A stretch of DNA of 64,000 bases from Lepidodermella squamata. Lineage: Eukaryota > Animalia > Gastrotricha. Location: assembly GCA_047495785.1 (NCBI GenBank), contig JBLDXI010000032.1, positions 310,001 through 374,000 on the forward strand. The letters are read 5' to 3'. The position numbers and the translations under genes were made by a program. The notes under the pieces were generated by a model. It did not search any database, was not told the origin of the DNA, and saw only the letters and a program-made list of their open reading frames with translations. Positions 1 through 64,000 of this stretch are shown in pieces; within the stretch, counting starts at the first letter, position 1, and every line of letters starts with the position of its first letter.

Positions 1-617
1 TTCTCATGCCCTTCTGGCTGTTAAAAAATGCTTAAAACCAATGTTCATTACTCGTGATCATGGCTTAGTTAAAAATTCGTTTTTATCTCATTTTAGAGAA
101 CATTGAGATGACGACTTCCACCGCAAAAACTTGCTCGTATACCGTGATAACGAAAATTGATCTGATTGAAAAATTGAAAATAACGAAATTCATCTTGAAT
201 CACGTGATGAAATCATCGCTCTCGGAAAACTACTCGCTATCTCTCACAATTTTGTAATTTATACTTTGCAAATGATGGTCTCCCACGTTAACTGCCATCT
301 GGCTGCTGGCCTCGACCTCCCACATTTTGGGCTTGTCTTCAATCGAGGGCAGCATTGAAGAGTTTCTCATTAGAACAGTTGCTTTCCAGCGACATGTTCG
401 CGAGGTGGTTGAAAACCTTGGCGCATTGAGCACTTCTTTAATCGAGCGCGGACATCGCGTGATTAACACAGCAACATAGCAAATTGGTGTTGTGTCATAC
501 GAAAATAGACGCCTATGAGCATTTATCTATGATAAGAAGTTCCATACAATTATTCACGAAAATACCACGGGTAAAATAAACCCGCTCTGATGAACGACTG
601 CGTGGTCTGCGAGCTTG

Positions 618-830
618 GTTCGAGCTTTTCAGAACATGTTCGCAATGATGGAGCAAGTCATTAATTTCGTAATGGGATCAGCTGCAAGACTTGAAATTGT
701 CAAGGCGGAGGTATAGCGACTTAAAACAGCTAGTGGTGTTGATCGACTGATCAACTTTGGTGAAAATCGATTCATAGAGCGGCATAATGCCGTTCTGCGT
801 TTTGCCAATGTGTTCGACGTAGTCTCATCG
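618..830 (+). mobile_element. hAT-family transposase remnant (pseudogenised)
   Basis: Manual translation VRAFQNMFAMMEQVINFVMGSAARLEIVKAEV*RLKTASGVDRLINFGENRFIERHNAVLRFANVFDVV resembles the hAT/THAP0-type block 'F..S.KR...L..LC.TRWVERH.AV..F'. In-frame TAG at 714-716. Confidence 0.6.
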
Positions 831-1647
831 GTCTCAATCGGTCACATGCAATTTATTATTTTAGATACCTCAGCAAATGTCGTGAAACAAAACCGTGAAG
901 TTCTTCATTTTCGGCGATGAAAATTATCGAGGATGCTGAAAATCCGCTATTTCTTTTAAAATCAAAGGTTTAAAGCCGAATGGCCTTGAAAGATTCATTC
1001 CCTTTCACCCGCCGCGTTGAAGAAGGTTCCCTCTGGAGCTCCACCCAGATAGAGAAATTCGCCCATTCCTCTATCCTACGCTTTAATGGCCAATCTTCTG
1101 GAAATGCTGAAAAATGAAATAATTTTTCCTAAAAGCTAAGGAAAGTGTTTGGAGGCGTTGCCTATCAACATCACGAGGTGCCTCAAGCACCGATAATTGC
1201 AATTTTGGTGATGTCCATTCTAATTCTACATCGAATTTTCGTTATTACTGTTGTTTTAGCCGTTCTAATCACCACAACTGTTTGCCTCATTTGTAAGATG
1301 GCACCTTGCATTCAAGGAAGAATGGCCAAGGTATCTGAGCGGCGAAATCCTGTTTACCGAAATATAAATGCCGAAAGCGAATCTGCTATTTATTTAAAGT
1401 GTTCAACACTGCACGATTTTCTATGCTCATTTGCGCTATTTCAATAATTAATGAAAAGATTGTGTATTGTATTTCCTCTTCTTAGAATTTAGAGGACTAA
1501 TACGGTTACTTGACAAATGGCTACAGTTCTGGTCGCTCAGAATACCCTTGAAAACGGTACTGTCATCAGTTCCCAAAGAAACAACTGACGAGGAAGGAGT
1601 TTGTTCAAGAAAAAGTTTGACCGCCATAAATAGTTTACCGAAAGCGC

Positions 1648-2001
1648 GTGACGGGCGAAAAATACGTTTACCGCGATGCCAAGTTGATAAAAGCCAAAAT
1701 TGTCGTTCGTCTGGTTGGCTGTTGTCAAAAGCTCAAATGCTACTTGAAATTCGAAGACGCGAGTATTACACAGCTCTGTGACGATTATGGAAAAACCGCA
1801 AGTCTGGATGACCAGCGCGGATGGATCGACCGTTACGTATCTGTTGAGCCTAAATCCAAGAGATGGACAATCACTTATTCACTTCCAGCTAAGTACGATA
1901 TTGAATCTAAGCGGCCAACAAGGGCTGTTAGTCTCGCCGTTATTCCTGTTTGTAAGGAATTCATCGAAAAGGCGCTATCGGTTAGAATGAAATTTTTGTA
2001 G
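1648..2001 (+). mobile_element. DNA transposase N-terminal remnant (Sola/DUF7869-like)
   Basis: Has CC..LKC..KF, Q..WI..YV, Y.L and VCKEFIEKALSV, like the 'VCK.FF..TL.I' region upstream of Sola-type transposase cores. Same broad class as 20309-20956. Confidence 0.4.
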
Positions 2002-3411
2002 TACAATTTAACAAAGAAGATAAAGGAGGGCGGTCAAAAACGCGGCACCTTGTTAATTAACCGCTGTAAGAAGTGGAACTGTTGGCAAAAGTTCACGGGT
2101 GATTCAATTCGAGAACTGTCAGCTTTTTTCGTCAGTCAGACAGTATTCATGGCCAGCGAATCTTTCTGTCCCGATTCGCTGTGAGAGAAACGGTTTCGAC
2201 AATTCACGGACTAAAAGTATGCAGTGGTTCCACGTCTCGAGCTAGATCAATGTTTCCGCGACTGGAACGATGTTAGATGTTATAATATATTATTTCTTAC
2301 CCTCAAGGATTTTTACAAAATATCTGCGACACTTATGCATGGATTGGGCCACCACTCACCCAGTTCTCTCCTTGGGCTATCTCTCCGTCTATATTCAAGA
2401 ATTACGAATTGTACCCATACATTTGTATTTCTCAAGCAAAGATGTGAGTCCTCAAAGGCAAGAAAGAAGTTTAATCGGGCTATTTTGCCAGTGGTTTCCT
2501 TTTTCTCGCAGGACTGCTGGAGTTTGGCCTTATCCGTTCCGTTATTAGGCTCAACTTATGGTTTATGTCTGTTCCCACACAACCCCTAGGCAGCCCGCAA
2601 CCGGTTGCGGGTTGCAATCGTAGGATATCCCCGGCTACAACGGTCAACATCAAGAAATTCGTTGAACATATACTCTAAGCGTAAGTGGACTAGATAAGAA
2701 ATATGTACGTGTGTGGATTTTTTCACGATCAAGGAAAAATTTATTCACATACTACTAGGTTTTCGAAAATCACCAAAGTGCGGGCTCTTCCCTGACGGAT
2801 TGAAAACTAATAACAAATCGTCTTTGAAAAAATTCTGAGAGATTTTATCAGGCGAGGAATAAGATCCGCCATTGTGTAACCATTAAAAAAGATTAGGAAA
2901 CTCACAAAGCTTGGTATGAGCCGAATACACACTGTCACCAGTCTCAATAGTGGATAACAGCTCCAGATTCGGCGGCGAATCGACTGGCGGAGGCACTTCA
3001 ATATCGGTTGCAATCGCTTCGTAGTCCAATTTCCCACCAAATAATACACCCCAAGTATCCATTGATGTGATATAGGAAAATAATCAAACCTACAAATACA
3101 AAGCCATTCAGAATATATTGCACAATTCCACTTAAGATATTAAGGTGGAAGTTTGTATCGAAAATACCATCGAGCATGCTCACAACAAATAGGGTGATAA
3201 TCGCAGAATGAAAGTTAGCCCGGAAATGCGGAAATAAGAAGAGAAATAGCGAATCGACATAGTTAATTAAGCGTGGCCACGTTACGTAATTACGCTAGCT
3301 GGCTAGTCGCGTGCCAGAAAACGCGTGCGCGCTTGATAATTTTGCTCATTCATTTTTTCAATTTAAACACAGAAAATCACAACCCAGCATTATTAGTAAT
3401 TCAAGAGGTTT

Positions 3412-5707
3412 CTAATCGAATTTCTCACAAAACTGAATGAGAAGCTTATTGTCAGAGTAGGTCTCATCAACGCGAATTTCTTTGATTGAGCTTAGCAGCG
3501 AACCATAATTATCAATAAGCCGGCATTTTTCAACCAAACTGGCATCGATTCTCGACCAATCAGCCAATAGTTCGATTGCCTTAATGAGCAGGTCATCTTT
3601 CAACCCAGTTTTAGCCAAAATTCGGCTGGCAAGATTGACCAGAAGCGGAGTATTAGCAACAATCATGTCTTTCACACGATCATCCGGAACTTCCAGAATC
3701 GAGGAACAGGTTTTAGCCGAAATTGCCAACAAAAATTCGACATCGATAAAAGAGTCAGCTTCGATTGATCGGGTGATGAGATTCTTCAAAAAGTCATTCA
3801 GTTTTGGTAAATTCAGCAACTTTATCAGCGCGTTTGAATCTGCGTGTTTCATCAAAGCAGCAAAGCAGGCCAAAGCGTCCTTTTCATGCACGCGATGCGA
3901 AATTAAGGAGGAGATTTTCTTTAGAACATCACAAGACTCCAATTGCAGCGAAACTTTGGCGAAAGCTTGGCACTTCTCGCTGAGATTTCTGATGATTTTC
4001 ACAGTATCTCCGACGTGAGATTTCGACTTTCTTATATCTTCATCCACAAAAACAGCCGCTAAATGCTTGGCGAGACGGCCAAGAAGATTCGCGTCGCTTA
4101 AAATTTCATTCAAATCGACATCATCTTCAGACGACAGATTCAGGGCCAGCGTCAAAGTTTGCTTCAGATGTTCTTTGGCCACTCTAGTTTCCGCCCAATA
4201 GTAATTCACAGCGTATTTTAATCGAGTCGCAACGTGGTGCCAAACACCAGGCCGAGCCGCTAGGATCCTCCTTAAATTCGGCCGTTCCGACGCGGCGAGC
4301 CAAAACGGTAGGAAAGACTCGTAAATAGGCATGGTCATCCTCATCATTTCAGACCTCGACACTAGATACAGAGAGCTGAGGGTAGCTAGCAGTGATAAGG
4401 CATGGTCCAGCTTTTCACGTTTCATCAATTCCAAACTATCGAGAAACCACGGTTCGCATAGAACAGACGTGATTTGCTTGTTGTACTTGTTGGTATTCGG
4501 CGAGTTTCGCACGTCATAAGCCGCGATGTGAAAACTCATGAGATGAGCGTAGAAAGACAGATCGTTGAAAGGCGGGGTATCTTTGATGTAAGAATTTCGC
4601 AACTTTTCATCGGCCAAAATGTTGTTCAGTACAGGCAAAAGACCTCCGACGAGAATTCCGACCGCGAAACTGTGGCCAATTCTGGGGAAGATTTCTTGAT
4701 AACTGTGAAAACTAGTCGCCGAAAACGCTAGTTTTGCCAGAGTTATGCCCAGAGGCGTTATCGAGAGTAAGATATCCATATTTTCGCTGAAAAAACTTTC
4801 GATCACGTTCAAGTACGATGCGACAAAACGAGCCTCGCCCTGGGTCATTTTGCTGATAACAGGCATCGGTTCTTCCATAAATTCGCGGATATAAGGCGTT
4901 TTCATCGCCATTTGAGGGATTAAGCAATACCATCGCTGTAGAATACTATCGTCAATGTCGGCGTTAGCCATGTAGAAATACGTCATTTCAAGGGCCAAAT
5001 ACACCTCAGCCGATCGCTCGCCCGCCGTCGTCAATCTTCGCTCAAGTTCATCCAATTCTTCGATTTTCGCTTTGATAAGCTTCGAGGGTGGAATCGATTC
5101 GATCAGCCGGTTTGTCTCGCTTTTATAGAAGGCTTTGTCCTTTTCTGGGATAAGGTGATGGCTGTGTTCGTAGTGGAAACGAGCCTCGTCACCCCGGCCC
5201 AATTCGCAATAAGCTCTTATCGTCAGCAACTGCAGTTTCACCGAGCCATGCAAGTCCATATCAGCGCCAACACTCAGGAAACACGATGCTTCTTCAGGGC
5301 AGCCGTCGTTTATGTAGGCTATTCCGATATTAGAGTAATTTTTCACCTCGTAAGGGTCTATGCTGATCGCCTTGTGGTAGCTAGCGATGGCTTCTTTGAA
5401 GTTTTTCTTACGATAGTGCTCATTGCCAACTTCACGAACATCTTCAGCCTCGAGCTGACGGTCTAATTTGACGGAATCACCATAAATTTGATCACCTGAA
5501 AGGAAAATCGGTCAATTTCAAATGCAGGAGAAAGTTAAAGAACCTACTGAGCGTTATGTGGACGTGAGTATATATCACATTCGCGTTTTCTATCTTCGAT
5601 ACAGCGGCCAAATTTTCTGGTGTATCGATGGGACTAGGAATTATGTCCTCAAATTCAATCGCTTCATAATTCAGTTTACCACCGAAAAGCGTTTTCCAAT
5701 AAGCCAT
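3412..5707 (-). CDS. TPR/helical-repeat family paralogue 1 (747 aa; exons 5707-5548, 5495-3412)
   Basis: ATG at 5707 (MAYWKTLFGG). A 52-nt GT-AG intron (5547-5496, phase 1) restores the frame into TPR1 (VREVGNEHYRKKNFKEAIASYHKAISIDP) and then the 644-aa ORF. Family motifs PFNDLSFY, EPWF, FW...RPGVW. Confidence 0.9.
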
Positions 5708-5975
5708 CTTAATAACTCCTAAAAGGTTCAGTAAAATTGCGGTGCAAAAATGAAGAAAAATGAGCCTAGCCTCAAAACTCGGAAAAGAGTTTTTCATAAA
5801 ATCTCGGCATTTCTAAATCCGCAGAAAATGCGTTTTACTTATCCGCAATTTCAGAAAATAATTATTATACATCTGGAAAACTGGAGTAACACTATTTACA
5901 AGACGATGGTGCATGAAAATAAGCGTCAATTTATGTTTTTTTTCATTCTCGCTCTAAAAATGATCCTCACTAGTT

Positions 5976-8900
5976 TCAGACCGCGTTTGCACTATTCAGA
6001 TCAAGCTTGGACATGCGAATCGCCTCGACGATAGCCGGGTCAGCAGCCGATAGCTTCGAAACTAGATTTGGCAAATTAGAATTTTCCGGCATCGATTTCG
6101 ACAGTTTTACAATTCCCTTCGCCATATCTTGATATTTCGAGGCTAAAATCGCAGCGATCAATTTTTCTTTCCCAGCAGCTAAAAACTCATCCTTAAAAAG
6201 AGCTCCAAGCAAATCAACAGCCGCAATCTTCACTGCATCGTTGTCAAAAGTAGCGATGATTTCGACTAGACGATCAATCAATTTGGCAAATTTTTCGTCT
6301 TTAACCAACTTCGCAACCGAATCTTGAGTAGCTTTCTGAGCCAATTTAGCGCAGCTGATTAAAGCAACAGATAACGTGTCGATATTGGTCAATTTGGTCT
6401 GGATTAAGGCAACAACAGCATTTCGAAGACCTTTCGCATGCCTTTTCAGGACTAATTCAGGGAATTCAGGACGGCATTCCGAGAGGCTGTTGATAATTTC
6501 AAACGTAGCGCGAGATATTGAATCGATGAAAGTAGGCGAAAGGCCGCTCAAGCTCTTTTTAGTTGGAATTTCCAGCAACATTTCAAAGGCAATTGGAAAT
6601 TCTTCCATGCAAGGATTTTGGTCGAAAATCGCGGGATTAAGAGGGAACTTCGCCAGGTTACGAAGAGTTCGAATGGTGTCCTCCAAATGGCCTCGGCAAT
6701 TCGAATTTGTCGATTCAAAAACGCAAATATGAGCAACCGCCTTACGCAGACGGCCGCACAGATGCAGCCAAAGGCCAGGCCGATCAGCAGCGATTGGACC
6801 CAAAACCGGGTTCGATGAAATTTTCAGCCAAAAATTGAGGAAAGACGAGAAGGGCGGGTTATCGATTTCAGCCATATTATAGCGACAGCTGTACAGAATT
6901 GCACTTAAAGTGTTCAATAATGAAAACGAATGATCGAGCGATTTTCTCGGCATTTTCTCCATTTTTTGAATAGACCACTGTTCGCAGAGAAGGTTGCAAA
7001 CTTCGCGGGCAAATGCGTCGGTTTTCGGCGATTCAATCGTGTCGAAAACAGTCAACATCATGCTGAAGTAATGGCAATAGAAAGACAGATCGTTCAGAGG
7101 CGCCGTTTCCTTGATAGCGGAATTTCGAATCGAAGGATAGCCGATCAAGGCGGTCAAAATTTGCATGTAAGCTGTGAAAAATCCACCGCAAATGTAACTG
7201 GCTCCGACAGTTTTGTAGCAAGCTTGAACGTTGGTTCGTTTCGTAAGGGCGAGGCCGAGTTTAGCCATGAATGGCATGAAGCAAGGTAATTCAACCAATT
7301 TCTTCGCATTTTCCAAGCTTTCTTGACATGCATAGTTTACCTGGAATAATTAAAATAAATCAGTTAAATAAACGAAAAAATTTGCTAAAATTCTGAATTC
7401 ATTTTGTTTTTTCCTTAATCCATGCAGCCCATGCATTTCAGGTAGTATTTAGCAGCCCCTACGCCCAGAATCAAAGCGTTATAGTAACATTTCCAGTGTT
7501 ACATACCCGAAATCTTTGTTGTAATATTGAGCGATTTAATCGAACAAAGACTTGTTAAGTTAGAACATAACCAGGTTTCTCTGAATCTACGACTGAACTT
7601 TGATGGAATAACTTCGCTTTCAAGCATGCTGGCACTGGAACTAAAGTCTGGCAATTAGTTGCTAGCATCTTCTGCAATTTGCCAGAGTTCACTAGTTTCA
7701 AGCCTGAGAATATGTTGTTGCTTGGTATATGGCAAGGTCCACAAATCTAAAACCGTCTGATGACTTCAAAGCGCCCGAAGATCTCAAGGTGGAAGTCTTG
7801 GATTATTCAAAAGCTCTTTGCTCTAGTTTTTGTGCTGGTCGCTGCCACAGTTGGGCGCCGCCAGTTCAGGTGCTCCCAAGGTTCCGCCCACCGCCAACGA
7901 TCAGGCTGGAACCAATGCTGCCGCCAGTTCAGGTGCTCCCAAGGTTCCGCCCACCGCCAACGATCAGGCTGGAACCAATGCTGCCGCCAGTTCAGGTGCT
8001 CCCAAGGTTCCGCCCACCGCCTATTATCAGGCTGGAACCAGCACTTCTGCTATTTCCGCGCTGCCCCAGTCCAGGCCAAATCCAGGCGATCAGGCCGGAA
8101 GCAGTGCTGTTGGGTCGGAAAACCAGCCGCCACAGCAGGAATTCGCAACTGAACAGCGAGAGGCAAGCTTAGATACCTGGATAACACTGCATTTCGACAG
8201 CAGGTGACTTATTTCCCAGTTTATGCCAGTTGGGCGCACGAACAATCAACTTCAAGTTGTCAGGACCGTGCATCACCTGGCATTTCAAGTTGCTTACCCT
8301 GACAAATCAGGGGTCCAAAATAAACACGCCACGCATCATTTGCGCCTTGCGATGCTCACACCGCAAAGATAGCACACAGCAGTCACGATTTATTACAAGT
8401 TTCCGAGTCTAAGCGTATCATGTAAAGTTAACTCCGGCCTCGTCATACCTGGTGAGTACCTCACGGGTTTAATACAGCTAAAATACTACCTCATTGAGAA
8501 GGTCGGGCCGAAGTTGGCAGTCTTTAATCGCGGAGAAAAATTTAGCCGGTTGTCCAGCTGGAAGGCGGAGATGGCCGGAAATGGCTATCCAAAACCCAAC
8601 CGGACCCTGCTACGGTCGATCGTTCCATCGCCCTTGGGCTGTTCGATAATATTATCCATCGCAACCACCTTCGCCAACCCTACTGTCAGCTGCATCTTAC
8701 TAAGAAGAATACGAGGAACAGAACGACGGTACGACTACTATATTCCGACGATCCCTGGTGAAAATTTAGCAGTACCTGCGATTGCCGAGATTACGCTGGC
8801 ACAAAAGTATTGCCAACAAACATTAAAATTCATTTCTTTGTTGCTGAACACTGGCAGCTGCCAATTCCTCATATATTTCCAGGCTTCAATTAAAACTACG

Positions 8901-11900
8901 ACATTTCATTTAGTTGACTTTTCATCAGCACTAAACATTCCCTTTCAAGCATTCTCTATATTTCTTGCTTTGATTTAGATTGGCGCAAAAGCCCGTCGGT
9001 GTTGTGTTTGTGTCAAAAATTACCTGCTGTGGTATTAATTTATGCCATTCACCATTGCTTCGCCAACCACTTATTTTAAGAAAAAATTGCTTCGTTCATC
9101 ATTCAGCTTCTTGCATCTCACCGTCACGACATGTTTATTGTTGGTGAAATTTTCTCAAGCCGAGAAATTATCCGTGCAGACATCAAATAACGGGACTACG
9201 CGCTACGCATCGATATTTGTGGTGAATAAATAACTCCGCCTTCACTATATTGTACAAATATCGAATTCATTGTGAATTCCCTATTCCCTAAATCTGTGAA
9301 ACTTCCTGTTCATTTACCTCACGAGAGAGGCGTGCTCTTTACAGCTGATGACAACCTACAAACTATCGTTGAGCAAGATAGCAAATCAATGCTGGAAAGT
9401 TTCTTTGAGTTAAATCGCGTTGCAAGGGATGAAATTGAAGTGTTGGATGTGACTACAACATCGCACGACCAACTCAATTTACATTTACAAGCCATGAGAA
9501 CTGGGGTCAACTGTTAAATGATTGCCAACTGCCCATGCGTAATAAACCAGTGCGGTCAACTTTTGTCAAACCGCAGTTAACCTGGGCCCTGTCCTCCAAT
9601 GATCAGCCCGGCGCTTCGAACCGGCACTAAACCTTTAACCGCGAAAATTCCCGAGAAAATTGAGAAGGCATTTTTTGGGTGAATAATCCATCCAAACTTT
9701 AACACTGCGAAGAATCGGTGTTACTTCATACAGGGTATTTCAAACAGTGATAATTTCATACATTTTTACATTAAATCGTGGCTATTTCATACAGTGTCAA
9801 TCTGGACAATGATTTTTCGTAAATATAAGTGGAGATCAAGATTATTTCGTACAAAACAAGGATTGATTTCAACTCATGAAATCGTGATAATTTCATACCG
9901 AAAGTTAAACGAGCTATAAAGCGGCTCAAGAACCATAATCCAGCTTAATAGCTCGTAATTGCTACTTACTCGCTACCATGCTTTTCTTAACCTTACGACA
10001 TTTACTGCCTTTGCTTATCGTATGCGACGTATGCAGTAAGGATTGCCCCACTGAGCGCGGCTTGAAGATTCACAAGACAAGTCGCTGTATAGCAAGAAAT
10101 GTCACACCGGCTTCTACATCTTCTACGCCGGCAATGAGCCGCCAAACTTCAGTTGCAATGGAGTTCGAGGACTCTATTCCCATTTTTCGAGTACATCGAC
10201 TCGTATTGGTTTAAAGATGTAACCGAGGAGAGATGGTGTGTTTATCGGAAGGAATTTCGCACTAACAACTTTGCAGAAGGCAACAACAACGGGATTAACA
10301 CGAAGGTTGGAGTGAGTCACCCTAATGTCTGGCGTTTTCGAATTCTATGCTCGAGCTAGAAAACGATTCTCGAGTTGTTATCGACCAAATCACCTACAAG
10401 CCGGCTAGCTCCGGAACCAAGCAAAAATATCGAACTTAATCAAGTCGCGCTGGGACGAGTTCGATCAGAACAAGCTTATTCCAATTGAGTTCTTAGATGC
10501 GGTTTCCGATGTACTTTCTCAACTCAAGGAGAAGAAGCCCAGGGCGAAAGAATACTTCCGCGAACTGGCCCCGTTGGACTTTGTTGATCCTGAGGGTGAA
10601 AGTGAAGATGATAATAATGATCATAAAGATGATTAACGATTAAATCTGTTTTCCGGGTGTAGAGAAGAATAAAGTATGAAATTATCACGATTTTCGTTGG
10701 TATTTATTTTCGTATGAGAAAGTCACAAAAAAATCAGAAAAATGTCATGAAAATATCACGGAAATAATGTACGAGTTACTACTGGTTTTGTATGAAATTA
10801 TCACTGTATGAAGTACATTGTATGAACTAACACTTTACCCGGCCAACACTATGAGCCGAAAGATAATTACGATACATGAAATGCATAAAAATTATTGAAG
10901 AAATAAATAAATATCAAGAGGCTAGGATACGAACCTGTAACAAGAAAACGCCAACGAATCGAAATTCGTTTCCAGTCATCTGGGGCAATCGACCTTCAGG
11001 ATCCCGGACAAATTCGGCGATAAAAGGCGTTTCAGTGAACATTTTGCAGAGAACATCAAGCCATTCCACCGGGCAGTGTAGCTTATTCCGAGACGCATCC
11101 ATGAAATGCTCACTCAAAAAGAGATAGACCTCCGCAGATCGCTCGCCACTGGTCAACAATCGCCGGCCGAATTCTTCCATATCCTGGCGATCGTTTCGAT
11201 CATGTTGCAAGTCACGCGGGACCGATCGAATAATTTTCTCCAATTCGGATTTGTAAGTCTTCTTATCAGCCTTGTCGATTAGATGCATGTTATCCAGCCC
11301 CCACGACTTCGCCGCCTTGTAAAACCCGAGGTTAGCCGTTGCTTGGACCATGAGTAAATGAGCTTTAGCCGAAGTGCGACCCACATCGATCGCCATACTA
11401 GTAGCTGCCAGGGCCTCTTCATGTAGGCCCAGGGCCATGTAGCAAATTGCTATGTTATTGAATAGACGAACGTCGTACGAAGCGAGAAGTAAGGCTCGAC
11501 GGTAAGCTTCGATCGCCTCCTCGTACTTTCCCTCGCCGTGCAATTTGTTGCCAAGTTGTCGAATCGGTTCGGCGTCGACGAGCCGGTCTTCTTTAGAGCG
11601 CCCTCCTTCCATTTCGATCGCTAAAAAACAAAATTGAAGAATAAATATGAAAAATCAGGATAATTCGGCGAAATTTGGCGAAGACTCATCTGCCTAAAAA
11701 TGTCTTAATTCTTTCACCATTCTGTAGAGCCCTAAGGAAAGACCTTAGTTCGTCACACACTTCTGATTCAATACAACTGACCCTTCTGCTACGCCGTCTG
11801 GCTCTGGATCAGGGCCAAGCGCACCTCCCGTGACTTTACAGGTATCAATTAATTTACAGGTCAAGCGACGCCTCTGGTTCCCGATTCGAACGTCAAGGTC

Positions 11901-13993
11901 CTCACTATCGATTCTCACTATAAAAAGTGAAGGTCGAATGAATTCCTTAGGTATCTACACATTTGCACCGTTAATCATGTTTTTCAGATTTTATTCATTC
12001 ATCCACTTCTTCGATTCAGTCACAATCATGGTCTTCAGGCAGTGCCAACAAAAAATTGCTTGTTTCTCTCGATCCAATAGAAGATAATATTTTCCTTCAA
12101 GCAGTGGAGACGCCAAAGGGTAAGAAAGTCCGCGGACATTCGTCGAAAAAAACATTTAATACTCCTGTAAGCTTTTTGACACATTATTCTTAACCAAATT
12201 ATTAGACACTGCCCGCTGCTACAATTAGGCTGTTTTATTTTTTGACAAAAGCTCACTGAAAAAATTGCTTTAATTTTCTCAATGTCTGCTTTGTAATGCA
12301 GTCCTAATTATATTCCTACAGCATTTCAATACTCTTTGATTCTCTTCAAAAACATAGGCAGTTTGTGGCGATCGGCGGCAAGCTCCATTACGGCGAAGCG
12401 GTCGATAGAGGGCTGCGAAATTCGCGGCTCCTTTGTTCAATATTTGCGGAAATCCACGACGTTCACGGACATCTTGGTCGGCATGCCGTCATCAATTTGA
12501 TGAGAATGGAATTCTACAAGGTCCCGGATGCCCTGATCTACGAATATCTACAAGAAATCTGTCTAAAATCAGGATGTCCGTCGAATTTTGATAACGATTC
12601 TGCTGATAATGATATGGTTTAACCGAATCTTTCTGCTCAAGGTATCCTGAACGCATATTCAGGCATGACACCCACACAATTGTACTCTTTACTTGCTAGT
12701 AAGGTTCAAAGTCATCAATGGGTTCTACACGCCGGCGCCAGCTCGCAAATGTGCAACAATCCACGTCTTTTCAGAGATCCGACACGGCTTGCCGAGCAAA
12801 CCAATGTCGACCTGGGAAATGTGCGTCGAAATCCTGCCTAAATCCTGCCTACTAGTCCTGCCAATGCCTACAGGCTCCAGCAAGCGTTCAGCGCTAATGG
12901 GTCCTGGTACTTGGGTTCCTTACGTATACGATCGCCTCAGGAGCTGTTCCGCTTCAGTGCTGTTACTCAGTATCTGTTGAGTGCAGCACGGTTTCAAATA
13001 TTTGCCAGGCATGCCATTGACAACCGTTACATGCAACCCACCACTCCAGCTCCGGGTCAAGTGGCTGAGTCTGTCACTCTGTTTGAGGAAGCCAAAACGG
13101 CAGTTGCCAACGTGTTGGCCTCCATCCGTTGTTTTGCGCCTGTACTTCCATTGTGAGGGGTGTCATGTTGATACGCATTCCGTATTGCATATATGCAGGT
13201 CAAACCGCGAGCACCAACAACTCACTGATATTACCTGCACTTGGCAACCTGGATCTGGCTCAGCTACAAAAAATCATCCAGTCGAAACACTTCCAAATCC
13301 GTTTAAATTACCTCAAGGAATTAATCGAAGAAAGGTTACTAGACCTACCATGGTTCCACCAGGAAGTCTTAACTATGGTAATACGCGAGCTACTGTTCAC
13401 GATTGTGCCGTTGGCATGTATGGTATGGAAATGTGAGAACTCATTTTCTTCATCACGAATCAGCATTTTCGACTCCTGCTACCAAAATGAGTCAGCAGCA
13501 ACCTCGCAAATTCAATTTCCTATCATCTGCCGTGTTGCAACAATCGATTTCTGTTAATCGGAGTTTGACTTCCAACTACCGATTTCGGCCGCCTCAAATA
13601 AATACCTCACTACCGACTCCGACAACCCGCAATGTTGCTGCTAGATTGAAAAATCAGGCGCAACAATGCGAACAATAACGAAGAGGAAAACTACACGCTG
13701 AGTTGCTTTTTTGCTCAATCTCAAGTCACCCGGTTATTATCGCTAAATCTGTAGGCCTCAAAAATGAGTATTGCAAAGCGAAATACGAATAGCTATGTCG
13801 AAAATAAAATTGCCACCTTAAAAATCTCAAACTCACACATTTTTTTGAACAATTCAGCAACACGATTGCAGTTGTTCATATCAGCAAAAAGCCGTAAATG
13901 CTCGACGGTATCGACCGGCTGTGGGACGTTAGTTCCAGTCGCAGCAGCTGCATAATCGAAGTCAGCTCCAAAAGTTGCCCGGACGGTTTCCAT
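5976..13993 (-). CDS. TPR/helical-repeat family paralogue 2 (735 aa; exons 13993-13837, 11620-10935, 7340-5976)
   Basis: Exon 1 METVRATFG ends at donor GTGAGT (13836, phase 1), matching acceptor TTTTTAG at 11621. Donor GTTCGT at 10934 matches acceptor TTCCAG at 7341 (phase 0). The joined protein is colinear with paralogue 1 (RRLLTSGERSAEVYL vs RRLTTAGERSAEVYL; TAPLNDLSFY vs TPPFNDLSFY). Confidence 0.85.
7857..8045. repeat. 63-bp tandem repeat, about 3 copies
   Basis: The unit GCCGCCAGTTCAGGTGCTCCCAAGGTTCCGCCCACCGCCAACGATCAGGCTGGAACCAATGCT starts at 7857, 7920 and 7983. The third copy diverges. Confidence 0.95.
9255..9430 (+). mobile_element. Helitron Rep/Helicase fragment
   Basis: SVKLPVHLPHERGVLF...KSMLESFFELNRVARD matches the Helitron linker motif 'V.RL.VHLP..Q.V.F...TML..WF.LN..D..AR'. 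A frameshifted YRI.CEFPI lies just upstream. Confidence 0.65.
9712..10840 (+). mobile_element. Internally deleted Mutator-like (MULE) element with terminal inverted repeats
   Basis: Left end GTGTTACTTCATACAGGGTATTTCAAACAGTGATAATTTCATAC (from 9718) matches the reverse complement of the right end (GTGTTAGTTCATACAATGTACTTCATACAGTGATAATTTCATAC, ending about 10833). Subterminal GTGATAATTTCATAC motifs are also inverted. The internal sequence FFEYIDSYW...WCVY...RTNNFAEG...HPNVWRF is a MULE C-terminal motif. Confidence 0.75.
12365..12622 (+). mobile_element. Integrase zinc-binding (H2C2) domain fragment, Gypsy/Ginger-like
   Basis: IHDVHGHLGRHAV...EFYKVP...IYEYLQEICLKSGC follows the H..GH.G...C..C pattern. 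Lies in intron 1 of paralogue 2. Confidence 0.5.
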
Positions 13994-14144
13994 TTTGCTC
14001 ACAATTTAATTAATAAATAATCTAAATAAATAGCAGAAAATGGTAATACTGTTTTTTATTTTTCGTCAAACGTATCTATGATTTTGAGCAAGCATTTATC
14101 GCCTATAAATTCTGATATATTTGGTCCTCATTTTTCGTCACAGT

Positions 14145-17100
14145 CTAATCATCTTCATCATCTCCTTCCTGAGATTCGATCAATCGGTCCAAAGCATCGA
14201 TGCAGCTATCTTCCGCAATTTTTTCAGCCTTTTTAAGCAGATTTCGATAGCTCCGATCAGCGTTGAGAATAGCCGGTAGGACGATGCCCGCAGCGAATGA
14301 ACCGACAATGGGGTCGACCGCAGCTGCTTTAGCTCGCTGTGATGTGGGCGCGGGGGTGGAAACGATGGCTTTCACAAGTTTCTGAACCATGCCCATCGAA
14401 CGCTTCTGCTCGTCGTTGGTGTCGAAGCTGAGGGCGGCGGCCACGCGAGTCTTCACGCGGTCTTTCATCGTCAGCAGGTAGTACCTAAAATGCAAATTTG
14501 GTAAATTTATCATTAAGATTGAAGGGACTAAATTTAATGAAGCTGAATTAATCGTGACTCCGCTTTGAAATAAGCGGCCCCAGCTTAAAAGAGAAAAAGT
14601 AGCTGAAAACAAAGCTCAATCCGATCCTACACTTCCACCGGATCTACAACACCTGTTACTATCACTACGGCTGATGTTATTAGTACACTCAAAATCGTTT
14701 TGTTCAGCTCAGATGAAATTCGCTCCTCATTTCTAGCCAATGCATTATCTTTTAGATCTTTTCCAGCATTAAAACCTGGAAGTCTTTTCCATTACTCCAA
14801 CTTGAGTAATGGAAGCTTCTGTTGCCGTCTGCGCACTCTTAGGACTGATAACAGTACTGACAATTGAAGCGCTGGCCGCATTAATGGAACAATTTTTAGC
14901 CGGTTTGCTTTCTGGAGTAGCCTTCACGGTTGCTGCCTCCAGCGCATACCACGTAATATCGCGCTATCGCGATCGCGATCGCCAGGCCAGCGACGAAGAC
15001 ACCGTAGAGCTAGGTCTTCTGAACAACACTGCCGGCAGCACGGCCGGCACCTCAATTTCTGAAAATGTCGATGGCTAATTTTCGTTGCTCCTCTATAGCT
15101 AGCAGCATTCTCTTCTTAGTGCCAGATAATCACTTTCGATTTTAATTTCGCTCAACTCATACCCATGGCGTAGAAACTTGGATGGAAGCTCAAAATATAT
15201 TCAACTAATTCGTAGGTTAATTTCATGGTATAATGGACATTTTTATTGCCGGATTTGTTCGTGGGGCTGCGTTAGCTGCGTGGGGCTACACAAGCGCCTT
15301 CGAGCGCCTGAAAAGTTACCTAGAACGACGCCGAGAAGCTGAATGCCGAGGCCAAGAGGTAAATGTCCAGTATTTAAATTCTAGTGGCCTCTAGCCAGGT
15401 AAGGAAAAAGTTATTTCCTTCCACTCGCTTAGGCTGTTCCCTAAACTAAGCAGCATCACGCGAGCCTTGCTAGAAATAGTAACATGGCTAATATTACATT
15501 CCTTATTTTAATAGATTTTATTGTTCATGGATTATTTTTTTGGCGGTTTAATTTCCGGAGTGGCCTTCGCGGCTGTTGTCTCCGGTGTTTACCACATTAT
15601 ACGCTATCGCGATCGCGATCGCCACCAGGCGACGAATCGCGACGAAGACGCTGTTGAGTTAGGCCTTTTGGACAATACTTCAGGCAGCGGCAGCACGACG
15701 GCGTCGATCGCCTTTTCGACCCCAATCGTTGTTCGGTATCCAAAAAAGCCCGATCTGTCTGAAGCCAATGGCCCCGCGTACAACACGCGAGGGCGGCGGC
15801 TCGACGCCAATGACGAAGTGAATTTTAAACGAAGAGATAATTTTTAGTCGTATAGAAATTGAAAATTGAAACTGAGCTTTGTGTTTATATCAGATTCATC
15901 AGAAAGGGTTGGCATTATCAGGTAACGGCTATAGAATATCTCAAGTCTGAAATCAAGCTTATAACGCTTCTTTGCATGAGCTCACGGCTTAACTAAATTT
16001 TCACCAAGCTTTGCTTCATCTAAAATTCCACCTTAAAAGCCTTTCAATTCATTTTCCATCTGCAATATTCACTAGCTAAAATTCACGCACCGTGCGATAA
16101 ATGGTAACTATCGACAATTTGTCACCGTTGAAGCCGTGAAGCAGAAGAGATAGCTCAACAGCCGCCGCGTTACTGAGCGAACTCGGACCCGCAAGCCATT
16201 TCAGCATTCGAGAGATGACCATTGATGAGTTTTATCAAATCACTCAAAAAAATCGTTCACTCGTAGATGAAAAAATTTATTTGACTTTACTATTTTCAAA
16301 AACCTGATGAGTGTGTTAGGCCCAACTCTAAACCAACTCTAACAATTTGACGTGGCGGAAAGAACTTACAGTGACAAGCTCGAATGAGCAACAACTGCCG
16401 GCAACACCAACAACACTATAAGGGCAATGCCCACATTCTCACAATTGTTGAACATCTTTGCCACTTCGCCCAAGCAAAACCGATGAAAACAATCACACCT
16501 GAAGCGACGGCCGATGCCCTTGAATCATATTTCTTGCAGTACGGAATACCCGACGTTCTACTTACTGATCGTGGCTTTCTCAAAGGAATTTCAATTAATC
16601 ATGTAAGTGGCCCCAAAACAGCCCGTTTTTTCCCCCTTGACTATTACCTTCCTATAGCATGTCTGATATCGAAATGCATCAACTCAGCGCAGCCCTGCCC
16701 GAAACCGAGTCCGAAAACGAGTTCTTCGTAAAAACCATGGCTCAATCAGCTTTTCCTTCCGACGGCATCCTCGATGCTAAGTTCGACTTCCGTCTAACTA
16801 GGGCCCAGGTTGGCGAAGCGGCTTCCTCCATGAGTGGCGAACGCGACTGGAAGCTGCTGTTCATCCCTCTGATCCTTCAGCACATCACGTCTGCGCCCAT
16901 CAGGACCCGCGTTTTGAAGGCCATCGCCACCGCCTTCAAGGAAGCCCTTCTGCCTGCTCCTCCACTCGCTGTTCCTGCTGCTGCTCTCCTGTCCTCTGTC
17001 GTCACCGTCCCTGCTGTGCCGGATGCTCCTGCTGCGCTTCTTTCCCCTGCCCTGGCTCTTCAACTTTCGTCGCCCGGCCCTGCCTTGCTCGCACCGCGGC

Positions 17101-20100
17101 AAACTTGGCCATGCTACCAGCCGCTGTTGGGGGATTCTGTGGCGTCCAAAGCCAAAGCAAGGAAGTGATGACATGGCGAAGCATCAACCAAGTCAGGACC
17201 AGGTCAGGGATATCAACCCTTCAAAAACCGACACACCCGCGGTAAAATTTGCAAGGCTCGGAAACAAACAATTTTCTAAGCAAACTAATTGACGACCTGA
17301 AAGCGGGGCCTCGATAAGCCCGTCACTGCGCCTTAGCCGAGCTAAATTTGAGTATGTTTCGCGTTTTCTAGTTGTTTGCACTGCTGGCAATCTTACTAGT
17401 AAGAAGTAGTAATAAGCGGCTCGGCGCTAGTTACGTGTTATTGGCAATCCGATATGCAATTAAGAACTTACAATGACAAGCAGGCATTTGAAAAAGCATC
17501 GGTATCGTTCATAATCGTGATGAACGCCATCAATCGTTTCACCAAATCGGGCAAAATCGGTAAATCTGCCAGTTCGTTGTAGACGTTATTCAAATTCTTC
17601 GACAGCTTCAAAAACATTGCCAGGCAGTACAAGGCCGAACCAGGTACGCGGCTCATCTCCTCAGACGCACATGCACCAACAATATCAGCGACAGAGAACG
17701 ACGAACTGAACACGGCCTGGCGGAATTGCAGAGAGCAGGCCGCGAAACGGGCGATCATTCTGAACGCCTCGGTTCGAATAGTGACAACGCTAGCTGGGGG
17801 TAGTTTCGGGCAATTCCGCTTGCAATTGACAAGGTAGATAAGAGATTTAGCGAGAGATTTGACATTTTCCTCCTCAGCCGGGGTAGCTAACGGGGCGATT
17901 TCTTTCCGCTGATCCTGGCGGCGGAACGTCAACAGCAAATTATCCATGATTTTCAGAACCATTTCAACATCAGTCGATAATTTGGGGTGGGAGGCTAATT
18001 TACCGCGGTAATACTCGAGACGGCGGACGAATAGGCACCAGATACTAGGCCGAACCGAGCAAAGAGCTGCCGTCCTCTTATCACCTGTAGCTTTGGTCCA
18101 GAAACGAAGTGAAGACCCGGTTTCATCATGGGCATTGAACTCGAATCGGCTGACATTAGCCAAAATCGCTAGGCAGACTGAGACATCGTTTTTCTGGCCA
18201 GAAGTCACCGATTTTTCAATGCGTTGGAAAAACCACGGCTCTTCAAGCGATAAAGTGCTGATAACATCACAGATTTTGTCGTCGTAGCCCATGATGACGA
18301 AATAAGCAGCCTGGAAGTTGGTATGCCAGATGAAATCGTTGAACGGCGCCGTTTTCAGGAAGAAGGTCTGGCGGATTGATTCGTGTTGCGCGAGGCTGGC
18401 GATGAAAGAGCAGAAGGTGACGCAGACGCATTGGCCGAACTGCTGTTTTCGCAGGACTTGGCGCATAACGCCTCGTGTTGCGAACATTTTGGCGAAGTCG
18501 ACGATGTAGGAGACTAGCACGCCCTGTTTCAGGAGCTCTTCCGAGCACGTCGGGCAACACATCGCGAAGAGAACGTTCATCATGAAGAACAAGTAGATGT
18601 TCCGAGCGTCGACGAAAGACATTTTCGGGATGTCAATCTTCTGCTTGAGCAGGGTGTTCAGAGCTTGGCACTTGTTGATAGCTTTGCACATAGCAGGCAG
18701 CAGCACACCTGAAATTGAACAGTTTTACAGAATTAAATTTGATTTTTCATTTCAAATCTTGTCAATTCATGTTCATATACGACGAGTCTTTACACTCGCG
18801 CATGAATGCTCCATAGGACAGAAAATCAATGAAGATCTCCGCGACTCGACACCATCCGATGAGTTCAATAAGTTCCTCAAAGACCGGCCTACAGAGAAAG
18901 CTACCGAAGTCGAATTCGACTGCGACAAAGTCAAGAACCACCTGAAGGCGTCTAAGAAGGCATCTGTCTGCTCCGATCTACCGATGCGCTTCTGGAACGG
19001 AGCTGCCGAGGAGATCGTCTCCGCAATGACCATCATGAGCACAGCTCAATTAGGCTGTACTGCGAGTACAGTTCGCTTAGCTGTACTAGCAATTACATTT
19101 GCTGACGAGCGGAAAGATAGAGGTGAGGCTGGTTACTGCCAATCATTTGGAGAAAATCCTGATCGAGGAGTATGAACAAAATTTCGACTCGGTTTTTCCA
19201 GGGCGCCAAATCACTAACGTGAACGATAGATGAATCAATTTCGAAGGAAAATTTTATATTCTACGCGTATCGACCTCCATAATATTGTGATGGAAAGATT
19301 GATGCATAATACTTTGAAAAGAATACCAAAAAGTCTTCTTTTTTCTTTAGATTCTCCAATTTTAAAACGAATGACTCATCTCTAATGGGCTGTACTTTGC
19401 AATACAGTAAAATAAAAAAAAAATCACCAAAGTGCGGGTTCTTCCGCGACTTGAACAATATGACGCAGGATTTACGCGCAGTTGCAAGCCACAGACACAA
19501 GGCAATTAGCCTGGATCCTAGCACTTGCTATTTTCTTCATCTCTGTTTGACTAGTCTACTTCCACAGTCGTGTTAGTGCTATTAGAGAATCTAGTGGGTT
19601 CTTGGCTACACGATTATAACTAATTGACTATGCACGACAAGAGCGTGCGCCGGTGTGGACAAAATATTGCGAACTATATGCTATAAAGGCAGTGTCGTTT
19701 TCAATGTAAGCGAGCTGCGGTTTTGTCGAAAGACCGTCTCTGAACAGACTTGGTTATGGTTCAGGAATTTTATGAGGCAATACATATTTACCAGATTAAT
19801 CGGTCCGAATAAGAACTTCTTTGATTAATAAACAATATGCCATTGTTTAGATCCGCAAATAATTGCTATCTTACTATCGTCGACAATGCCAAACGTCGAG
19901 CCTCGCGATTTAGAGAATTTGGTCGTCCGTCGTCCTCGAATCGAATGGCGAGAGCGGTTAGCCACGATTTTCGTCGCTATCGTTGTTGGTGTGATTGTCG
20001 GGCTAGGTGGCGTGTATGTTATCCTAGATTCTATCGCGCGCACAACTTGCGCTCAACTTGGCTATACGCGTGTAAAGTGAAGTCAATAAAGTCTCATTTG

Positions 20101-22153
20101 TGATGTTTGTTTTGCTTGCGTCGCATGCAGACTAGAGCAGATGCACAGTACGCAACGCAGTGCAATCAAATCAGCCGAAAATGCAGTCTTGGTAACGCTG
20201 ATGTTTCGCAATCCAATTTGATCACAAGCGATCTACAAGGCGAAGTATGAAGAGCCTTGAGCTTGCGAGACGCAATCAAGAAATTTCAACTCAGCTTCCC
20301 AGCTGTAGGGTCACATTACTCAGAGAAGATTCGAATATACGATAACTCGAAGCCAGTTAGACTATTCAAGGCTTACTTGGCGAATTTCATCGCCCATTAG
20401 TTCTGCAGATCTCGAGGCTGATTGGTCAGCAGATAGCGATGATGATGAAATGGAAACCAAGCCGCCCTCTAGCCTTTCGTTTCACGAAGTTTTTCAGTCG
20501 TTGAACTTGGCGATTCACAAACCGATTAAAGACAGATGTGGAGTATGCTACTCCTACCAATTAAATCATCGCCCTATCTCTGTCGAAGAAGACGAGGCTC
20601 AAACTGCCCACCTTCGCTGCTGTGACATCGGTCGTAGAAAGCCTCTACTGACGCGAAGCACCTCATTTTCGACATGATGAAGGTTGTTCTCATTCCTCAA
20701 AGTCCAGTTAAAGATCTGGTATTTAGCCGGAAGCTGTCTATTCATACTGAGAATTTCTGCTACTATGAACCGCTAAAACCGGTAAATTTTATTTGGGACG
20801 AATCAAATGGCGGAATAAGTTCCAATGAACTTTCGTAGTTGTTGCACATTGTCCTGATCGAAGCGTTAAGTAGAGGTTGCGAACACCTCAAATCCTGGGC
20901 CGATTATTGTGGCTCGCAAAACAAAAACAAGCAGATGGTTGTAGTAATGCTCAAGGTCAATTATTTCTTTAATTATTTAAATTATGTATCCAAGCTCTTG
21001 ATCCTACCATTAATACTATGTGTACCCACCAATAGGAATATTACTGAAAATCAAGACACCTATTACTTATACTTATATGAGTACGGTGTGGATTTCACTT
21101 AACCTTGTTCGTTGATCCACAGCAAGGTAATTTTTTGATGTTTCATGCTTTTGTATGATTTCTATCACTCTAAATTGTGGTTTGGCCATGAAGATGACGA
21201 ATAAATGTCGAAACTAGTCAGAACGGCGGCGTTTGGCCTTTGAAATTATAATTATGAGCAAAATATCCGTTTACCATCAGATAACACGACTCGAAATAAA
21301 TTTATAATAATTCATACTAACCTGTGCACATTCCTTGAGATTGCTGGAAGTGATTGTTAAGGTGGATGAGCAGAACCGTCAGCAGCTTTTTAGACACATT
21401 CGGCGCCAGCAATCGATCGATAGTCGCCTTCAAATCTTGATCATCGAGCAGCTTCTTCTTGACCTTCAGCTCCTTCGCAATTTCCTCAATTTTAGCGATA
21501 GCGGCCTGCCGATCCGCTCCCTCAAACGACTTGGCATAGGTTCTAATGTACCGACGCGCGAATTCGACGTAACCAAGGTGGCAATAAGCTGTCGCATAGA
21601 CGAGATAGCCCTTCGCCCAATTTTCGCCGATTATATACACAGCATCTGAGACAACAGCGATCGCCTTTTCGTATTTACCCAGCTTAATATAGCACAACCC
21701 GGCATTGGTGTAGTAGCGCTTATCATACGGCGAGTCCTGGATCATTTTCTTGTACTTCATCAACGCCTCCTTATAACGACCGGCCGCAAACAGTTTGTTA
21801 CCCTCGGTGTGAGTATCGTTCGAAAGCCCCATGAAAACCGAGGGATTGTGCGAGATCATGCCGCGGCATCCGCGTCGAATTTCGTCATGGCGTTCATCGG
21901 CCTTTTCCTGCGACGAGCAAACATTCAAATACTCGAGGCAGTCCTTATTATCAGGCGGTTGAGCGTTCGATTCTGTTCCGTAATTGATGCAGCCGAATAG
22001 CTTTTCGAACATTTCTTTGCGCTCTTGAGAGTGCCATTTCATGCCCGGGAAAATTTCCATCGGTTTGTAGTTGTCGTTCGCAGCGTCCATTTGCTCACGT
22101 TGCAAAATGGCATCCTCGTCTTCGGAGGGAGATTCGGATGAACAAGAGAACAT
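14145..22153 (-). CDS. TPR/helical-repeat family paralogue 3 (802 aa; exons 22153-21322, 18708-17472, 14484-14145)
   Basis: Donor GTTAGT 21321 with acceptor TTTCAG 18709 (phase 1). Donor GTAAGT 17471 with acceptor TTTTAG 14485 (phase 2) gives ACLSL-YYLL, matching ACISLYHLL in paralogue 8. TPRs: TEGNKLFAAGRYKEAL, YYTNAGLCY, WAKGYLV. Confidence 0.88.
14809..15078 (+). CDS. Small single-pass membrane protein, nested microprotein family copy A
   Basis: From the internal ATG at 14884: MEQFLAGLLSGVAFTVAASSAYHVISRYRDRDRQ...EDTVELGLL, clearly paralogous to 15527-15847. Confidence 0.5.
   Translation: MEASVAVCALLGLITVLTIEALAALMEQFLAGLLSGVAFTVAASSAYHVISRYRDRDRQASDEDTVELGLLNNTAGSTAGTSISENVDG
15233..15394 (+). 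CDS. Small membrane protein, nested microprotein family copy B (53 aa, not in the ORF track)
   Basis: MDIFIAGFVRGAALAAWGYTSAFERLKSYLERRRE has the same M(D/E)xFxxGxxxGxA start and a basic segment after the hydrophobic stretch. Confidence 0.35.
   Translation: MDIFIAGFVRGAALAAWGYTSAFERLKSYLERRREAECRGQEVNVQYLNSSGL
15527..15847 (+). CDS. Small single-pass membrane protein, nested microprotein family copy C
   Basis: MDYFFGGLISGVAFAAVVSGVYHIIRYRDRDRHQ...EDAVELGLLDNT, paralogous to copy A. Confidence 0.5.
   Translation: MDYFFGGLISGVAFAAVVSGVYHIIRYRDRDRHQATNRDEDAVELGLLDNTSGSGSTTASIAFSTPIVVRYPKKPDLSEANGPAYNTRGRRLDANDEVNFKRRDNF
16420..16580 (+). mobile_element. Retroviral-type integrase core (rve) fragment
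   Basis: KGNAHILTIVEHLCHFAQAKPMKT..PEATADAL...FLQYGIPDVLLTDRG matches 'G..YILTIVD.FS.FA.A.P...YG.P..L.TD.G'. Truncated. Confidence 0.7.
16659..17168 (+). CDS. Unknown ORF with Ala/Pro-rich tail, possibly a transposon ORF1 remnant
   Basis: 169-aa ORF with coding-like composition, directly after an AG acceptor (CTATAG-C-ATG). No recognisable domain. Confidence 0.25.
   Translation: MSDIEMHQLSAALPETESENEFFVKTMAQSAFPSDGILDAKFDFRLTRAQVGEAASSMSGERDWKLLFIPLILQHITSAPIRTRVLKAIATAFKEALLPAPPLAVPAAALLSSVVTVPAVPDAPAALLSPALALQLSSPGPALLAPRQTWPCYQPLLGDSVASKAKARK
18840..19040 (+). mobile_element. Possible non-LTR retrotransposon fragment (just before the RT domain)
   Basis: KVKNHLKASKKASVCSDLPMRFWNGAAEEIVSAMTIM resembles the LINE segment 'V...L..LK..KA.G.D.IP..FL...A.EI...L..I'. 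Confidence 0.35.
19886..20080 (+). CDS. 64-aa single-TM ORF nested antisense in a paralogue 3 intron
   Basis: Hydrophobic stretch LATIFVAIVVGVIVGLGGVYVIL. TATAAA at 19682 and AATAAA at 20085, just after the stop. Confidence 0.35.
   Translation: MPNVEPRDLENLVVRRPRIEWRERLATIFVAIVVGVIVGLGGVYVILDSIARTTCAQLGYTRVK
20309..20956 (+). mobile_element. Degenerate DNA transposase, Sola/DUF7869-like
   Basis: Motifs in order, across frameshifts and stops: HY; LNLAIHKPIKDRCGVC; FDMMKVVLIP...SRKL; FIWDESNGG.SSNE; WADYCGSQNKN. Confidence 0.65.
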
Positions 22154-22373
22154 TGTGAAATAAAAACCTAAATTTCAACGATAATTCAATTTTAAATGAA
22201 GAAAAATCACTAGAATTTGCGATAAATTAAAAAACCCGCCTTAATAAAAACCGATTTTCGGAACAATTCCGTAAAAAAAAAGATTTCCCTCCAATTTAAA
22301 TTAAAATTAAAATTGCACTATATTTTATTTTTCTGAATAATATGGCTCTGTAATCAAACAGCTATGAAAAAGT

Positions 22374-24791
22374 TTAGCACGCAACACTAGGATGTTCAAC
22401 GGCTTTTTCAATTAGTTTTCGATATTCATCAGAAACCGGTCCAAATAAGCTGTTTTCCTCATCCAGAGCCTCGCGAAATGTCGAATCTTTTCGAACCAAG
22501 GCGGCTAAAAGAAACCCAGCACTCAGAGGTAGAATTGGTAGAGGTTCAGCAGCAGCTGGAGTCACATTTTCAGCGACCGCCGCTTCCTTTTTCGCTCTTC
22601 TAGCTCGACGAGTAGGTCGAATCATTGCAGACAACTTAGCCACGACTTTTTGAGGTTCTTCGAACAAAGAAAACAGAACAGCTTCCATCAAAACTTCGCG
22701 ACTGACGATTTCAGGCTTCCGTGAAATCGTTTTCGTCAAACACATGCAGACATCAGCGATTTCTTTCTTCGGATATTCCTTGAATTCGTAGACGAAATTA
22801 AGCAATTTCGCCAGAAAATTGTTCATCCTAGGATGTTTTGCTTGAGTTGCGATCGAGTTCTTCTCGGCATGAGTCAGCATGAGCTGGAAATATTTCGCCG
22901 AGATCGGTACATAATCAGGCAGGTCGAGAAAACATGGAAAAACTCGGCAATGCTTCGAATCTTTCGCCATTTGAGCCGCAATTTCGGGATTCAAGGCGTT
23001 CAGGCCAACAATTAGTCGAACAACTTGAGCCTTTAAACCAGCCAGAGCTTCGATAGGCTTCTCGAATTTTTGACCCATAATTAAATGGCAGGATTTCACG
23101 ATCGCATCTTCAAAATCACTGTCTTCTACAAAAGCATCCGCTTCGACATTTTGCCCGATTTCGCATAGCATTATGAGAACATTGAAAGTACTGCGTAGAT
23201 CAAGAAGAGTATCGTCGATAAAATTGTCCAAATTTTTGGCGAAAAAGGTCAATCTCTGCGACAAATGCGTCCATAAACCAGGTCTTTGGCGGCAAATCGG
23301 CACGAGAAATTCGCGATTTTGAAGCAGTAATTTTTCGTACAAATCAAGCGATCGTCTGGGCGAGTAGCCAACATCCCGTCTCATATTCGATAATTCCATC
23401 ATTTTTTCAATCGGAGGCTGGAGCGACATACTGTTCCAACCATAGAAGTTGAAATGCAGGGTCAGATCGAGAAAATTCAGCGTTTCAAGCAACGTCTGAG
23501 GGTTCATTCGTTTGACTTCGCCTGAAAACCACGGTTCGTTTTGGGAAATGAACTCGAATAAGCGAAGAGATTCAACATAGGTATTTCGAGCCCTCCCGAA
23601 AAAGCTGCGATGGATATTGGTCAATTGTTCCGATACCGACCCAAACATGCCGACAGTTGAGCAATACAGCAATTTCGATAGCCAATAAATGTTGTTGAAA
23701 GGCCGTTGATTGAAGAAATCCGCTCGCTTTTCATCGAATTTTTTCTCGCTAACAGCCAATAAAAATTGAAGCCAAGATGAAATGATGTCGAAGTGAATAA
23801 CTGTAGATTGATGAGCGAGGAAAATCAACGTATCAGAGGCGGTCAAAGTCTGGCCGAAATTGATTAGGAAAGTTTTGACAACAGGTTGCTCGAACAGAAT
23901 TTCGTACAATCTCTCTTCTTCGCGATGATCGGCGTAGACTAGGTCGAAAAATTCGCAAATTAAAGTACATTCAGCGAGGGACCAACGCCGAAAATCAGCT
24001 CTAGTGAAGGCGACCTTCAACGCGTGAATTGACTCAACTTTCGAGAAAACGCCAGCCTTTTCGAGTTTTGCCCAAAAACTGCCGGAACTTGAAGCTACCT
24101 TTTTGTGTTCGTTAAGGTGGTGAATCAAAAATGCGCAGGTCGATGGGCTTTGGCTAGTTTTGGGATTAGTTAAAGTTGCAAGGGTATGTTCAAGATCTAG
24201 AGCGTCCAGTACGCGATTTCCTGAGTTATTTTGCGCAATCATTTCAACCGCCCTGCAAATTTTTTCGCGACTTTCTTTTTCATCCTTAGGCAATGGCTTT
24301 TTCTTCTCTGCAGCCAATTCCTTTCTAGAAGTTGCAACTTGATCTAAGGCCTTCTTCACATAACCCATATGAGCGTATAACATAGCGATTTGAAGGCGAT
24401 AGGTTTGCTCCCAATGATCTTCGTATGCAACAGCGCGAGTGCCAGCCAAAGCAACAGCAAACCCATCTTCACATCGGTTAAGGCAGGCATAGGAATTGAT
24501 AAGGCCAAGATAGGCGACCATGTAAGTTGCATTGCTTTTCATAACACGGTTGAATTCTTTCACGGCATCTTCAAAACGTTCTTCTCTCAGGTAATGCTCA
24601 GCTTTTTCCAGCGCTTTCGACGTATTTATGCGGCCGGTGTATTGGTCGGCGAGACATGACGTTAAGGTGGATCGAAACTCGAAAACATCGTCCTCTGACG
24701 TGATATCAGTCATCGCCTCTGCGATACCGTCGTCATCGTTCGTGTAAACCCCGCAAAATGGGAGTTCAAATTCTTCATCATAGTCAGCCAT
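22374..24791 (-). CDS. TPR/helical-repeat family paralogue 4 (805 aa, intronless)
   Basis: Single ORF with degenerate TPRs (KAEHYLREERFEDAVKEFNRVM; AMLYAHMGY) and family motifs VLDALDLEHTL, PFNNIYW, EPWF, CRQRPGLW. Confidence 0.92.
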   Translation of the reverse strand: MADYDEEFELPFCGVYTNDDDGIAEAMTDITSEDDVFEFRSTLTSCLADQYTGRINTSKALEKAEHYLREERFEDAVKEFNRVMKSNATYMVAYLGLINSYACLNRCEDGFAVALAGTRAVAYEDHWEQTYRLQIAMLYAHMGYVKKALDQVATSRKELAAEKKKPLPKDEKESREKICRAVEMIAQNNSGNRVLDALDLEHTLATLTNPKTSQSPSTCAFLIHHLNEHKKVASSSGSFWAKLEKAGVFSKVESIHALKVAFTRADFRRWSLAECTLICEFFDLVYADHREEERLYEILFEQPVVKTFLINFGQTLTASDTLIFLAHQSTVIHFDIISSWLQFLLAVSEKKFDEKRADFFNQRPFNNIYWLSKLLYCSTVGMFGSVSEQLTNIHRSFFGRARNTYVESLRLFEFISQNEPWFSGEVKRMNPQTLLETLNFLDLTLHFNFYGWNSMSLQPPIEKMMELSNMRRDVGYSPRRSLDLYEKLLLQNREFLVPICRQRPGLWTHLSQRLTFFAKNLDNFIDDTLLDLRSTFNVLIMLCEIGQNVEADAFVEDSDFEDAIVKSCHLIMGQKFEKPIEALAGLKAQVVRLIVGLNALNPEIAAQMAKDSKHCRVFPCFLDLPDYVPISAKYFQLMLTHAEKNSIATQAKHPRMNNFLAKLLNFVYEFKEYPKKEIADVCMCLTKTISRKPEIVSREVLMEAVLFSLFEEPQKVVAKLSAMIRPTRRARRAKKEAAVAENVTPAAAEPLPILPLSAGFLLAALVRKDSTFREALDEENSLFGPVSDEYRKLIEKAVEHPSVAC

Positions 24792-24926
24792 TTGTTAATA
24801 AGAAATATAACTAAAAAAAATTGAAGAACATTTTTTCAAAAATGCAAACAATATGTTGACATGCTAAATATGTTTCATCAGCTATAATGTTATTTTTTGC
24901 TATCGAATGTCTTCGTTCAGTTAATA

Positions 24927-27900
24927 TTAGGCTTTGACTGCATTCGTTTCATCGTGCAGATCAGCCGAAAGACGCTTCCGGGCAGCTCGGAATTTGGAAT
25001 CGTTCCACATGATTTTGCGGCAATTTTCTTCAATCTCGATAAGTAAGGGTAAAAACGTAACAATCGTCATTATAACCATCGTCAAATCGCTTTTGGGCAT
25101 TTTCTTAGCATCAGGGTAACTGCTAGGCGATGCGATAAATCCGACCAATTTTTCCATCAAAGCATCCGCCTTAACAGAGCAAGATTTCAGCGACTTTGCG
25201 AGAAGGTTGCGAGATTTTTCCGATGATTTGATCAGCCGAGACAATACCAAACAACCAGAGGCGATAAAATCGAGATTTTTCGATTTCGTTGCAATGCAAA
25301 ATACTAGTTCAACAATCATGTTTGACACAACATCGGGAATTTTTCTCACTAAATTGTCCGCATAGTTAGGCATAGTTTTCAGAATTGCTGCCAGGAGTTT
25401 GAGTGAATAAGAGCAATTTGCTGATTGTTCTCGTTTTTGCGAGAAAGGAGTGCACCACATTACGAGTTGATGAGCCGACACTTTCGGGTTTGTGACAAAT
25501 TGCTGAGCAAATTTCGCCGATTTCGCGCACAAATGCGTCATTATATTAAGAGATTTGATCGAAATTTCGGTAAGAAAAGAAGCCGGAGTCGATTTAGGAG
25601 CATTTATGCAGTCGACGAAGCGGTACAACGCCCCGGATAGAGCCAGCCAACACCTTTCAATGTGCGGAATTTCGTCAATATCGTCGACAGCAGCCAGGTT
25701 GAGCATAACATCCAGGGTTTTATTGAGATCAGCTTTGAAGTCTTTCAGATTTTCAGGTTCTGAATGGAACAGCGACAGCTTTTTCGCGAGGAAAAACCAG
25801 ACATCGGCGCTGCAGGAACTAGCAATGCGCTTGGAGCCGGTGATTTTCAGCCAAACTAAGAGAATATGAAGTGTTATCAATAAAAATGATGAATACATGA
25901 AATCAAATCAGAAACCGCAGATAAAAGCTCAAACAACGAAAACGAAAAATGCCTCGACCCACCCAAAAAATGCCACCAAAATTCCATCACGTCAAATTCA
26001 ATAATTCCCGCTACTTCCTGAAGAATGAAGTTATGAAGCTGTTCCCCAATGTGTCCGTTTCACGTTTTCGCAGCCAGTTTCCTGAAACTGCTGCACGTAT
26101 CATGCTGCAAGAATAACCACATGGTTACCTGTCATCTTCGGTAAAAGTAGTGGCGAAAGGAAATGTTTCCTTGTCAAATTAATCAGCCTCGCCACCCAAG
26201 CCCGGTAAAGCCCTCTATCAACAGGCTCAAGACCGAGAAACCCAAGGTCATGCAAAATCATTGTAGTTCAAAACATAGGCTCAACTTCTTGACTAAAAAA
26301 CCAAGTCGCTTTCGAGCAGGTATGGTTAACGCATCGTTCAAGTGACAAGGACTATGAATATACTATGAGTTCGACCCGAAACTGATAGCAGCGGAGGGCC
26401 GTCTTAAAATCTTTCCAATGCTCTCATCGATATAACTATTTGTGCGATACGAAAACGTTGATATCGAGGCGGTCGCAGCAATCGCTCAGGGACCCAATTA
26501 CTGTATACGTCGTAATTTTCGTTGCTTTTATTTTCGTTGACCAGATTTCAAGGAAAATTTGAACCCAGCGAAAATTAAAGCCTAATGAAAATTTGGAGCA
26601 ATGACATCGCGTTGTCTGATACCGCATTGCACTTTTACTCGGTCCGAGCCATTGGTGACAACAGCACCGAACCCGTGTACTCATTAATTGACTGAAATTT
26701 AACTTGCTTGACACTTCTAGCGTTTCGAAACTGGTTTCAGTGGTTTTTAGTTAAATAACATAGGAATAAAATTTCGTTGCATTAATTTTCGTTATTTTCC
26801 TCGAAACAACGAAAATATAGCCCTTATAACGAAAATTAAGTCACAAGGAAAAATAAGACGTATACAGTATCCGTTTCATAGCTGCCGGGCCGGCGCGATT
26901 CAGCTAATGCTGTTTTCTTGAGAAGCGGAAAAAATGAAGTCATGCTTCACGGTCAAATTGGAAAACGAAACATTTAACCAATCAGTCTCACCGACACGTG
27001 ACCGAAAGTTCGAATTCGTTTCAAAAATGTATTTGCGATGGGGTGACTGTTGGGATTCTTTTAAATTTAATTTTTTTTTAATTTTTCCTGACTTTTTCTA
27101 GGAACCGTGTGGTTTGATGATGCGATTACCGCCAAGTATTTGCAACGAACATTCGGTAGAGTGTTCGGTGCCGCCATTGCGAAGCCGCATCTGTTGGTAT
27201 GGGACTCTTTCCGATGTCATGTGAGCGATTCTACGAATTCACGGTTGCGTTCCCTCAACATCGATGCGATCGAACCTGTCGAACCTGGTCGCCCAATCGA
27301 TGAGTGGAGGAAAATTACTAGTGGCCCATCGCGTATGAAGCCATCGCCCGCTACAACCCTGCCGGACTTATTATTGAAATTGTGCGGATAAATTTTATCA
27401 TTGGAAAACATTCGAAAACGTACTGAGTTTGTACGAAGAAGATCCAAGCGATCCAAGCTGTCGCCATCGCCAAATACGCCATCGCCTAGTCCGCCAAAAC
27501 CACCCAGGCGGTGGATCCCGGTGGCACCAACGCCGCAGTTAATGCCCGTTGCGGACATCCGGCCTGGTTGTACGACCTGCCGTAAGTCTGATATTACCTG
27601 CTTTGGATGCGGTAAGATTGGGCACTACTTCGGTGCTTGTTGAAAGCCATCATTTGATGATGAGGGCTACCCGCTCTACTTGCCCCGTAACTTGCGCACT
27701 TCTTTCAAGCCTCGTTTAGCACCTAGACGCCTGAACGACTCGTTTCGTGGAATGAGCCGAAATGGTCGTGGAGCTCGATCTGCGAACCATGAAGACGCTT
27801 ACCGTGGTCCTCGGCAGTGGCAACCGAGTCGCGACCGACGGGTCTACAAGTCCGCCGCTGATGCTGCTGCCTATGTAGCTGAGATCGACCCGCCCGCCCA

Positions 27901-30810
27901 GCCCACTGCTTTCGATGACAGTCGACTTGTTGTTGCCACGAACGAAACGACCTACGATTTTGCTCTTGTCAATGCGATGGATGAGTTTGGTGACGGCGAA
28001 GGTAACGACGATGTTTTGGGTCTTGGCCCCGATATCCACTATGCCTGGTATGGCCATGCTGGCTTGAATAAAGATGACAGTGCTTACCCCTCTTTTTCTC
28101 CCACCCCGGTGTTTGAGCATGGGCTTCCAACGGTTTGAGATCCCGGGAAATCGGAGCCAAAGTGAGTGAGCTGTGAAGCCAACCTCTCGTGTTTCACACC
28201 CCAAGGCCGTTGACTTGAATATCTTTTTAATTCCCGGGTTTCCACTTCCCACTGAACCGCCAGGCTCAACCTTTATGTGCCAAACCAGGTAATGTGCGGA
28301 AAAATGCGTAAAAGATGCAAAATGCCTTGACGATGTCAAGGGACTGAAAAAACGTTCCTAGAATGTTAATATTTGAACATTTTTTTGTTAATCTTGCTAC
28401 AAAAACTTCAAAGAAAATAGCATGAAAGGACTAGAAACAAATTGATAGGCTAAAAGTTTTTAATAGCGGCCGGGTTTTGAATTTCGGACCTGATGGCAAC
28501 TCTGATCAAACACCTGGCTCCGTAAATTTTTCCTCAATTTTATCAACCAGATATTTTCAGATGATGGGTGCTAAGCTTTCATTGGATCGCGAACATTTTC
28601 ATTTAAGAAAAATTTAACTTACAATTCGTCATCATTGTGCAGCTTTTCGTCAGCCGATTGCGGTCGTCCATTTTGACGAATAATCCAATAGCACTGAGAA
28701 GCGCGAACACGTGAGTAGTGTATTCAAGGCTATTCATCGCATACGTCTCCATGCTAGTCGTAATTCCACACTGCTCGACCAGCATCGGAAATACCGGAAA
28801 TAACTTCCCGAAAAAATCGAACGAAGGCCCGGGCTCGTCGCAGTCGAAGTAAAAATCGAGGAAAGAATGGTACTTGGACTGGGGTGGTAGTTTTCCTTCG
28901 GTACAGGCCGGGCATAGAACAGGCAGTTTTCGTTCAATTTTCGACTCGTGATGGAACAACTCGTCATTGCCCAGCCGGAGGTAGATCCCATGAATCAATC
29001 CGTACCACAGGACCTCAGAAAACGGTTGAATTTTACACATTTCTGACCGAACTTTCGGGTGCTGCATCAACGCTGCGATCAAGTCGATGTAGCTAAGAAC
29101 AACACCACGGCCGAAATTGCCGGTGGTTGTCACGGTTTCGATCAGAATTTTATCACGCGAAATTTGAATGCCGATATTCGCCAGGAAAATTCGAACGGCT
29201 TTAGCAGACCAGAGCAGGGCGCAAGTTGCTTCATCGCTTCGGCAAATGTCGGCGAGTAAACTGAAGAGCGAGTACAGGACGCAATGAGATAAATGAGTGA
29301 CTTTTTCGAGATTTTTCACAGCGGTAGCACAGATTTCTTTGATGAGCGCACTTTCGGCAAGAAAACGGACTAGATTTTGAGCAATTTTCGCCTGCGAGTC
29401 GACACGTATCCAGTGGTGGTAGCGAATGTGGTACAGCAAGAACATGCATCTATATGAAAGGAAAATACATTATGTCGAGATAAAAGCAACAATTTTGTAG
29501 CTACAACGTAGAAACGTAGGCAATAATAGGTGGTCATGATTTACGCTAGCGGGTTAATGACTAGTAAGAACGTGCAAAGCCATCATGACTCTAAATAACA
29601 CACTCGCAGCAATAAAACGTTTTGCGTCGACCCTTTCATAACCTAGTATTGCGCGTGCGGGGTAGTACTAATAAAAATGATGACTGGAGGAAATCCGAAA
29701 ATATTAGAAGAAATATTTTAAGGAGGATTTACTGATTTTCTCATCAATTTTTTTACTTTGCTTTTCCGCGTTTTAATAAAATATAAAATAAAATATAAAT
29801 ATTATAAATAAAATATTTTTTCAAGAAAAAGTTGATTAGAAATGAGTCACCTTTTCAGTATTTTCCAAACTTTCACAAGTAAAATTTCAGTAATAAATTG
29901 GTGTTTCGTTTTTTCATAAAATTGGCAATTATAAAACATAGAATTTCAATGCTTTCGATAAAAAATTTCGGGATTGTAAAAATATTGAATTTTTTAAGGA
30001 GGATTTTTAAATTTCTAAAACTATTTTTTTATTTCGCTATTTATCATTCAGAATTCGGAGTAACATGGAATATTTTTCTGTTTTGGTCAGTTTCCATGGT
30101 TTCGTCAATAATAATTCACCACAGTAAATTGTTAAGCTAATAAGCAAAACGCGATTTTACCTGAGAGAACTTGCTTCATTCGATTCTGAGCATTTGATCA
30201 AAGTCTCCAAGGTCGCTTTCAAATCCGCACCGTCCAACAGCCTTCTATGACCCGACGGCATTGATTTGATCAAAGATTTCACAAAACTAGCCTCTTCACT
30301 AGTCGGACACTCGCTGATAAATTTACTGCCCATATCGATGTAGCCCATTTTCGTGTAAGCCATCGCATACATCGACTCAGCTTCCATGTCATGCGGGTCG
30401 AGCATGAACGCAGCAATCGCACACGCCACGGCCTGTTCATGCTGATCATTTTTCGAGAAGGTCACCGAAAGTTTGGCGTAAACCTCAGGTAGCAAAGGGC
30501 AAATTTCACGCGCTTTCCCGTACAACGACAAGGCCTTCGGAAATTGCGATGAATTAAAAGCTCTAGTAGCGTTTTCCATTGAAGCCAAAAATTCCTCAGT
30601 TTCCTCCATTTCATCCTCCTGAATACAGTCGTCTTGAAGACTTTCGACCAGTTCATCGGCGTCTGACGCTAAACTCAACTTGCCAATGGCATCCAACGAG
30701 CCGGGCATGTCGTATAAAAACCAGTCAAACTGTTTCTGCTGAGTTCGCCGTTTTACGAAGTCTTCAAAATCAAACGGCCCGAAAAATGAATGGAATAAAC
30801 ACTGATCCAT
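24927..30810 (-). CDS. TPR/helical-repeat family paralogue 5 (801 aa; exons 30810-30161, 29449-28623, 25855-24927)
   Basis: Donor GTAAAA 30160 with acceptor ATATAG 29450 (phase 2). Donor GTAAGT 28622 with acceptor TCTTAG 25856 (phase 1) recreates the family motif N-FWLK. Also LLDGADLKATL and QPFSEVLWY. Confidence 0.85.
26501..26867. mobile_element. MITE with TIRs and TA target-site duplication (Tc1/mariner-pogo type)
   Basis: TA|CTGTATACGTCGTAATTTTCGTTG at the left end and CAAGGAAAAATAAGACGTATACAG|TA at the right end are imperfect inverted repeats. No ORF. Confidence 0.75.
27102..27270 (+). mobile_element. pogo/Tigger DDE transposase fragment
   Basis: WFDDAITAKYLQRTFG...HLLVWDSFRCH contains the pogo 'LLVWD.FRCH' catalytic motif. 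Preceded by a splice acceptor. Confidence 0.75.
27401..28138 (+). mobile_element. LTR-retrotransposon gag remnant with CCHC zinc knuckle
   Basis: CFGCGKIGHYFGAC is a C-x2-C-x4-H-x4-C knuckle, followed by a stop. Flanks are Pro/Arg-rich. Confidence 0.55.
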
Positions 30811-31535
30811 TTGTAATGGTAAAAACAACTAAAAAATTAAGAAATAAAATTCTCAAAGTGATCGATAATGTTTTTAGAATGAGATTAAAGCAGGGCTGGT
30901 ATAAGTTATGTTGATACAATAACGACCATCGGCATGCAAGTCGGTCGATGAGAAAAAGACGGACAGGAGGAAATAAATTGCGGCTGCTAATGAGCTGGTC
31001 GACTGATATTCGTGTTGATTGCGTCGCAGCTTTTCAGCTTCGGTCTGGAAAGAAAGTGAGCGGCTAATTAGAATTTGGGGCAGAAAATCTGCTTTATAAT
31101 GGTAACAAATCTACTGTAATATACCTATTCTGAGTTGTTCCAAAGAAAAAACCCCAAAGGTTTGTTGCCACACAATGAACAATTTAATTTTATTCACCGT
31201 TAAAAATTAGATGCCCAAATATGATTCATAGTTCTCGATTTTATGCCACTAACAATGAAAAATAGATTACTACAATCTCGGCTGAGAATTGCTATGTCCC
31301 TTTCAACAAGGTGTTGAAGAAAGAAAAGGTCCATACCATTATTTTCCGCAAGAAATCTTTGATTGAAAATAAATATTTCAAAAGCCTAGAAACGAAAAAC
31401 AAAAAACTTTAAAAGCCAGATGAGATTGATTGATTTTATTTCAAATCATAATACATTGAAAGATCATTTATTCAGCAGAGGTTACGAGATTGTCATGTTT
31501 CAGATCGGAAAATACTCGTGGAAAATATCACCAAG

Positions 31536-33943
31536 TCAAAATTGCCGCCGTTTAGCTTTGACTTGCATTAGAACTTTGGCGAATAATGGATCGATATTTT
31601 GAAGATTCGCAAACAACTTGTGCAGAGCCGGTGATGAAAGTTCAGCCGGAAGAGGGACAGTATCGCCGAATGGATCGTCATCGTGATTTTCACTCTTTTT
31701 GCTTTGCTTCCGATTTTTACCGCCTTTACCCGATTTTTTACCCTTGCCGGATTTACCACGCTGGCTTTTCGCATTCACCGGCCGTTTGACCCAGTTGATT
31801 AAGTCGTTGAAAAATTGAGGTAACGTCGTTTCATAGGTCTCTTTTATCTCGTCGATGACTAACTTTCGAATTTCATAACCAGCCATTTTCAGCCGATCGT
31901 CCTCAGATGCGACGAATCGAGTCGCAGCCTCGAGTAAACGAGTCATGGCAACGCAGCTCGGGTAAATCGTTTGATCATCGTAGTCACCATCATCACAACT
32001 ATCGACCATAGACAGCGACAAGAAAACTTGTTGTAATGCAGTATGGAAGTCTTCAGTTTCATCCAAAACTAGATCACTGAGTGTTTTATCATCAATAACA
32101 CGCATCATAACCGCGAAAAAATGAAGAGCCCCCTCTTCATCTACTCCTTGATCCATGAATTTGTTGAATTTCAACAGCGGGACCTCGGAAATCAGCCGCT
32201 CAGCAAATTTTTTCGAGGCCGTTGCCAACCTAGCGCCGACTGTAACAGCCGAAATATAGGTATTTTGATAACGCCGTTTCGGGCACATCAATTTCGGAAT
32301 ACTGAACAGCAACATATCGAACCAGGGTCCGTCTTCGAGGCAATTTTCAATTTGAGGCTTTTGGTCCTCATCATCAGTCTCGTAAGCCCATTTATTCAGC
32401 ATATGTTCCATGGCCATTAGGACCCAGGCTGAGCTAGACGGGTCTTTCGTGTCTTTCGACAAACGACGGGCTAACATCATCCATAATTCAGGGATATTCA
32501 ATGCTTTTTCAAACGTAGCTTTATCATTTATGGCCGATCGGTCCCAGAATAAGCAGTAGGCCTCGTCGGGTAGAAAATCATCACCACAGCCATGACTCGA
32601 CGGCTCATAGTCCATCAAACGGTCGCAGATTATTCCGAACGACGCGAAAATCGTGATAGCCTGGTTCAAATCAGCTTCCGGGCATTTAGCGACCAGCTCC
32701 GAGAACCAGTTTTGAACTCGTAGCACACAAATCAGTCGCAGTAGGGCGAAATATGACCCGACATAACGAACCGGGTTCATCATCACGAAGCAAACAGCGG
32801 GTAATCGAAGGAGCCAATCGAGTCGATTAACAACCTGGGTTGATTTGAAAAATTGAACCCGGCTAGATTTACAACTCGCGATCGTCGTCATAAATCGAAT
32901 AAAGTAATCGAACAATTCACGGCCGAATGGAATCAAGTTATTAGCAATCAATTTATGCGTGTACTCTTTCGTCCAAAACGGGGCCAAAGCCGAGGCGAAA
33001 TTAAGGAGGATCGGTGGGATTGAAATGTCTTCCATCATCATCAAAATGCAGCCGAGGAGACGAATTGTGAGTTTCAAATTCAGCGCGTCTTGAATTTCGA
33101 TTTTTGTGAGATCAATATTCGTTGAAAATAGCTGCTTGAAGTACGGAATTAGCAGTAAGCGCTTGCAAAAATCTGAGCTGTACAAGAATCTCTCCGTAGC
33201 TCCATCATCGTCAAACTCGCAGTGTTGCACAATGTGAGTTAGCAAGAACGAATAAGTCCGAGGCGAGTGGTTCGATTGGAAAAATCGTTGAAGGGTAGCG
33301 ATCAGATCAGACCGATCCAATTTACGAGTTTTCGGCTTATTGGCACCAGCGGCTTTTATAATTGACAAGACTTTTTCGTTGGCTTGCTTGCAAAATTCAT
33401 CACCAAAATTTCCCTGACCGTAGGCCATATATTCAGCCATAACATCAGGGTAGCTATATAGAAAATCAATTAATTTCTACAAAATTTACCAAATAAAACT
33501 TACCCCAAATGGGTATAGGCAGCAATCAACAATCCGTAAGCTTTCGGCCAATACTGGTTCGAAATGTAAGAAGCAAACGAGTCGACAACCGCTTCTTCGT
33601 AATTTTTCATCGCTAAATGGCACAAACACGCGTTTGTGTACAGCCTTGAATCATTCGGCGTAAATTTCAACGCCTCATGGTAGCACTTCAACGCTTCAGC
33701 ATGTCGACCTTCGCTGAAATGCGCGTTGCCTTCAGTGCGAAACTGATCAGCTGATGCGCTTCTCTTCTCGAAATCTTCATCAATCAGCTCTTTTTGGATT
33801 CGATGGTGATAATCGAGCATTTTCTGCGGCTCTTCGCAAACTTCAATCAGGCACTTCATGTGTTCTTCCTTATCGACCGGGTCATCTTCAATCAACTTCG
33901 GGTAAACGATCGGGGCACCGAATAATGTCTTCGCGAACGACAT
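31536..33943 (-). CDS. TPR/helical-repeat family paralogue 6 (785 aa; exons 33943-33504, 33453-31536)
   Basis: Starts MSFAKTLFG with canonical TPRs (FRTEGNAHF, LYTNACLC, WPKAY). A 50-nt phase-2 intron gives HLG-YPD. Family motif KLDRSDLIATL. Confidence 0.92.
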
Positions 33944-34195
33944 TATTTTACGTTAATTTTTCCTAAAAGAAATGTTGACAGCTTCATTTCACTGAAAAAC
34001 AGCGGTTACCTAGCAGTTTTATTTCTCAACATGAATGATAATTGCTCATCACAAATTTACACACACGATCAGATCGAAACTAGATTGTTTTAATGCATCA
34101 AAAAATCCACCTTAAAAATTTAAACTTTTTTCAACAGATAATTTTTTCTCGCGAGTTTTTCCGCAAACGTGATGATTTTTTTTGTTCGCCCCGAT

Positions 34196-37085
34196 TCACA
34201 ATGCAGGAGTCCGTAGAATTGTTCCAAGCTCGTCGTTGACTCGAGTCAGCGCGGCGAATAGTCGCGACGTCAAGCTGGCGCATTCATCGGGCGACACGTC
34301 GTCCGGGAGGGGTTCCGAGAACATGCCGGCGTCACCTCGAGGCGGGCGTCGCTTCGGCGGCTGGGCAGGAGCAGCCGGCAAATCGCCGCTGCTGCCGCCC
34401 TGAATTTTCTTGACAAACGCATCGCAGCTGTGCGACGTTTTTTTCACCGCCGCCAAAACGGCAGAACGCGTTTTCTGCGTCAATTCCTCGCCATTTTTGT
34501 CGTCGATAAGGTGGAATAAACACGTTTTGCAATCATTACCCAACGCAGCTAGGGGGTTAGTCGCATGGGTGACTGAACTGACTGCCTTCGCGACATACTC
34601 ATTGAAGTGCGGCGAATCAGAGATTTCTCGAATGATTTCAGGACTAGAGCGGTTATTCAATAGGGTGGCTAGGCAATGAAGCGCAGGCGCGTCGACATCA
34701 GGCTCGCCGCAAGAGCCCAACCTAACCAGTCGAGTAAAAGTAAGTTTCGCCGCGAATATTTCGCCGAATTTCGGCGAAAATGAGGCGAGACGGGAGGCGA
34801 GCATTAAGGCGGATCGAATGAAAACGTGGTGTTTCGATTTACGCCACGCAATTTCAGCGGTTGAGTCGGCAATCTGTTGAAACCACGGGCCATTTTCGAA
34901 ACAATTTTCCGCGGTTTGAGCGTTTTTCTTGACAAACGACGCCATATTGCACAGGCACTCGAGCAGGAACCAGATTTCGCCGTTCAGCGTCGATGGGTTC
35001 TGCCCGGCTACAACAGATTGAAGCCGGTTCGCGAAGAACGTCCAAACACGAGGGCAGTTGACGCAGATTTGAACAGCTCGGTGGTCTTTAGTCAAAAATA
35101 GCCAGAAAACCAGGAGTAAATCGAGCTGAATTGGCGGCTGAATCGCAGGGTGGATTGAGCATTCGACAAAGATTTGACTAGCTGTGGCTAACAGTGAGAA
35201 CAACGAATTCAGCTCTTCTTTCGGCAGCTGGCCCAATTCCTCGAGATAGGACGGGTTTTCTTCGCAAACCTAAAAACAGCACATTTGAGGTTCAAAACAA
35301 ATTCAATAGACATCGAAAATTAAATGCCCTAATTAGTTATTAATAAGTATTATCAAGTTTAAACTGACCTTTGATAGCGAAACGACTAGATGGCACATTA
35401 CGTCGGCATTTTTCACTGGGTTGAAGAGCGCAAACCAAACTCCGAACAGTTTTGAATGCCAAGAGAAGCTCTTGAACGGGTCAGTCGAGCGTAAAAACCG
35501 ATTAAACGGACCGCCCTGCGACGTAGCCGTGCACAGTGTCCTCAGCAAGTTGTCGACAATCAACTGATGAAAGGCATATCGGTTTTTATCAGCCAGGATT
35601 TTCTTCATAAAATTGCCGGATACGATTTGGCGGCATGAAGACGACATGAAATATAGAAATTCTTGACAGCCGAGTAGTTCATTGCACGCCTGGGGCGATC
35701 CGCTGCTAGCGAAACCGGTGATTCTAAGGCAAGCCGCCAAAAGGTGAGCATCTTCCGGCGTAAGGGCCAATAAATCTTGGCTATGGCTGATAACACCGCT
35801 GGTCAGTGGAATTTCTCGGAAAACACGCCGGATAAAACCAGTTTGGCGCAACTTGCCGCCAACTTGCAGCATTTGATTCTGGTCTTTGCAGCTCATATGA
35901 AAGTCAAGGTGGGCGAATAGGTAGATCAACTGATCGATGTTGAGATACGCATCTGAAAATCGGTTCAAGGTGGCTTGAAGGTCAGGCCCATCTGTTGTTC
36001 GGTACATTGACGGGTTGAGCTTTCCAGCAATGCTGTTCCCAATCGCGCGTTCGCATTCCATTGAAACGTCGAATCCGAACGGTTTCAAACAATCGCTGCA
36101 GTAGAAAGTAGCGACATCAGTGTAGCCGAGGTGGGCGTAGGCAATGGCTAGGAGGGCGTATCCCTTCGAGAAATACGGGTCGATAATGGTCGCACCATGC
36201 GCATAAGCGACGGCTTCTTCATATCGGCCGCATCGAATCAAGGCCAGGGCAATGTTGGTGTAAATTCGAGCGTCTCCGGGTTGAAGGTCCAAGGCTCCTT
36301 AAAAAAAAATTGATAAAAAAACGGTAACTGTGAACATAAGGTTGTTTTAAACAATCCGCCCTCAATTTCGAACTTCTGTGATGCAGACATAAAACACAAT
36401 TGTGAGTTCACAATTGCAGCCCGCATGTTCAAAAATTCATTTTTTCGAATTTCCAAGCAGCAATAACTTCATATTAACCAATCTTTTCAATGCCAACCAC
36501 CTATTTGCATTAGCGATACATGAAAATTCCAGCCTAACATTCGGAAAAATTTGAACGGGACAATATTAGAACACAAGTTCACTAAAAAAATTCAGATAAT
36601 ATTCAGATTTATCGATTTTCGGACCTTTTCGCGAAATGTTTGGCCATGGCTTGGGTTAGAGCTACACATCGGCCTTCATGGGTCTCACCGTCTTTTTTGC
36701 TGAGATATTACTCATTCAAAGGTTTTTGAGCAACAAAAGCTATGGAAGGTCCGAAAAAATTTCCTGCAAGTTCTCTATTCATTTTTCAAAGGAAATAGTT
36801 CCTCTTGATATCAGATTAAAACTCACTTTTATATGCTTCTATGGCGTCACAATAGCGGCCTACGGCGAAATGATGGTTGCCAGCCCGCTTGAAATTGTTA
36901 GATTCAACCGCTTGAGGCGAGTTTCTGCGACTCGGGTCGTCGAATTCGTCCAGCAGGCTGCGGTGAATGCCCAGAACAGACTTTTCCGCGGCAAAATTGG
37001 TCAGAAAGTTCACTCCATCAGCTTCGTGAAGGGTTGATTGAGTCGAGCCAGGGGTGAAAGCGTCCCCGAATAATAAATCAAACAT
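34196..37085 (-). CDS. TPR/helical-repeat family paralogue 7 (753 aa; exons 37085-36827, 36297-35369, 35269-34196)
   Basis: Starts MFDLLFG. Introns are 529 nt (GTGAGT..TTTAAG, phase 1) and 99 nt (GTCAGT..TTTTAG, phase 0). TPRs FKRAGNHHF, IYTNIA, FSKGY. Shares NC.E.GPWF with paralogue 6. Confidence 0.88.
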
Positions 37086-37147
37086 TATATTAAAAGTCTA
37101 TCAAAATGCAGAAAAAAATCCATGAATTTGAGCAATTTATGACCGGT

Positions 37148-38095
37148 TCAATTTAGCAGTAAATCTCTGAACGGAAATTCAGGGTGAAGTCTCGCTCCGG
37201 GAAAATCCGCCTTAAACGCCCGATTGTTTGTATCAAGCGATGTGATTTCCTTCATATCAGCCTCTGATAGATCAAAATCCCAAACATTAAAATTTTCGAT
37301 AATTCGAGATGGCGTAACACTTTTAGGGATGACAACATTACCACGCTGAATTTGCCATCGAATACAAACTTGAGCAGCAGTTTTATGATATTTCGCCCCA
37401 ATGGCAATCAATCGCTCGTCATGTAAGAGATTCGTCTTCAAACTACCCAGAGGGTAATAACAAGTAACAGCAACATTGTTCTTCTTGCAAAATTCGATCA
37501 ACAAATTATTTTGAAAATACGGGTGAGATTCGATTTGCAACATAGCCGGTTTTATCGAGCTCGCTCGAATAATTCGCTCGAGTTGAATTTCGTTGAAATT
37601 AGACACGCCAATTGATCGAACAAGGCCCAAACGGACGCAATCTTCCATTCCAAGCCAAGTTTCTTCCATAGTGGCCTCGAGGTCGAAAATCAAATTTCCA
37701 TTCTCGTCCTTCGGAAAAGAAGGCTCGTCGTGGTATTTCAGCGATAAAGGGCTGTGAATCAGGTACAAGTCGATATAGTCAAGGCCAAGCAGTTTTAGCT
37801 GTTTTCGGACAAGCTCAGGAACTTTATCGCGACGTTGATGAGTGCCAAAAAGCTTTGTAGTAATAAACATCTCTTCCCGGGTAACAACTTTGTTATCGAA
37901 CATTTCTTTCAGGGCTAAACCGATGCCCTCTTCATTTTTGTAGATATAGGCAGTATCAATATGTCGATAGCCAGCTTTTATAGCACATTCAATCGATTTC
38001 AAAATAATTTCATGATCGATAGACTTTGAGGTACCAAGTCCTAAAACAGGACAGTGATGACCAGATGAAAGCATTATCGAGTTCGGAACACTCAT
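37148..38095 (-). CDS. Aldo-keto reductase (AKR1-like), copy 1
   Basis: GYRHIDTAYIY, TTK, LYLIH, IGVSNF, PKS..PSRIIENF. Catalytic Asp/Tyr/Lys/His present. ATG at 38095. Confidence 0.96.
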   Translation of the reverse strand: MSVPNSIMLSSGHHCPVLGLGTSKSIDHEIILKSIECAIKAGYRHIDTAYIYKNEEGIGLALKEMFDNKVVTREEMFITTKLFGTHQRRDKVPELVRKQLKLLGLDYIDLYLIHSPLSLKYHDEPSFPKDENGNLIFDLEATMEETWLGMEDCVRLGLVRSIGVSNFNEIQLERIIRASSIKPAMLQIESHPYFQNNLLIEFCKKNNVAVTCYYPLGSLKTNLLHDERLIAIGAKYHKTAAQVCIRWQIQRGNVVIPKSVTPSRIIENFNVWDFDLSEADMKEITSLDTNNRAFKADFPGARLHPEFPFRDLLLN

Positions 38096-38203
38096 TTTCA
38101 ACAACAAAAACTATAAAAACTGAAAATAATTTATCATGCAGCTCAGTTTCAAATCAAAATATCATAGTTTAGAGTGAATAGTTTTCAGAAAGCGTTTTCA
38201 AAA

Positions 38204-39151
38204 TCACAGAAGCTCGGTGAAGGGATACTCAGGATGGCGTTTCGCCCCAGCGAAGTCTCCTTTGAAAGCTCGAATATTTGTGTCCATTTTAGCGATATCC
38301 GCCATGTCTTCATGCGATATTTCAAAATCCCAAACATCGAAATTTTCCAAAATTCTCGAGGGCGTGTTACTTTTCGGTATCACAACGTTGCCGCACTGAA
38401 TTTGCCAACGAATGCAGATTTGAGCAACTGATTTGTTGTATTTATCCGCAATTTTCGTCAAGCGTTCATCGTCCATCAACCCGCCAACTCTGCCGCCGCC
38501 AAATGGAGCGAAACCAGTAACCGCAATGTTATTTTTGTGGCAAAAATCAATCAGGACCTTATTTTGGAAATAAGGGTGACATTCGATTTGGTTCATAGCA
38601 GGTTTTATGGATCCGCTTTTCATCAGCCGCTCGAGTTGGCTCTGATTTGTATTCGAGACCCCGATTGATCGTGTTAGGCCAGCTTTGACGCATTGTTCCA
38701 TACAGGCCCAAGTTTCTTCAAGTTTGGTGCCAAAATCGAGCAAGACGTTACCATCCGGTCCGGTGGGGAAGTGAGAATTCTCAGAATATTCGAAGGACCG
38801 GGGGTTGTGAATCAAATACAAATCGACGTAATTTAGCTTCAACGCTTGCAACTGACGCTTCAAAGCTGGGAGAACTCGTTCCGGTCGGTGATGCGTCGAC
38901 GCCAATTTTGTAGTGATGAACAACTCTTCACGAGTAATTTCTCCCTTTTCAATCAATTCTGCCAATTTTTCGCCGATCACAGCTTCGTTATCGTATACAT
39001 AGGCGGTGTCAAAATGGCGATATCCAGCTTTCACAGCGACTTCCAGAGCGTTTTTCAAAACAGTGACATCAGTAATTTGATACGTTCCGAAGCCCAAAAT
39101 CGGGCATTTGAAACCAGATGATAAATTTACGTAAATTTGGCGGGTGGCCAT
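38204..39151 (-). CDS. Aldo-keto reductase, copy 2
   Basis: GYRHFDTAYVY, TTK, LYLIHNP, IGVSN, IPKS. Intronless. Confidence 0.96.
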   Translation of the reverse strand: MATRQIYVNLSSGFKCPILGFGTYQITDVTVLKNALEVAVKAGYRHFDTAYVYDNEAVIGEKLAELIEKGEITREELFITTKLASTHHRPERVLPALKRQLQALKLNYVDLYLIHNPRSFEYSENSHFPTGPDGNVLLDFGTKLEETWACMEQCVKAGLTRSIGVSNTNQSQLERLMKSGSIKPAMNQIECHPYFQNKVLIDFCHKNNIAVTGFAPFGGGRVGGLMDDERLTKIADKYNKSVAQICIRWQIQCGNVVIPKSNTPSRILENFDVWDFEISHEDMADIAKMDTNIRAFKGDFAGAKRHPEYPFTELL

Positions 39152-39214
39152 GCCCTATATTCAGAGATAAGCTCAAATCAATACACGTTATTCGATAAAA
39201 TAATTTAGCGAATT

Positions 39215-40165
39215 TCAAAGCAATTCCGTAAAAGCGTATTCAGGATGAAGTTTAGCGCCAGGTAAATCTCCCTTAAAAGTTCTCAAATTTTTATCCAATT
39301 TCGCTATATCCGCCATTTCCTCCTGAGATAGCTCAAAATCCCAAACTTCGAAATTTTCAACAAGTCGCGAAGGGGTGTTGCTTTTTGGGATGACAACATT
39401 ACCACGTTGAATCTGCCAACGAATACAAATTTGGGCCACAGTTTTGTTGTGATTCGACGCAATTCGACTCAAAACAGGGTCCTGCAACAAACCATCGGCC
39501 CGGCCGCAAGCGAATGGAGCATAAGCTGTTACACCAATGCCATTTCGATGGCAAAAATCGATCAGCGATGAGTTGTGAAAATACGGATGCGACTCGATTT
39601 GATTCATCGCAGGCTTAATCGAACCGCATTTCATCAGCCGTTCGAGTTGCTTTTCATTAGTGTTAGAAACCCCGATCGTCCGAGCGAGGCCTAATTTAAC
39701 GCATTCCTCCATGCACTTCCAGGTTTCTTCAAGTTTCGTGCCATAATCAAGTAATACATTGCCATCAGGTCCGGTTGGGAAGTGGGAGGTCTCCGAGTAT
39801 TGAAACGACCTTGGGTTATGAATCAGGTACATGTCAACATAGTCCAGCTGGAGAGCCTTCAATTGCCCGCGGAGAGCCGGTAGAACACGTTCAGGCCGGT
39901 GGCAGGTCGATGACAGCTTAGTTGTGACGAAAAGCTCGTCTCGCTTCACAGCGCCCTCATTGATCAGCTCGAAAATTGCGATGCCAATAATGTCCTCGTT
40001 ATCGTAGACATAGGCAGTATCAATGTGACGATAGCCGATATAGATTGCGATTTTCACGGCGTTTTTCAGCACTTCTCGATCCGTCGATCGGCAAGTGCCC
40101 AGTCCCAACATGGGACATTTAAAGCCAGAAGACAAAGTCGCAAACATCATCTGCCGAGATGCCAT
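39215..40165 (-). CDS. Aldo-keto reductase, copy 3
   Basis: GYRHIDTAYVY, TTK, MYLIHNP. Closest to copy 2 (both have HFPTGPDGNVLLD). Confidence 0.96.
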   Translation of the reverse strand: MASRQMMFATLSSGFKCPMLGLGTCRSTDREVLKNAVKIAIYIGYRHIDTAYVYDNEDIIGIAIFELINEGAVKRDELFVTTKLSSTCHRPERVLPALRGQLKALQLDYVDMYLIHNPRSFQYSETSHFPTGPDGNVLLDYGTKLEETWKCMEECVKLGLARTIGVSNTNEKQLERLMKCGSIKPAMNQIESHPYFHNSSLIDFCHRNGIGVTAYAPFACGRADGLLQDPVLSRIASNHNKTVAQICIRWQIQRGNVVIPKSNTPSRLVENFEVWDFELSQEEMADIAKLDKNLRTFKGDLPGAKLHPEYAFTELL

Positions 40166-40378
40166 TTCAAATAATCACTACTTAATTCGAATAATTATTT
40201 CATTAAATGCCGATAAAATAAATTTATTCAATTCGATAAAATTTAAAGCAAAGCAAGCACAACACGAGAATTTTGAAGATTGCAACAAGAATTTCACAAC
40301 AGGAGTTAAAATTGCAACAAAATAGCAACATTTTCTGGTCTCTATCCATGATTGTACCTCGCTAGCCGAGTCACACAT

Positions 40379-41341
40379 TTATTGAGGGAGAAGCTCGGTG
40401 AACGGGAATTCAGGGTGCTTGTCAGCACCGGGGAAGGCGCCCTTGAAAGCGCGAACACCGGTATCCATTTTAGCCAGCTCGGCCATATCCGCAGCGTCAA
40501 GCTCGAAGTCCCAAACGTTGAAGTTGTCCTCGATACGCTTCGGGTTCTCGCTCTTTGGAATGACAATATTTTTGCGCTGGAGTTGCCAACGCAGGGCGAC
40601 ATGAGACGCGGATTTTCCGTGCTTCGCAGCAATTTTAACCAGGCGCTCATCTTCAAGCAAGTTAGCGATTTTACCGCTGCCAGGCGAGCCGAGGGGACCG
40701 TACGCCATGACTTGAATGTCATTGGCCTGGCACCATTCGATCAGCTTCGCGTTGCTGAAATACGGGTGCGATTCAACCTGGTTGACAGCTGGCTTGATGG
40801 TCGCGATTTTCAAAACGCGCTCCAATTGGTTTTGGTTGAAATTCGAAACACCGATCGAGCGGGTCAAACCGGTCTTGGCAGCCTCTTCCAAGGCCTTCCA
40901 CGTGTCTTCCGGCTTGGTCTCGAGGTCAAGCATGAAATTGCCGTCCTTGTCAATCGGGAAAGCGCCGGTCGGGGTGAATTGAAGAGCCAGCGGCGAGTGG
41001 ATCAGGTACAAGTCGATGTAATCGAGCTGAAGCAGTTGCAGTTGCTTCTTGATCGTTGGCACGACGTACTGCGGGGCGTTGCAGCTTGGCGGCAGCTTCG
41101 TCGTGATGAAAATATCGTCACGGGTGATGACCTTCTCGTCGATGAGGTCTTTCACAGCCTGGCCAATGACAGCCTCATTGCCGTACATCATGGCGGTGTC
41201 GATGTGGCGATAACCCAACTTAATAGCATGCTTGACGGCGACAGTGAGGACGGCTGGGTCTTTCGAGAGGTAGGTACCCAGGCCGAAAGCTGGGATTTGG
41301 AAACCCGACGACAGCTTGATGAAAGTTTGCTTGGCAGCCAT
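40379..41341 (-). CDS. Aldo-keto reductase, copy 4
   Basis: GYRHIDTAMMY, TTK, LYLIHSP, AYGPLGSP, IPKS. Strong C/G-ending codon bias. Confidence 0.96.
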   Translation of the reverse strand: MAAKQTFIKLSSGFQIPAFGLGTYLSKDPAVLTVAVKHAIKLGYRHIDTAMMYGNEAVIGQAVKDLIDEKVITRDDIFITTKLPPSCNAPQYVVPTIKKQLQLLQLDYIDLYLIHSPLALQFTPTGAFPIDKDGNFMLDLETKPEDTWKALEEAAKTGLTRSIGVSNFNQNQLERVLKIATIKPAVNQVESHPYFSNAKLIEWCQANDIQVMAYGPLGSPGSGKIANLLEDERLVKIAAKHGKSASHVALRWQLQRKNIVIPKSENPKRIEDNFNVWDFELDAADMAELAKMDTGVRAFKGAFPGADKHPEFPFTELLPQ

Positions 41342-41533
41342 TTAGAGAAATGTAAAATAGAATAAATTCACTACACAAAAATTTCGTATAATATAGTATT
41401 AAAATCAATAAGATGAGTGAGCCCGTTATATTGATTAAGGAAGGTAAATACGAATCTCAACGAGAGGAAATTATTCAAAAAATAATATTGATGATTTTCG
41501 AGAAATGACTAGTTGTTAAATATCTCAGCAAAA

Positions 41534-42520
41534 TTAGCAACTGCCCTCTTCCGTAAACGGGTAATCCGGGTGTTCACGGATACCAGGGAAAGGCAGCCAG
41601 AAATATCGCTTGTTCGCATCAATCGCAGTCATTGCCTTCATATCAGAATCAGTTAGCTCGAAATCCCAAACGTTGAAATTATCGATCACTCGGGCTGGAG
41701 TCAAGCTCTTTGGAATGACGGTCACGCCTCGCTGGAGCTGCCACCTTAAAATAACCTGAGCCGTAGATTTCGCATGCCGCTGAGCGATTTCAAGAATTCT
41801 TGGGTCGTCGAGATAATTTACAGGAATCAACTGCTTTCCAGTCAATATCGAGATAGTCCCAGGGCTTCCGAAGCTTGAATAACCGGTGACAGCGACGCCG
41901 TTTTTCAGGCAAAATTCGGTTAGTTTCGTATTTTGAAAACCAGGATGCGACTCAACCTGATTGACCGCTGGTTTAATTTTCGATTTCAGCAATCGATCAA
42001 CTTGGCTGATGCTGCAATTTGAGACTCCGATCGATCGAACCAAACCGGCTTCGACGCACTTCTCCATCGCAGTCCAAGTATCTTCCAGGGTGAAACCGGT
42101 TTCAAATTCAACCTTACCATCCGGGGTCTTCTTAGCCATTTCACCGGCTTCGGTCGGCGGTTTCAACGCGACAGGGAAGTGAATGAGCCAAAGATCGAGG
42201 TAGGTTGTCCTCAGCTTGGCCAGTTGCGTTTTCAGAGCGCTTTCCACAGTTTCAGGTCGCAGTTGAGTGAGAAATATTTTAGTCGTCAAAAATAACTCTT
42301 CTCGTTTGATTTTCCCAGCATCGTATAGCTCTTGCAGGGTATCACCGATGACTTGCTCGTTGCCGTAGATATGAGCTGTATCAATATGACGATAACCAGC
42401 ATCGATCGCCGCCTTGAGGCCGGTAGCTAACGCAGCAGAATCGCTTGCCTGCCAAGTCCCGTAGCCAAGAACAGGAAAATCATACCCGGAATTTAGTTTG
42501 ACGGTCTTCTCCAAAACCAT
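41534..42520 (-). CDS. Aldo-keto reductase, copy 5
   Basis: LNSG..FPVLGYGTW, GYRHIDTAHIY, TTK, LIHFP, IPKS. Confidence 0.96.
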   Translation of the reverse strand: MVLEKTVKLNSGYDFPVLGYGTWQASDSAALATGLKAAIDAGYRHIDTAHIYGNEQVIGDTLQELYDAGKIKREELFLTTKIFLTQLRPETVESALKTQLAKLRTTYLDLWLIHFPVALKPPTEAGEMAKKTPDGKVEFETGFTLEDTWTAMEKCVEAGLVRSIGVSNCSISQVDRLLKSKIKPAVNQVESHPGFQNTKLTEFCLKNGVAVTGYSSFGSPGTISILTGKQLIPVNYLDDPRILEIAQRHAKSTAQVILRWQLQRGVTVIPKSLTPARVIDNFNVWDFELTDSDMKAMTAIDANKRYFWLPFPGIREHPDYPFTEEGSC

Positions 42521-42624
42521 TTTTCAATAAAATCTAATAAAAATAATAAAAATGGCTACTAAATTTTACATTTTAAAAATGAGACAAAATAATATTGACA
42601 GAAAAATTGAGCTGTTTTTTTCAA

Positions 42625-44950
42625 TTACGCCTTATCAGGGTAGGCGTAACTTTTGTTATTACGAATAATACGCAAAACCGAAGAGCCAAGTTCATCATTA
42701 GTCAAGGTCCACCGGATCAGCGCTTGATATTTCGTGATAGGCGCATCTCCCTGTTCAGTTTTACGCTCTTCCTTCGCCCCATCATCGCTATCATCGGGGA
42801 CTGACTCGCTAAGCCTGACAAAAGCAGCGTCTCGGACTGAGACTACCGGGAAACCGTCATCGACAGCGACTTGAACGCCCGGGGCCGGGAAATATTTGCC
42901 GAGAAGAGCGGCTAATGACTCGGTCAGTTTGTCGATAGATAGAACTGATGAGAATTCGTAGCGAACCGCGACTCGTAGAGCATGTTCTCGAACAGCCCCA
43001 GCTGTAGCCGTTAGATCAGCCAGGGCAGAGGCAGGGTCTCTCAGATGAAGAAGAGGAGACCCGTCACTCGAAGTCCTAGGCGCGGTGGAGGAATTATTTG
43101 TCATGACAAAACCGTGGCATAGCTTCATTCGGCTCAAATTCAACTGCTTCGAAAGACCAGGGTTGCTTGAGACTGGAATTAGTTTCGTTAGAAGCGACCG
43201 TTCGACCGAAACTTTGACCTGAAGCGGGGTTTTAATCGAAACTGTCTCGCCATTAGCCGGGCAGAAGCCTTCGATTCCGAACTCGGACGAGATCTTTTTG
43301 CTCATATAATTCATTTTCTCAGCCTCGCCGTGGACTAGCAGCACGTGTTTTGGCCGGCAATGTTGGACGAGTTGCAAGATTCCTTTCGCATCGGCGTGGG
43401 CTGAAAATGACAGGTAATGCACGCCTAATTTGACGTTGATCGTCGGACCGCCATTAGGGGGTTCGATATGCTTTTGGCCCTGCAAAACCTTCCACCCAAT
43501 AGTACCAGCCGTGCAGTAACCAGGGATGATCAACATGTTCTTAGCGTCATCTGCCCATTTTTTGAACAGGGTCAGTGACATACCGGCGTGGAGCATACCC
43601 GGTGAGGCGAAAACAACCATCGGCCCAGAGTCTTTTTGGTCGATCAGCGAGCGTTCGAAGGGTCGAACGTGCTTGAAATCGAACACGTTGTGATGACGCA
43701 TCAGAGCTCGTTTCACTGCTTCGTTTGTCCACGCGGCGAAAAGGCGGTAATACACATTGGCGGCTTCGGCTAAACCTTTGCTGACGTAGATCGGGTATTT
43801 GAGATTCATGCGTTGCCAGTAATTTTCGAGTAGGAGACAAAGCTCTTGAGCACGGCCGAGGGCGAAAACTGGGATTAGGACTTTCCCTCCAACTTCCAGG
43901 CAGTCACATACGCGTTGAAGCAAATCACGTTCGCGGCAACGTTTCGAGTCTCGAATCGTAGTCGCATAAGTAGACCTGAAGAAGAAAACAGAAAATAAAA
44001 ATATCTCCCTTAAAATATAGAAAATCTGAATTTTATTCCCATGCAATTGGATGGTTGCTTTTTGACGGATGTCATGTACTTCAATCAAGTTGAGGCTGCA
44101 GGCTTCACAAATCAATTTTGCTACAAGGCACGCATATTGCGACCACTATAACAAATGCTATTAAAATTATAATCTCGAGGTTTTTGCTCGAATTGTTCAT
44201 TTTCCCCAATATATGATTCTATTAAACATGAATTTTCAATAAGTACCTATCATTAATAATTAATCGAATTATTTAATTTGGCGCAAAATGAAAGGAATTT
44301 TTGACGACTCACTCTGAAATCAAAACATCAGGATAGCAGCGCAGAGCTTTGGCAGGTCCAAGATGTCTATCGGCCGTCATATTGAAATCACCGGTATACA
44401 AAATCGACTGATGACCGCATCGAACCAGGAACATACACGCCCCCAACACGTGGCCAGCATACAGCGCGCAGATTTCAAGATCAGGAGGGCCCTTTTTGAT
44501 AGTCACCCAATCCATAAGACGAACTGGTCTGACTTTCGCGATGCAGTCTCGAATCTGATTGGTCGAAAATGGTTCAATACCACCGGAAGCTTCGACCGCA
44601 ACTCGCCGGAAGTCTTCGATCAAAATCGGGCAAAGCGCTCGAGTTGGCAGGGTCATGTAAATCGGCCCGTTATAGCCAACAACTTCGCTCATGTAAGGCA
44701 TAGCGCCGCAATGGTCGAGGTGGAAATGCGAGATTAGGACAGCGTCCAAGTAGTCGTCTAACCGGCCTGGTTCGGATTGAGTGCCGCCAGTTATGAAGCT
44801 GAAATCAGGGAATCGACGCTCGTCATTGTAGCCCATATGCATGCCGCAATCCAGCATAATATTATAGCCACCAGCGGTGAACGTGACCAAAATACAAGAC
44901 CGGCCGACATCTTGCCCAGCCCCAAGCGGTGTGATTTTGATCTCAGACAT
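42625..44950 (-). CDS. INTS11: Integrator complex subunit 11 (CPSF3L) beta-CASP endonuclease (662 aa; exons 44950-44313, 43975-42625)
   Basis: [55 protein letters not shown] (across a 337-nt phase-2 intron), [27 protein letters not shown]. Confidence 0.96.
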
Positions 44951-45060
44951 GAGATTCAATAGTTTAAAAAATCTAAAAATAAATTCATTCGATAATTACT
45001 CGAAAAGAATCAATAATTAGTTTCAAGCTTTCCAAGCAGTCATTTGTTCTTTGGCATAAA

Positions 45061-46053
45061 TTAGCAGCTAGTGCCATCGGGAGCATGCGGGTACTCTGGG
45101 TGGCTTCGCATTCCAGGTAAATCGAACCAGATAAATCGCGTGTTCAAATCCATGGCAGCAATCGATTTCATCTCGTCGTCATTCAGCTCGAAATCCCACA
45201 CGTTGATATTATCAACGATTCTAGCAGGGGTTGTGCTTTTAGGAATCACCAATAGCCCGCGTTGAATTTGCCATCTCAGAATCACCTGGGCCGTGTTCTT
45301 GCCATATTTCGCCCCGATTCCAACCAGAGTCGGATCTTCCAAGAAATTCTTATCACACATTTCCTTGCCAGTCGCTGAATTTTTAGTGCCGGGTGATCCA
45401 AATTGACTATAAGCCATGATTTCAATCCCGTTTTTCAGGCAGAAGTCGATTTGTTTCGTATTTTGGAAACCAGGGTTTGACTCGACTTGGTTGACAGCCG
45501 GCTTAATTTTCGCAACATTCAGAATTCGCTGAACTTGGCTGATGTTGAAGTTCGAAATTCCGATAGAACGAGTCAGGCCCAACTCGACGCACTTCTCCAT
45601 GGCAGCCCAGGTTTGTTCTAGGGTAGTCTCCAAATCCAGCTTAATCTTGCCATCAGCACCGAATGGAAGCATCTGGCCAGGTTCCGGGGGTTGAAATGCA
45701 ACTGGGAAGTGGATCAGGTACAGATCCACGTAAGTTGTACGTAGGTCTTTCAGCTCTTTGCGCAGTTGATCAGCGACCAAATCGGGTCGGAAATGCGTGC
45801 AGAAGAGTTTGGTCGTCAGGAACAAATCCTCCCGTTTCACAGCACCAGCATCGTACAGCTCTTGCAGGGCCTCGCCGATGATGTGTTCGTTCAGGTAACA
45901 CTGGGCTGTGTCAATGTGACGATAGCCGGCATGAATCGCAGCTTTGACTGCGGTTTTCAGCTGCTCGGCATCCCTTGCTTGAAAAGTACCATAGCCGACA
46001 ACAGGGATATCAAAGCCGGAAGACAAACGTTTGACTTGAGGAATTGCAGGCAT
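45061..46053 (-). CDS. Aldo-keto reductase, copy 6
   Basis: GYRHIDTAQCY, TTK, LYLIHFP, IGISNF, IPKS. Closest to copy 5. ATG at 46053. Confidence 0.96.
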   Translation of the reverse strand: MPAIPQVKRLSSGFDIPVVGYGTFQARDAEQLKTAVKAAIHAGYRHIDTAQCYLNEHIIGEALQELYDAGAVKREDLFLTTKLFCTHFRPDLVADQLRKELKDLRTTYVDLYLIHFPVAFQPPEPGQMLPFGADGKIKLDLETTLEQTWAAMEKCVELGLTRSIGISNFNISQVQRILNVAKIKPAVNQVESNPGFQNTKQIDFCLKNGIEIMAYSQFGSPGTKNSATGKEMCDKNFLEDPTLVGIGAKYGKNTAQVILRWQIQRGLLVIPKSTTPARIVDNINVWDFELNDDEMKSIAAMDLNTRFIWFDLPGMRSHPEYPHAPDGTSC

Positions 46054-46058
46054 TGTCA

Positions 46059-46090
46059 CAATGATATTAAGAACTGAGCCGCCTTAAATA
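46059..46090 (-). promoter_or_regulatory. Candidate core promoter (TATA-like plus initiator) for AKR copy 6
   Basis: TATTTAA at 46090-46084 lies 28 nt upstream of the A in an Inr-like TCATTG (46064-46059). This gene lacks the T-rich AG acceptor seen before most of its neighbours. Confidence 0.4.
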
Positions 46091-46614
46091 GGTACACTAC
46101 GGACTCCGGAAATGGGTCAAAATGATTTTCTAGTCCAAACAGAACTGGGCAATTATACAATGGGAAAAATATGGCAAGCGGCGCTGAGCAAACATTTGAG
46201 GCCTTGTGCGTGGTTATAGTGACTGAAAGCCACGCAAGCGATAAGCCAATGATTCGCCATGTAAAAAAAATACCGGCACACTAGTACGTCATAAATTTCT
46301 AAAAGTGAAAAATTGATTAGAATGAGAATGGTGATAAATCAAATCAGATAAGAAAATGCTTGTCATTTATGAATAAGATTTTTTTAACATTATTCGGCTC
46401 AAGACAACCCATGAAAATCGACGAGACTTACAAAATCATAAAACCATGATTTTCATTATTTGTTGAATCCCGCCAATTTTCTCGAATATTATGGCCCTAA
46501 TATAATCAGATTTTCAAGTACGCGATCACAAAACGGATAAATTCGAAAAATAAGTAATAACGACCGCTGAATAAAATCTCTAACAAGTTATTTTCATGCG
46601 ATTTTCAGAAAAAT

Positions 46615-49007
46615 TCAGCGACCGAATTCGAGTGAAACAATAGCAGTGATTCTGTCATCAACTTTGCATAGCGACTTGAGCAATTTCGCAAAAGGAACCG
46701 CGACATCGAGGAGATTCTTCTTCTTTTTAGCCGGGTCGCTCTCGACCTGCTTCGCAAATCGGCAAACCGGCTTGACGAACAATTCCAAAGTTCGTTCGTC
46801 CAACTGGCGAAGTTCCCGCAAAACAATGCCAATGCATTCGTCTCGAGGCACATCAGCGCTATTGGCCGGATTTAATAGGTGGTATAAACTTATGCATGCG
46901 TTTTTGACGACTGGCGAGCATTTATCACCGGTGGGCGGGAAATCAACGACGGTTTTGATTGCATGGCGGATGAAACCACCCAAATGCTTGTTTTTCGATA
47001 GTTTCGTTCGACTTTCATACGTAGCATCGCCGATTAATAGGGCGAAACAGTGCAGGGCTCCATGGCGCAGGACCAACGGCATTTTCGAGACACCCTCAGC
47101 CGTTGATATAGCTGCCAAGCGCGACAGAGAACCTTGAAATTACAAATATTCCAATTATTAAAAATTCCTCCTTAAAATAGTTGGAACACACCAGGGTCAG
47201 CTGCGGAATATGAAGACGACATTTCCGTGCTGAATTTTTGCGAACGAGCAGCCAATAACGAAATGAGATTGAGCACCATCTCAGCAGTTTCATCCGGGAG
47301 AGCCGTCTTCCTCCTCATTCGCTTCTTGATACAAGACAATAGGACCCGCATTGACGGGACGATTTGTTGCATAACAAGCGGGTATTCTTCCCAGGGAGGG
47401 TTACGAGCGAGTAATTCATCGATTTTATCAACGCCGGAAACGAGATTTGACAGCAACGTGATTGAATCACATAGTTCACCGTTATTTTCGAAAGACCTTT
47501 TAGCTAAATCGACTAGAACGCAGCAACCGAATAGAGTAAATCTTGACGTCACATCCAACCACAGACCCAATCGACGCGTGCAAAATGGCAACGCCCTCTG
47601 ATCTTTAGTCGCATTTAGCCAGAATGGGATGAAAGAAGCCGGGGGCGGAAACGCATCCTTAAGCGGCGTGTACTGGTAGGAAGTGTCATCCGGGCCCTGC
47701 TTTACAGAGGGTCGAAATCTGGCGTAGATAATCGACTCCACAGCTAGCAACCCAAACGCTTTATCCACAGTTTCTGACGGAAGATTTTGCAGTTGATCGA
47801 AGAAAAAATCGTCTTTTGAAAAATTATTCAGCAGCGATAACAGTCCGTCAGTCAACCCGGTGGACGGGTCATACGTGCACAGGGTGAGCAGCAATACCTT
47901 AGGGTACCAGGTCGGCACGTTCAGTGGGGTAATATTCAAAAAATTCCGCCTTATTTCAGCAAAGCCACCGACGTAACCCAAAAATTGAATGCAAAAGTTA
48001 GCACAACCACACTGGCCGAAAGTTCGCCGCTTAATGAAAGTTAAGGTGGTTTCTCGCTTCGATAGATAAACACAAAAATTTTGCAGGAATTTAACAAAAA
48101 TCTGACTGCTGAGCAATCGGCGTAAAAACGCCTGAATGTCTTCGCCATTTCGCACCAATTGACGTCGACAAATGTGGAGTAACATGAAAAATTGGTACAG
48201 GACGTACCACTCCAAATCGCCGTGATTCTCAAAGCCAGCATCAGGCACGAAAATTCGCTTCAGGGCTTTGACAGCGAAAATTCGAGAGAAAAAATCGTTA
48301 TATTCAAGGCGAAGTACAGCATCATTCCCAAATGTTATCACCGCTTGGAATAAATGAGTGATTAAGAAGGCGCAATTTTCAGCCGTTAAATTTTCGTCAC
48401 CGAACAACTTTTCACAACTGCGATGCATGTCCATAGCTGTTAGCGATTTCTTATCTTCCGGGCGTAATTTCGCCGCTATCTTTTCAATCTCAGCCTTTGC
48501 AGCATTCTGTTCAACTCGGGAAAATCGCCCTAGCATTGTCGCGATCAAATATTCAGCAACATCAACGTAACCTAGATGAGCATAGGCTGAGGCTTGAAGC
48601 GAAACCCCCTTTCCATTGGTCTGGTTCGCAATCGAAGCCCATTGAGCACTCATAACTGCTTCTTCGTACCGACCAAGGGCGATGAAAGTCAGCGCCTTGT
48701 TTGAAAAAATTCGCCATTCAAAAGGCGCATCTTTGCCAGCTTCATTGTAGCATCTAAGAGCTTCCAGAAAATTCTTCTCTTTATAGAAATTATTCCCAGC
48801 CAATCGCAGTTGTTCTGCATTGTTTAGCCGTTCTTCGTGAGATCGAGCGATAATTTGCTGGCGAAGAAGCTCGAAAAAGTCACGAACCCGCTCTGGCGAT
48901 GTCAGCTCGCTCAAACACGTGTAGTTATCACGTGTGTCCGGCGGCGTGCTTGCCCCTTCAACGCCAAACACCTTCTCAAGCAATAGCAGCGGCGTTCTTT
49001 GCGCCAT
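46615..49007 (-). CDS. TPR/helical-repeat family paralogue 8 (777 aa; exons 49007-47192, 47132-46615)
   Basis: EKVFG; TPRs LRLAGNNFY, IFSNKA, AYAHLGY; TPLNVPTWY; FWL...CTRRLGLW. One 59-nt phase-1 intron. Confidence 0.88.
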
Positions 49008-49391
49008 TCTTCACTTGTAAATCAATAAAATCACCGCCAAACTAATTTCAGAAAAATTCATTAAATTTTTTTAATTCGATTAAAGTTTCATATAATATAT
49101 GAGACACCATTTATGAGTTCCACCATATATAAACTGAGATTGATAATGCACATAATACTCTAAGAAATAATTTCATGAACAAAAGATCACAGCGATACTA
49201 GAAAATAGGATCTATTGCTATTCCATGTAAAATTATAAAACCGCTTTTTCAACAACATTTTTCCAGATAGAAAGAATGATAGGGGGTCTGAGGTAACGTT
49301 ATTCCAGGATACAAATATAGGTTAGTATTTGTAAATATAAATTTTGAGCTAACTGATAACAAAAGATTACAGCAGAAAATAGAAAATACAT

Positions 49392-49880
49392 TCAATTTCT
49401 CAATAATTGGATTGAATCATTTCGAATGTTCTCGGAGGCTCCCATCAAATAACTTGTGTGATTGAATTCAGGCGCCATAAGAGATGCTGTGATGTCGTTG
49501 AAAACACTGACCATATGAACGACAGCGATCAAAACAACGGCTAAGATTGCGAGACTAGTTGCGATGGCAACGCACGCCAGAATTATGGAAGCTCGGTAGC
49601 TCTGACTATCGCCATATTTTTTGCCCGCGAGTGCCAGCGCAGGAATGGAACAGCAAATACAGCCGAAAAACATGCTGGCTATTGACATAGGAAGAGCGAA
49701 TTTTCGAAGACATTCGTTTTCTTTGATTGTCGTAGGCGTTTGCAGTTGAACTGTTTGAGGTAAGATGACGTAGACTCGACTAGGATCGTTTCCGTACCAG
49801 ACAGAGGGTTGGCAGTAGCTAGGTGGTGGCGCGTAATAAGGCGGTGGCGGAGGGTAATTTTGATCGCCACATTCACCCAT
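49392..49880 (-). CDS. CD225/dispanin (IFITM/PRRT-like) membrane protein
   Basis: Pro/Tyr-rich N-terminus with PPPY and PPSY, an intramembrane segment SIASMFFGCICCSIPALAL, a short GD loop, a TM segment (IILACVAIATSLAILAVVLIAVV), and a C-terminal tail with NxS/T sequons. Confidence 0.55.
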   Translation of the reverse strand: MGECGDQNYPPPPPYYAPPPSYCQPSVWYGNDPSRVYVILPQTVQLQTPTTIKENECLRKFALPMSIASMFFGCICCSIPALALAGKKYGDSQSYRASIILACVAIATSLAILAVVLIAVVHMVSVFNDITASLMAPEFNHTSYLMGASENIRNDSIQLLRN

Positions 49881-49990
49881 GTTTTATTTAACCACCTATT
49901 ACATGTAATACACTGAAACTGATTAAGTGAAAAATGAGAGGTAATAATAGGCACAAGTTGAGCAAGTTAGCAACGATTGAGTTAAGATTT
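49869..49990. repeat. Direct repeat copy B (5' leader and first codons of the CD225-like gene)
   Basis: Near-identical to 50904-51036 (ACATT.ACCCATGTTTTATTTAACCACCTATTACA.GTAATACACTGAAA...GATTGAGTTAAGATTT). Confidence 0.9.
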
Positions 49991-50224
49991 TGTAATACGT
50001 TCAAATATAAAAAATTCAATTTTCAATTCTCAAAATAATCTTTTGGAATTAAATGAATAAAAAATTATTTGATATAACGACTTTAATATTCCGGTATTAC
50101 TATACTACTAAAAGAAAAAAATGAAATATTTGAAAAACATTGATATATTGTATTTTTGTTTTCGAAAAATATTTTATATTTTATTTTAGCGAAAAACGAA
50201 AAATAAAATCCTAGGAGGAAAACG

Positions 50225-50884
50225 CTACGGCAAGTTAATCAGCGCCTGAATGACGATGTGTGGGGTAATAAGAGCTCGTGGCGAATACTGAGTAGCCGAG
50301 TGATTTAATGAAGCCGATTCTGAGATGTCCGTTGCAATAGCAGCGCCGACGACAATACCTAGAAGTTCCCTTCCAAACGCGTTAAAACACGGCCCCCCAG
50401 AATCACCAGGACGAGATCCAGCATCGCCCAAAACATGCCCAAAACTGTCATAAGGCTGACTGGTAATATTACCGACAGTAAAACTCAACGATTCAGGAGT
50501 TTCTGGAGAAAAGCCAAGCTGAAAGTACGTCATGCCTATATCGACATATAGATTTACAATGGCAAGAAATAGTTTCAACTTACCGGGATAAGCAAGCGCG
50601 AACTTCGGAACCTTAATAGACGTTTTCGTCCTAAGCAAGATTATGTCCGCTTTGTCATGAATACGCCAAACTTCAGTATCGACAAGCGCACCAGTTGCTG
50701 CATTCTTCAGTTGCACAGTTTGACCAGGAATCCAAGAGGTATGAACGGTATGACGAAACGTTACGATAACATTTTCAGCGACAGCAGTGTGACAAACATG
50801 TTCGTTGTCTTGAACCGAAACGTAAATGAATTGCTTGCCGTAGTTTAAAGCATCCTTGAACAAATTTTCATCGTATTGTGCCAT
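50225..50884 (-). CDS. Trypsin-fold (PA clan) serine protease without signal peptide; possible 39-nt in-frame intron at 50557-50519
   Basis: Catalytic triad motifs VTFRH (His), ADIILL (Asp), RPGDSGGP (Ser), followed by LLGIVVG. No hydrophobic leader. Confidence 0.8.
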   Translation of the reverse strand: MAQYDENLFKDALNYGKQFIYVSVQDNEHVCHTAVAENVIVTFRHTVHTSWIPGQTVQLKNAATGALVDTEVWRIHDKADIILLRTKTSIKVPKFALAYPGKLKLFLAIVNLYVDIGMTYFQLGFSPETPESLSFTVGNITSQPYDSFGHVLGDAGSRPGDSGGPCFNAFGRELLGIVVGAAIATDISESASLNHSATQYSPRALITPHIVIQALINLP

Positions 50885-50903
50885 TCAATTCAAGCCAAAT
50901 AAA

Positions 50904-51036
50904 ACATTAACCCATGTTTTATTTAACCACCTATTACAAGTAATACACTGAAATTTATTAAGTGAAAAATTAGTGGTAATAATAGGCACAGGTTGAGCAA
51001 GTATGTTTAGGTAATCAATTGATTGAGTTAAGATTT
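50904..51036. repeat. Direct repeat copy A (duplicated CD225-gene leader ahead of the protease)
   Basis: Matches 49869-49990. It carries ATG GGT TAA where copy B has ATG GGT GAA, and overlaps the last codons of paralogue 9. Confidence 0.9.
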
Positions 51037-53261
51037 GCCATTGATTGGCAAATGTCGTAATAAATGTCATTTGTAAATTTTGGGTACATCAAATCTCTGA
51101 TACCAGGGTCTTGTTCAGTAAACGTGGCCAGTAATTTTGTGGCAGAGGCAGCAGCCAAGTCACTGACGAGAAAGGCAACCGGAGGAGCACGGGCTTCGGA
51201 TGCAACTGATCGACAGGTGTTCAAGTAGGCGAAAAACGAAACCAAAGAATCGACTAGACGTAGCAAACCAGCAGGCCTTTTCGTCAAAACTTGGCGCAAA
51301 ATTAGGAAATTCTCATCCGAGAATCCGATTAAACAGTCAAGGCAAATACAAGCATTAGCAACATCCGCTGAGGACGAGCTTGGGTCAAAAATCGTTGTGA
51401 CAGCGTATTCGAACAAAAAATACAACCGGCCATAATCAGGAGCGACAGCGTAAGGCGACTGAAGCGACAAAACATAGATGCTGAAAGCAGACCGGGAATT
51501 TGACTTCGACTCGTCAAGAGTCACGATGTGAGTAATCACACTCAACAACAGCTTGTAATCACAGATTTTAAAAAATGCGTTAGAAAAGGCACTCGAGCAT
51601 TGCAGTAATCGAAGGCACAAAGTGGAAAGCCCGAATATAAACTTTTGAGGCAGTAATGAGTTGTTTTCAATACATTTCTCGAAAATATCACAGAATACAC
51701 GAGCTGTATCCCGGCTCAGTTCATGCGTCCAGATAGCAGTCATTTCTTCGATATGTGCTAAGGAATTATGTGCCGTAAATTTCAATGCAACACTCATTAC
51801 ACCATAGACTTCTTGTTGAACATCGAATCCGAGCATCGACAATTTCTCCGCATTCGCAAGAATCAGGGAAAAGGTTCGAAAGCATACAGCCCAAGTTTCA
51901 GATCGGTGAGCACAATATCGGATGATTTTCGGGTCTTTTGTTAGAAAAGATAAAATTCGAGCGAAAGAAAATCGGTGTTTGACCGGCAGATCCTTTTCGT
52001 TGATTGTTCGGTCACCGAACTTGGCTTCTACCGAGCACCAGAATCCCAAAAACGAGACTGCGGTCCACAGCGAGAAGGTGCAATTAACATGAGGTCCAAG
52101 AGGTCGAAGATACAAGAGATCCGACATTATCAGGTTCGATAGAGTTTCAGCGAGGCCAATAAATGATTCGCTCAACGCCACACGAGATGGTTTGCAATTA
52201 AACGATAATATCAAGCGAAACAGCAGTGAAACGTATGTGTCAGGGCTAGCAAATAAATTCTTGTCCAACAAGGAATAATGCGAATTAGACTTGAGAATCG
52301 CACATATTATATTGGATAGATTGGTGAGCATCGATACCAGAAGATTATTGCTCCAGATGTCACGAGACATTTCCAAACTGAGAATGTCTTTACACAGAAA
52401 AGTCAAAAACGAAACGAAGCGACAGTCTGCAATCAAACCGGAAAGAAAGCTTGGCACATCAAGGCCTAGCTTTCCAATGACGCGCAGAAATAGTTGAAGC
52501 AAAATTCTTTCGGAATCGCTGAGGTCAACAATAGACACTGTCGAATTTAACAAGCGAGTCAAGACACCGGCATTAGCAAAATCATTGTATGAGATCCGCG
52601 AGGCAACAAAGCTTGAGCCATTGAATTCAACGTGTTTTAATATATGTCCCAGCAAGAACAAGGAGTAATCGGCGGAAATCTCATGATTCAAACGGTCGAT
52701 GGTAGTTAATAGATCTCTCTCATCCAACAAAACATTCTCCATGTCTCTCATGAGAGCCAATTTCTCAAAGGCCTGCATCGTTTTCAAGGATTCGACTGAC
52801 CCATCAATCGCCAGAATTTTTGACGCCAAGTCAGTGTAGCCAATGTAAAAATATGCGACTGCAGCATAATGATATGCTTTTGACCAAGACGGGTCCAAGG
52901 CACAAGCGGAGAAAGCAGACGCGGCGGCTAACTCAGGCTTATCAATCTTCAAATAGACCGCAGCAATATTAGTGCGAAGCTTTGCGTCAAAGGGCATCAA
53001 CGGGATGGCATGCTGATAACTTGCTAAAGCAGCATCGTATTTCCGATCGATAAAGAAGTCGTTTCCTTCAGACCTTAGCTTGGTCCCTGACGCGAATGCA
53101 GCTTGATTCTCCGCGGAATTCGGGAGGATCTCGTTGACTACTTTCAAAGCAAAATTGGCGACAGGAACCTTTAAAATCTCGCTGGATATGAACTCATCAG
53201 CTAAGACCTCGCAACTATGATGGTACGCTTCGAAGTTGCGAAAATACTCTGAAATACGCAT
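51015..53261 (-). CDS. TPR/helical-repeat family paralogue 9 (748 aa, intronless)
   Basis: LRSEGNDFF, LRTNIAAVY, WSKAY, LLDERDLLTTIDRL, FLLGHI, CAHRSETW, NACICL. Confidence 0.92.
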   Translation of the reverse strand: MRISEYFRNFEAYHHSCEVLADEFISSEILKVPVANFALKVVNEILPNSAENQAAFASGTKLRSEGNDFFIDRKYDAALASYQHAIPLMPFDAKLRTNIAAVYLKIDKPELAAASAFSACALDPSWSKAYHYAAVAYFYIGYTDLASKILAIDGSVESLKTMQAFEKLALMRDMENVLLDERDLLTTIDRLNHEISADYSLFLLGHILKHVEFNGSSFVASRISYNDFANAGVLTRLLNSTVSIVDLSDSERILLQLFLRVIGKLGLDVPSFLSGLIADCRFVSFLTFLCKDILSLEMSRDIWSNNLLVSMLTNLSNIICAILKSNSHYSLLDKNLFASPDTYVSLLFRLILSFNCKPSRVALSESFIGLAETLSNLIMSDLLYLRPLGPHVNCTFSLWTAVSFLGFWCSVEAKFGDRTINEKDLPVKHRFSFARILSFLTKDPKIIRYCAHRSETWAVCFRTFSLILANAEKLSMLGFDVQQEVYGVMSVALKFTAHNSLAHIEEMTAIWTHELSRDTARVFCDIFEKCIENNSLLPQKFIFGLSTLCLRLLQCSSAFSNAFFKICDYKLLLSVITHIVTLDESKSNSRSAFSIYVLSLQSPYAVAPDYGRLYFLFEYAVTTIFDPSSSSADVANACICLDCLIGFSDENFLILRQVLTKRPAGLLRLVDSLVSFFAYLNTCRSVASEARAPPVAFLVSDLAAASATKLLATFTEQDPGIRDLMYPKFTNDIYYDICQSMANLNSIN

Positions 53262-53264
53262 GCC

Positions 53265-53570
53265 CTATAAAGTCATTTTGATAAAAATCGATAGAGATCC
53301 GATTATTAAACAAATCGCGCATCGTATATAGTGAATAGAGAACCAGATTCGATTATGCCATATGCCATACTTGATAATTGATAGCTGATAAATAAAAAGC
53401 AAGATAATAGCAATGACAGCCAACAGCAACAACGTATCGGAGAACAAGAAAACACTGGACACTGGTCGCTGAATACGCTCATGCAAAGCGATGTCTCGCG
53501 GAAAAGCCAGATGAAAAATGCTTAAATTAGAAACCGTGTCCCACAAACCGTAGCCCATGTCACATGCCAT
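53265..53570 (-). CDS. Possible small membrane protein
   Basis: ATG at 53570 and two hydrophobic stretches. Its TAG stop coincides with the AG acceptor ahead of paralogue 9, so it may be spurious. Confidence 0.2.
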   Translation of the reverse strand: MACDMGYGLWDTVSNLSIFHLAFPRDIALHERIQRPVSSVFLFSDTLLLLAVIAIILLFIYQLSIIKYGIWHNRIWFSIHYIRCAICLIIGSLSIFIKMTL

Positions 53571-54210
53571 TAGCCAGCAGACAGCCAATGTGCCCACAAT
53601 GGAACGCCGGTTGGGCTGGGCGGTTTATGACAACGCGCAAAAGATTTCGCGGCCCACTACATCAGATGACCTTGCCGTATAATAATTTACTAACAGTGAT
53701 CAAGCAAATTCCATATGCTTTAGAAACAAGATTTCTGCGAACTCTGTTGCCAATTTTCGCGAAAAATTAATCATTTTCCGTTTTGCGCGCGCAATTTTCA
53801 GAATGCGAGTGATGCAAGATTTCTCGAACGTTCGCATTAGTTTTTTTGGCCTAGTTCTATTCAGGCCTCCATCAACCTTGGTGATGTCTCGTGTCTCGGA
53901 ACTTGAGCGTCATTCGAAACTCGGAAATTAAGCACAAGGAAAAACATCTGAGCAATTCGGAGGAAATTGCGGGCCACATGCCTTCGAATAACTTACTTCA
54001 TTAGAAATCACTCGTGAACTTCCTTGACAATTAACTTGGCTCCTTAGCTCGTTTTGCTCGTTGCCGTGCAGTGTATTATTGTTCTTTCCTATCAGATGAA
54101 TTTTTCCCCAGATCAGAAATACTTATGCTCGCAAACAGTTCCTCTGTGCCCGGGCGTTTCTTTCATTTGCTGTTTTCTTTTAACTAGAATTTTGTTTGCA
54201 GCTCACGATA

Positions 54211-56223
54211 ATGGATCCAACGAAGAATCCGTTATTTCAGCAGCTCATGTCTGAGATTTTGAATCAGTTGAAAATGGTTCGCATTCTATTGGGTCGTTTT
54301 CTTCGCAACTTTAATTGACTTTTCCATTAGTTCAACTTCAATTCTGCTGTGTTTTGGAGCGACAAATTGGTGAAAATATGTCCCGATAACTTGACGGCGA
54401 AGCTTTTACTTGTGCAATCTCTGTTTTTATCTGGAAAATTCGTACAAGCTGCTGATCTTATCAAAGTTAACAGGTGGCATGAGGGAGCTCCTTTGTTCAC
54501 ATATTTTATGGCCAAGTGCTACGTAAGTGTTATGGTTATGGCTAGTATTTCTGTGCTTACGATTCACTTGATAGTTTTCGGCTCACAAAGTCGGCCCAGC
54601 GCTCCAGTTGTTGGAAGCTGACGGCTTTATGGAGAGCGTTGCCGCCTTTGTGCGTAATTTCCGTCCCGCCAAGAACGAATTGCCCGAGGCATTTTCAGGA
54701 GAATTTATCTATCAGTTGGAGTCATCATGTCACCTACTTCTCGCCGAAATTTTCAAGTCTCTTAACAACATCGATCTTGCTGTCCACCACTATCGTTCGG
54801 CGTTGCAGCATAACGTTTTCTGTATTGAGGCATTCGACGCCCTGGCTACTGGAAATCTGCTTCCCACCACAAAGAGTAAAAATATTATTCTCTCGCAACT
54901 TCTTATTTTCAACTTCGAGTGTTTTAGAAGCTGAGATTTTGTCAGCTATGCGTCAAAACGTCGGAAGTAACGATTCGAGCCGTAATTTTGCCTACTTGCT
55001 TTACTGCCAAATGACGTCTACTGCCCCAATGAATATCAATATGAACAACTCAACTGATGAAAATAACATAATCGCCGTGTTGCACGACAATTTTCTCGAC
55101 GATGCTGATCTCATTTGCGTAAAAGCGGAATCTTTGTACCAGAAACTGGACTACGTCGGTGCAAGGCGGTTATTAGAGCCATGCGTTCGACGTAATCCTC
55201 ACAATCACCGAGCTCTGCTACTTTTTGTAGCTGTTCTTTACTCAACTGGCGATTACAATGAGCTCTTCCGGCTCGGATCTGTTCTCGCCGAAAATGAACC
55301 GGGTTCAGCCATGTGCTAGTAAGTTGATAATTCTTACTTGATGCCTGTGATTGAAATTGTTGAATTTTAGCTACGTTTCCGGTGTTTACTATTTGGCAAT
55401 CTGCAATCACGATGGGGCGAGGCAACAATTTGCGCGTGCTGTTCAACGTCAGCCTCATTTTGCGGCTGCTTGGTTAGCTCGAGGTCATTCATTCGCTGAC
55501 CAGCGTGAACACGATCATGCTCTAACTGCCTACGTTACTGCTGCTCAAGTCGCACCTGGCTCAGTTATGCCATTTTTATGCATAGGTCTAATGCATATGA
55601 TGGCCGGCAGTTTGATTAATGCCCGTCACTTCTTCGAACAAGCCCGTCAAAGTGACCCGATGTCTCCAGATGCGTTGTGTGCATTCGCTGTTCATTCATT
55701 TTACACGTCCGTTTCTCCGTCAACGAGTACCTCGGGTGCTACTGCGAGTAGCGCAGAATCGGATCGTTTGCTTCACGAAGCTGATTATTTGCTCAACGCC
55801 GCGACTCAGCTGGTCGAAAAAGTTGGCGATGGTCGTCAGCTGGCGATTTTGTACAACAATCTCGGCCATGTTAATCGAAAATTGAAGAAATACGACGTTG
55901 CAGCTGATTACCACCGAAGAGCTCTGAACTTCGACTCTCGCCACGCTGATACCCACGTTGCGCTAGCCCTCGCCCTAGCTTTGGATCGAAAGTACGAGCA
56001 GGCGATTCGATACATTGACCGGGCCCTTTGCCTGCGTCCTGATGATTCTGATCTCGAGAATATGCTGACCACAATTTCGAAGTTGTACACGTTTTCGGCG
56101 AAGCCTAGCTGCAGTCTACTTTCGAACCTGTTGCCGACGCCTGAGAATATTTTGGCAGTAACGGCCAAGCCGGAGCCGAGTTTTGTAGGCAACAATTCAT
56201 CGCTTATGTCTGAGCTGGCCTAA
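54211..56223 (+). CDS. CDC16: Anaphase-promoting complex subunit 6 / CDC16 (600 aa; exons 54211-54276, 54331-54522, 54575-54875, 54928-55318, 55371-56223)
   Basis: SAVFWSDKL, ALQHNVFCIEAFDAL, AAWLARGHSFADQREHDHALTAY, PFLCIG, LYNNLGHVNRKLKKY. Four 52-54 nt GT-AG introns give a continuous frame. Confidence 0.9.
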
Positions 56224-56337
56224 ATGTGATATTCTTAGCCCTGAATTTGATCAAACTGTGTTTCAACTTTTTCTGTTAACAAAACCGGTTTCTTTAATTT
56301 TTACGTTATTATGTGTAGAAACTTTATTTGAAAAACA

Positions 56338-57428
56338 ATGTTATCGCGACTAGCTATTCGAGGCTGTCTAGCCTCGCCAGGTTTGGTTTCTGGCACCCGA
56401 ATGGTCCTTTCTCAAGGGATCCGATCAACTGCTAAAGCTGGCCCTCAAACCATTTCCCGACCAGCTCGTCAGTCGATGAAAGAGTGGCTGATGGCGCCTT
56501 CTGCCGGGAATTTTTCAGTTGGGAAGGGTATCCTAGCCGGCTCATCCCTGGTAGGTCTGGGCGCTCTGTGCTACTACGGAGCCGGCCTTTCGAACAACAT
56601 CGGCCTGGCAGAGCGATCTCTCCTTTGGTCGGCGTACGTCAGGCAACGTGTTGCTGATACCTATTTTTATTTCGGAAGTGGAATAGCCGTTACCGCCGGA
56701 TCGGCTATTGCCGTCGCTCGATCGCCCCGTGTTCTCGCTTTGTTCTCCAAAAACTCAATGCTTGCGTTCGGTTGCACTTTGGCGGCTTTGATTGGAACTA
56801 ACTTGGTGACCCAGTCTAGTAAGACTTATAAATTGTTGTGTTATTAATTGGTTTTAATTCGATATTTTTCTAGTCCCATACGCGCCTGGGGTTGGTCCTA
56901 AACAATTTGCATGGCTCGCGCATGCCGCCCTGATGGGTGCAGTCATCGCGCCGTTGTCAATGCTGGGCGGAACTGTCCTAATCCAGGCAGCGTGGACCAC
57001 CGCGGGTCTCTGCGGCGGCCTCTCAGCCCTCGCCTGGGTCGCCCCATCTGAGAAATTCTTGAATATGGGCGCTCCGTTGGCACTAGGCCTTGGCGCAGTT
57101 TTTGCCGCCTCGATCGGCAGCATGTTCGTACCGCCACATACCCGACTTTTCGCGGGTATGGCTTCGATTTGGATCTACGGCGGCCTGGTCCTCTTCTCCG
57201 CTTTCCTCCTCCACGACACGCAAAAAATCGCCCATAAGGCCGAGACATACCCACTATACGCCCCTCGCCCATTCGACCCAGTCAATTCGTAAGTCTTGGC
57301 ATTATAAAAGCAATTTAATTTTCATTGATTCTTTCAGATCTCTTGGTATCTACATGGATACCCTGAATATCTTCATGCGCCTGGCGTATATTTTCGGCAT
57401 GCGAGGTGGATCAAACAACCGCCGTTAA
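56338..57428 (+). CDS. GHITM: Growth hormone-inducible transmembrane protein (GHITM/MICS1, Bax inhibitor-1 family; 328 aa; exons 56338-56818, 56874-57288, 57338-57428)
   Basis: Mitochondrial-type leader, GLGALCYYG, W..YVRQRV..TY.YF, APSEKFLNMGAPL, YGGLVLFSAFLLHDTQK, FDPVN, IYMDTLNIFMR. Confidence 0.95.
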
Positions 57429-60163
57429 ACACAAACCCCGACTGATCACATTTTTTATCATCCAAGAATTGTTTCATGCTCGATTCGAAGTCTGGTGTCA
57501 TAGATGACTCAGTGATAGGCCTCCCGCAGCCCTGTTGTATTTTCAATAAAAAGTGTGAAATAAACTAATTTTCGACGCACCAGAAATCATGTTTTTGTTT
57601 TGTAAATGAAATAATTTAATTTGAAGGGTTAATGATTCGAATTTCAGGACGAAACGAAGCGAGAAAATAATGCGACTAATGAACTTGGGCTGGCTGAAAG
57701 CTCGGCGCCGCCGAGGCATGCATAAAAAACGTGGCAATAGGGCCATAAAATACGTATATTTGCAATTTAGATACTGTAATACAACGTTATGGCGTTCCAC
57801 CTGACATAATAGTAATAATATTACTGCTAACAAGCAGGGCGTGCTTTCCGAGACATGCATATTTTATAATAGACACGTTGTCTGGCTCACTGCCTTCAAA
57901 AACAACGCAGTGGAAAGTTTTAGGACGTGTTATTAGGATAATTCGGCTATCACATGCTGGCCTGGGTATATTTCTCTAAACTTTTCGCGCCAAAAAACAA
58001 CGAACTAAGAGCCATTAATTAAATATTTTTCGGCTCATTATCTCGAGTCAACATCTTCTTACCAAACTAAGATTCTTCTTGCTTCTGATCATAAAGAGCG
58101 AGTGAAAGACGCCTGGAGTTTTCATCGCTGACTTCTTCGCTTAAATAGGGCCTTTGACGTTTGACACGCGACAGGTCCTAAATAAAATAAATGCAAGAAA
58201 TATAGCGCGAGGGTATGAGTGAGCGCGCGCGGATGAAACTCCCATTTAGTAGCGCTACTTACCTGTGTAAAAGTAGGTATTTATTATCATTAAAGCTATC
58301 ATCATATAATTTTTTACGACACAAGGCTGCCAGAGGTATGCAAACAGGCAGCACACGGCACATTTAACCGACTTCAATTTTTTGATGCAGCTGCTCATCG
58401 CGTTTTTTCGATGCTGTGCCCTCAGGTACAGCACCTTGTGTATCTTTCAGCGCGAAAATCTGCGTTTATTACTGCGAAAATAGCTACTATTCTGCTGTAA
58501 AAATAATGGCCACGGGCCATAGACCACAGTAAACACTTGATTCGCAAATTCCCGGCAGAAATACACGTAAAACTTACAAAATTAATACCAACTTTTTTCA
58601 AGGCCATATCTCTTAATCCACTAAAAGAAATGGCAGATAATTTTTAGCGAATTAATTACGATTATATTTCGGCTCTCTCTTCACATAAAATAGCTTTCTT
58701 ACCATTATTTCCTGGATTTATCGAAATCCGATTAAAAATTCGAGGCATCGCTCCTGGAGCATCGCAAGGAAAATGCTTGAAGTGGAACATATTACAGAAT
58801 TGAAACTGGGCACTAATTGCGAGCGTCATAGTAGATATGCGGCTACTTACATCTACTTGCATGGATTCGCAGATTTTCTTTCTGTTACTAAATTCTTTGG
58901 GTTGACTTAATTATTTTTATCGTTCCGCAATCGATCTGCGCGTGAAAATGCTATTTTAGTAATTTAGTGGCGTCTCGGAACTTGAGTTTTTTGTTTAAAA
59001 ATAGCGCATTTTTTAATGAGTTCATTTAACTGAAGGATCCCTCTGCCTTCAAAAGTGTGTTAATCCGATTCGATTCCCTTGTGTGATTTACAGCTATTTC
59101 TATGACGCAGTACCTATCACAATAGCGAATGAGCAGAATTTTCTCCTAATTTCTCTTCAAGCTATTACCTATCTTTTTTATTCCGTCAATTTATGGACCA
59201 AAAAAACAAAAAAAAATATCAAGGCATGAGAATGATTTGGAAATTATTCAATAGCTGAAACGTAATTGTTCTCAGTCTAAAATTTCCATTGAACTGTGTC
59301 GGAAATGCCGCAGATCACCTGATTATATAAGCGATGGAATTTAGCTTCGTTTCATAATTTTACATTTTAAGTATAGCCAATTCGAAGTTCAAGAGCCTAA
59401 GGGCGTTTATATATTCTTCCCGATTTTCGGGCCTCTCACTTTTAAGCTCGCCATGAAAGGCAATTAATTGAGCTTCTTAGAAATCGTAATTGCCCGACTC
59501 GGACTCAGATATTCACAGGTGAAATGCTTTCATCTACTCCCAAAAATCCGGGGAGGACGCATATATTATAGTCATTTTATTCCGCGATCAGATGGTGAAC
59601 CCGACGTTTCGGCCGTAAACTAGCCATACTCATGCAATCGAAATATTCATACATGAATGTACACCTTTTACAAATATCTTTGCCTTTTCTTCATTTCAAT
59701 TCTTTCATATTTCGATAATTTTTTTCGTTATCGTAGAAATATTTTTCCTCAGTTTTATCCAACAAAATGCGGCAGGTCGATAACCCTGAACTGTAAAAAG
59801 GTAGGTCCAATTTAAGAACGGCGTACAATTTATCAATTAAACCTATGTTTATTACTAATACGCGCGCGTATAATAAAACCGGGAGTGACCTCATCTTGTC
59901 TTTTGAGCAACTGCGCGCCGTCTAATTAAATCTAATAAAACCGTTTGAGCGGTAGGGCCAGGTCATCCCGCCGCAGTTTTTGCGTTTGTTCGTCGTTCAT
60001 GTCATTTCACTCATTTCCTGTTCGTACGAGCTAAAATTAGTATAGCGTCGAATTCGGCCTGATTCGTACCCAAAAGCCTGTAGCCGTAGTAAGCATCGAT
60101 TGCGTGTTCGATTTTTTTCTATCGTCGTCGTCTTGTCGTCGTCGTCGCCGCCAGTGCGCAGTA

Positions 60164-63100
60164 ATGGTGTTGTCGTTTATTGAAGATAAAAAATCATCGC
60201 CGAACATGCCTGCCTCAACAATTAGCCTTCAACCGAATCGCATGCTCCATGCCCACCACTCGCCGTACGTGCTTTGCGATTCAAGCAACTGCTTCAACCT
60301 GTCCGAAATGTCGGCGGCTCAGGTGATCAATAGCCTGCAACGCCAACAGCAGTTGTTGATAGCCAAGCAGCAGCAGCAACAACAGCGCCAGGCTTCGGTG
60401 CCGCAATCGCCCTCGTCCGGGGCTGTTTCGCCCAGCTCATCGACGTCTTCGCTCTCGTCGCAACCTGATTTCGTTTGGGCGAAATTTTTCTGGCCATCAC
60501 CTGATAAACAGCCGCCAACGATGAGCCACGCTGACTTGCCCCTGTTGAACCTTGGCAAGCGCACGGGTGCAATTATCCCGCCTAGTGAAGATGACATAAC
60601 GTTAAGTAGCCTTAACGTTGCTTTGAATGTAAGTTTTATCGTTAATTTCCTCCTCCTGGCAGATTCGTCTCGGGTAATCTCCGGTTGTTGTTGTTGTTGT
60701 GTCTATGTTGTTCGGTAATCTATCTAGAAGCGCGCGCGCGATTCGCTCCTGGCACTGTAATAAAACTAATATTTCCATCTTTTCGGTCTTGCGCGTGCGC
60801 GCGCTTGCTCCCGATCGTAAATACAACACATCTGGGTACGCGCGCGCGCACTTTTGCACATTGCTCACTCACCCTGGCTCGACTAATGCTCGTGTAATTT
60901 GGGATTTACTATCGAGACTTCTGACTGGGCGCGCCACCAAGTATACCACCAGTACCATCGCATCTGTATAATATTTATAATGGCAAAAAGTCTAATAGTA
61001 TTACTACGCCAGATATTTAATAGAGAACCGGCCGTGTTATAGCACATTCCCGTCACGGCACCCCTGACTGGTTTGGTTTTGATGTTTGTGTATGCCGATG
61101 CCAGCAACGGCTCGTATTTCTCATCCCGGTCTATAATATCGCTCGCGATCTCTCGCCAACACGTATATTGGCCGCGTCGAAATTTTCTCTCGACGTTCGA
61201 AACCCCCAACGGCCTTATATAATACCGTAATAATAGAAATATTTCGCCGCGCCTCCGTATTACAGTTAACAATATATACAATCGCACGAATAATATTATA
61301 ACAATACGTCTATGTATTATTAAGAATATTTTATTGTAGTCGGCTGGGTTCGGTCTTTCACTGGGCGCTGTGTTTATCGTTCCGGTACCGTCTCTAGTCA
61401 AGGGAAAAGATATGATATAGACTCTCTACCCTCTCTTGGGAGTTTATTGCGCGTTCGATGATATACTAGTGAAGTGGTAGAGACTCCTATGAGATCATCG
61501 AACCGTTTCAATTGGCCCAATCCATCTTAAAATTCCAATATATTTCGCAATTTAGTCAGCACAGTAGCAGTATTAAGCAGGAACATTTTTGAATTATTGC
61601 CAGTAATTTTAATCATAAGTAATGGCTATCTGGTTTCCTACGAACGCAGCTGGCCTTCTATCGGCTCAAAGCCTTGCCGAACTTGTACGTTTTTTGTCGT
61701 TATATTTTTTTCTGGTTATCTTTGTTGATCGCTATTAATTAACACTTGCCGCGCCGCATAATTTATCGCTTCATTGCAAGCTAAAATATTAGTATTATTA
61801 TTATTTTGTTTATTCGCGGCTATGTTACCACCTTAATCCGTGCTAATAATCGCCCGCTCAGGTACACTAATGAATGCAGCGCGCTTGTTCGAAGCTCGGC
61901 GTTAGCACTTTGAAGCTCACAGCGAATGTGTTCGTGCAAATGAGTCAGTCGGCATGGCGCCATTACTAGCTTTATTGCACTCTTTATTGCACGTTTCACC
62001 TGCCGCTGACCGCAGAACATTCATCACAAGCGCGCAAAACCCTCGCGCTTTTCTCGACCTGGTTGGTTGGTTGGTATACGGGCACGCGCCGACGCGAGGT
62101 TCCCAGCTTGTGTTCACCTCAACCGAGTTAAACTCTTCAACTTGATGATGAGGCTCTGATAGCATTGCGCCTTTTGTCTCTCTGTCTATTTCTGCCTGCT
62201 TGCGTCTGTCTTGACGAAGTTCCGCAGGTGACTGTATAAGCGCAACTTAAATCATTAGATACATCTCTATTTTAACTTAATTTGGCCCTCATGAAACATG
62301 GCCAAAAGTTGAATTCCGAAATTCTTACTTTATCGCCGCCGTTAATCGCCCTAGTTTTTACTCTGGCCAGTGCAATTTTTGTGGATTTTTTTCTCGCGTT
62401 CACACCGAAGCTGCTGAATTAGCGGCCTGCTATCTATCGAACCAGTGCATGGGGTGATTGCGTGTTCGGCCTAGCAAACGCATTATCATCCGCAATTTAT
62501 ATACACACATGGCTAGTCTCTAAGCGAATATTTCTCTCGAAAGCTGTCATTTCGCCTTCTATATATCACAGAAAATCGGCGACGGAAAGTGACATTTTCT
62601 GCGTGATAATTTTATTTAAGTTTAATCTATACGCCGCACCCGCGCCACTGTTTCCAATCAACGGCTATATTGCCCGTATACTTGTCCGCTTGTTTGTGGC
62701 GCGCTGCGTCGCTCCCCGAAGGATTGTTGCCGAGCGTTGTTCCTTTCAGCAGCTGCTGCAGTGCATGGCCGCGGAAACAGAGAAGCCGTATTTTATTCGC
62801 AATATGAAAGTGTCTCTCGCTGTTTTCTCTTGAGATTCGCTGCTGCTGCTGTCTATGGCACATCATTCATTTATTGCGCACATTCCATATGTTGCGCGCT
62901 CTTTTCTTCGCCGCTTTATCCGCGCATTCGAAGATCGATTGATTTCGCCGAAAACTAGCAGCGCTTATACCCGCGGCGGCGCGACTAGTAGCAGTATTCG
63001 CCTATAGTCAAGTCCTTGTCGATCTGTGCACATCGTCACTTTGCCTCGATTTTATTTCCATTATTATTAAGATTATTTATATAAAAATATTCTTTTAGAC

Positions 63101-64000
63101 TACTTCTACGCCAGATATAATTCTTTTATTATTACTATTATTTGTATCGCTATCTCTTACCAGTACGACGAGTGGGCGAAGATGTATCATCACGCTTTTT
63201 CGAGTGAATCGAAATAATATCTTCATCTGTCTTAAATTCGGTCGCGATTGTTGTGTAACGGCATTGCGTGCGGCCGAACGTTAATACTAGCCCGAGAACG
63301 CGCGTGTTTGTGTATAATTTTCGACTTGACCTCGCTCCGGAGCCTCGCCAGCAGCAGCTTTACCCCCATTACTCATAATTCTTCCTGCGCTGTCGCCATG
63401 CACGCGCAAGAAGGAGCGCGCGCTCCGTGTCAAACAACCCGTTGCGCGCGCGCATTTTATTGCTCGCAAACAGATGTTGCGCGCAAGTCGCGCCTTTCCG
63501 AATCCATTGCGTTTTAATGATCACGGTCGCTTCTCTTAATATAATTAGCATTCGCTCGACAGATTTTTACTGTACTGCATCTGTCATACTGCACTACCAG
63601 CAGTCCGCTATTATAACTCGCGCGATTCATCCACCCTAATAATTTATTTATTTACATTTTTATCATCTTTTTATTGGCCGGATTTACCCTGAATTTTTTC
63701 GTATAGGCTATTCTTCAGAGTCCCATGACTGCCGGCGCTGGCTATCCAATGTCTGCTGCTCCTGTTCCCGTTACGAATTCTGGCGCCTCAGTCGCCGCGG
63801 CGGCTGCTAATGCCGGCCAAACCCAGCCTTCAGTTCAACCGCCTGCGAAAGCGGGTGAAGAAGTTGGTCGAACGGCGTCTTCCGACCCTGCCTATCAACA
63901 AGCGTTAGTTGCGGCTGCTTTTGCGGCGCAGGTCGCCGAGCAACAACAGCAACAGCAACAGCAGCAACAACAGCAACAGAACCCGGCCAATACCCAACAG
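60164..64000 (+). CDS. 5' part of a Gln/Ala/Ser-rich gene (exon 60164-60628; exon from 63719 runs off the window), product unknown
   Basis: PolyQ and Ser-rich exon ends at GTAAGT (60629, phase 0). Acceptor TTCTTCAG at 63718 opens an in-phase Ala/Gln-rich frame to the window end. Other exons in between cannot be excluded. Confidence 0.55.

Follow-up and report, generated by a model that had tools for sequence, protein, structure and literature searches.

The 64,000 nt stretch of DNA analysed here (termed the window) carries a tandem array of related genes on its minus strand. Between positions 3412 and 53261 lie nine neighbouring genes, each of which yields an intact ORF of 723-805 aa on splicing, with no internal stop in any of them (Table 1). 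Gene models were built on ORF continuity, GT..AG splice sites and a family HMM, whose matches cover every gene exactly once along its full length. The products share a layout in which a short N-terminal (L/F)FG motif (present in seven of the nine, and lacking in member A) precedes three TPRs, a linker helix and approximately 550 aa of helical repeats. A preliminary description of this DNA had proposed nine stop-free ORFs with a single layout, and after splicing this is what we find.

Table 1. Members of the TPR-solenoid gene family in the window
Feature	Coordinates	Strand	Gene model	Length	Basis or remark
Member A	53261-51015	(-)	single exon	748 aa	ORF; end-to-end family HMM coverage
Member B	49007-47192 + 47132-46615	(-)	2 exons, 59-nt intron	777 aa	gene model and HMM tiling
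Member C	37085-36827 + 36297-35369 + 35269-34196	(-)	3 exons	753 aa	
Member D	33943-33504 + 33453-31536	(-)	2 exons, 50-nt intron	785 aa	
Member EF	30810-30161 + 29449-28623 + 25855-24927	(-)	3 exons, introns 711 + 2767 nt	801 aa	
Member G	24791-22374	(-)	single exon	805 aa	ORF; protein modelled with AlphaFold2
Member HI	22153-21322 + 18708-17472 + 14484-14145	(-)	3 exons, introns 2613 + 2987 nt	802 aa	
Member JK	13993-13837 + 11620-10935 + 7340-5976	(-)	3 exons, introns 2216 + 3594 nt	735 aa	
Member L	5707-5579 + 5454-3412	(-)	2 exons, 124-nt intron	723 aa	gene model and HMM tiling
Tenth member, probable first exon	2934..3062	(-)			other exons beyond window start

Joining the exons of member C restores the TPR consensus (...AIEAYKRALDLQPGD), and the best GT..AG junctions of member EF bring back the FL..H and FW...R motifs. 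The family HMM tiles EF as 1-205, 211-440 and 446-744, across a putative long intron that contains a DDE_1 transposase relic. The best-scoring GT..AG junctions of member JK likewise give an intact spliced ORF, tiled as 1-47, 49-280 and 277-742 across putative long introns. Member L would be 753 aa in length if an upstream ATG at 5797 were used, and member D has a low-complexity basic stretch close to its C-terminus. A tenth member is probably represented by its first exon, which matches exon 1 of L (MDTWGVLFGGKLDYEAI...) with 49% identity over 43 aa (E 1e-14 in a single comparison); no further family exon was found in positions 1-2886 of the window.

Direct support for expression comes from member HI, for which the transcript-like contigs of run X1 cover exons only. 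In one contig 18706 is joined to 21320, at minus-strand GT..AG borders (intron 1); a second one continues from 17469 into sequence ending at 14481 (the second long intron). These contigs agree with the HI gene model across both introns (2.6 and 3.0 kb), and show at least this one member of the family to be transcribed and spliced. The same run contains a fraction of 0.40 of the words in a 10-kb stretch carrying C, D and part of EF. Given nine stop-free ORFs of 723-805 aa despite 14-29% identity, spliced HI transcripts, exclusively synonymous variation and conserved orthologues (see below), it is extremely improbable that the array is non-functional, whether as a set of decaying duplicates or as an artefact of gene modelling, even though introns of 2.2-3.6 kb, with repeats and a transposase relic, have to be assumed in three members and RNA support is limited to the introns of HI.

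Alignment of the nine members gives pairwise identities of only 14-29%, in keeping with the very low similarity described previously, and JK is closest to L (29% identity). The motifs LD..DL..T..RL, FL..H, PFN...W/Y, EPWF and FW....R...C..RP.(L/V)W....RL recur in most members, again as first noted. When each protein in turn was omitted from the family HMM, the omitted C-terminal regions scored 25.8-174 bits, whereas 200 shuffled sequences reached at most 7.2 bits. Homology of the non-TPR part, which the preliminary description had assumed, is thus beyond chance, and this applies even to A, the most divergent member (25.8 bits versus the shuffled maximum of 7.2). Conservation is somewhat higher in the TPR end than in the solenoid, as had been proposed (mean identities of 27.8% and 17.4%, respectively).

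The N-terminal domain is a TPR domain of the Hsp70/Hsp90 co-chaperone type. Its nearest natural TPR relatives of solved structure are, by sequence, Hop/STIP1, RPAP3, CHIP, SGT, SPAG1 and PP5 (phmmer against PDB sequences; STIP1 4e-13, RPAP3 4e-12, CHIP 2e-8), and these proteins, including TPR1, 2A and 2B of Hop/Sti1, are the best natural matches in sequence and fold combined. Structural alignment (VIA-align) gives Z 13.8-15.5 and rmsd 2.0-3.2 Å for the Hop/PP5/CHIP class, with PP5 at Z 15.5 (2.2 Å), Hop TPR1 at Z 15.1 (2.0 Å), and Sti1 and CHIP at Z 14-14.7. The domain comprises three TPRs and a capping helix, with the TPR domains of Hop, PP5 and CHIP as its closest counterparts, and the co-chaperone type assigned to these repeats in the preliminary description is upheld by sequence (STIP1) as well as fold (PP5).

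The carboxylate clamp of such domains consists of five residues, K-N-N-K-R, the fifth of which is Arg in Hop, PP5 and CHIP. Clamp positions were located with the family alignment and the motif pattern as known, rather than by residue-level superposition. At the equivalents of Hop K8, N12, N43 and K73, seven of the nine members and four of six relatives have (R/K), N, N and K. The members that keep four of the five are A, B, C, D, HI (where the first is His), JK and L; EF and G keep none. In contrast to the co-chaperone TPRs, the family never has Arg at the R77 position, which is hydrophobic in 15 of 15 family sequences (Leu, Ile, Val, Tyr or Met). Given a fifth residue that is always hydrophobic, and the complete loss of the clamp in two of the nine members, canonical EEVD binding is doubtful.

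The remaining ~550 aa of each protein are predicted to form an armadillo-type (ARM) superhelix. An AlphaFold2 model of G is all-helical (mean pLDDT 78.8, pTM 0.76), and the two AlphaFold models (pLDDT 79-82) consist of helical repeats with no alpha/beta domain. The modelled C-terminal part, a stack of three-helix repeats, superposes over the whole domain on the solved ARM domains of APC (Z 16.4, 301/309 residues aligned, rmsd 4.2 Å), beta-catenin (Z 15.3-15.6, rmsd 4.1-4.8 Å) and Ric-8A (Z 16.2, 364/413 residues, 5.7 Å). Fold searches place these three at Z 15-16.6, although values of 15-17 for ARM matches are generic and lie slightly above the level that helical repeats reach through arrangement alone. 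The order proposed at the outset, a TPR domain (Z 14-15.5) followed by an ARM-type solenoid (Z 15-16.6), is supported by these results. A right-handed superhelix of three-helix repeats is common to the family and to APC-ARM, beta-catenin, importin-alpha, Ric-8A, SPIN90 and SmgGDS. However, such scaffolds lack an N-terminal TPR domain, and they show 7-13% sequence identity to the family and no profile match, so the likeness is at the level of fold only.

Two known proteins have the same domain order as the family: UNC-45, a myosin chaperone, and TTC12, the product of a single-copy gene that is not part of a tandem family. UNC-45 and other UCS proteins also consist of a TPR domain with three repeats, of the class that binds Hsp70/Hsp90, and a long ARM body in a soluble, all-helical protein (for the UNC-45 structure, see PMC3549490), and the mode of action proposed below for the family, a TPR anchor with an ARM client groove, is common to both. 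TTC12, a cytoplasmic protein with a part in assembling dynein arms (PMC8836003), resembles the family in its TPR head, ARM repeats and length of ~700 aa. These likenesses are reflected in whole-protein language-model comparisons, where UNC-45 and TTC12 clusters score 0.90-0.91 (TTC12 0.90), and in Foldseek, where UNC-45 ranks second (E 3e-4).

Closer examination separates the family from both. Removing the TPR domain abolishes the language-model likeness, and the solenoid alone bears none. A Pfam-A hmmscan of seven members (E up to 0.1) returned only weak TPR matches, with no UNC45-central (PF11701) or UCS match, and UNC-45 was absent from a profile search of PDB sequences with the post-TPR region. 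By VIA-align 2, an in-house structural aligner, UNC-45 (6qdl/6qdk) reaches only Z 13.1 (rmsd 26.9-30.4 Å, rank 37-45) and is outscored by ~35 unrelated ARM proteins. An exhaustive search of 1.84 billion proteins with the post-TPR profile yielded eight matches, all metagenome ORFs, and recovered no named protein, and hence no named UNC-45 or TTC12. Seven of the eight look like relatives, from a few environmental animals, and include syntenic orthologues of members B and C. Furthermore, the proteins are ~120-200 aa shorter than UNC-45 and carry a residue other than Arg at the fifth clamp position. The family has at least nine copies, nine of them intact genes in 50 kb, whereas UCS proteins are encoded by one or two genes per genome (PMC9331494). 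We therefore reject one-to-one orthology with UNC-45 or TTC12 on the Pfam, fold and database evidence, as the preliminary description had anticipated, and consider it very improbable that these genes are true homologues of either, diverged to an extreme degree and multiplied in this lineage.

The same post-TPR profile has a sole match among PDB sequences, to the ARM domain of ZYG11B (E 0.022, 16.9 bits, ~120 residues), which is not significant. ZYG11B/ZER1 is a CUL2 substrate receptor, and CHIP is among the closest relatives of the TPR domain. The proteins might accordingly work in protein degradation, through a ubiquitin ligase or otherwise, as adaptors or substrate receptors. Their ARM repeats would bind substrates or degrons in the manner of ZYG11B/ZER1, and the TPR domain would provide the link to the ligase or to chaperone-bound substrates, as in CHIP. 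We regard this as unlikely, since the ZYG11B match is weak and of a kind that any ARM repeat can yield, and since the family, unlike ZYG11B/ZER1, has no LRR and no BC or Cul2 box. Pfam likewise detected no BC-box, Cul-box, U-box, F-box or SOCS box in the members, and the other scanned ORFs of the window include no SOCS-box gene.

The divergence of the paralogues had been taken as a sign of fast evolution in a lineage-specific expansion. The expansion is confirmed by nine tandem genes whose relatives are found among metagenome ORFs only, but fast evolution is not supported. Syntenic orthologues of B (on L002) and C (on L004/L005) in a related species are 59-62% and 51-54% identical, respectively, a level that neighbouring aldo-keto reductase (AKR) enzymes of the same species pair share (57-63%). 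The pN values of the B and C orthologues (0.22-0.29) bracket that of the AKR control (0.26), with synonymous sites saturated. All 31 coding differences listed for HI between the window and run X2 are synonymous, with none non-synonymous. In a tree of the family, the paralogue splits long predate the split from the related species, and D groups with four D-like genes of two more distant species (support 100/99). These data indicate that the members tested, which have orthologues in related species, are under purifying selection, and that the family is apparently an old, lineage-restricted expansion. Thus, low identity between tandem paralogues, from which it is tempting to infer rapid evolution, here reflects age.

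These rates also bear on the suggestion that the pattern is typical of recognition receptors. The members might be intracellular innate-defence receptors, whose variable solenoid would bind pathogen molecules and diversify in an arms race. In favour of this stand the size, tandem arrangement and strong divergence of the family, with its more variable repeat domain, and the gene turnover at A, which is missing, together with the adjoining trypsin-like protease gene, at the syntenic position in the related species. However, the synonymous-only differences in HI (31 versus 0), the AKR-like divergence of the B and C orthologues and the ancient paralogue splits speak against an arms race. The Pfam matches of the members include no NACHT/NB-ARC, TIR, death-fold or CARD domain, nor any other signalling or effector domain. 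The suggestion is not supported, and we judge a defence role improbable.

The architecture and history of the genes lead us to propose, tentatively and as one plausible reading, that they constitute an old, lineage-restricted tandem family of soluble scaffold proteins, candidate paralogue-specific TPR-ARM adaptors that are possibly linked to Hsp70/Hsp90. In such proteins the TPR groove would dock a C-terminal peptide, for which the Hsp70/Hsp90 tail is the obvious candidate because (R/K)-N-N-K is kept at four of five clamp positions in seven of nine members. The conserved linker (LD..DL..T..RL, FL..H) connects this domain to the ARM superhelix, whose concave face, differing between paralogues, may receive a different partner in each of them. 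Every gene would in that case encode an adaptor or assembly factor reserved for one client, similar in working to UNC-45 or TTC12 and yet outside both families. A client-specific chaperone adaptor is our best guess, and a putative one. A bolder version, which we think rather doubtful, is that the genes represent an undescribed class of TPR-ARM co-chaperone adaptors, one client per member and among the animal's largest families, through which 'private' Hsp70/Hsp90 targeting factors have multiplied in a way unseen in model organisms.

If the adaptor reading is true, the array would offer a naturally occurring collection of ARM scaffolds that share a TPR anchor and differ in specificity. It could serve to study how chaperone or assembly systems gain client-specific factors, a role for which the examples known so far, UNC-45 and TTC12 among them, are mostly single-copy genes. 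Function aside, the locus draws attention to a considerable set of genes, conserved and expressed, from an animal lineage that has been little sampled, and the family that it encodes goes unrecognised by current domain libraries and protein databases. Members EF and G, in which the clamp has been lost, would presumably use their TPR domains differently.

The window is eukaryotic DNA with short introns and a G+C content of about 43%, and its minus strand between 3412 and 53261 carries long open reading frames (ORFs) and ORF fragments that have recognizable motifs in common. A first profile was built from the six members with obvious structure (A, B, C, D, G and L) and searched against all open segments in six frames. 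Three pairs of segments matched complementary portions of this profile: E (positions 41-370) with F (462-696), H (4-228) with I (246-670), and J (56-250) with K (292-662). The profile also matched a short N-terminal exon (14005-13796). A model of twelve loci, in which E, F, H, I, J and K are six truncated genes, was rejected because the HMM shows complementary halves and sequenced contigs join H to I. The automatic gene finder had put spurious small exons into long introns, and its models were replaced by HMM-guided junctions. EF and JK become intact ORFs when joined at putative GT..AG sites that bring back the motifs of the family.

Exactly nine genes are tiled from first to last position by a family profile of 15 sequences, which found no further match in the rest of the window. 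The members (A, B, C, D, EF, G, HI, JK and L) measure 748, 777, 753, 785, 801, 805, 802, 735 and 723 amino acids, respectively. The proposal of nine intact spliced genes with a common layout was confirmed by profile tiling and by the intact ORFs. A tenth first exon (3062-2934) has 49% identity to exon 1 of L, and its gene continues beyond the window edge. Intron positions are different in every paralogue, and A and G are intronless.

Pairwise identity among the nine members is only 14-29%, with means of 27.8% in the tetratricopeptide (TPR) portion and 17.4% in the solenoid, the C-terminal region of approximately 550 residues that follows it. Homology of the C-terminal regions, the lack of which the preliminary description had named as grounds for refutation, was examined by a leave-one-out profile search in which the TPR and the following linker were removed beforehand. 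Each left-out region scored 25.8-174 bits, versus no more than 7.2 bits when that sequence was shuffled 200 times, and the regions are therefore homologous to each other. Short lysine/arginine-rich stretches, among them KNRKQSKK, RPTRRARR and SKKKRR, occur within the last 60-80 residues of D, G, B, EF and a related species' C, ahead of a conserved final helix, (K/R)L(L/F)..L...D. As a pattern, these stretches look like nuclear localization signals.

Transcript-like contigs from the public sequencing run X1 are confined to exonic sequence of H and I. In one of them, 18706 is joined to 21320 across a GT..AG intron on the minus strand, and another runs from 17469 into sequence ending at 14481, the start of the third HI exon. 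HI is transcribed and spliced. The run resembles a transcriptome, with depth on exons only, and it contains a fraction of 0.40 of the sampled words of 27101-37100, a stretch about 0.6 of which is exon sequence of C, D and EF. This word content gives indirect support for transcription of at least two among these three genes. The seven genes C, D, EF, G, HI, JK and L are spaced 135-725 nt apart on the same strand; this close spacing, together with acceptor-like sites upstream of each family ATG, would fit spliced-leader trans-splicing or operons. That the array is merely non-functional DNA, set beside intact reading frames and spliced transcripts, we consider barely credible.

Word-indexed searches of 5.8 billion proteins with G and with a 14-row post-TPR alignment, a word-limited method, returned zero scoring sequences, and exact look-up of G, A and four neighbouring aldo-keto reductase (AKR) proteins found none of them in the protein collection. 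The post-TPR profile was run with HMMER exhaustively against 1.84 billion cluster representatives (E up to 0.001) and recovered eight matches, all unnamed ORFs. Four of the eight (P0001, P0002, P0003 and P0005) were traced to ENA metagenome contigs; another, P0007, appears to be a spurious repeat protein, which leaves seven apparent relatives. Two matches share one 30-kb scaffold with the gene order of the window: an APC-like TPR gene, a Bax1-I gene, B, the AKR cluster and C. One is orthologous to B (59-62% identity), the other to C (51-54%). A and the adjoining protease gene have no counterpart on this syntenic scaffold. D-like genes with 24-27% identity were found as a tandem pair on each of two further contigs, which belong to more distant species.

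A maximum-likelihood tree joins B and C each to its own orthologue (support 100/100) and places D together with the four distant genes (100/99). Compared with the species split, the branches separating the paralogues of the window are several times as long, and therefore the duplications are old. The results as a whole support a real, expressed and conserved family of scaffold proteins combining TPR and armadillo (ARM) repeats that current libraries do not recognize. What is new is the undescribed family; the TPR-ARM architecture is already known. Orthologue introns differ, in that the relative's C has introns absent from the C of the window and vice versa (L004:9840-9960). The relative's B has one reading-frame change at ...GLISF / SACDFFF... 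(L002:11150-11260); its cause may be an assembly mistake, a very short intron or a true frameshift.

Neighbouring genes served as rate controls. Between the window and the related species, identity is 80% for INTS11, 73-80% for the APC-like TPR protein, 61% for Bax1-I and 57-63% for the best AKR pairs; B and C, at 51-62%, fall within the Bax1-I/AKR range. Synonymous sites are saturated in every gene compared (pS 0.78-0.89), and because of this saturation (0.82-0.89) no dN/dS was obtained between orthologues. B and C have pN values of 0.22-0.29; one AKR gives 0.26 and the APC-like gene 0.14. When HI was compared with the second run, X2, all 31 coding differences among the best-supported 40 of 113 differences were synonymous, which is far from neutral given that about 22% of sites are synonymous. 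For HI, B and C at least, the low identity between paralogues thus reflects age and not a high rate of change. The preliminary description had proposed a lineage-restricted, fast-evolving family with the character of recognition receptors or client-specific chaperone adaptors. Its layout and lineage restriction stand; fast evolution does not, as B and C diverge like the AKR controls and the listed coding differences in HI are synonymous, and neither does the receptor role. Immune receptors are contradicted by these selection data, and signalling domains were not found in the members, making this explanation improbable.

The AlphaFold2 models of G (pLDDT 78.8, pTM 0.76) and of the distant relative P0005 (pLDDT 82.5, pTM 0.80) are all-helical. 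The N-terminal (L/F)FG motif in the P0005 model has pLDDT 61-64, too low to judge its docking on the body. A fold search placed the TPR at residues ~55-190 of G and 70-210 of P0005, where it superposes on PP5 (Z 15.5, rmsd 2.2 Å) and Hop TPR1 (Z 15.1, rmsd 2.0 Å), with further matches to Sti1, Sgt2, CHIP, FKBP38, Cns1 and Tom70. By sequence, its nearest natural solved proteins are STIP1/Hop, RPAP3, CHIP, SGT, SPAG1 and PP5. The post-TPR part superposes on APC-ARM (Z 16.4, 301/309 residues, 4.2 Å), beta-catenin (Z 15.3-15.6, 4.1-4.8 Å) and Ric-8A (Z 16.2, 364/413 residues), and also matches p115 and the C-terminal parts of Nup192 and WAPL. These modelled ARM superpositions score slightly above those from helical-repeat arrangement alone, and show the fold but not kinship. 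Pfam gave only sub-threshold TPR and chance-level matches, and Foldseek with the whole 805-residue G model against PDB and ESM Atlas gave only generic, uninformative solenoid/TPR matches (TM 0.1-0.33).

Whole-protein language-model features place UNC-45 and TTC12 as the nearest clusters (0.90-0.91). Once the TPR is cut away, various unrelated ARM/HEAT families become the nearest clusters; because the likeness is then gone, the resemblance is one of architecture. UNC-45 itself fits the models poorly (Z 13.1, rmsd 27-30 Å), and about 35 other ARM proteins score above it. Kinship with UNC-45 was rejected on the Pfam result, which holds no UNC-45 domain, the poor structural match and the lost likeness, and we regard descent as diverged UNC-45/TTC12 as even less probable than immune receptors.

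Hsp70/Hsp90-binding TPR domains carry a K-N-N-K-R clamp pattern. Read off the family alignment against this pattern, (R/K)-N-N-K is present in A, B, C, D, JK and L, HI has H-N-N-K, and EF and G have lost all clamp residues; at the fifth position, all 15 sequences have Leu, Ile, Val, Tyr or Met. The missing fifth residue and the two clamp-less members argue against simple EEVD binding. The TPR may dock while an ARM groove specific to each paralogue makes the members dedicated adaptors or assembly factors, perhaps tied to Hsp70/Hsp90, that would work like UNC-45 or TTC12 with membership in neither family. We tentatively judge this mechanism the most likely. Ubiquitin-ligase adaptors are an unlikely alternative to which a CHIP-like TPR and a weak match to the ZYG11B ARM domain (E 0.022, the only PDB match of the post-TPR profile) lend some support.

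The AKR and INTS11 block sits between C and B, and the order B, AKR cluster, C also occurs in the related metagenome species (L002/L004). INTS11 has approximately 45% identity at most to named animals versus the 80% to the metagenome ORF, and the lineage lacks a close annotated relative in the protein collection.

Features of the window outside the family coding regions
Feature	Position	Strand	Remarks
Six intronless AKR genes in tandem	37148-42520 and 45061-46059	minus	
INTS11	42625-44959		one intron; interrupts AKR tandem
Small proline-rich membrane-like protein	49392-49880	minus	between A and B; 39% match in related species' syntenic region
Trypsin-like peptidase, 219 aa	50225-50884	minus	between A and B; Pfam Trypsin_2 2.4e-6, GDSGGP motif
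APC/C-subunit-type TPR protein	54639-56223	plus	TPR_1 4e-18; synteny conserved with related species
Bax1-I/TMBIM gene	56338-56847	plus	synteny conserved with related species
Acceptor-like T-rich ...TTTAG site	3-30 nt upstream of each family ATG (e.g. 24811-24822, 30830-30839, 22168-22175)		candidate 3' splice acceptor, by pattern
DDE_1 transposase relic	27092-27388		E 1.5e-4; inside intron 25856-28622
63-bp tandem repeat	7857-8109		inside intron 7341-10934
Diverged 160-bp direct repeat	14881-15039 and 15524-15688		inside intron 14485-17471

Repeat-like DNA was observed in five introns of 2.2-3.6 kb (25856-28622, 14485-17471, 18709-21321, 7341-10934 and 11621-13836). Depth of X2 peaks at 19253-19614 and 16900-17261, within the long introns 18709-21321 and 14485-17471, respectively.
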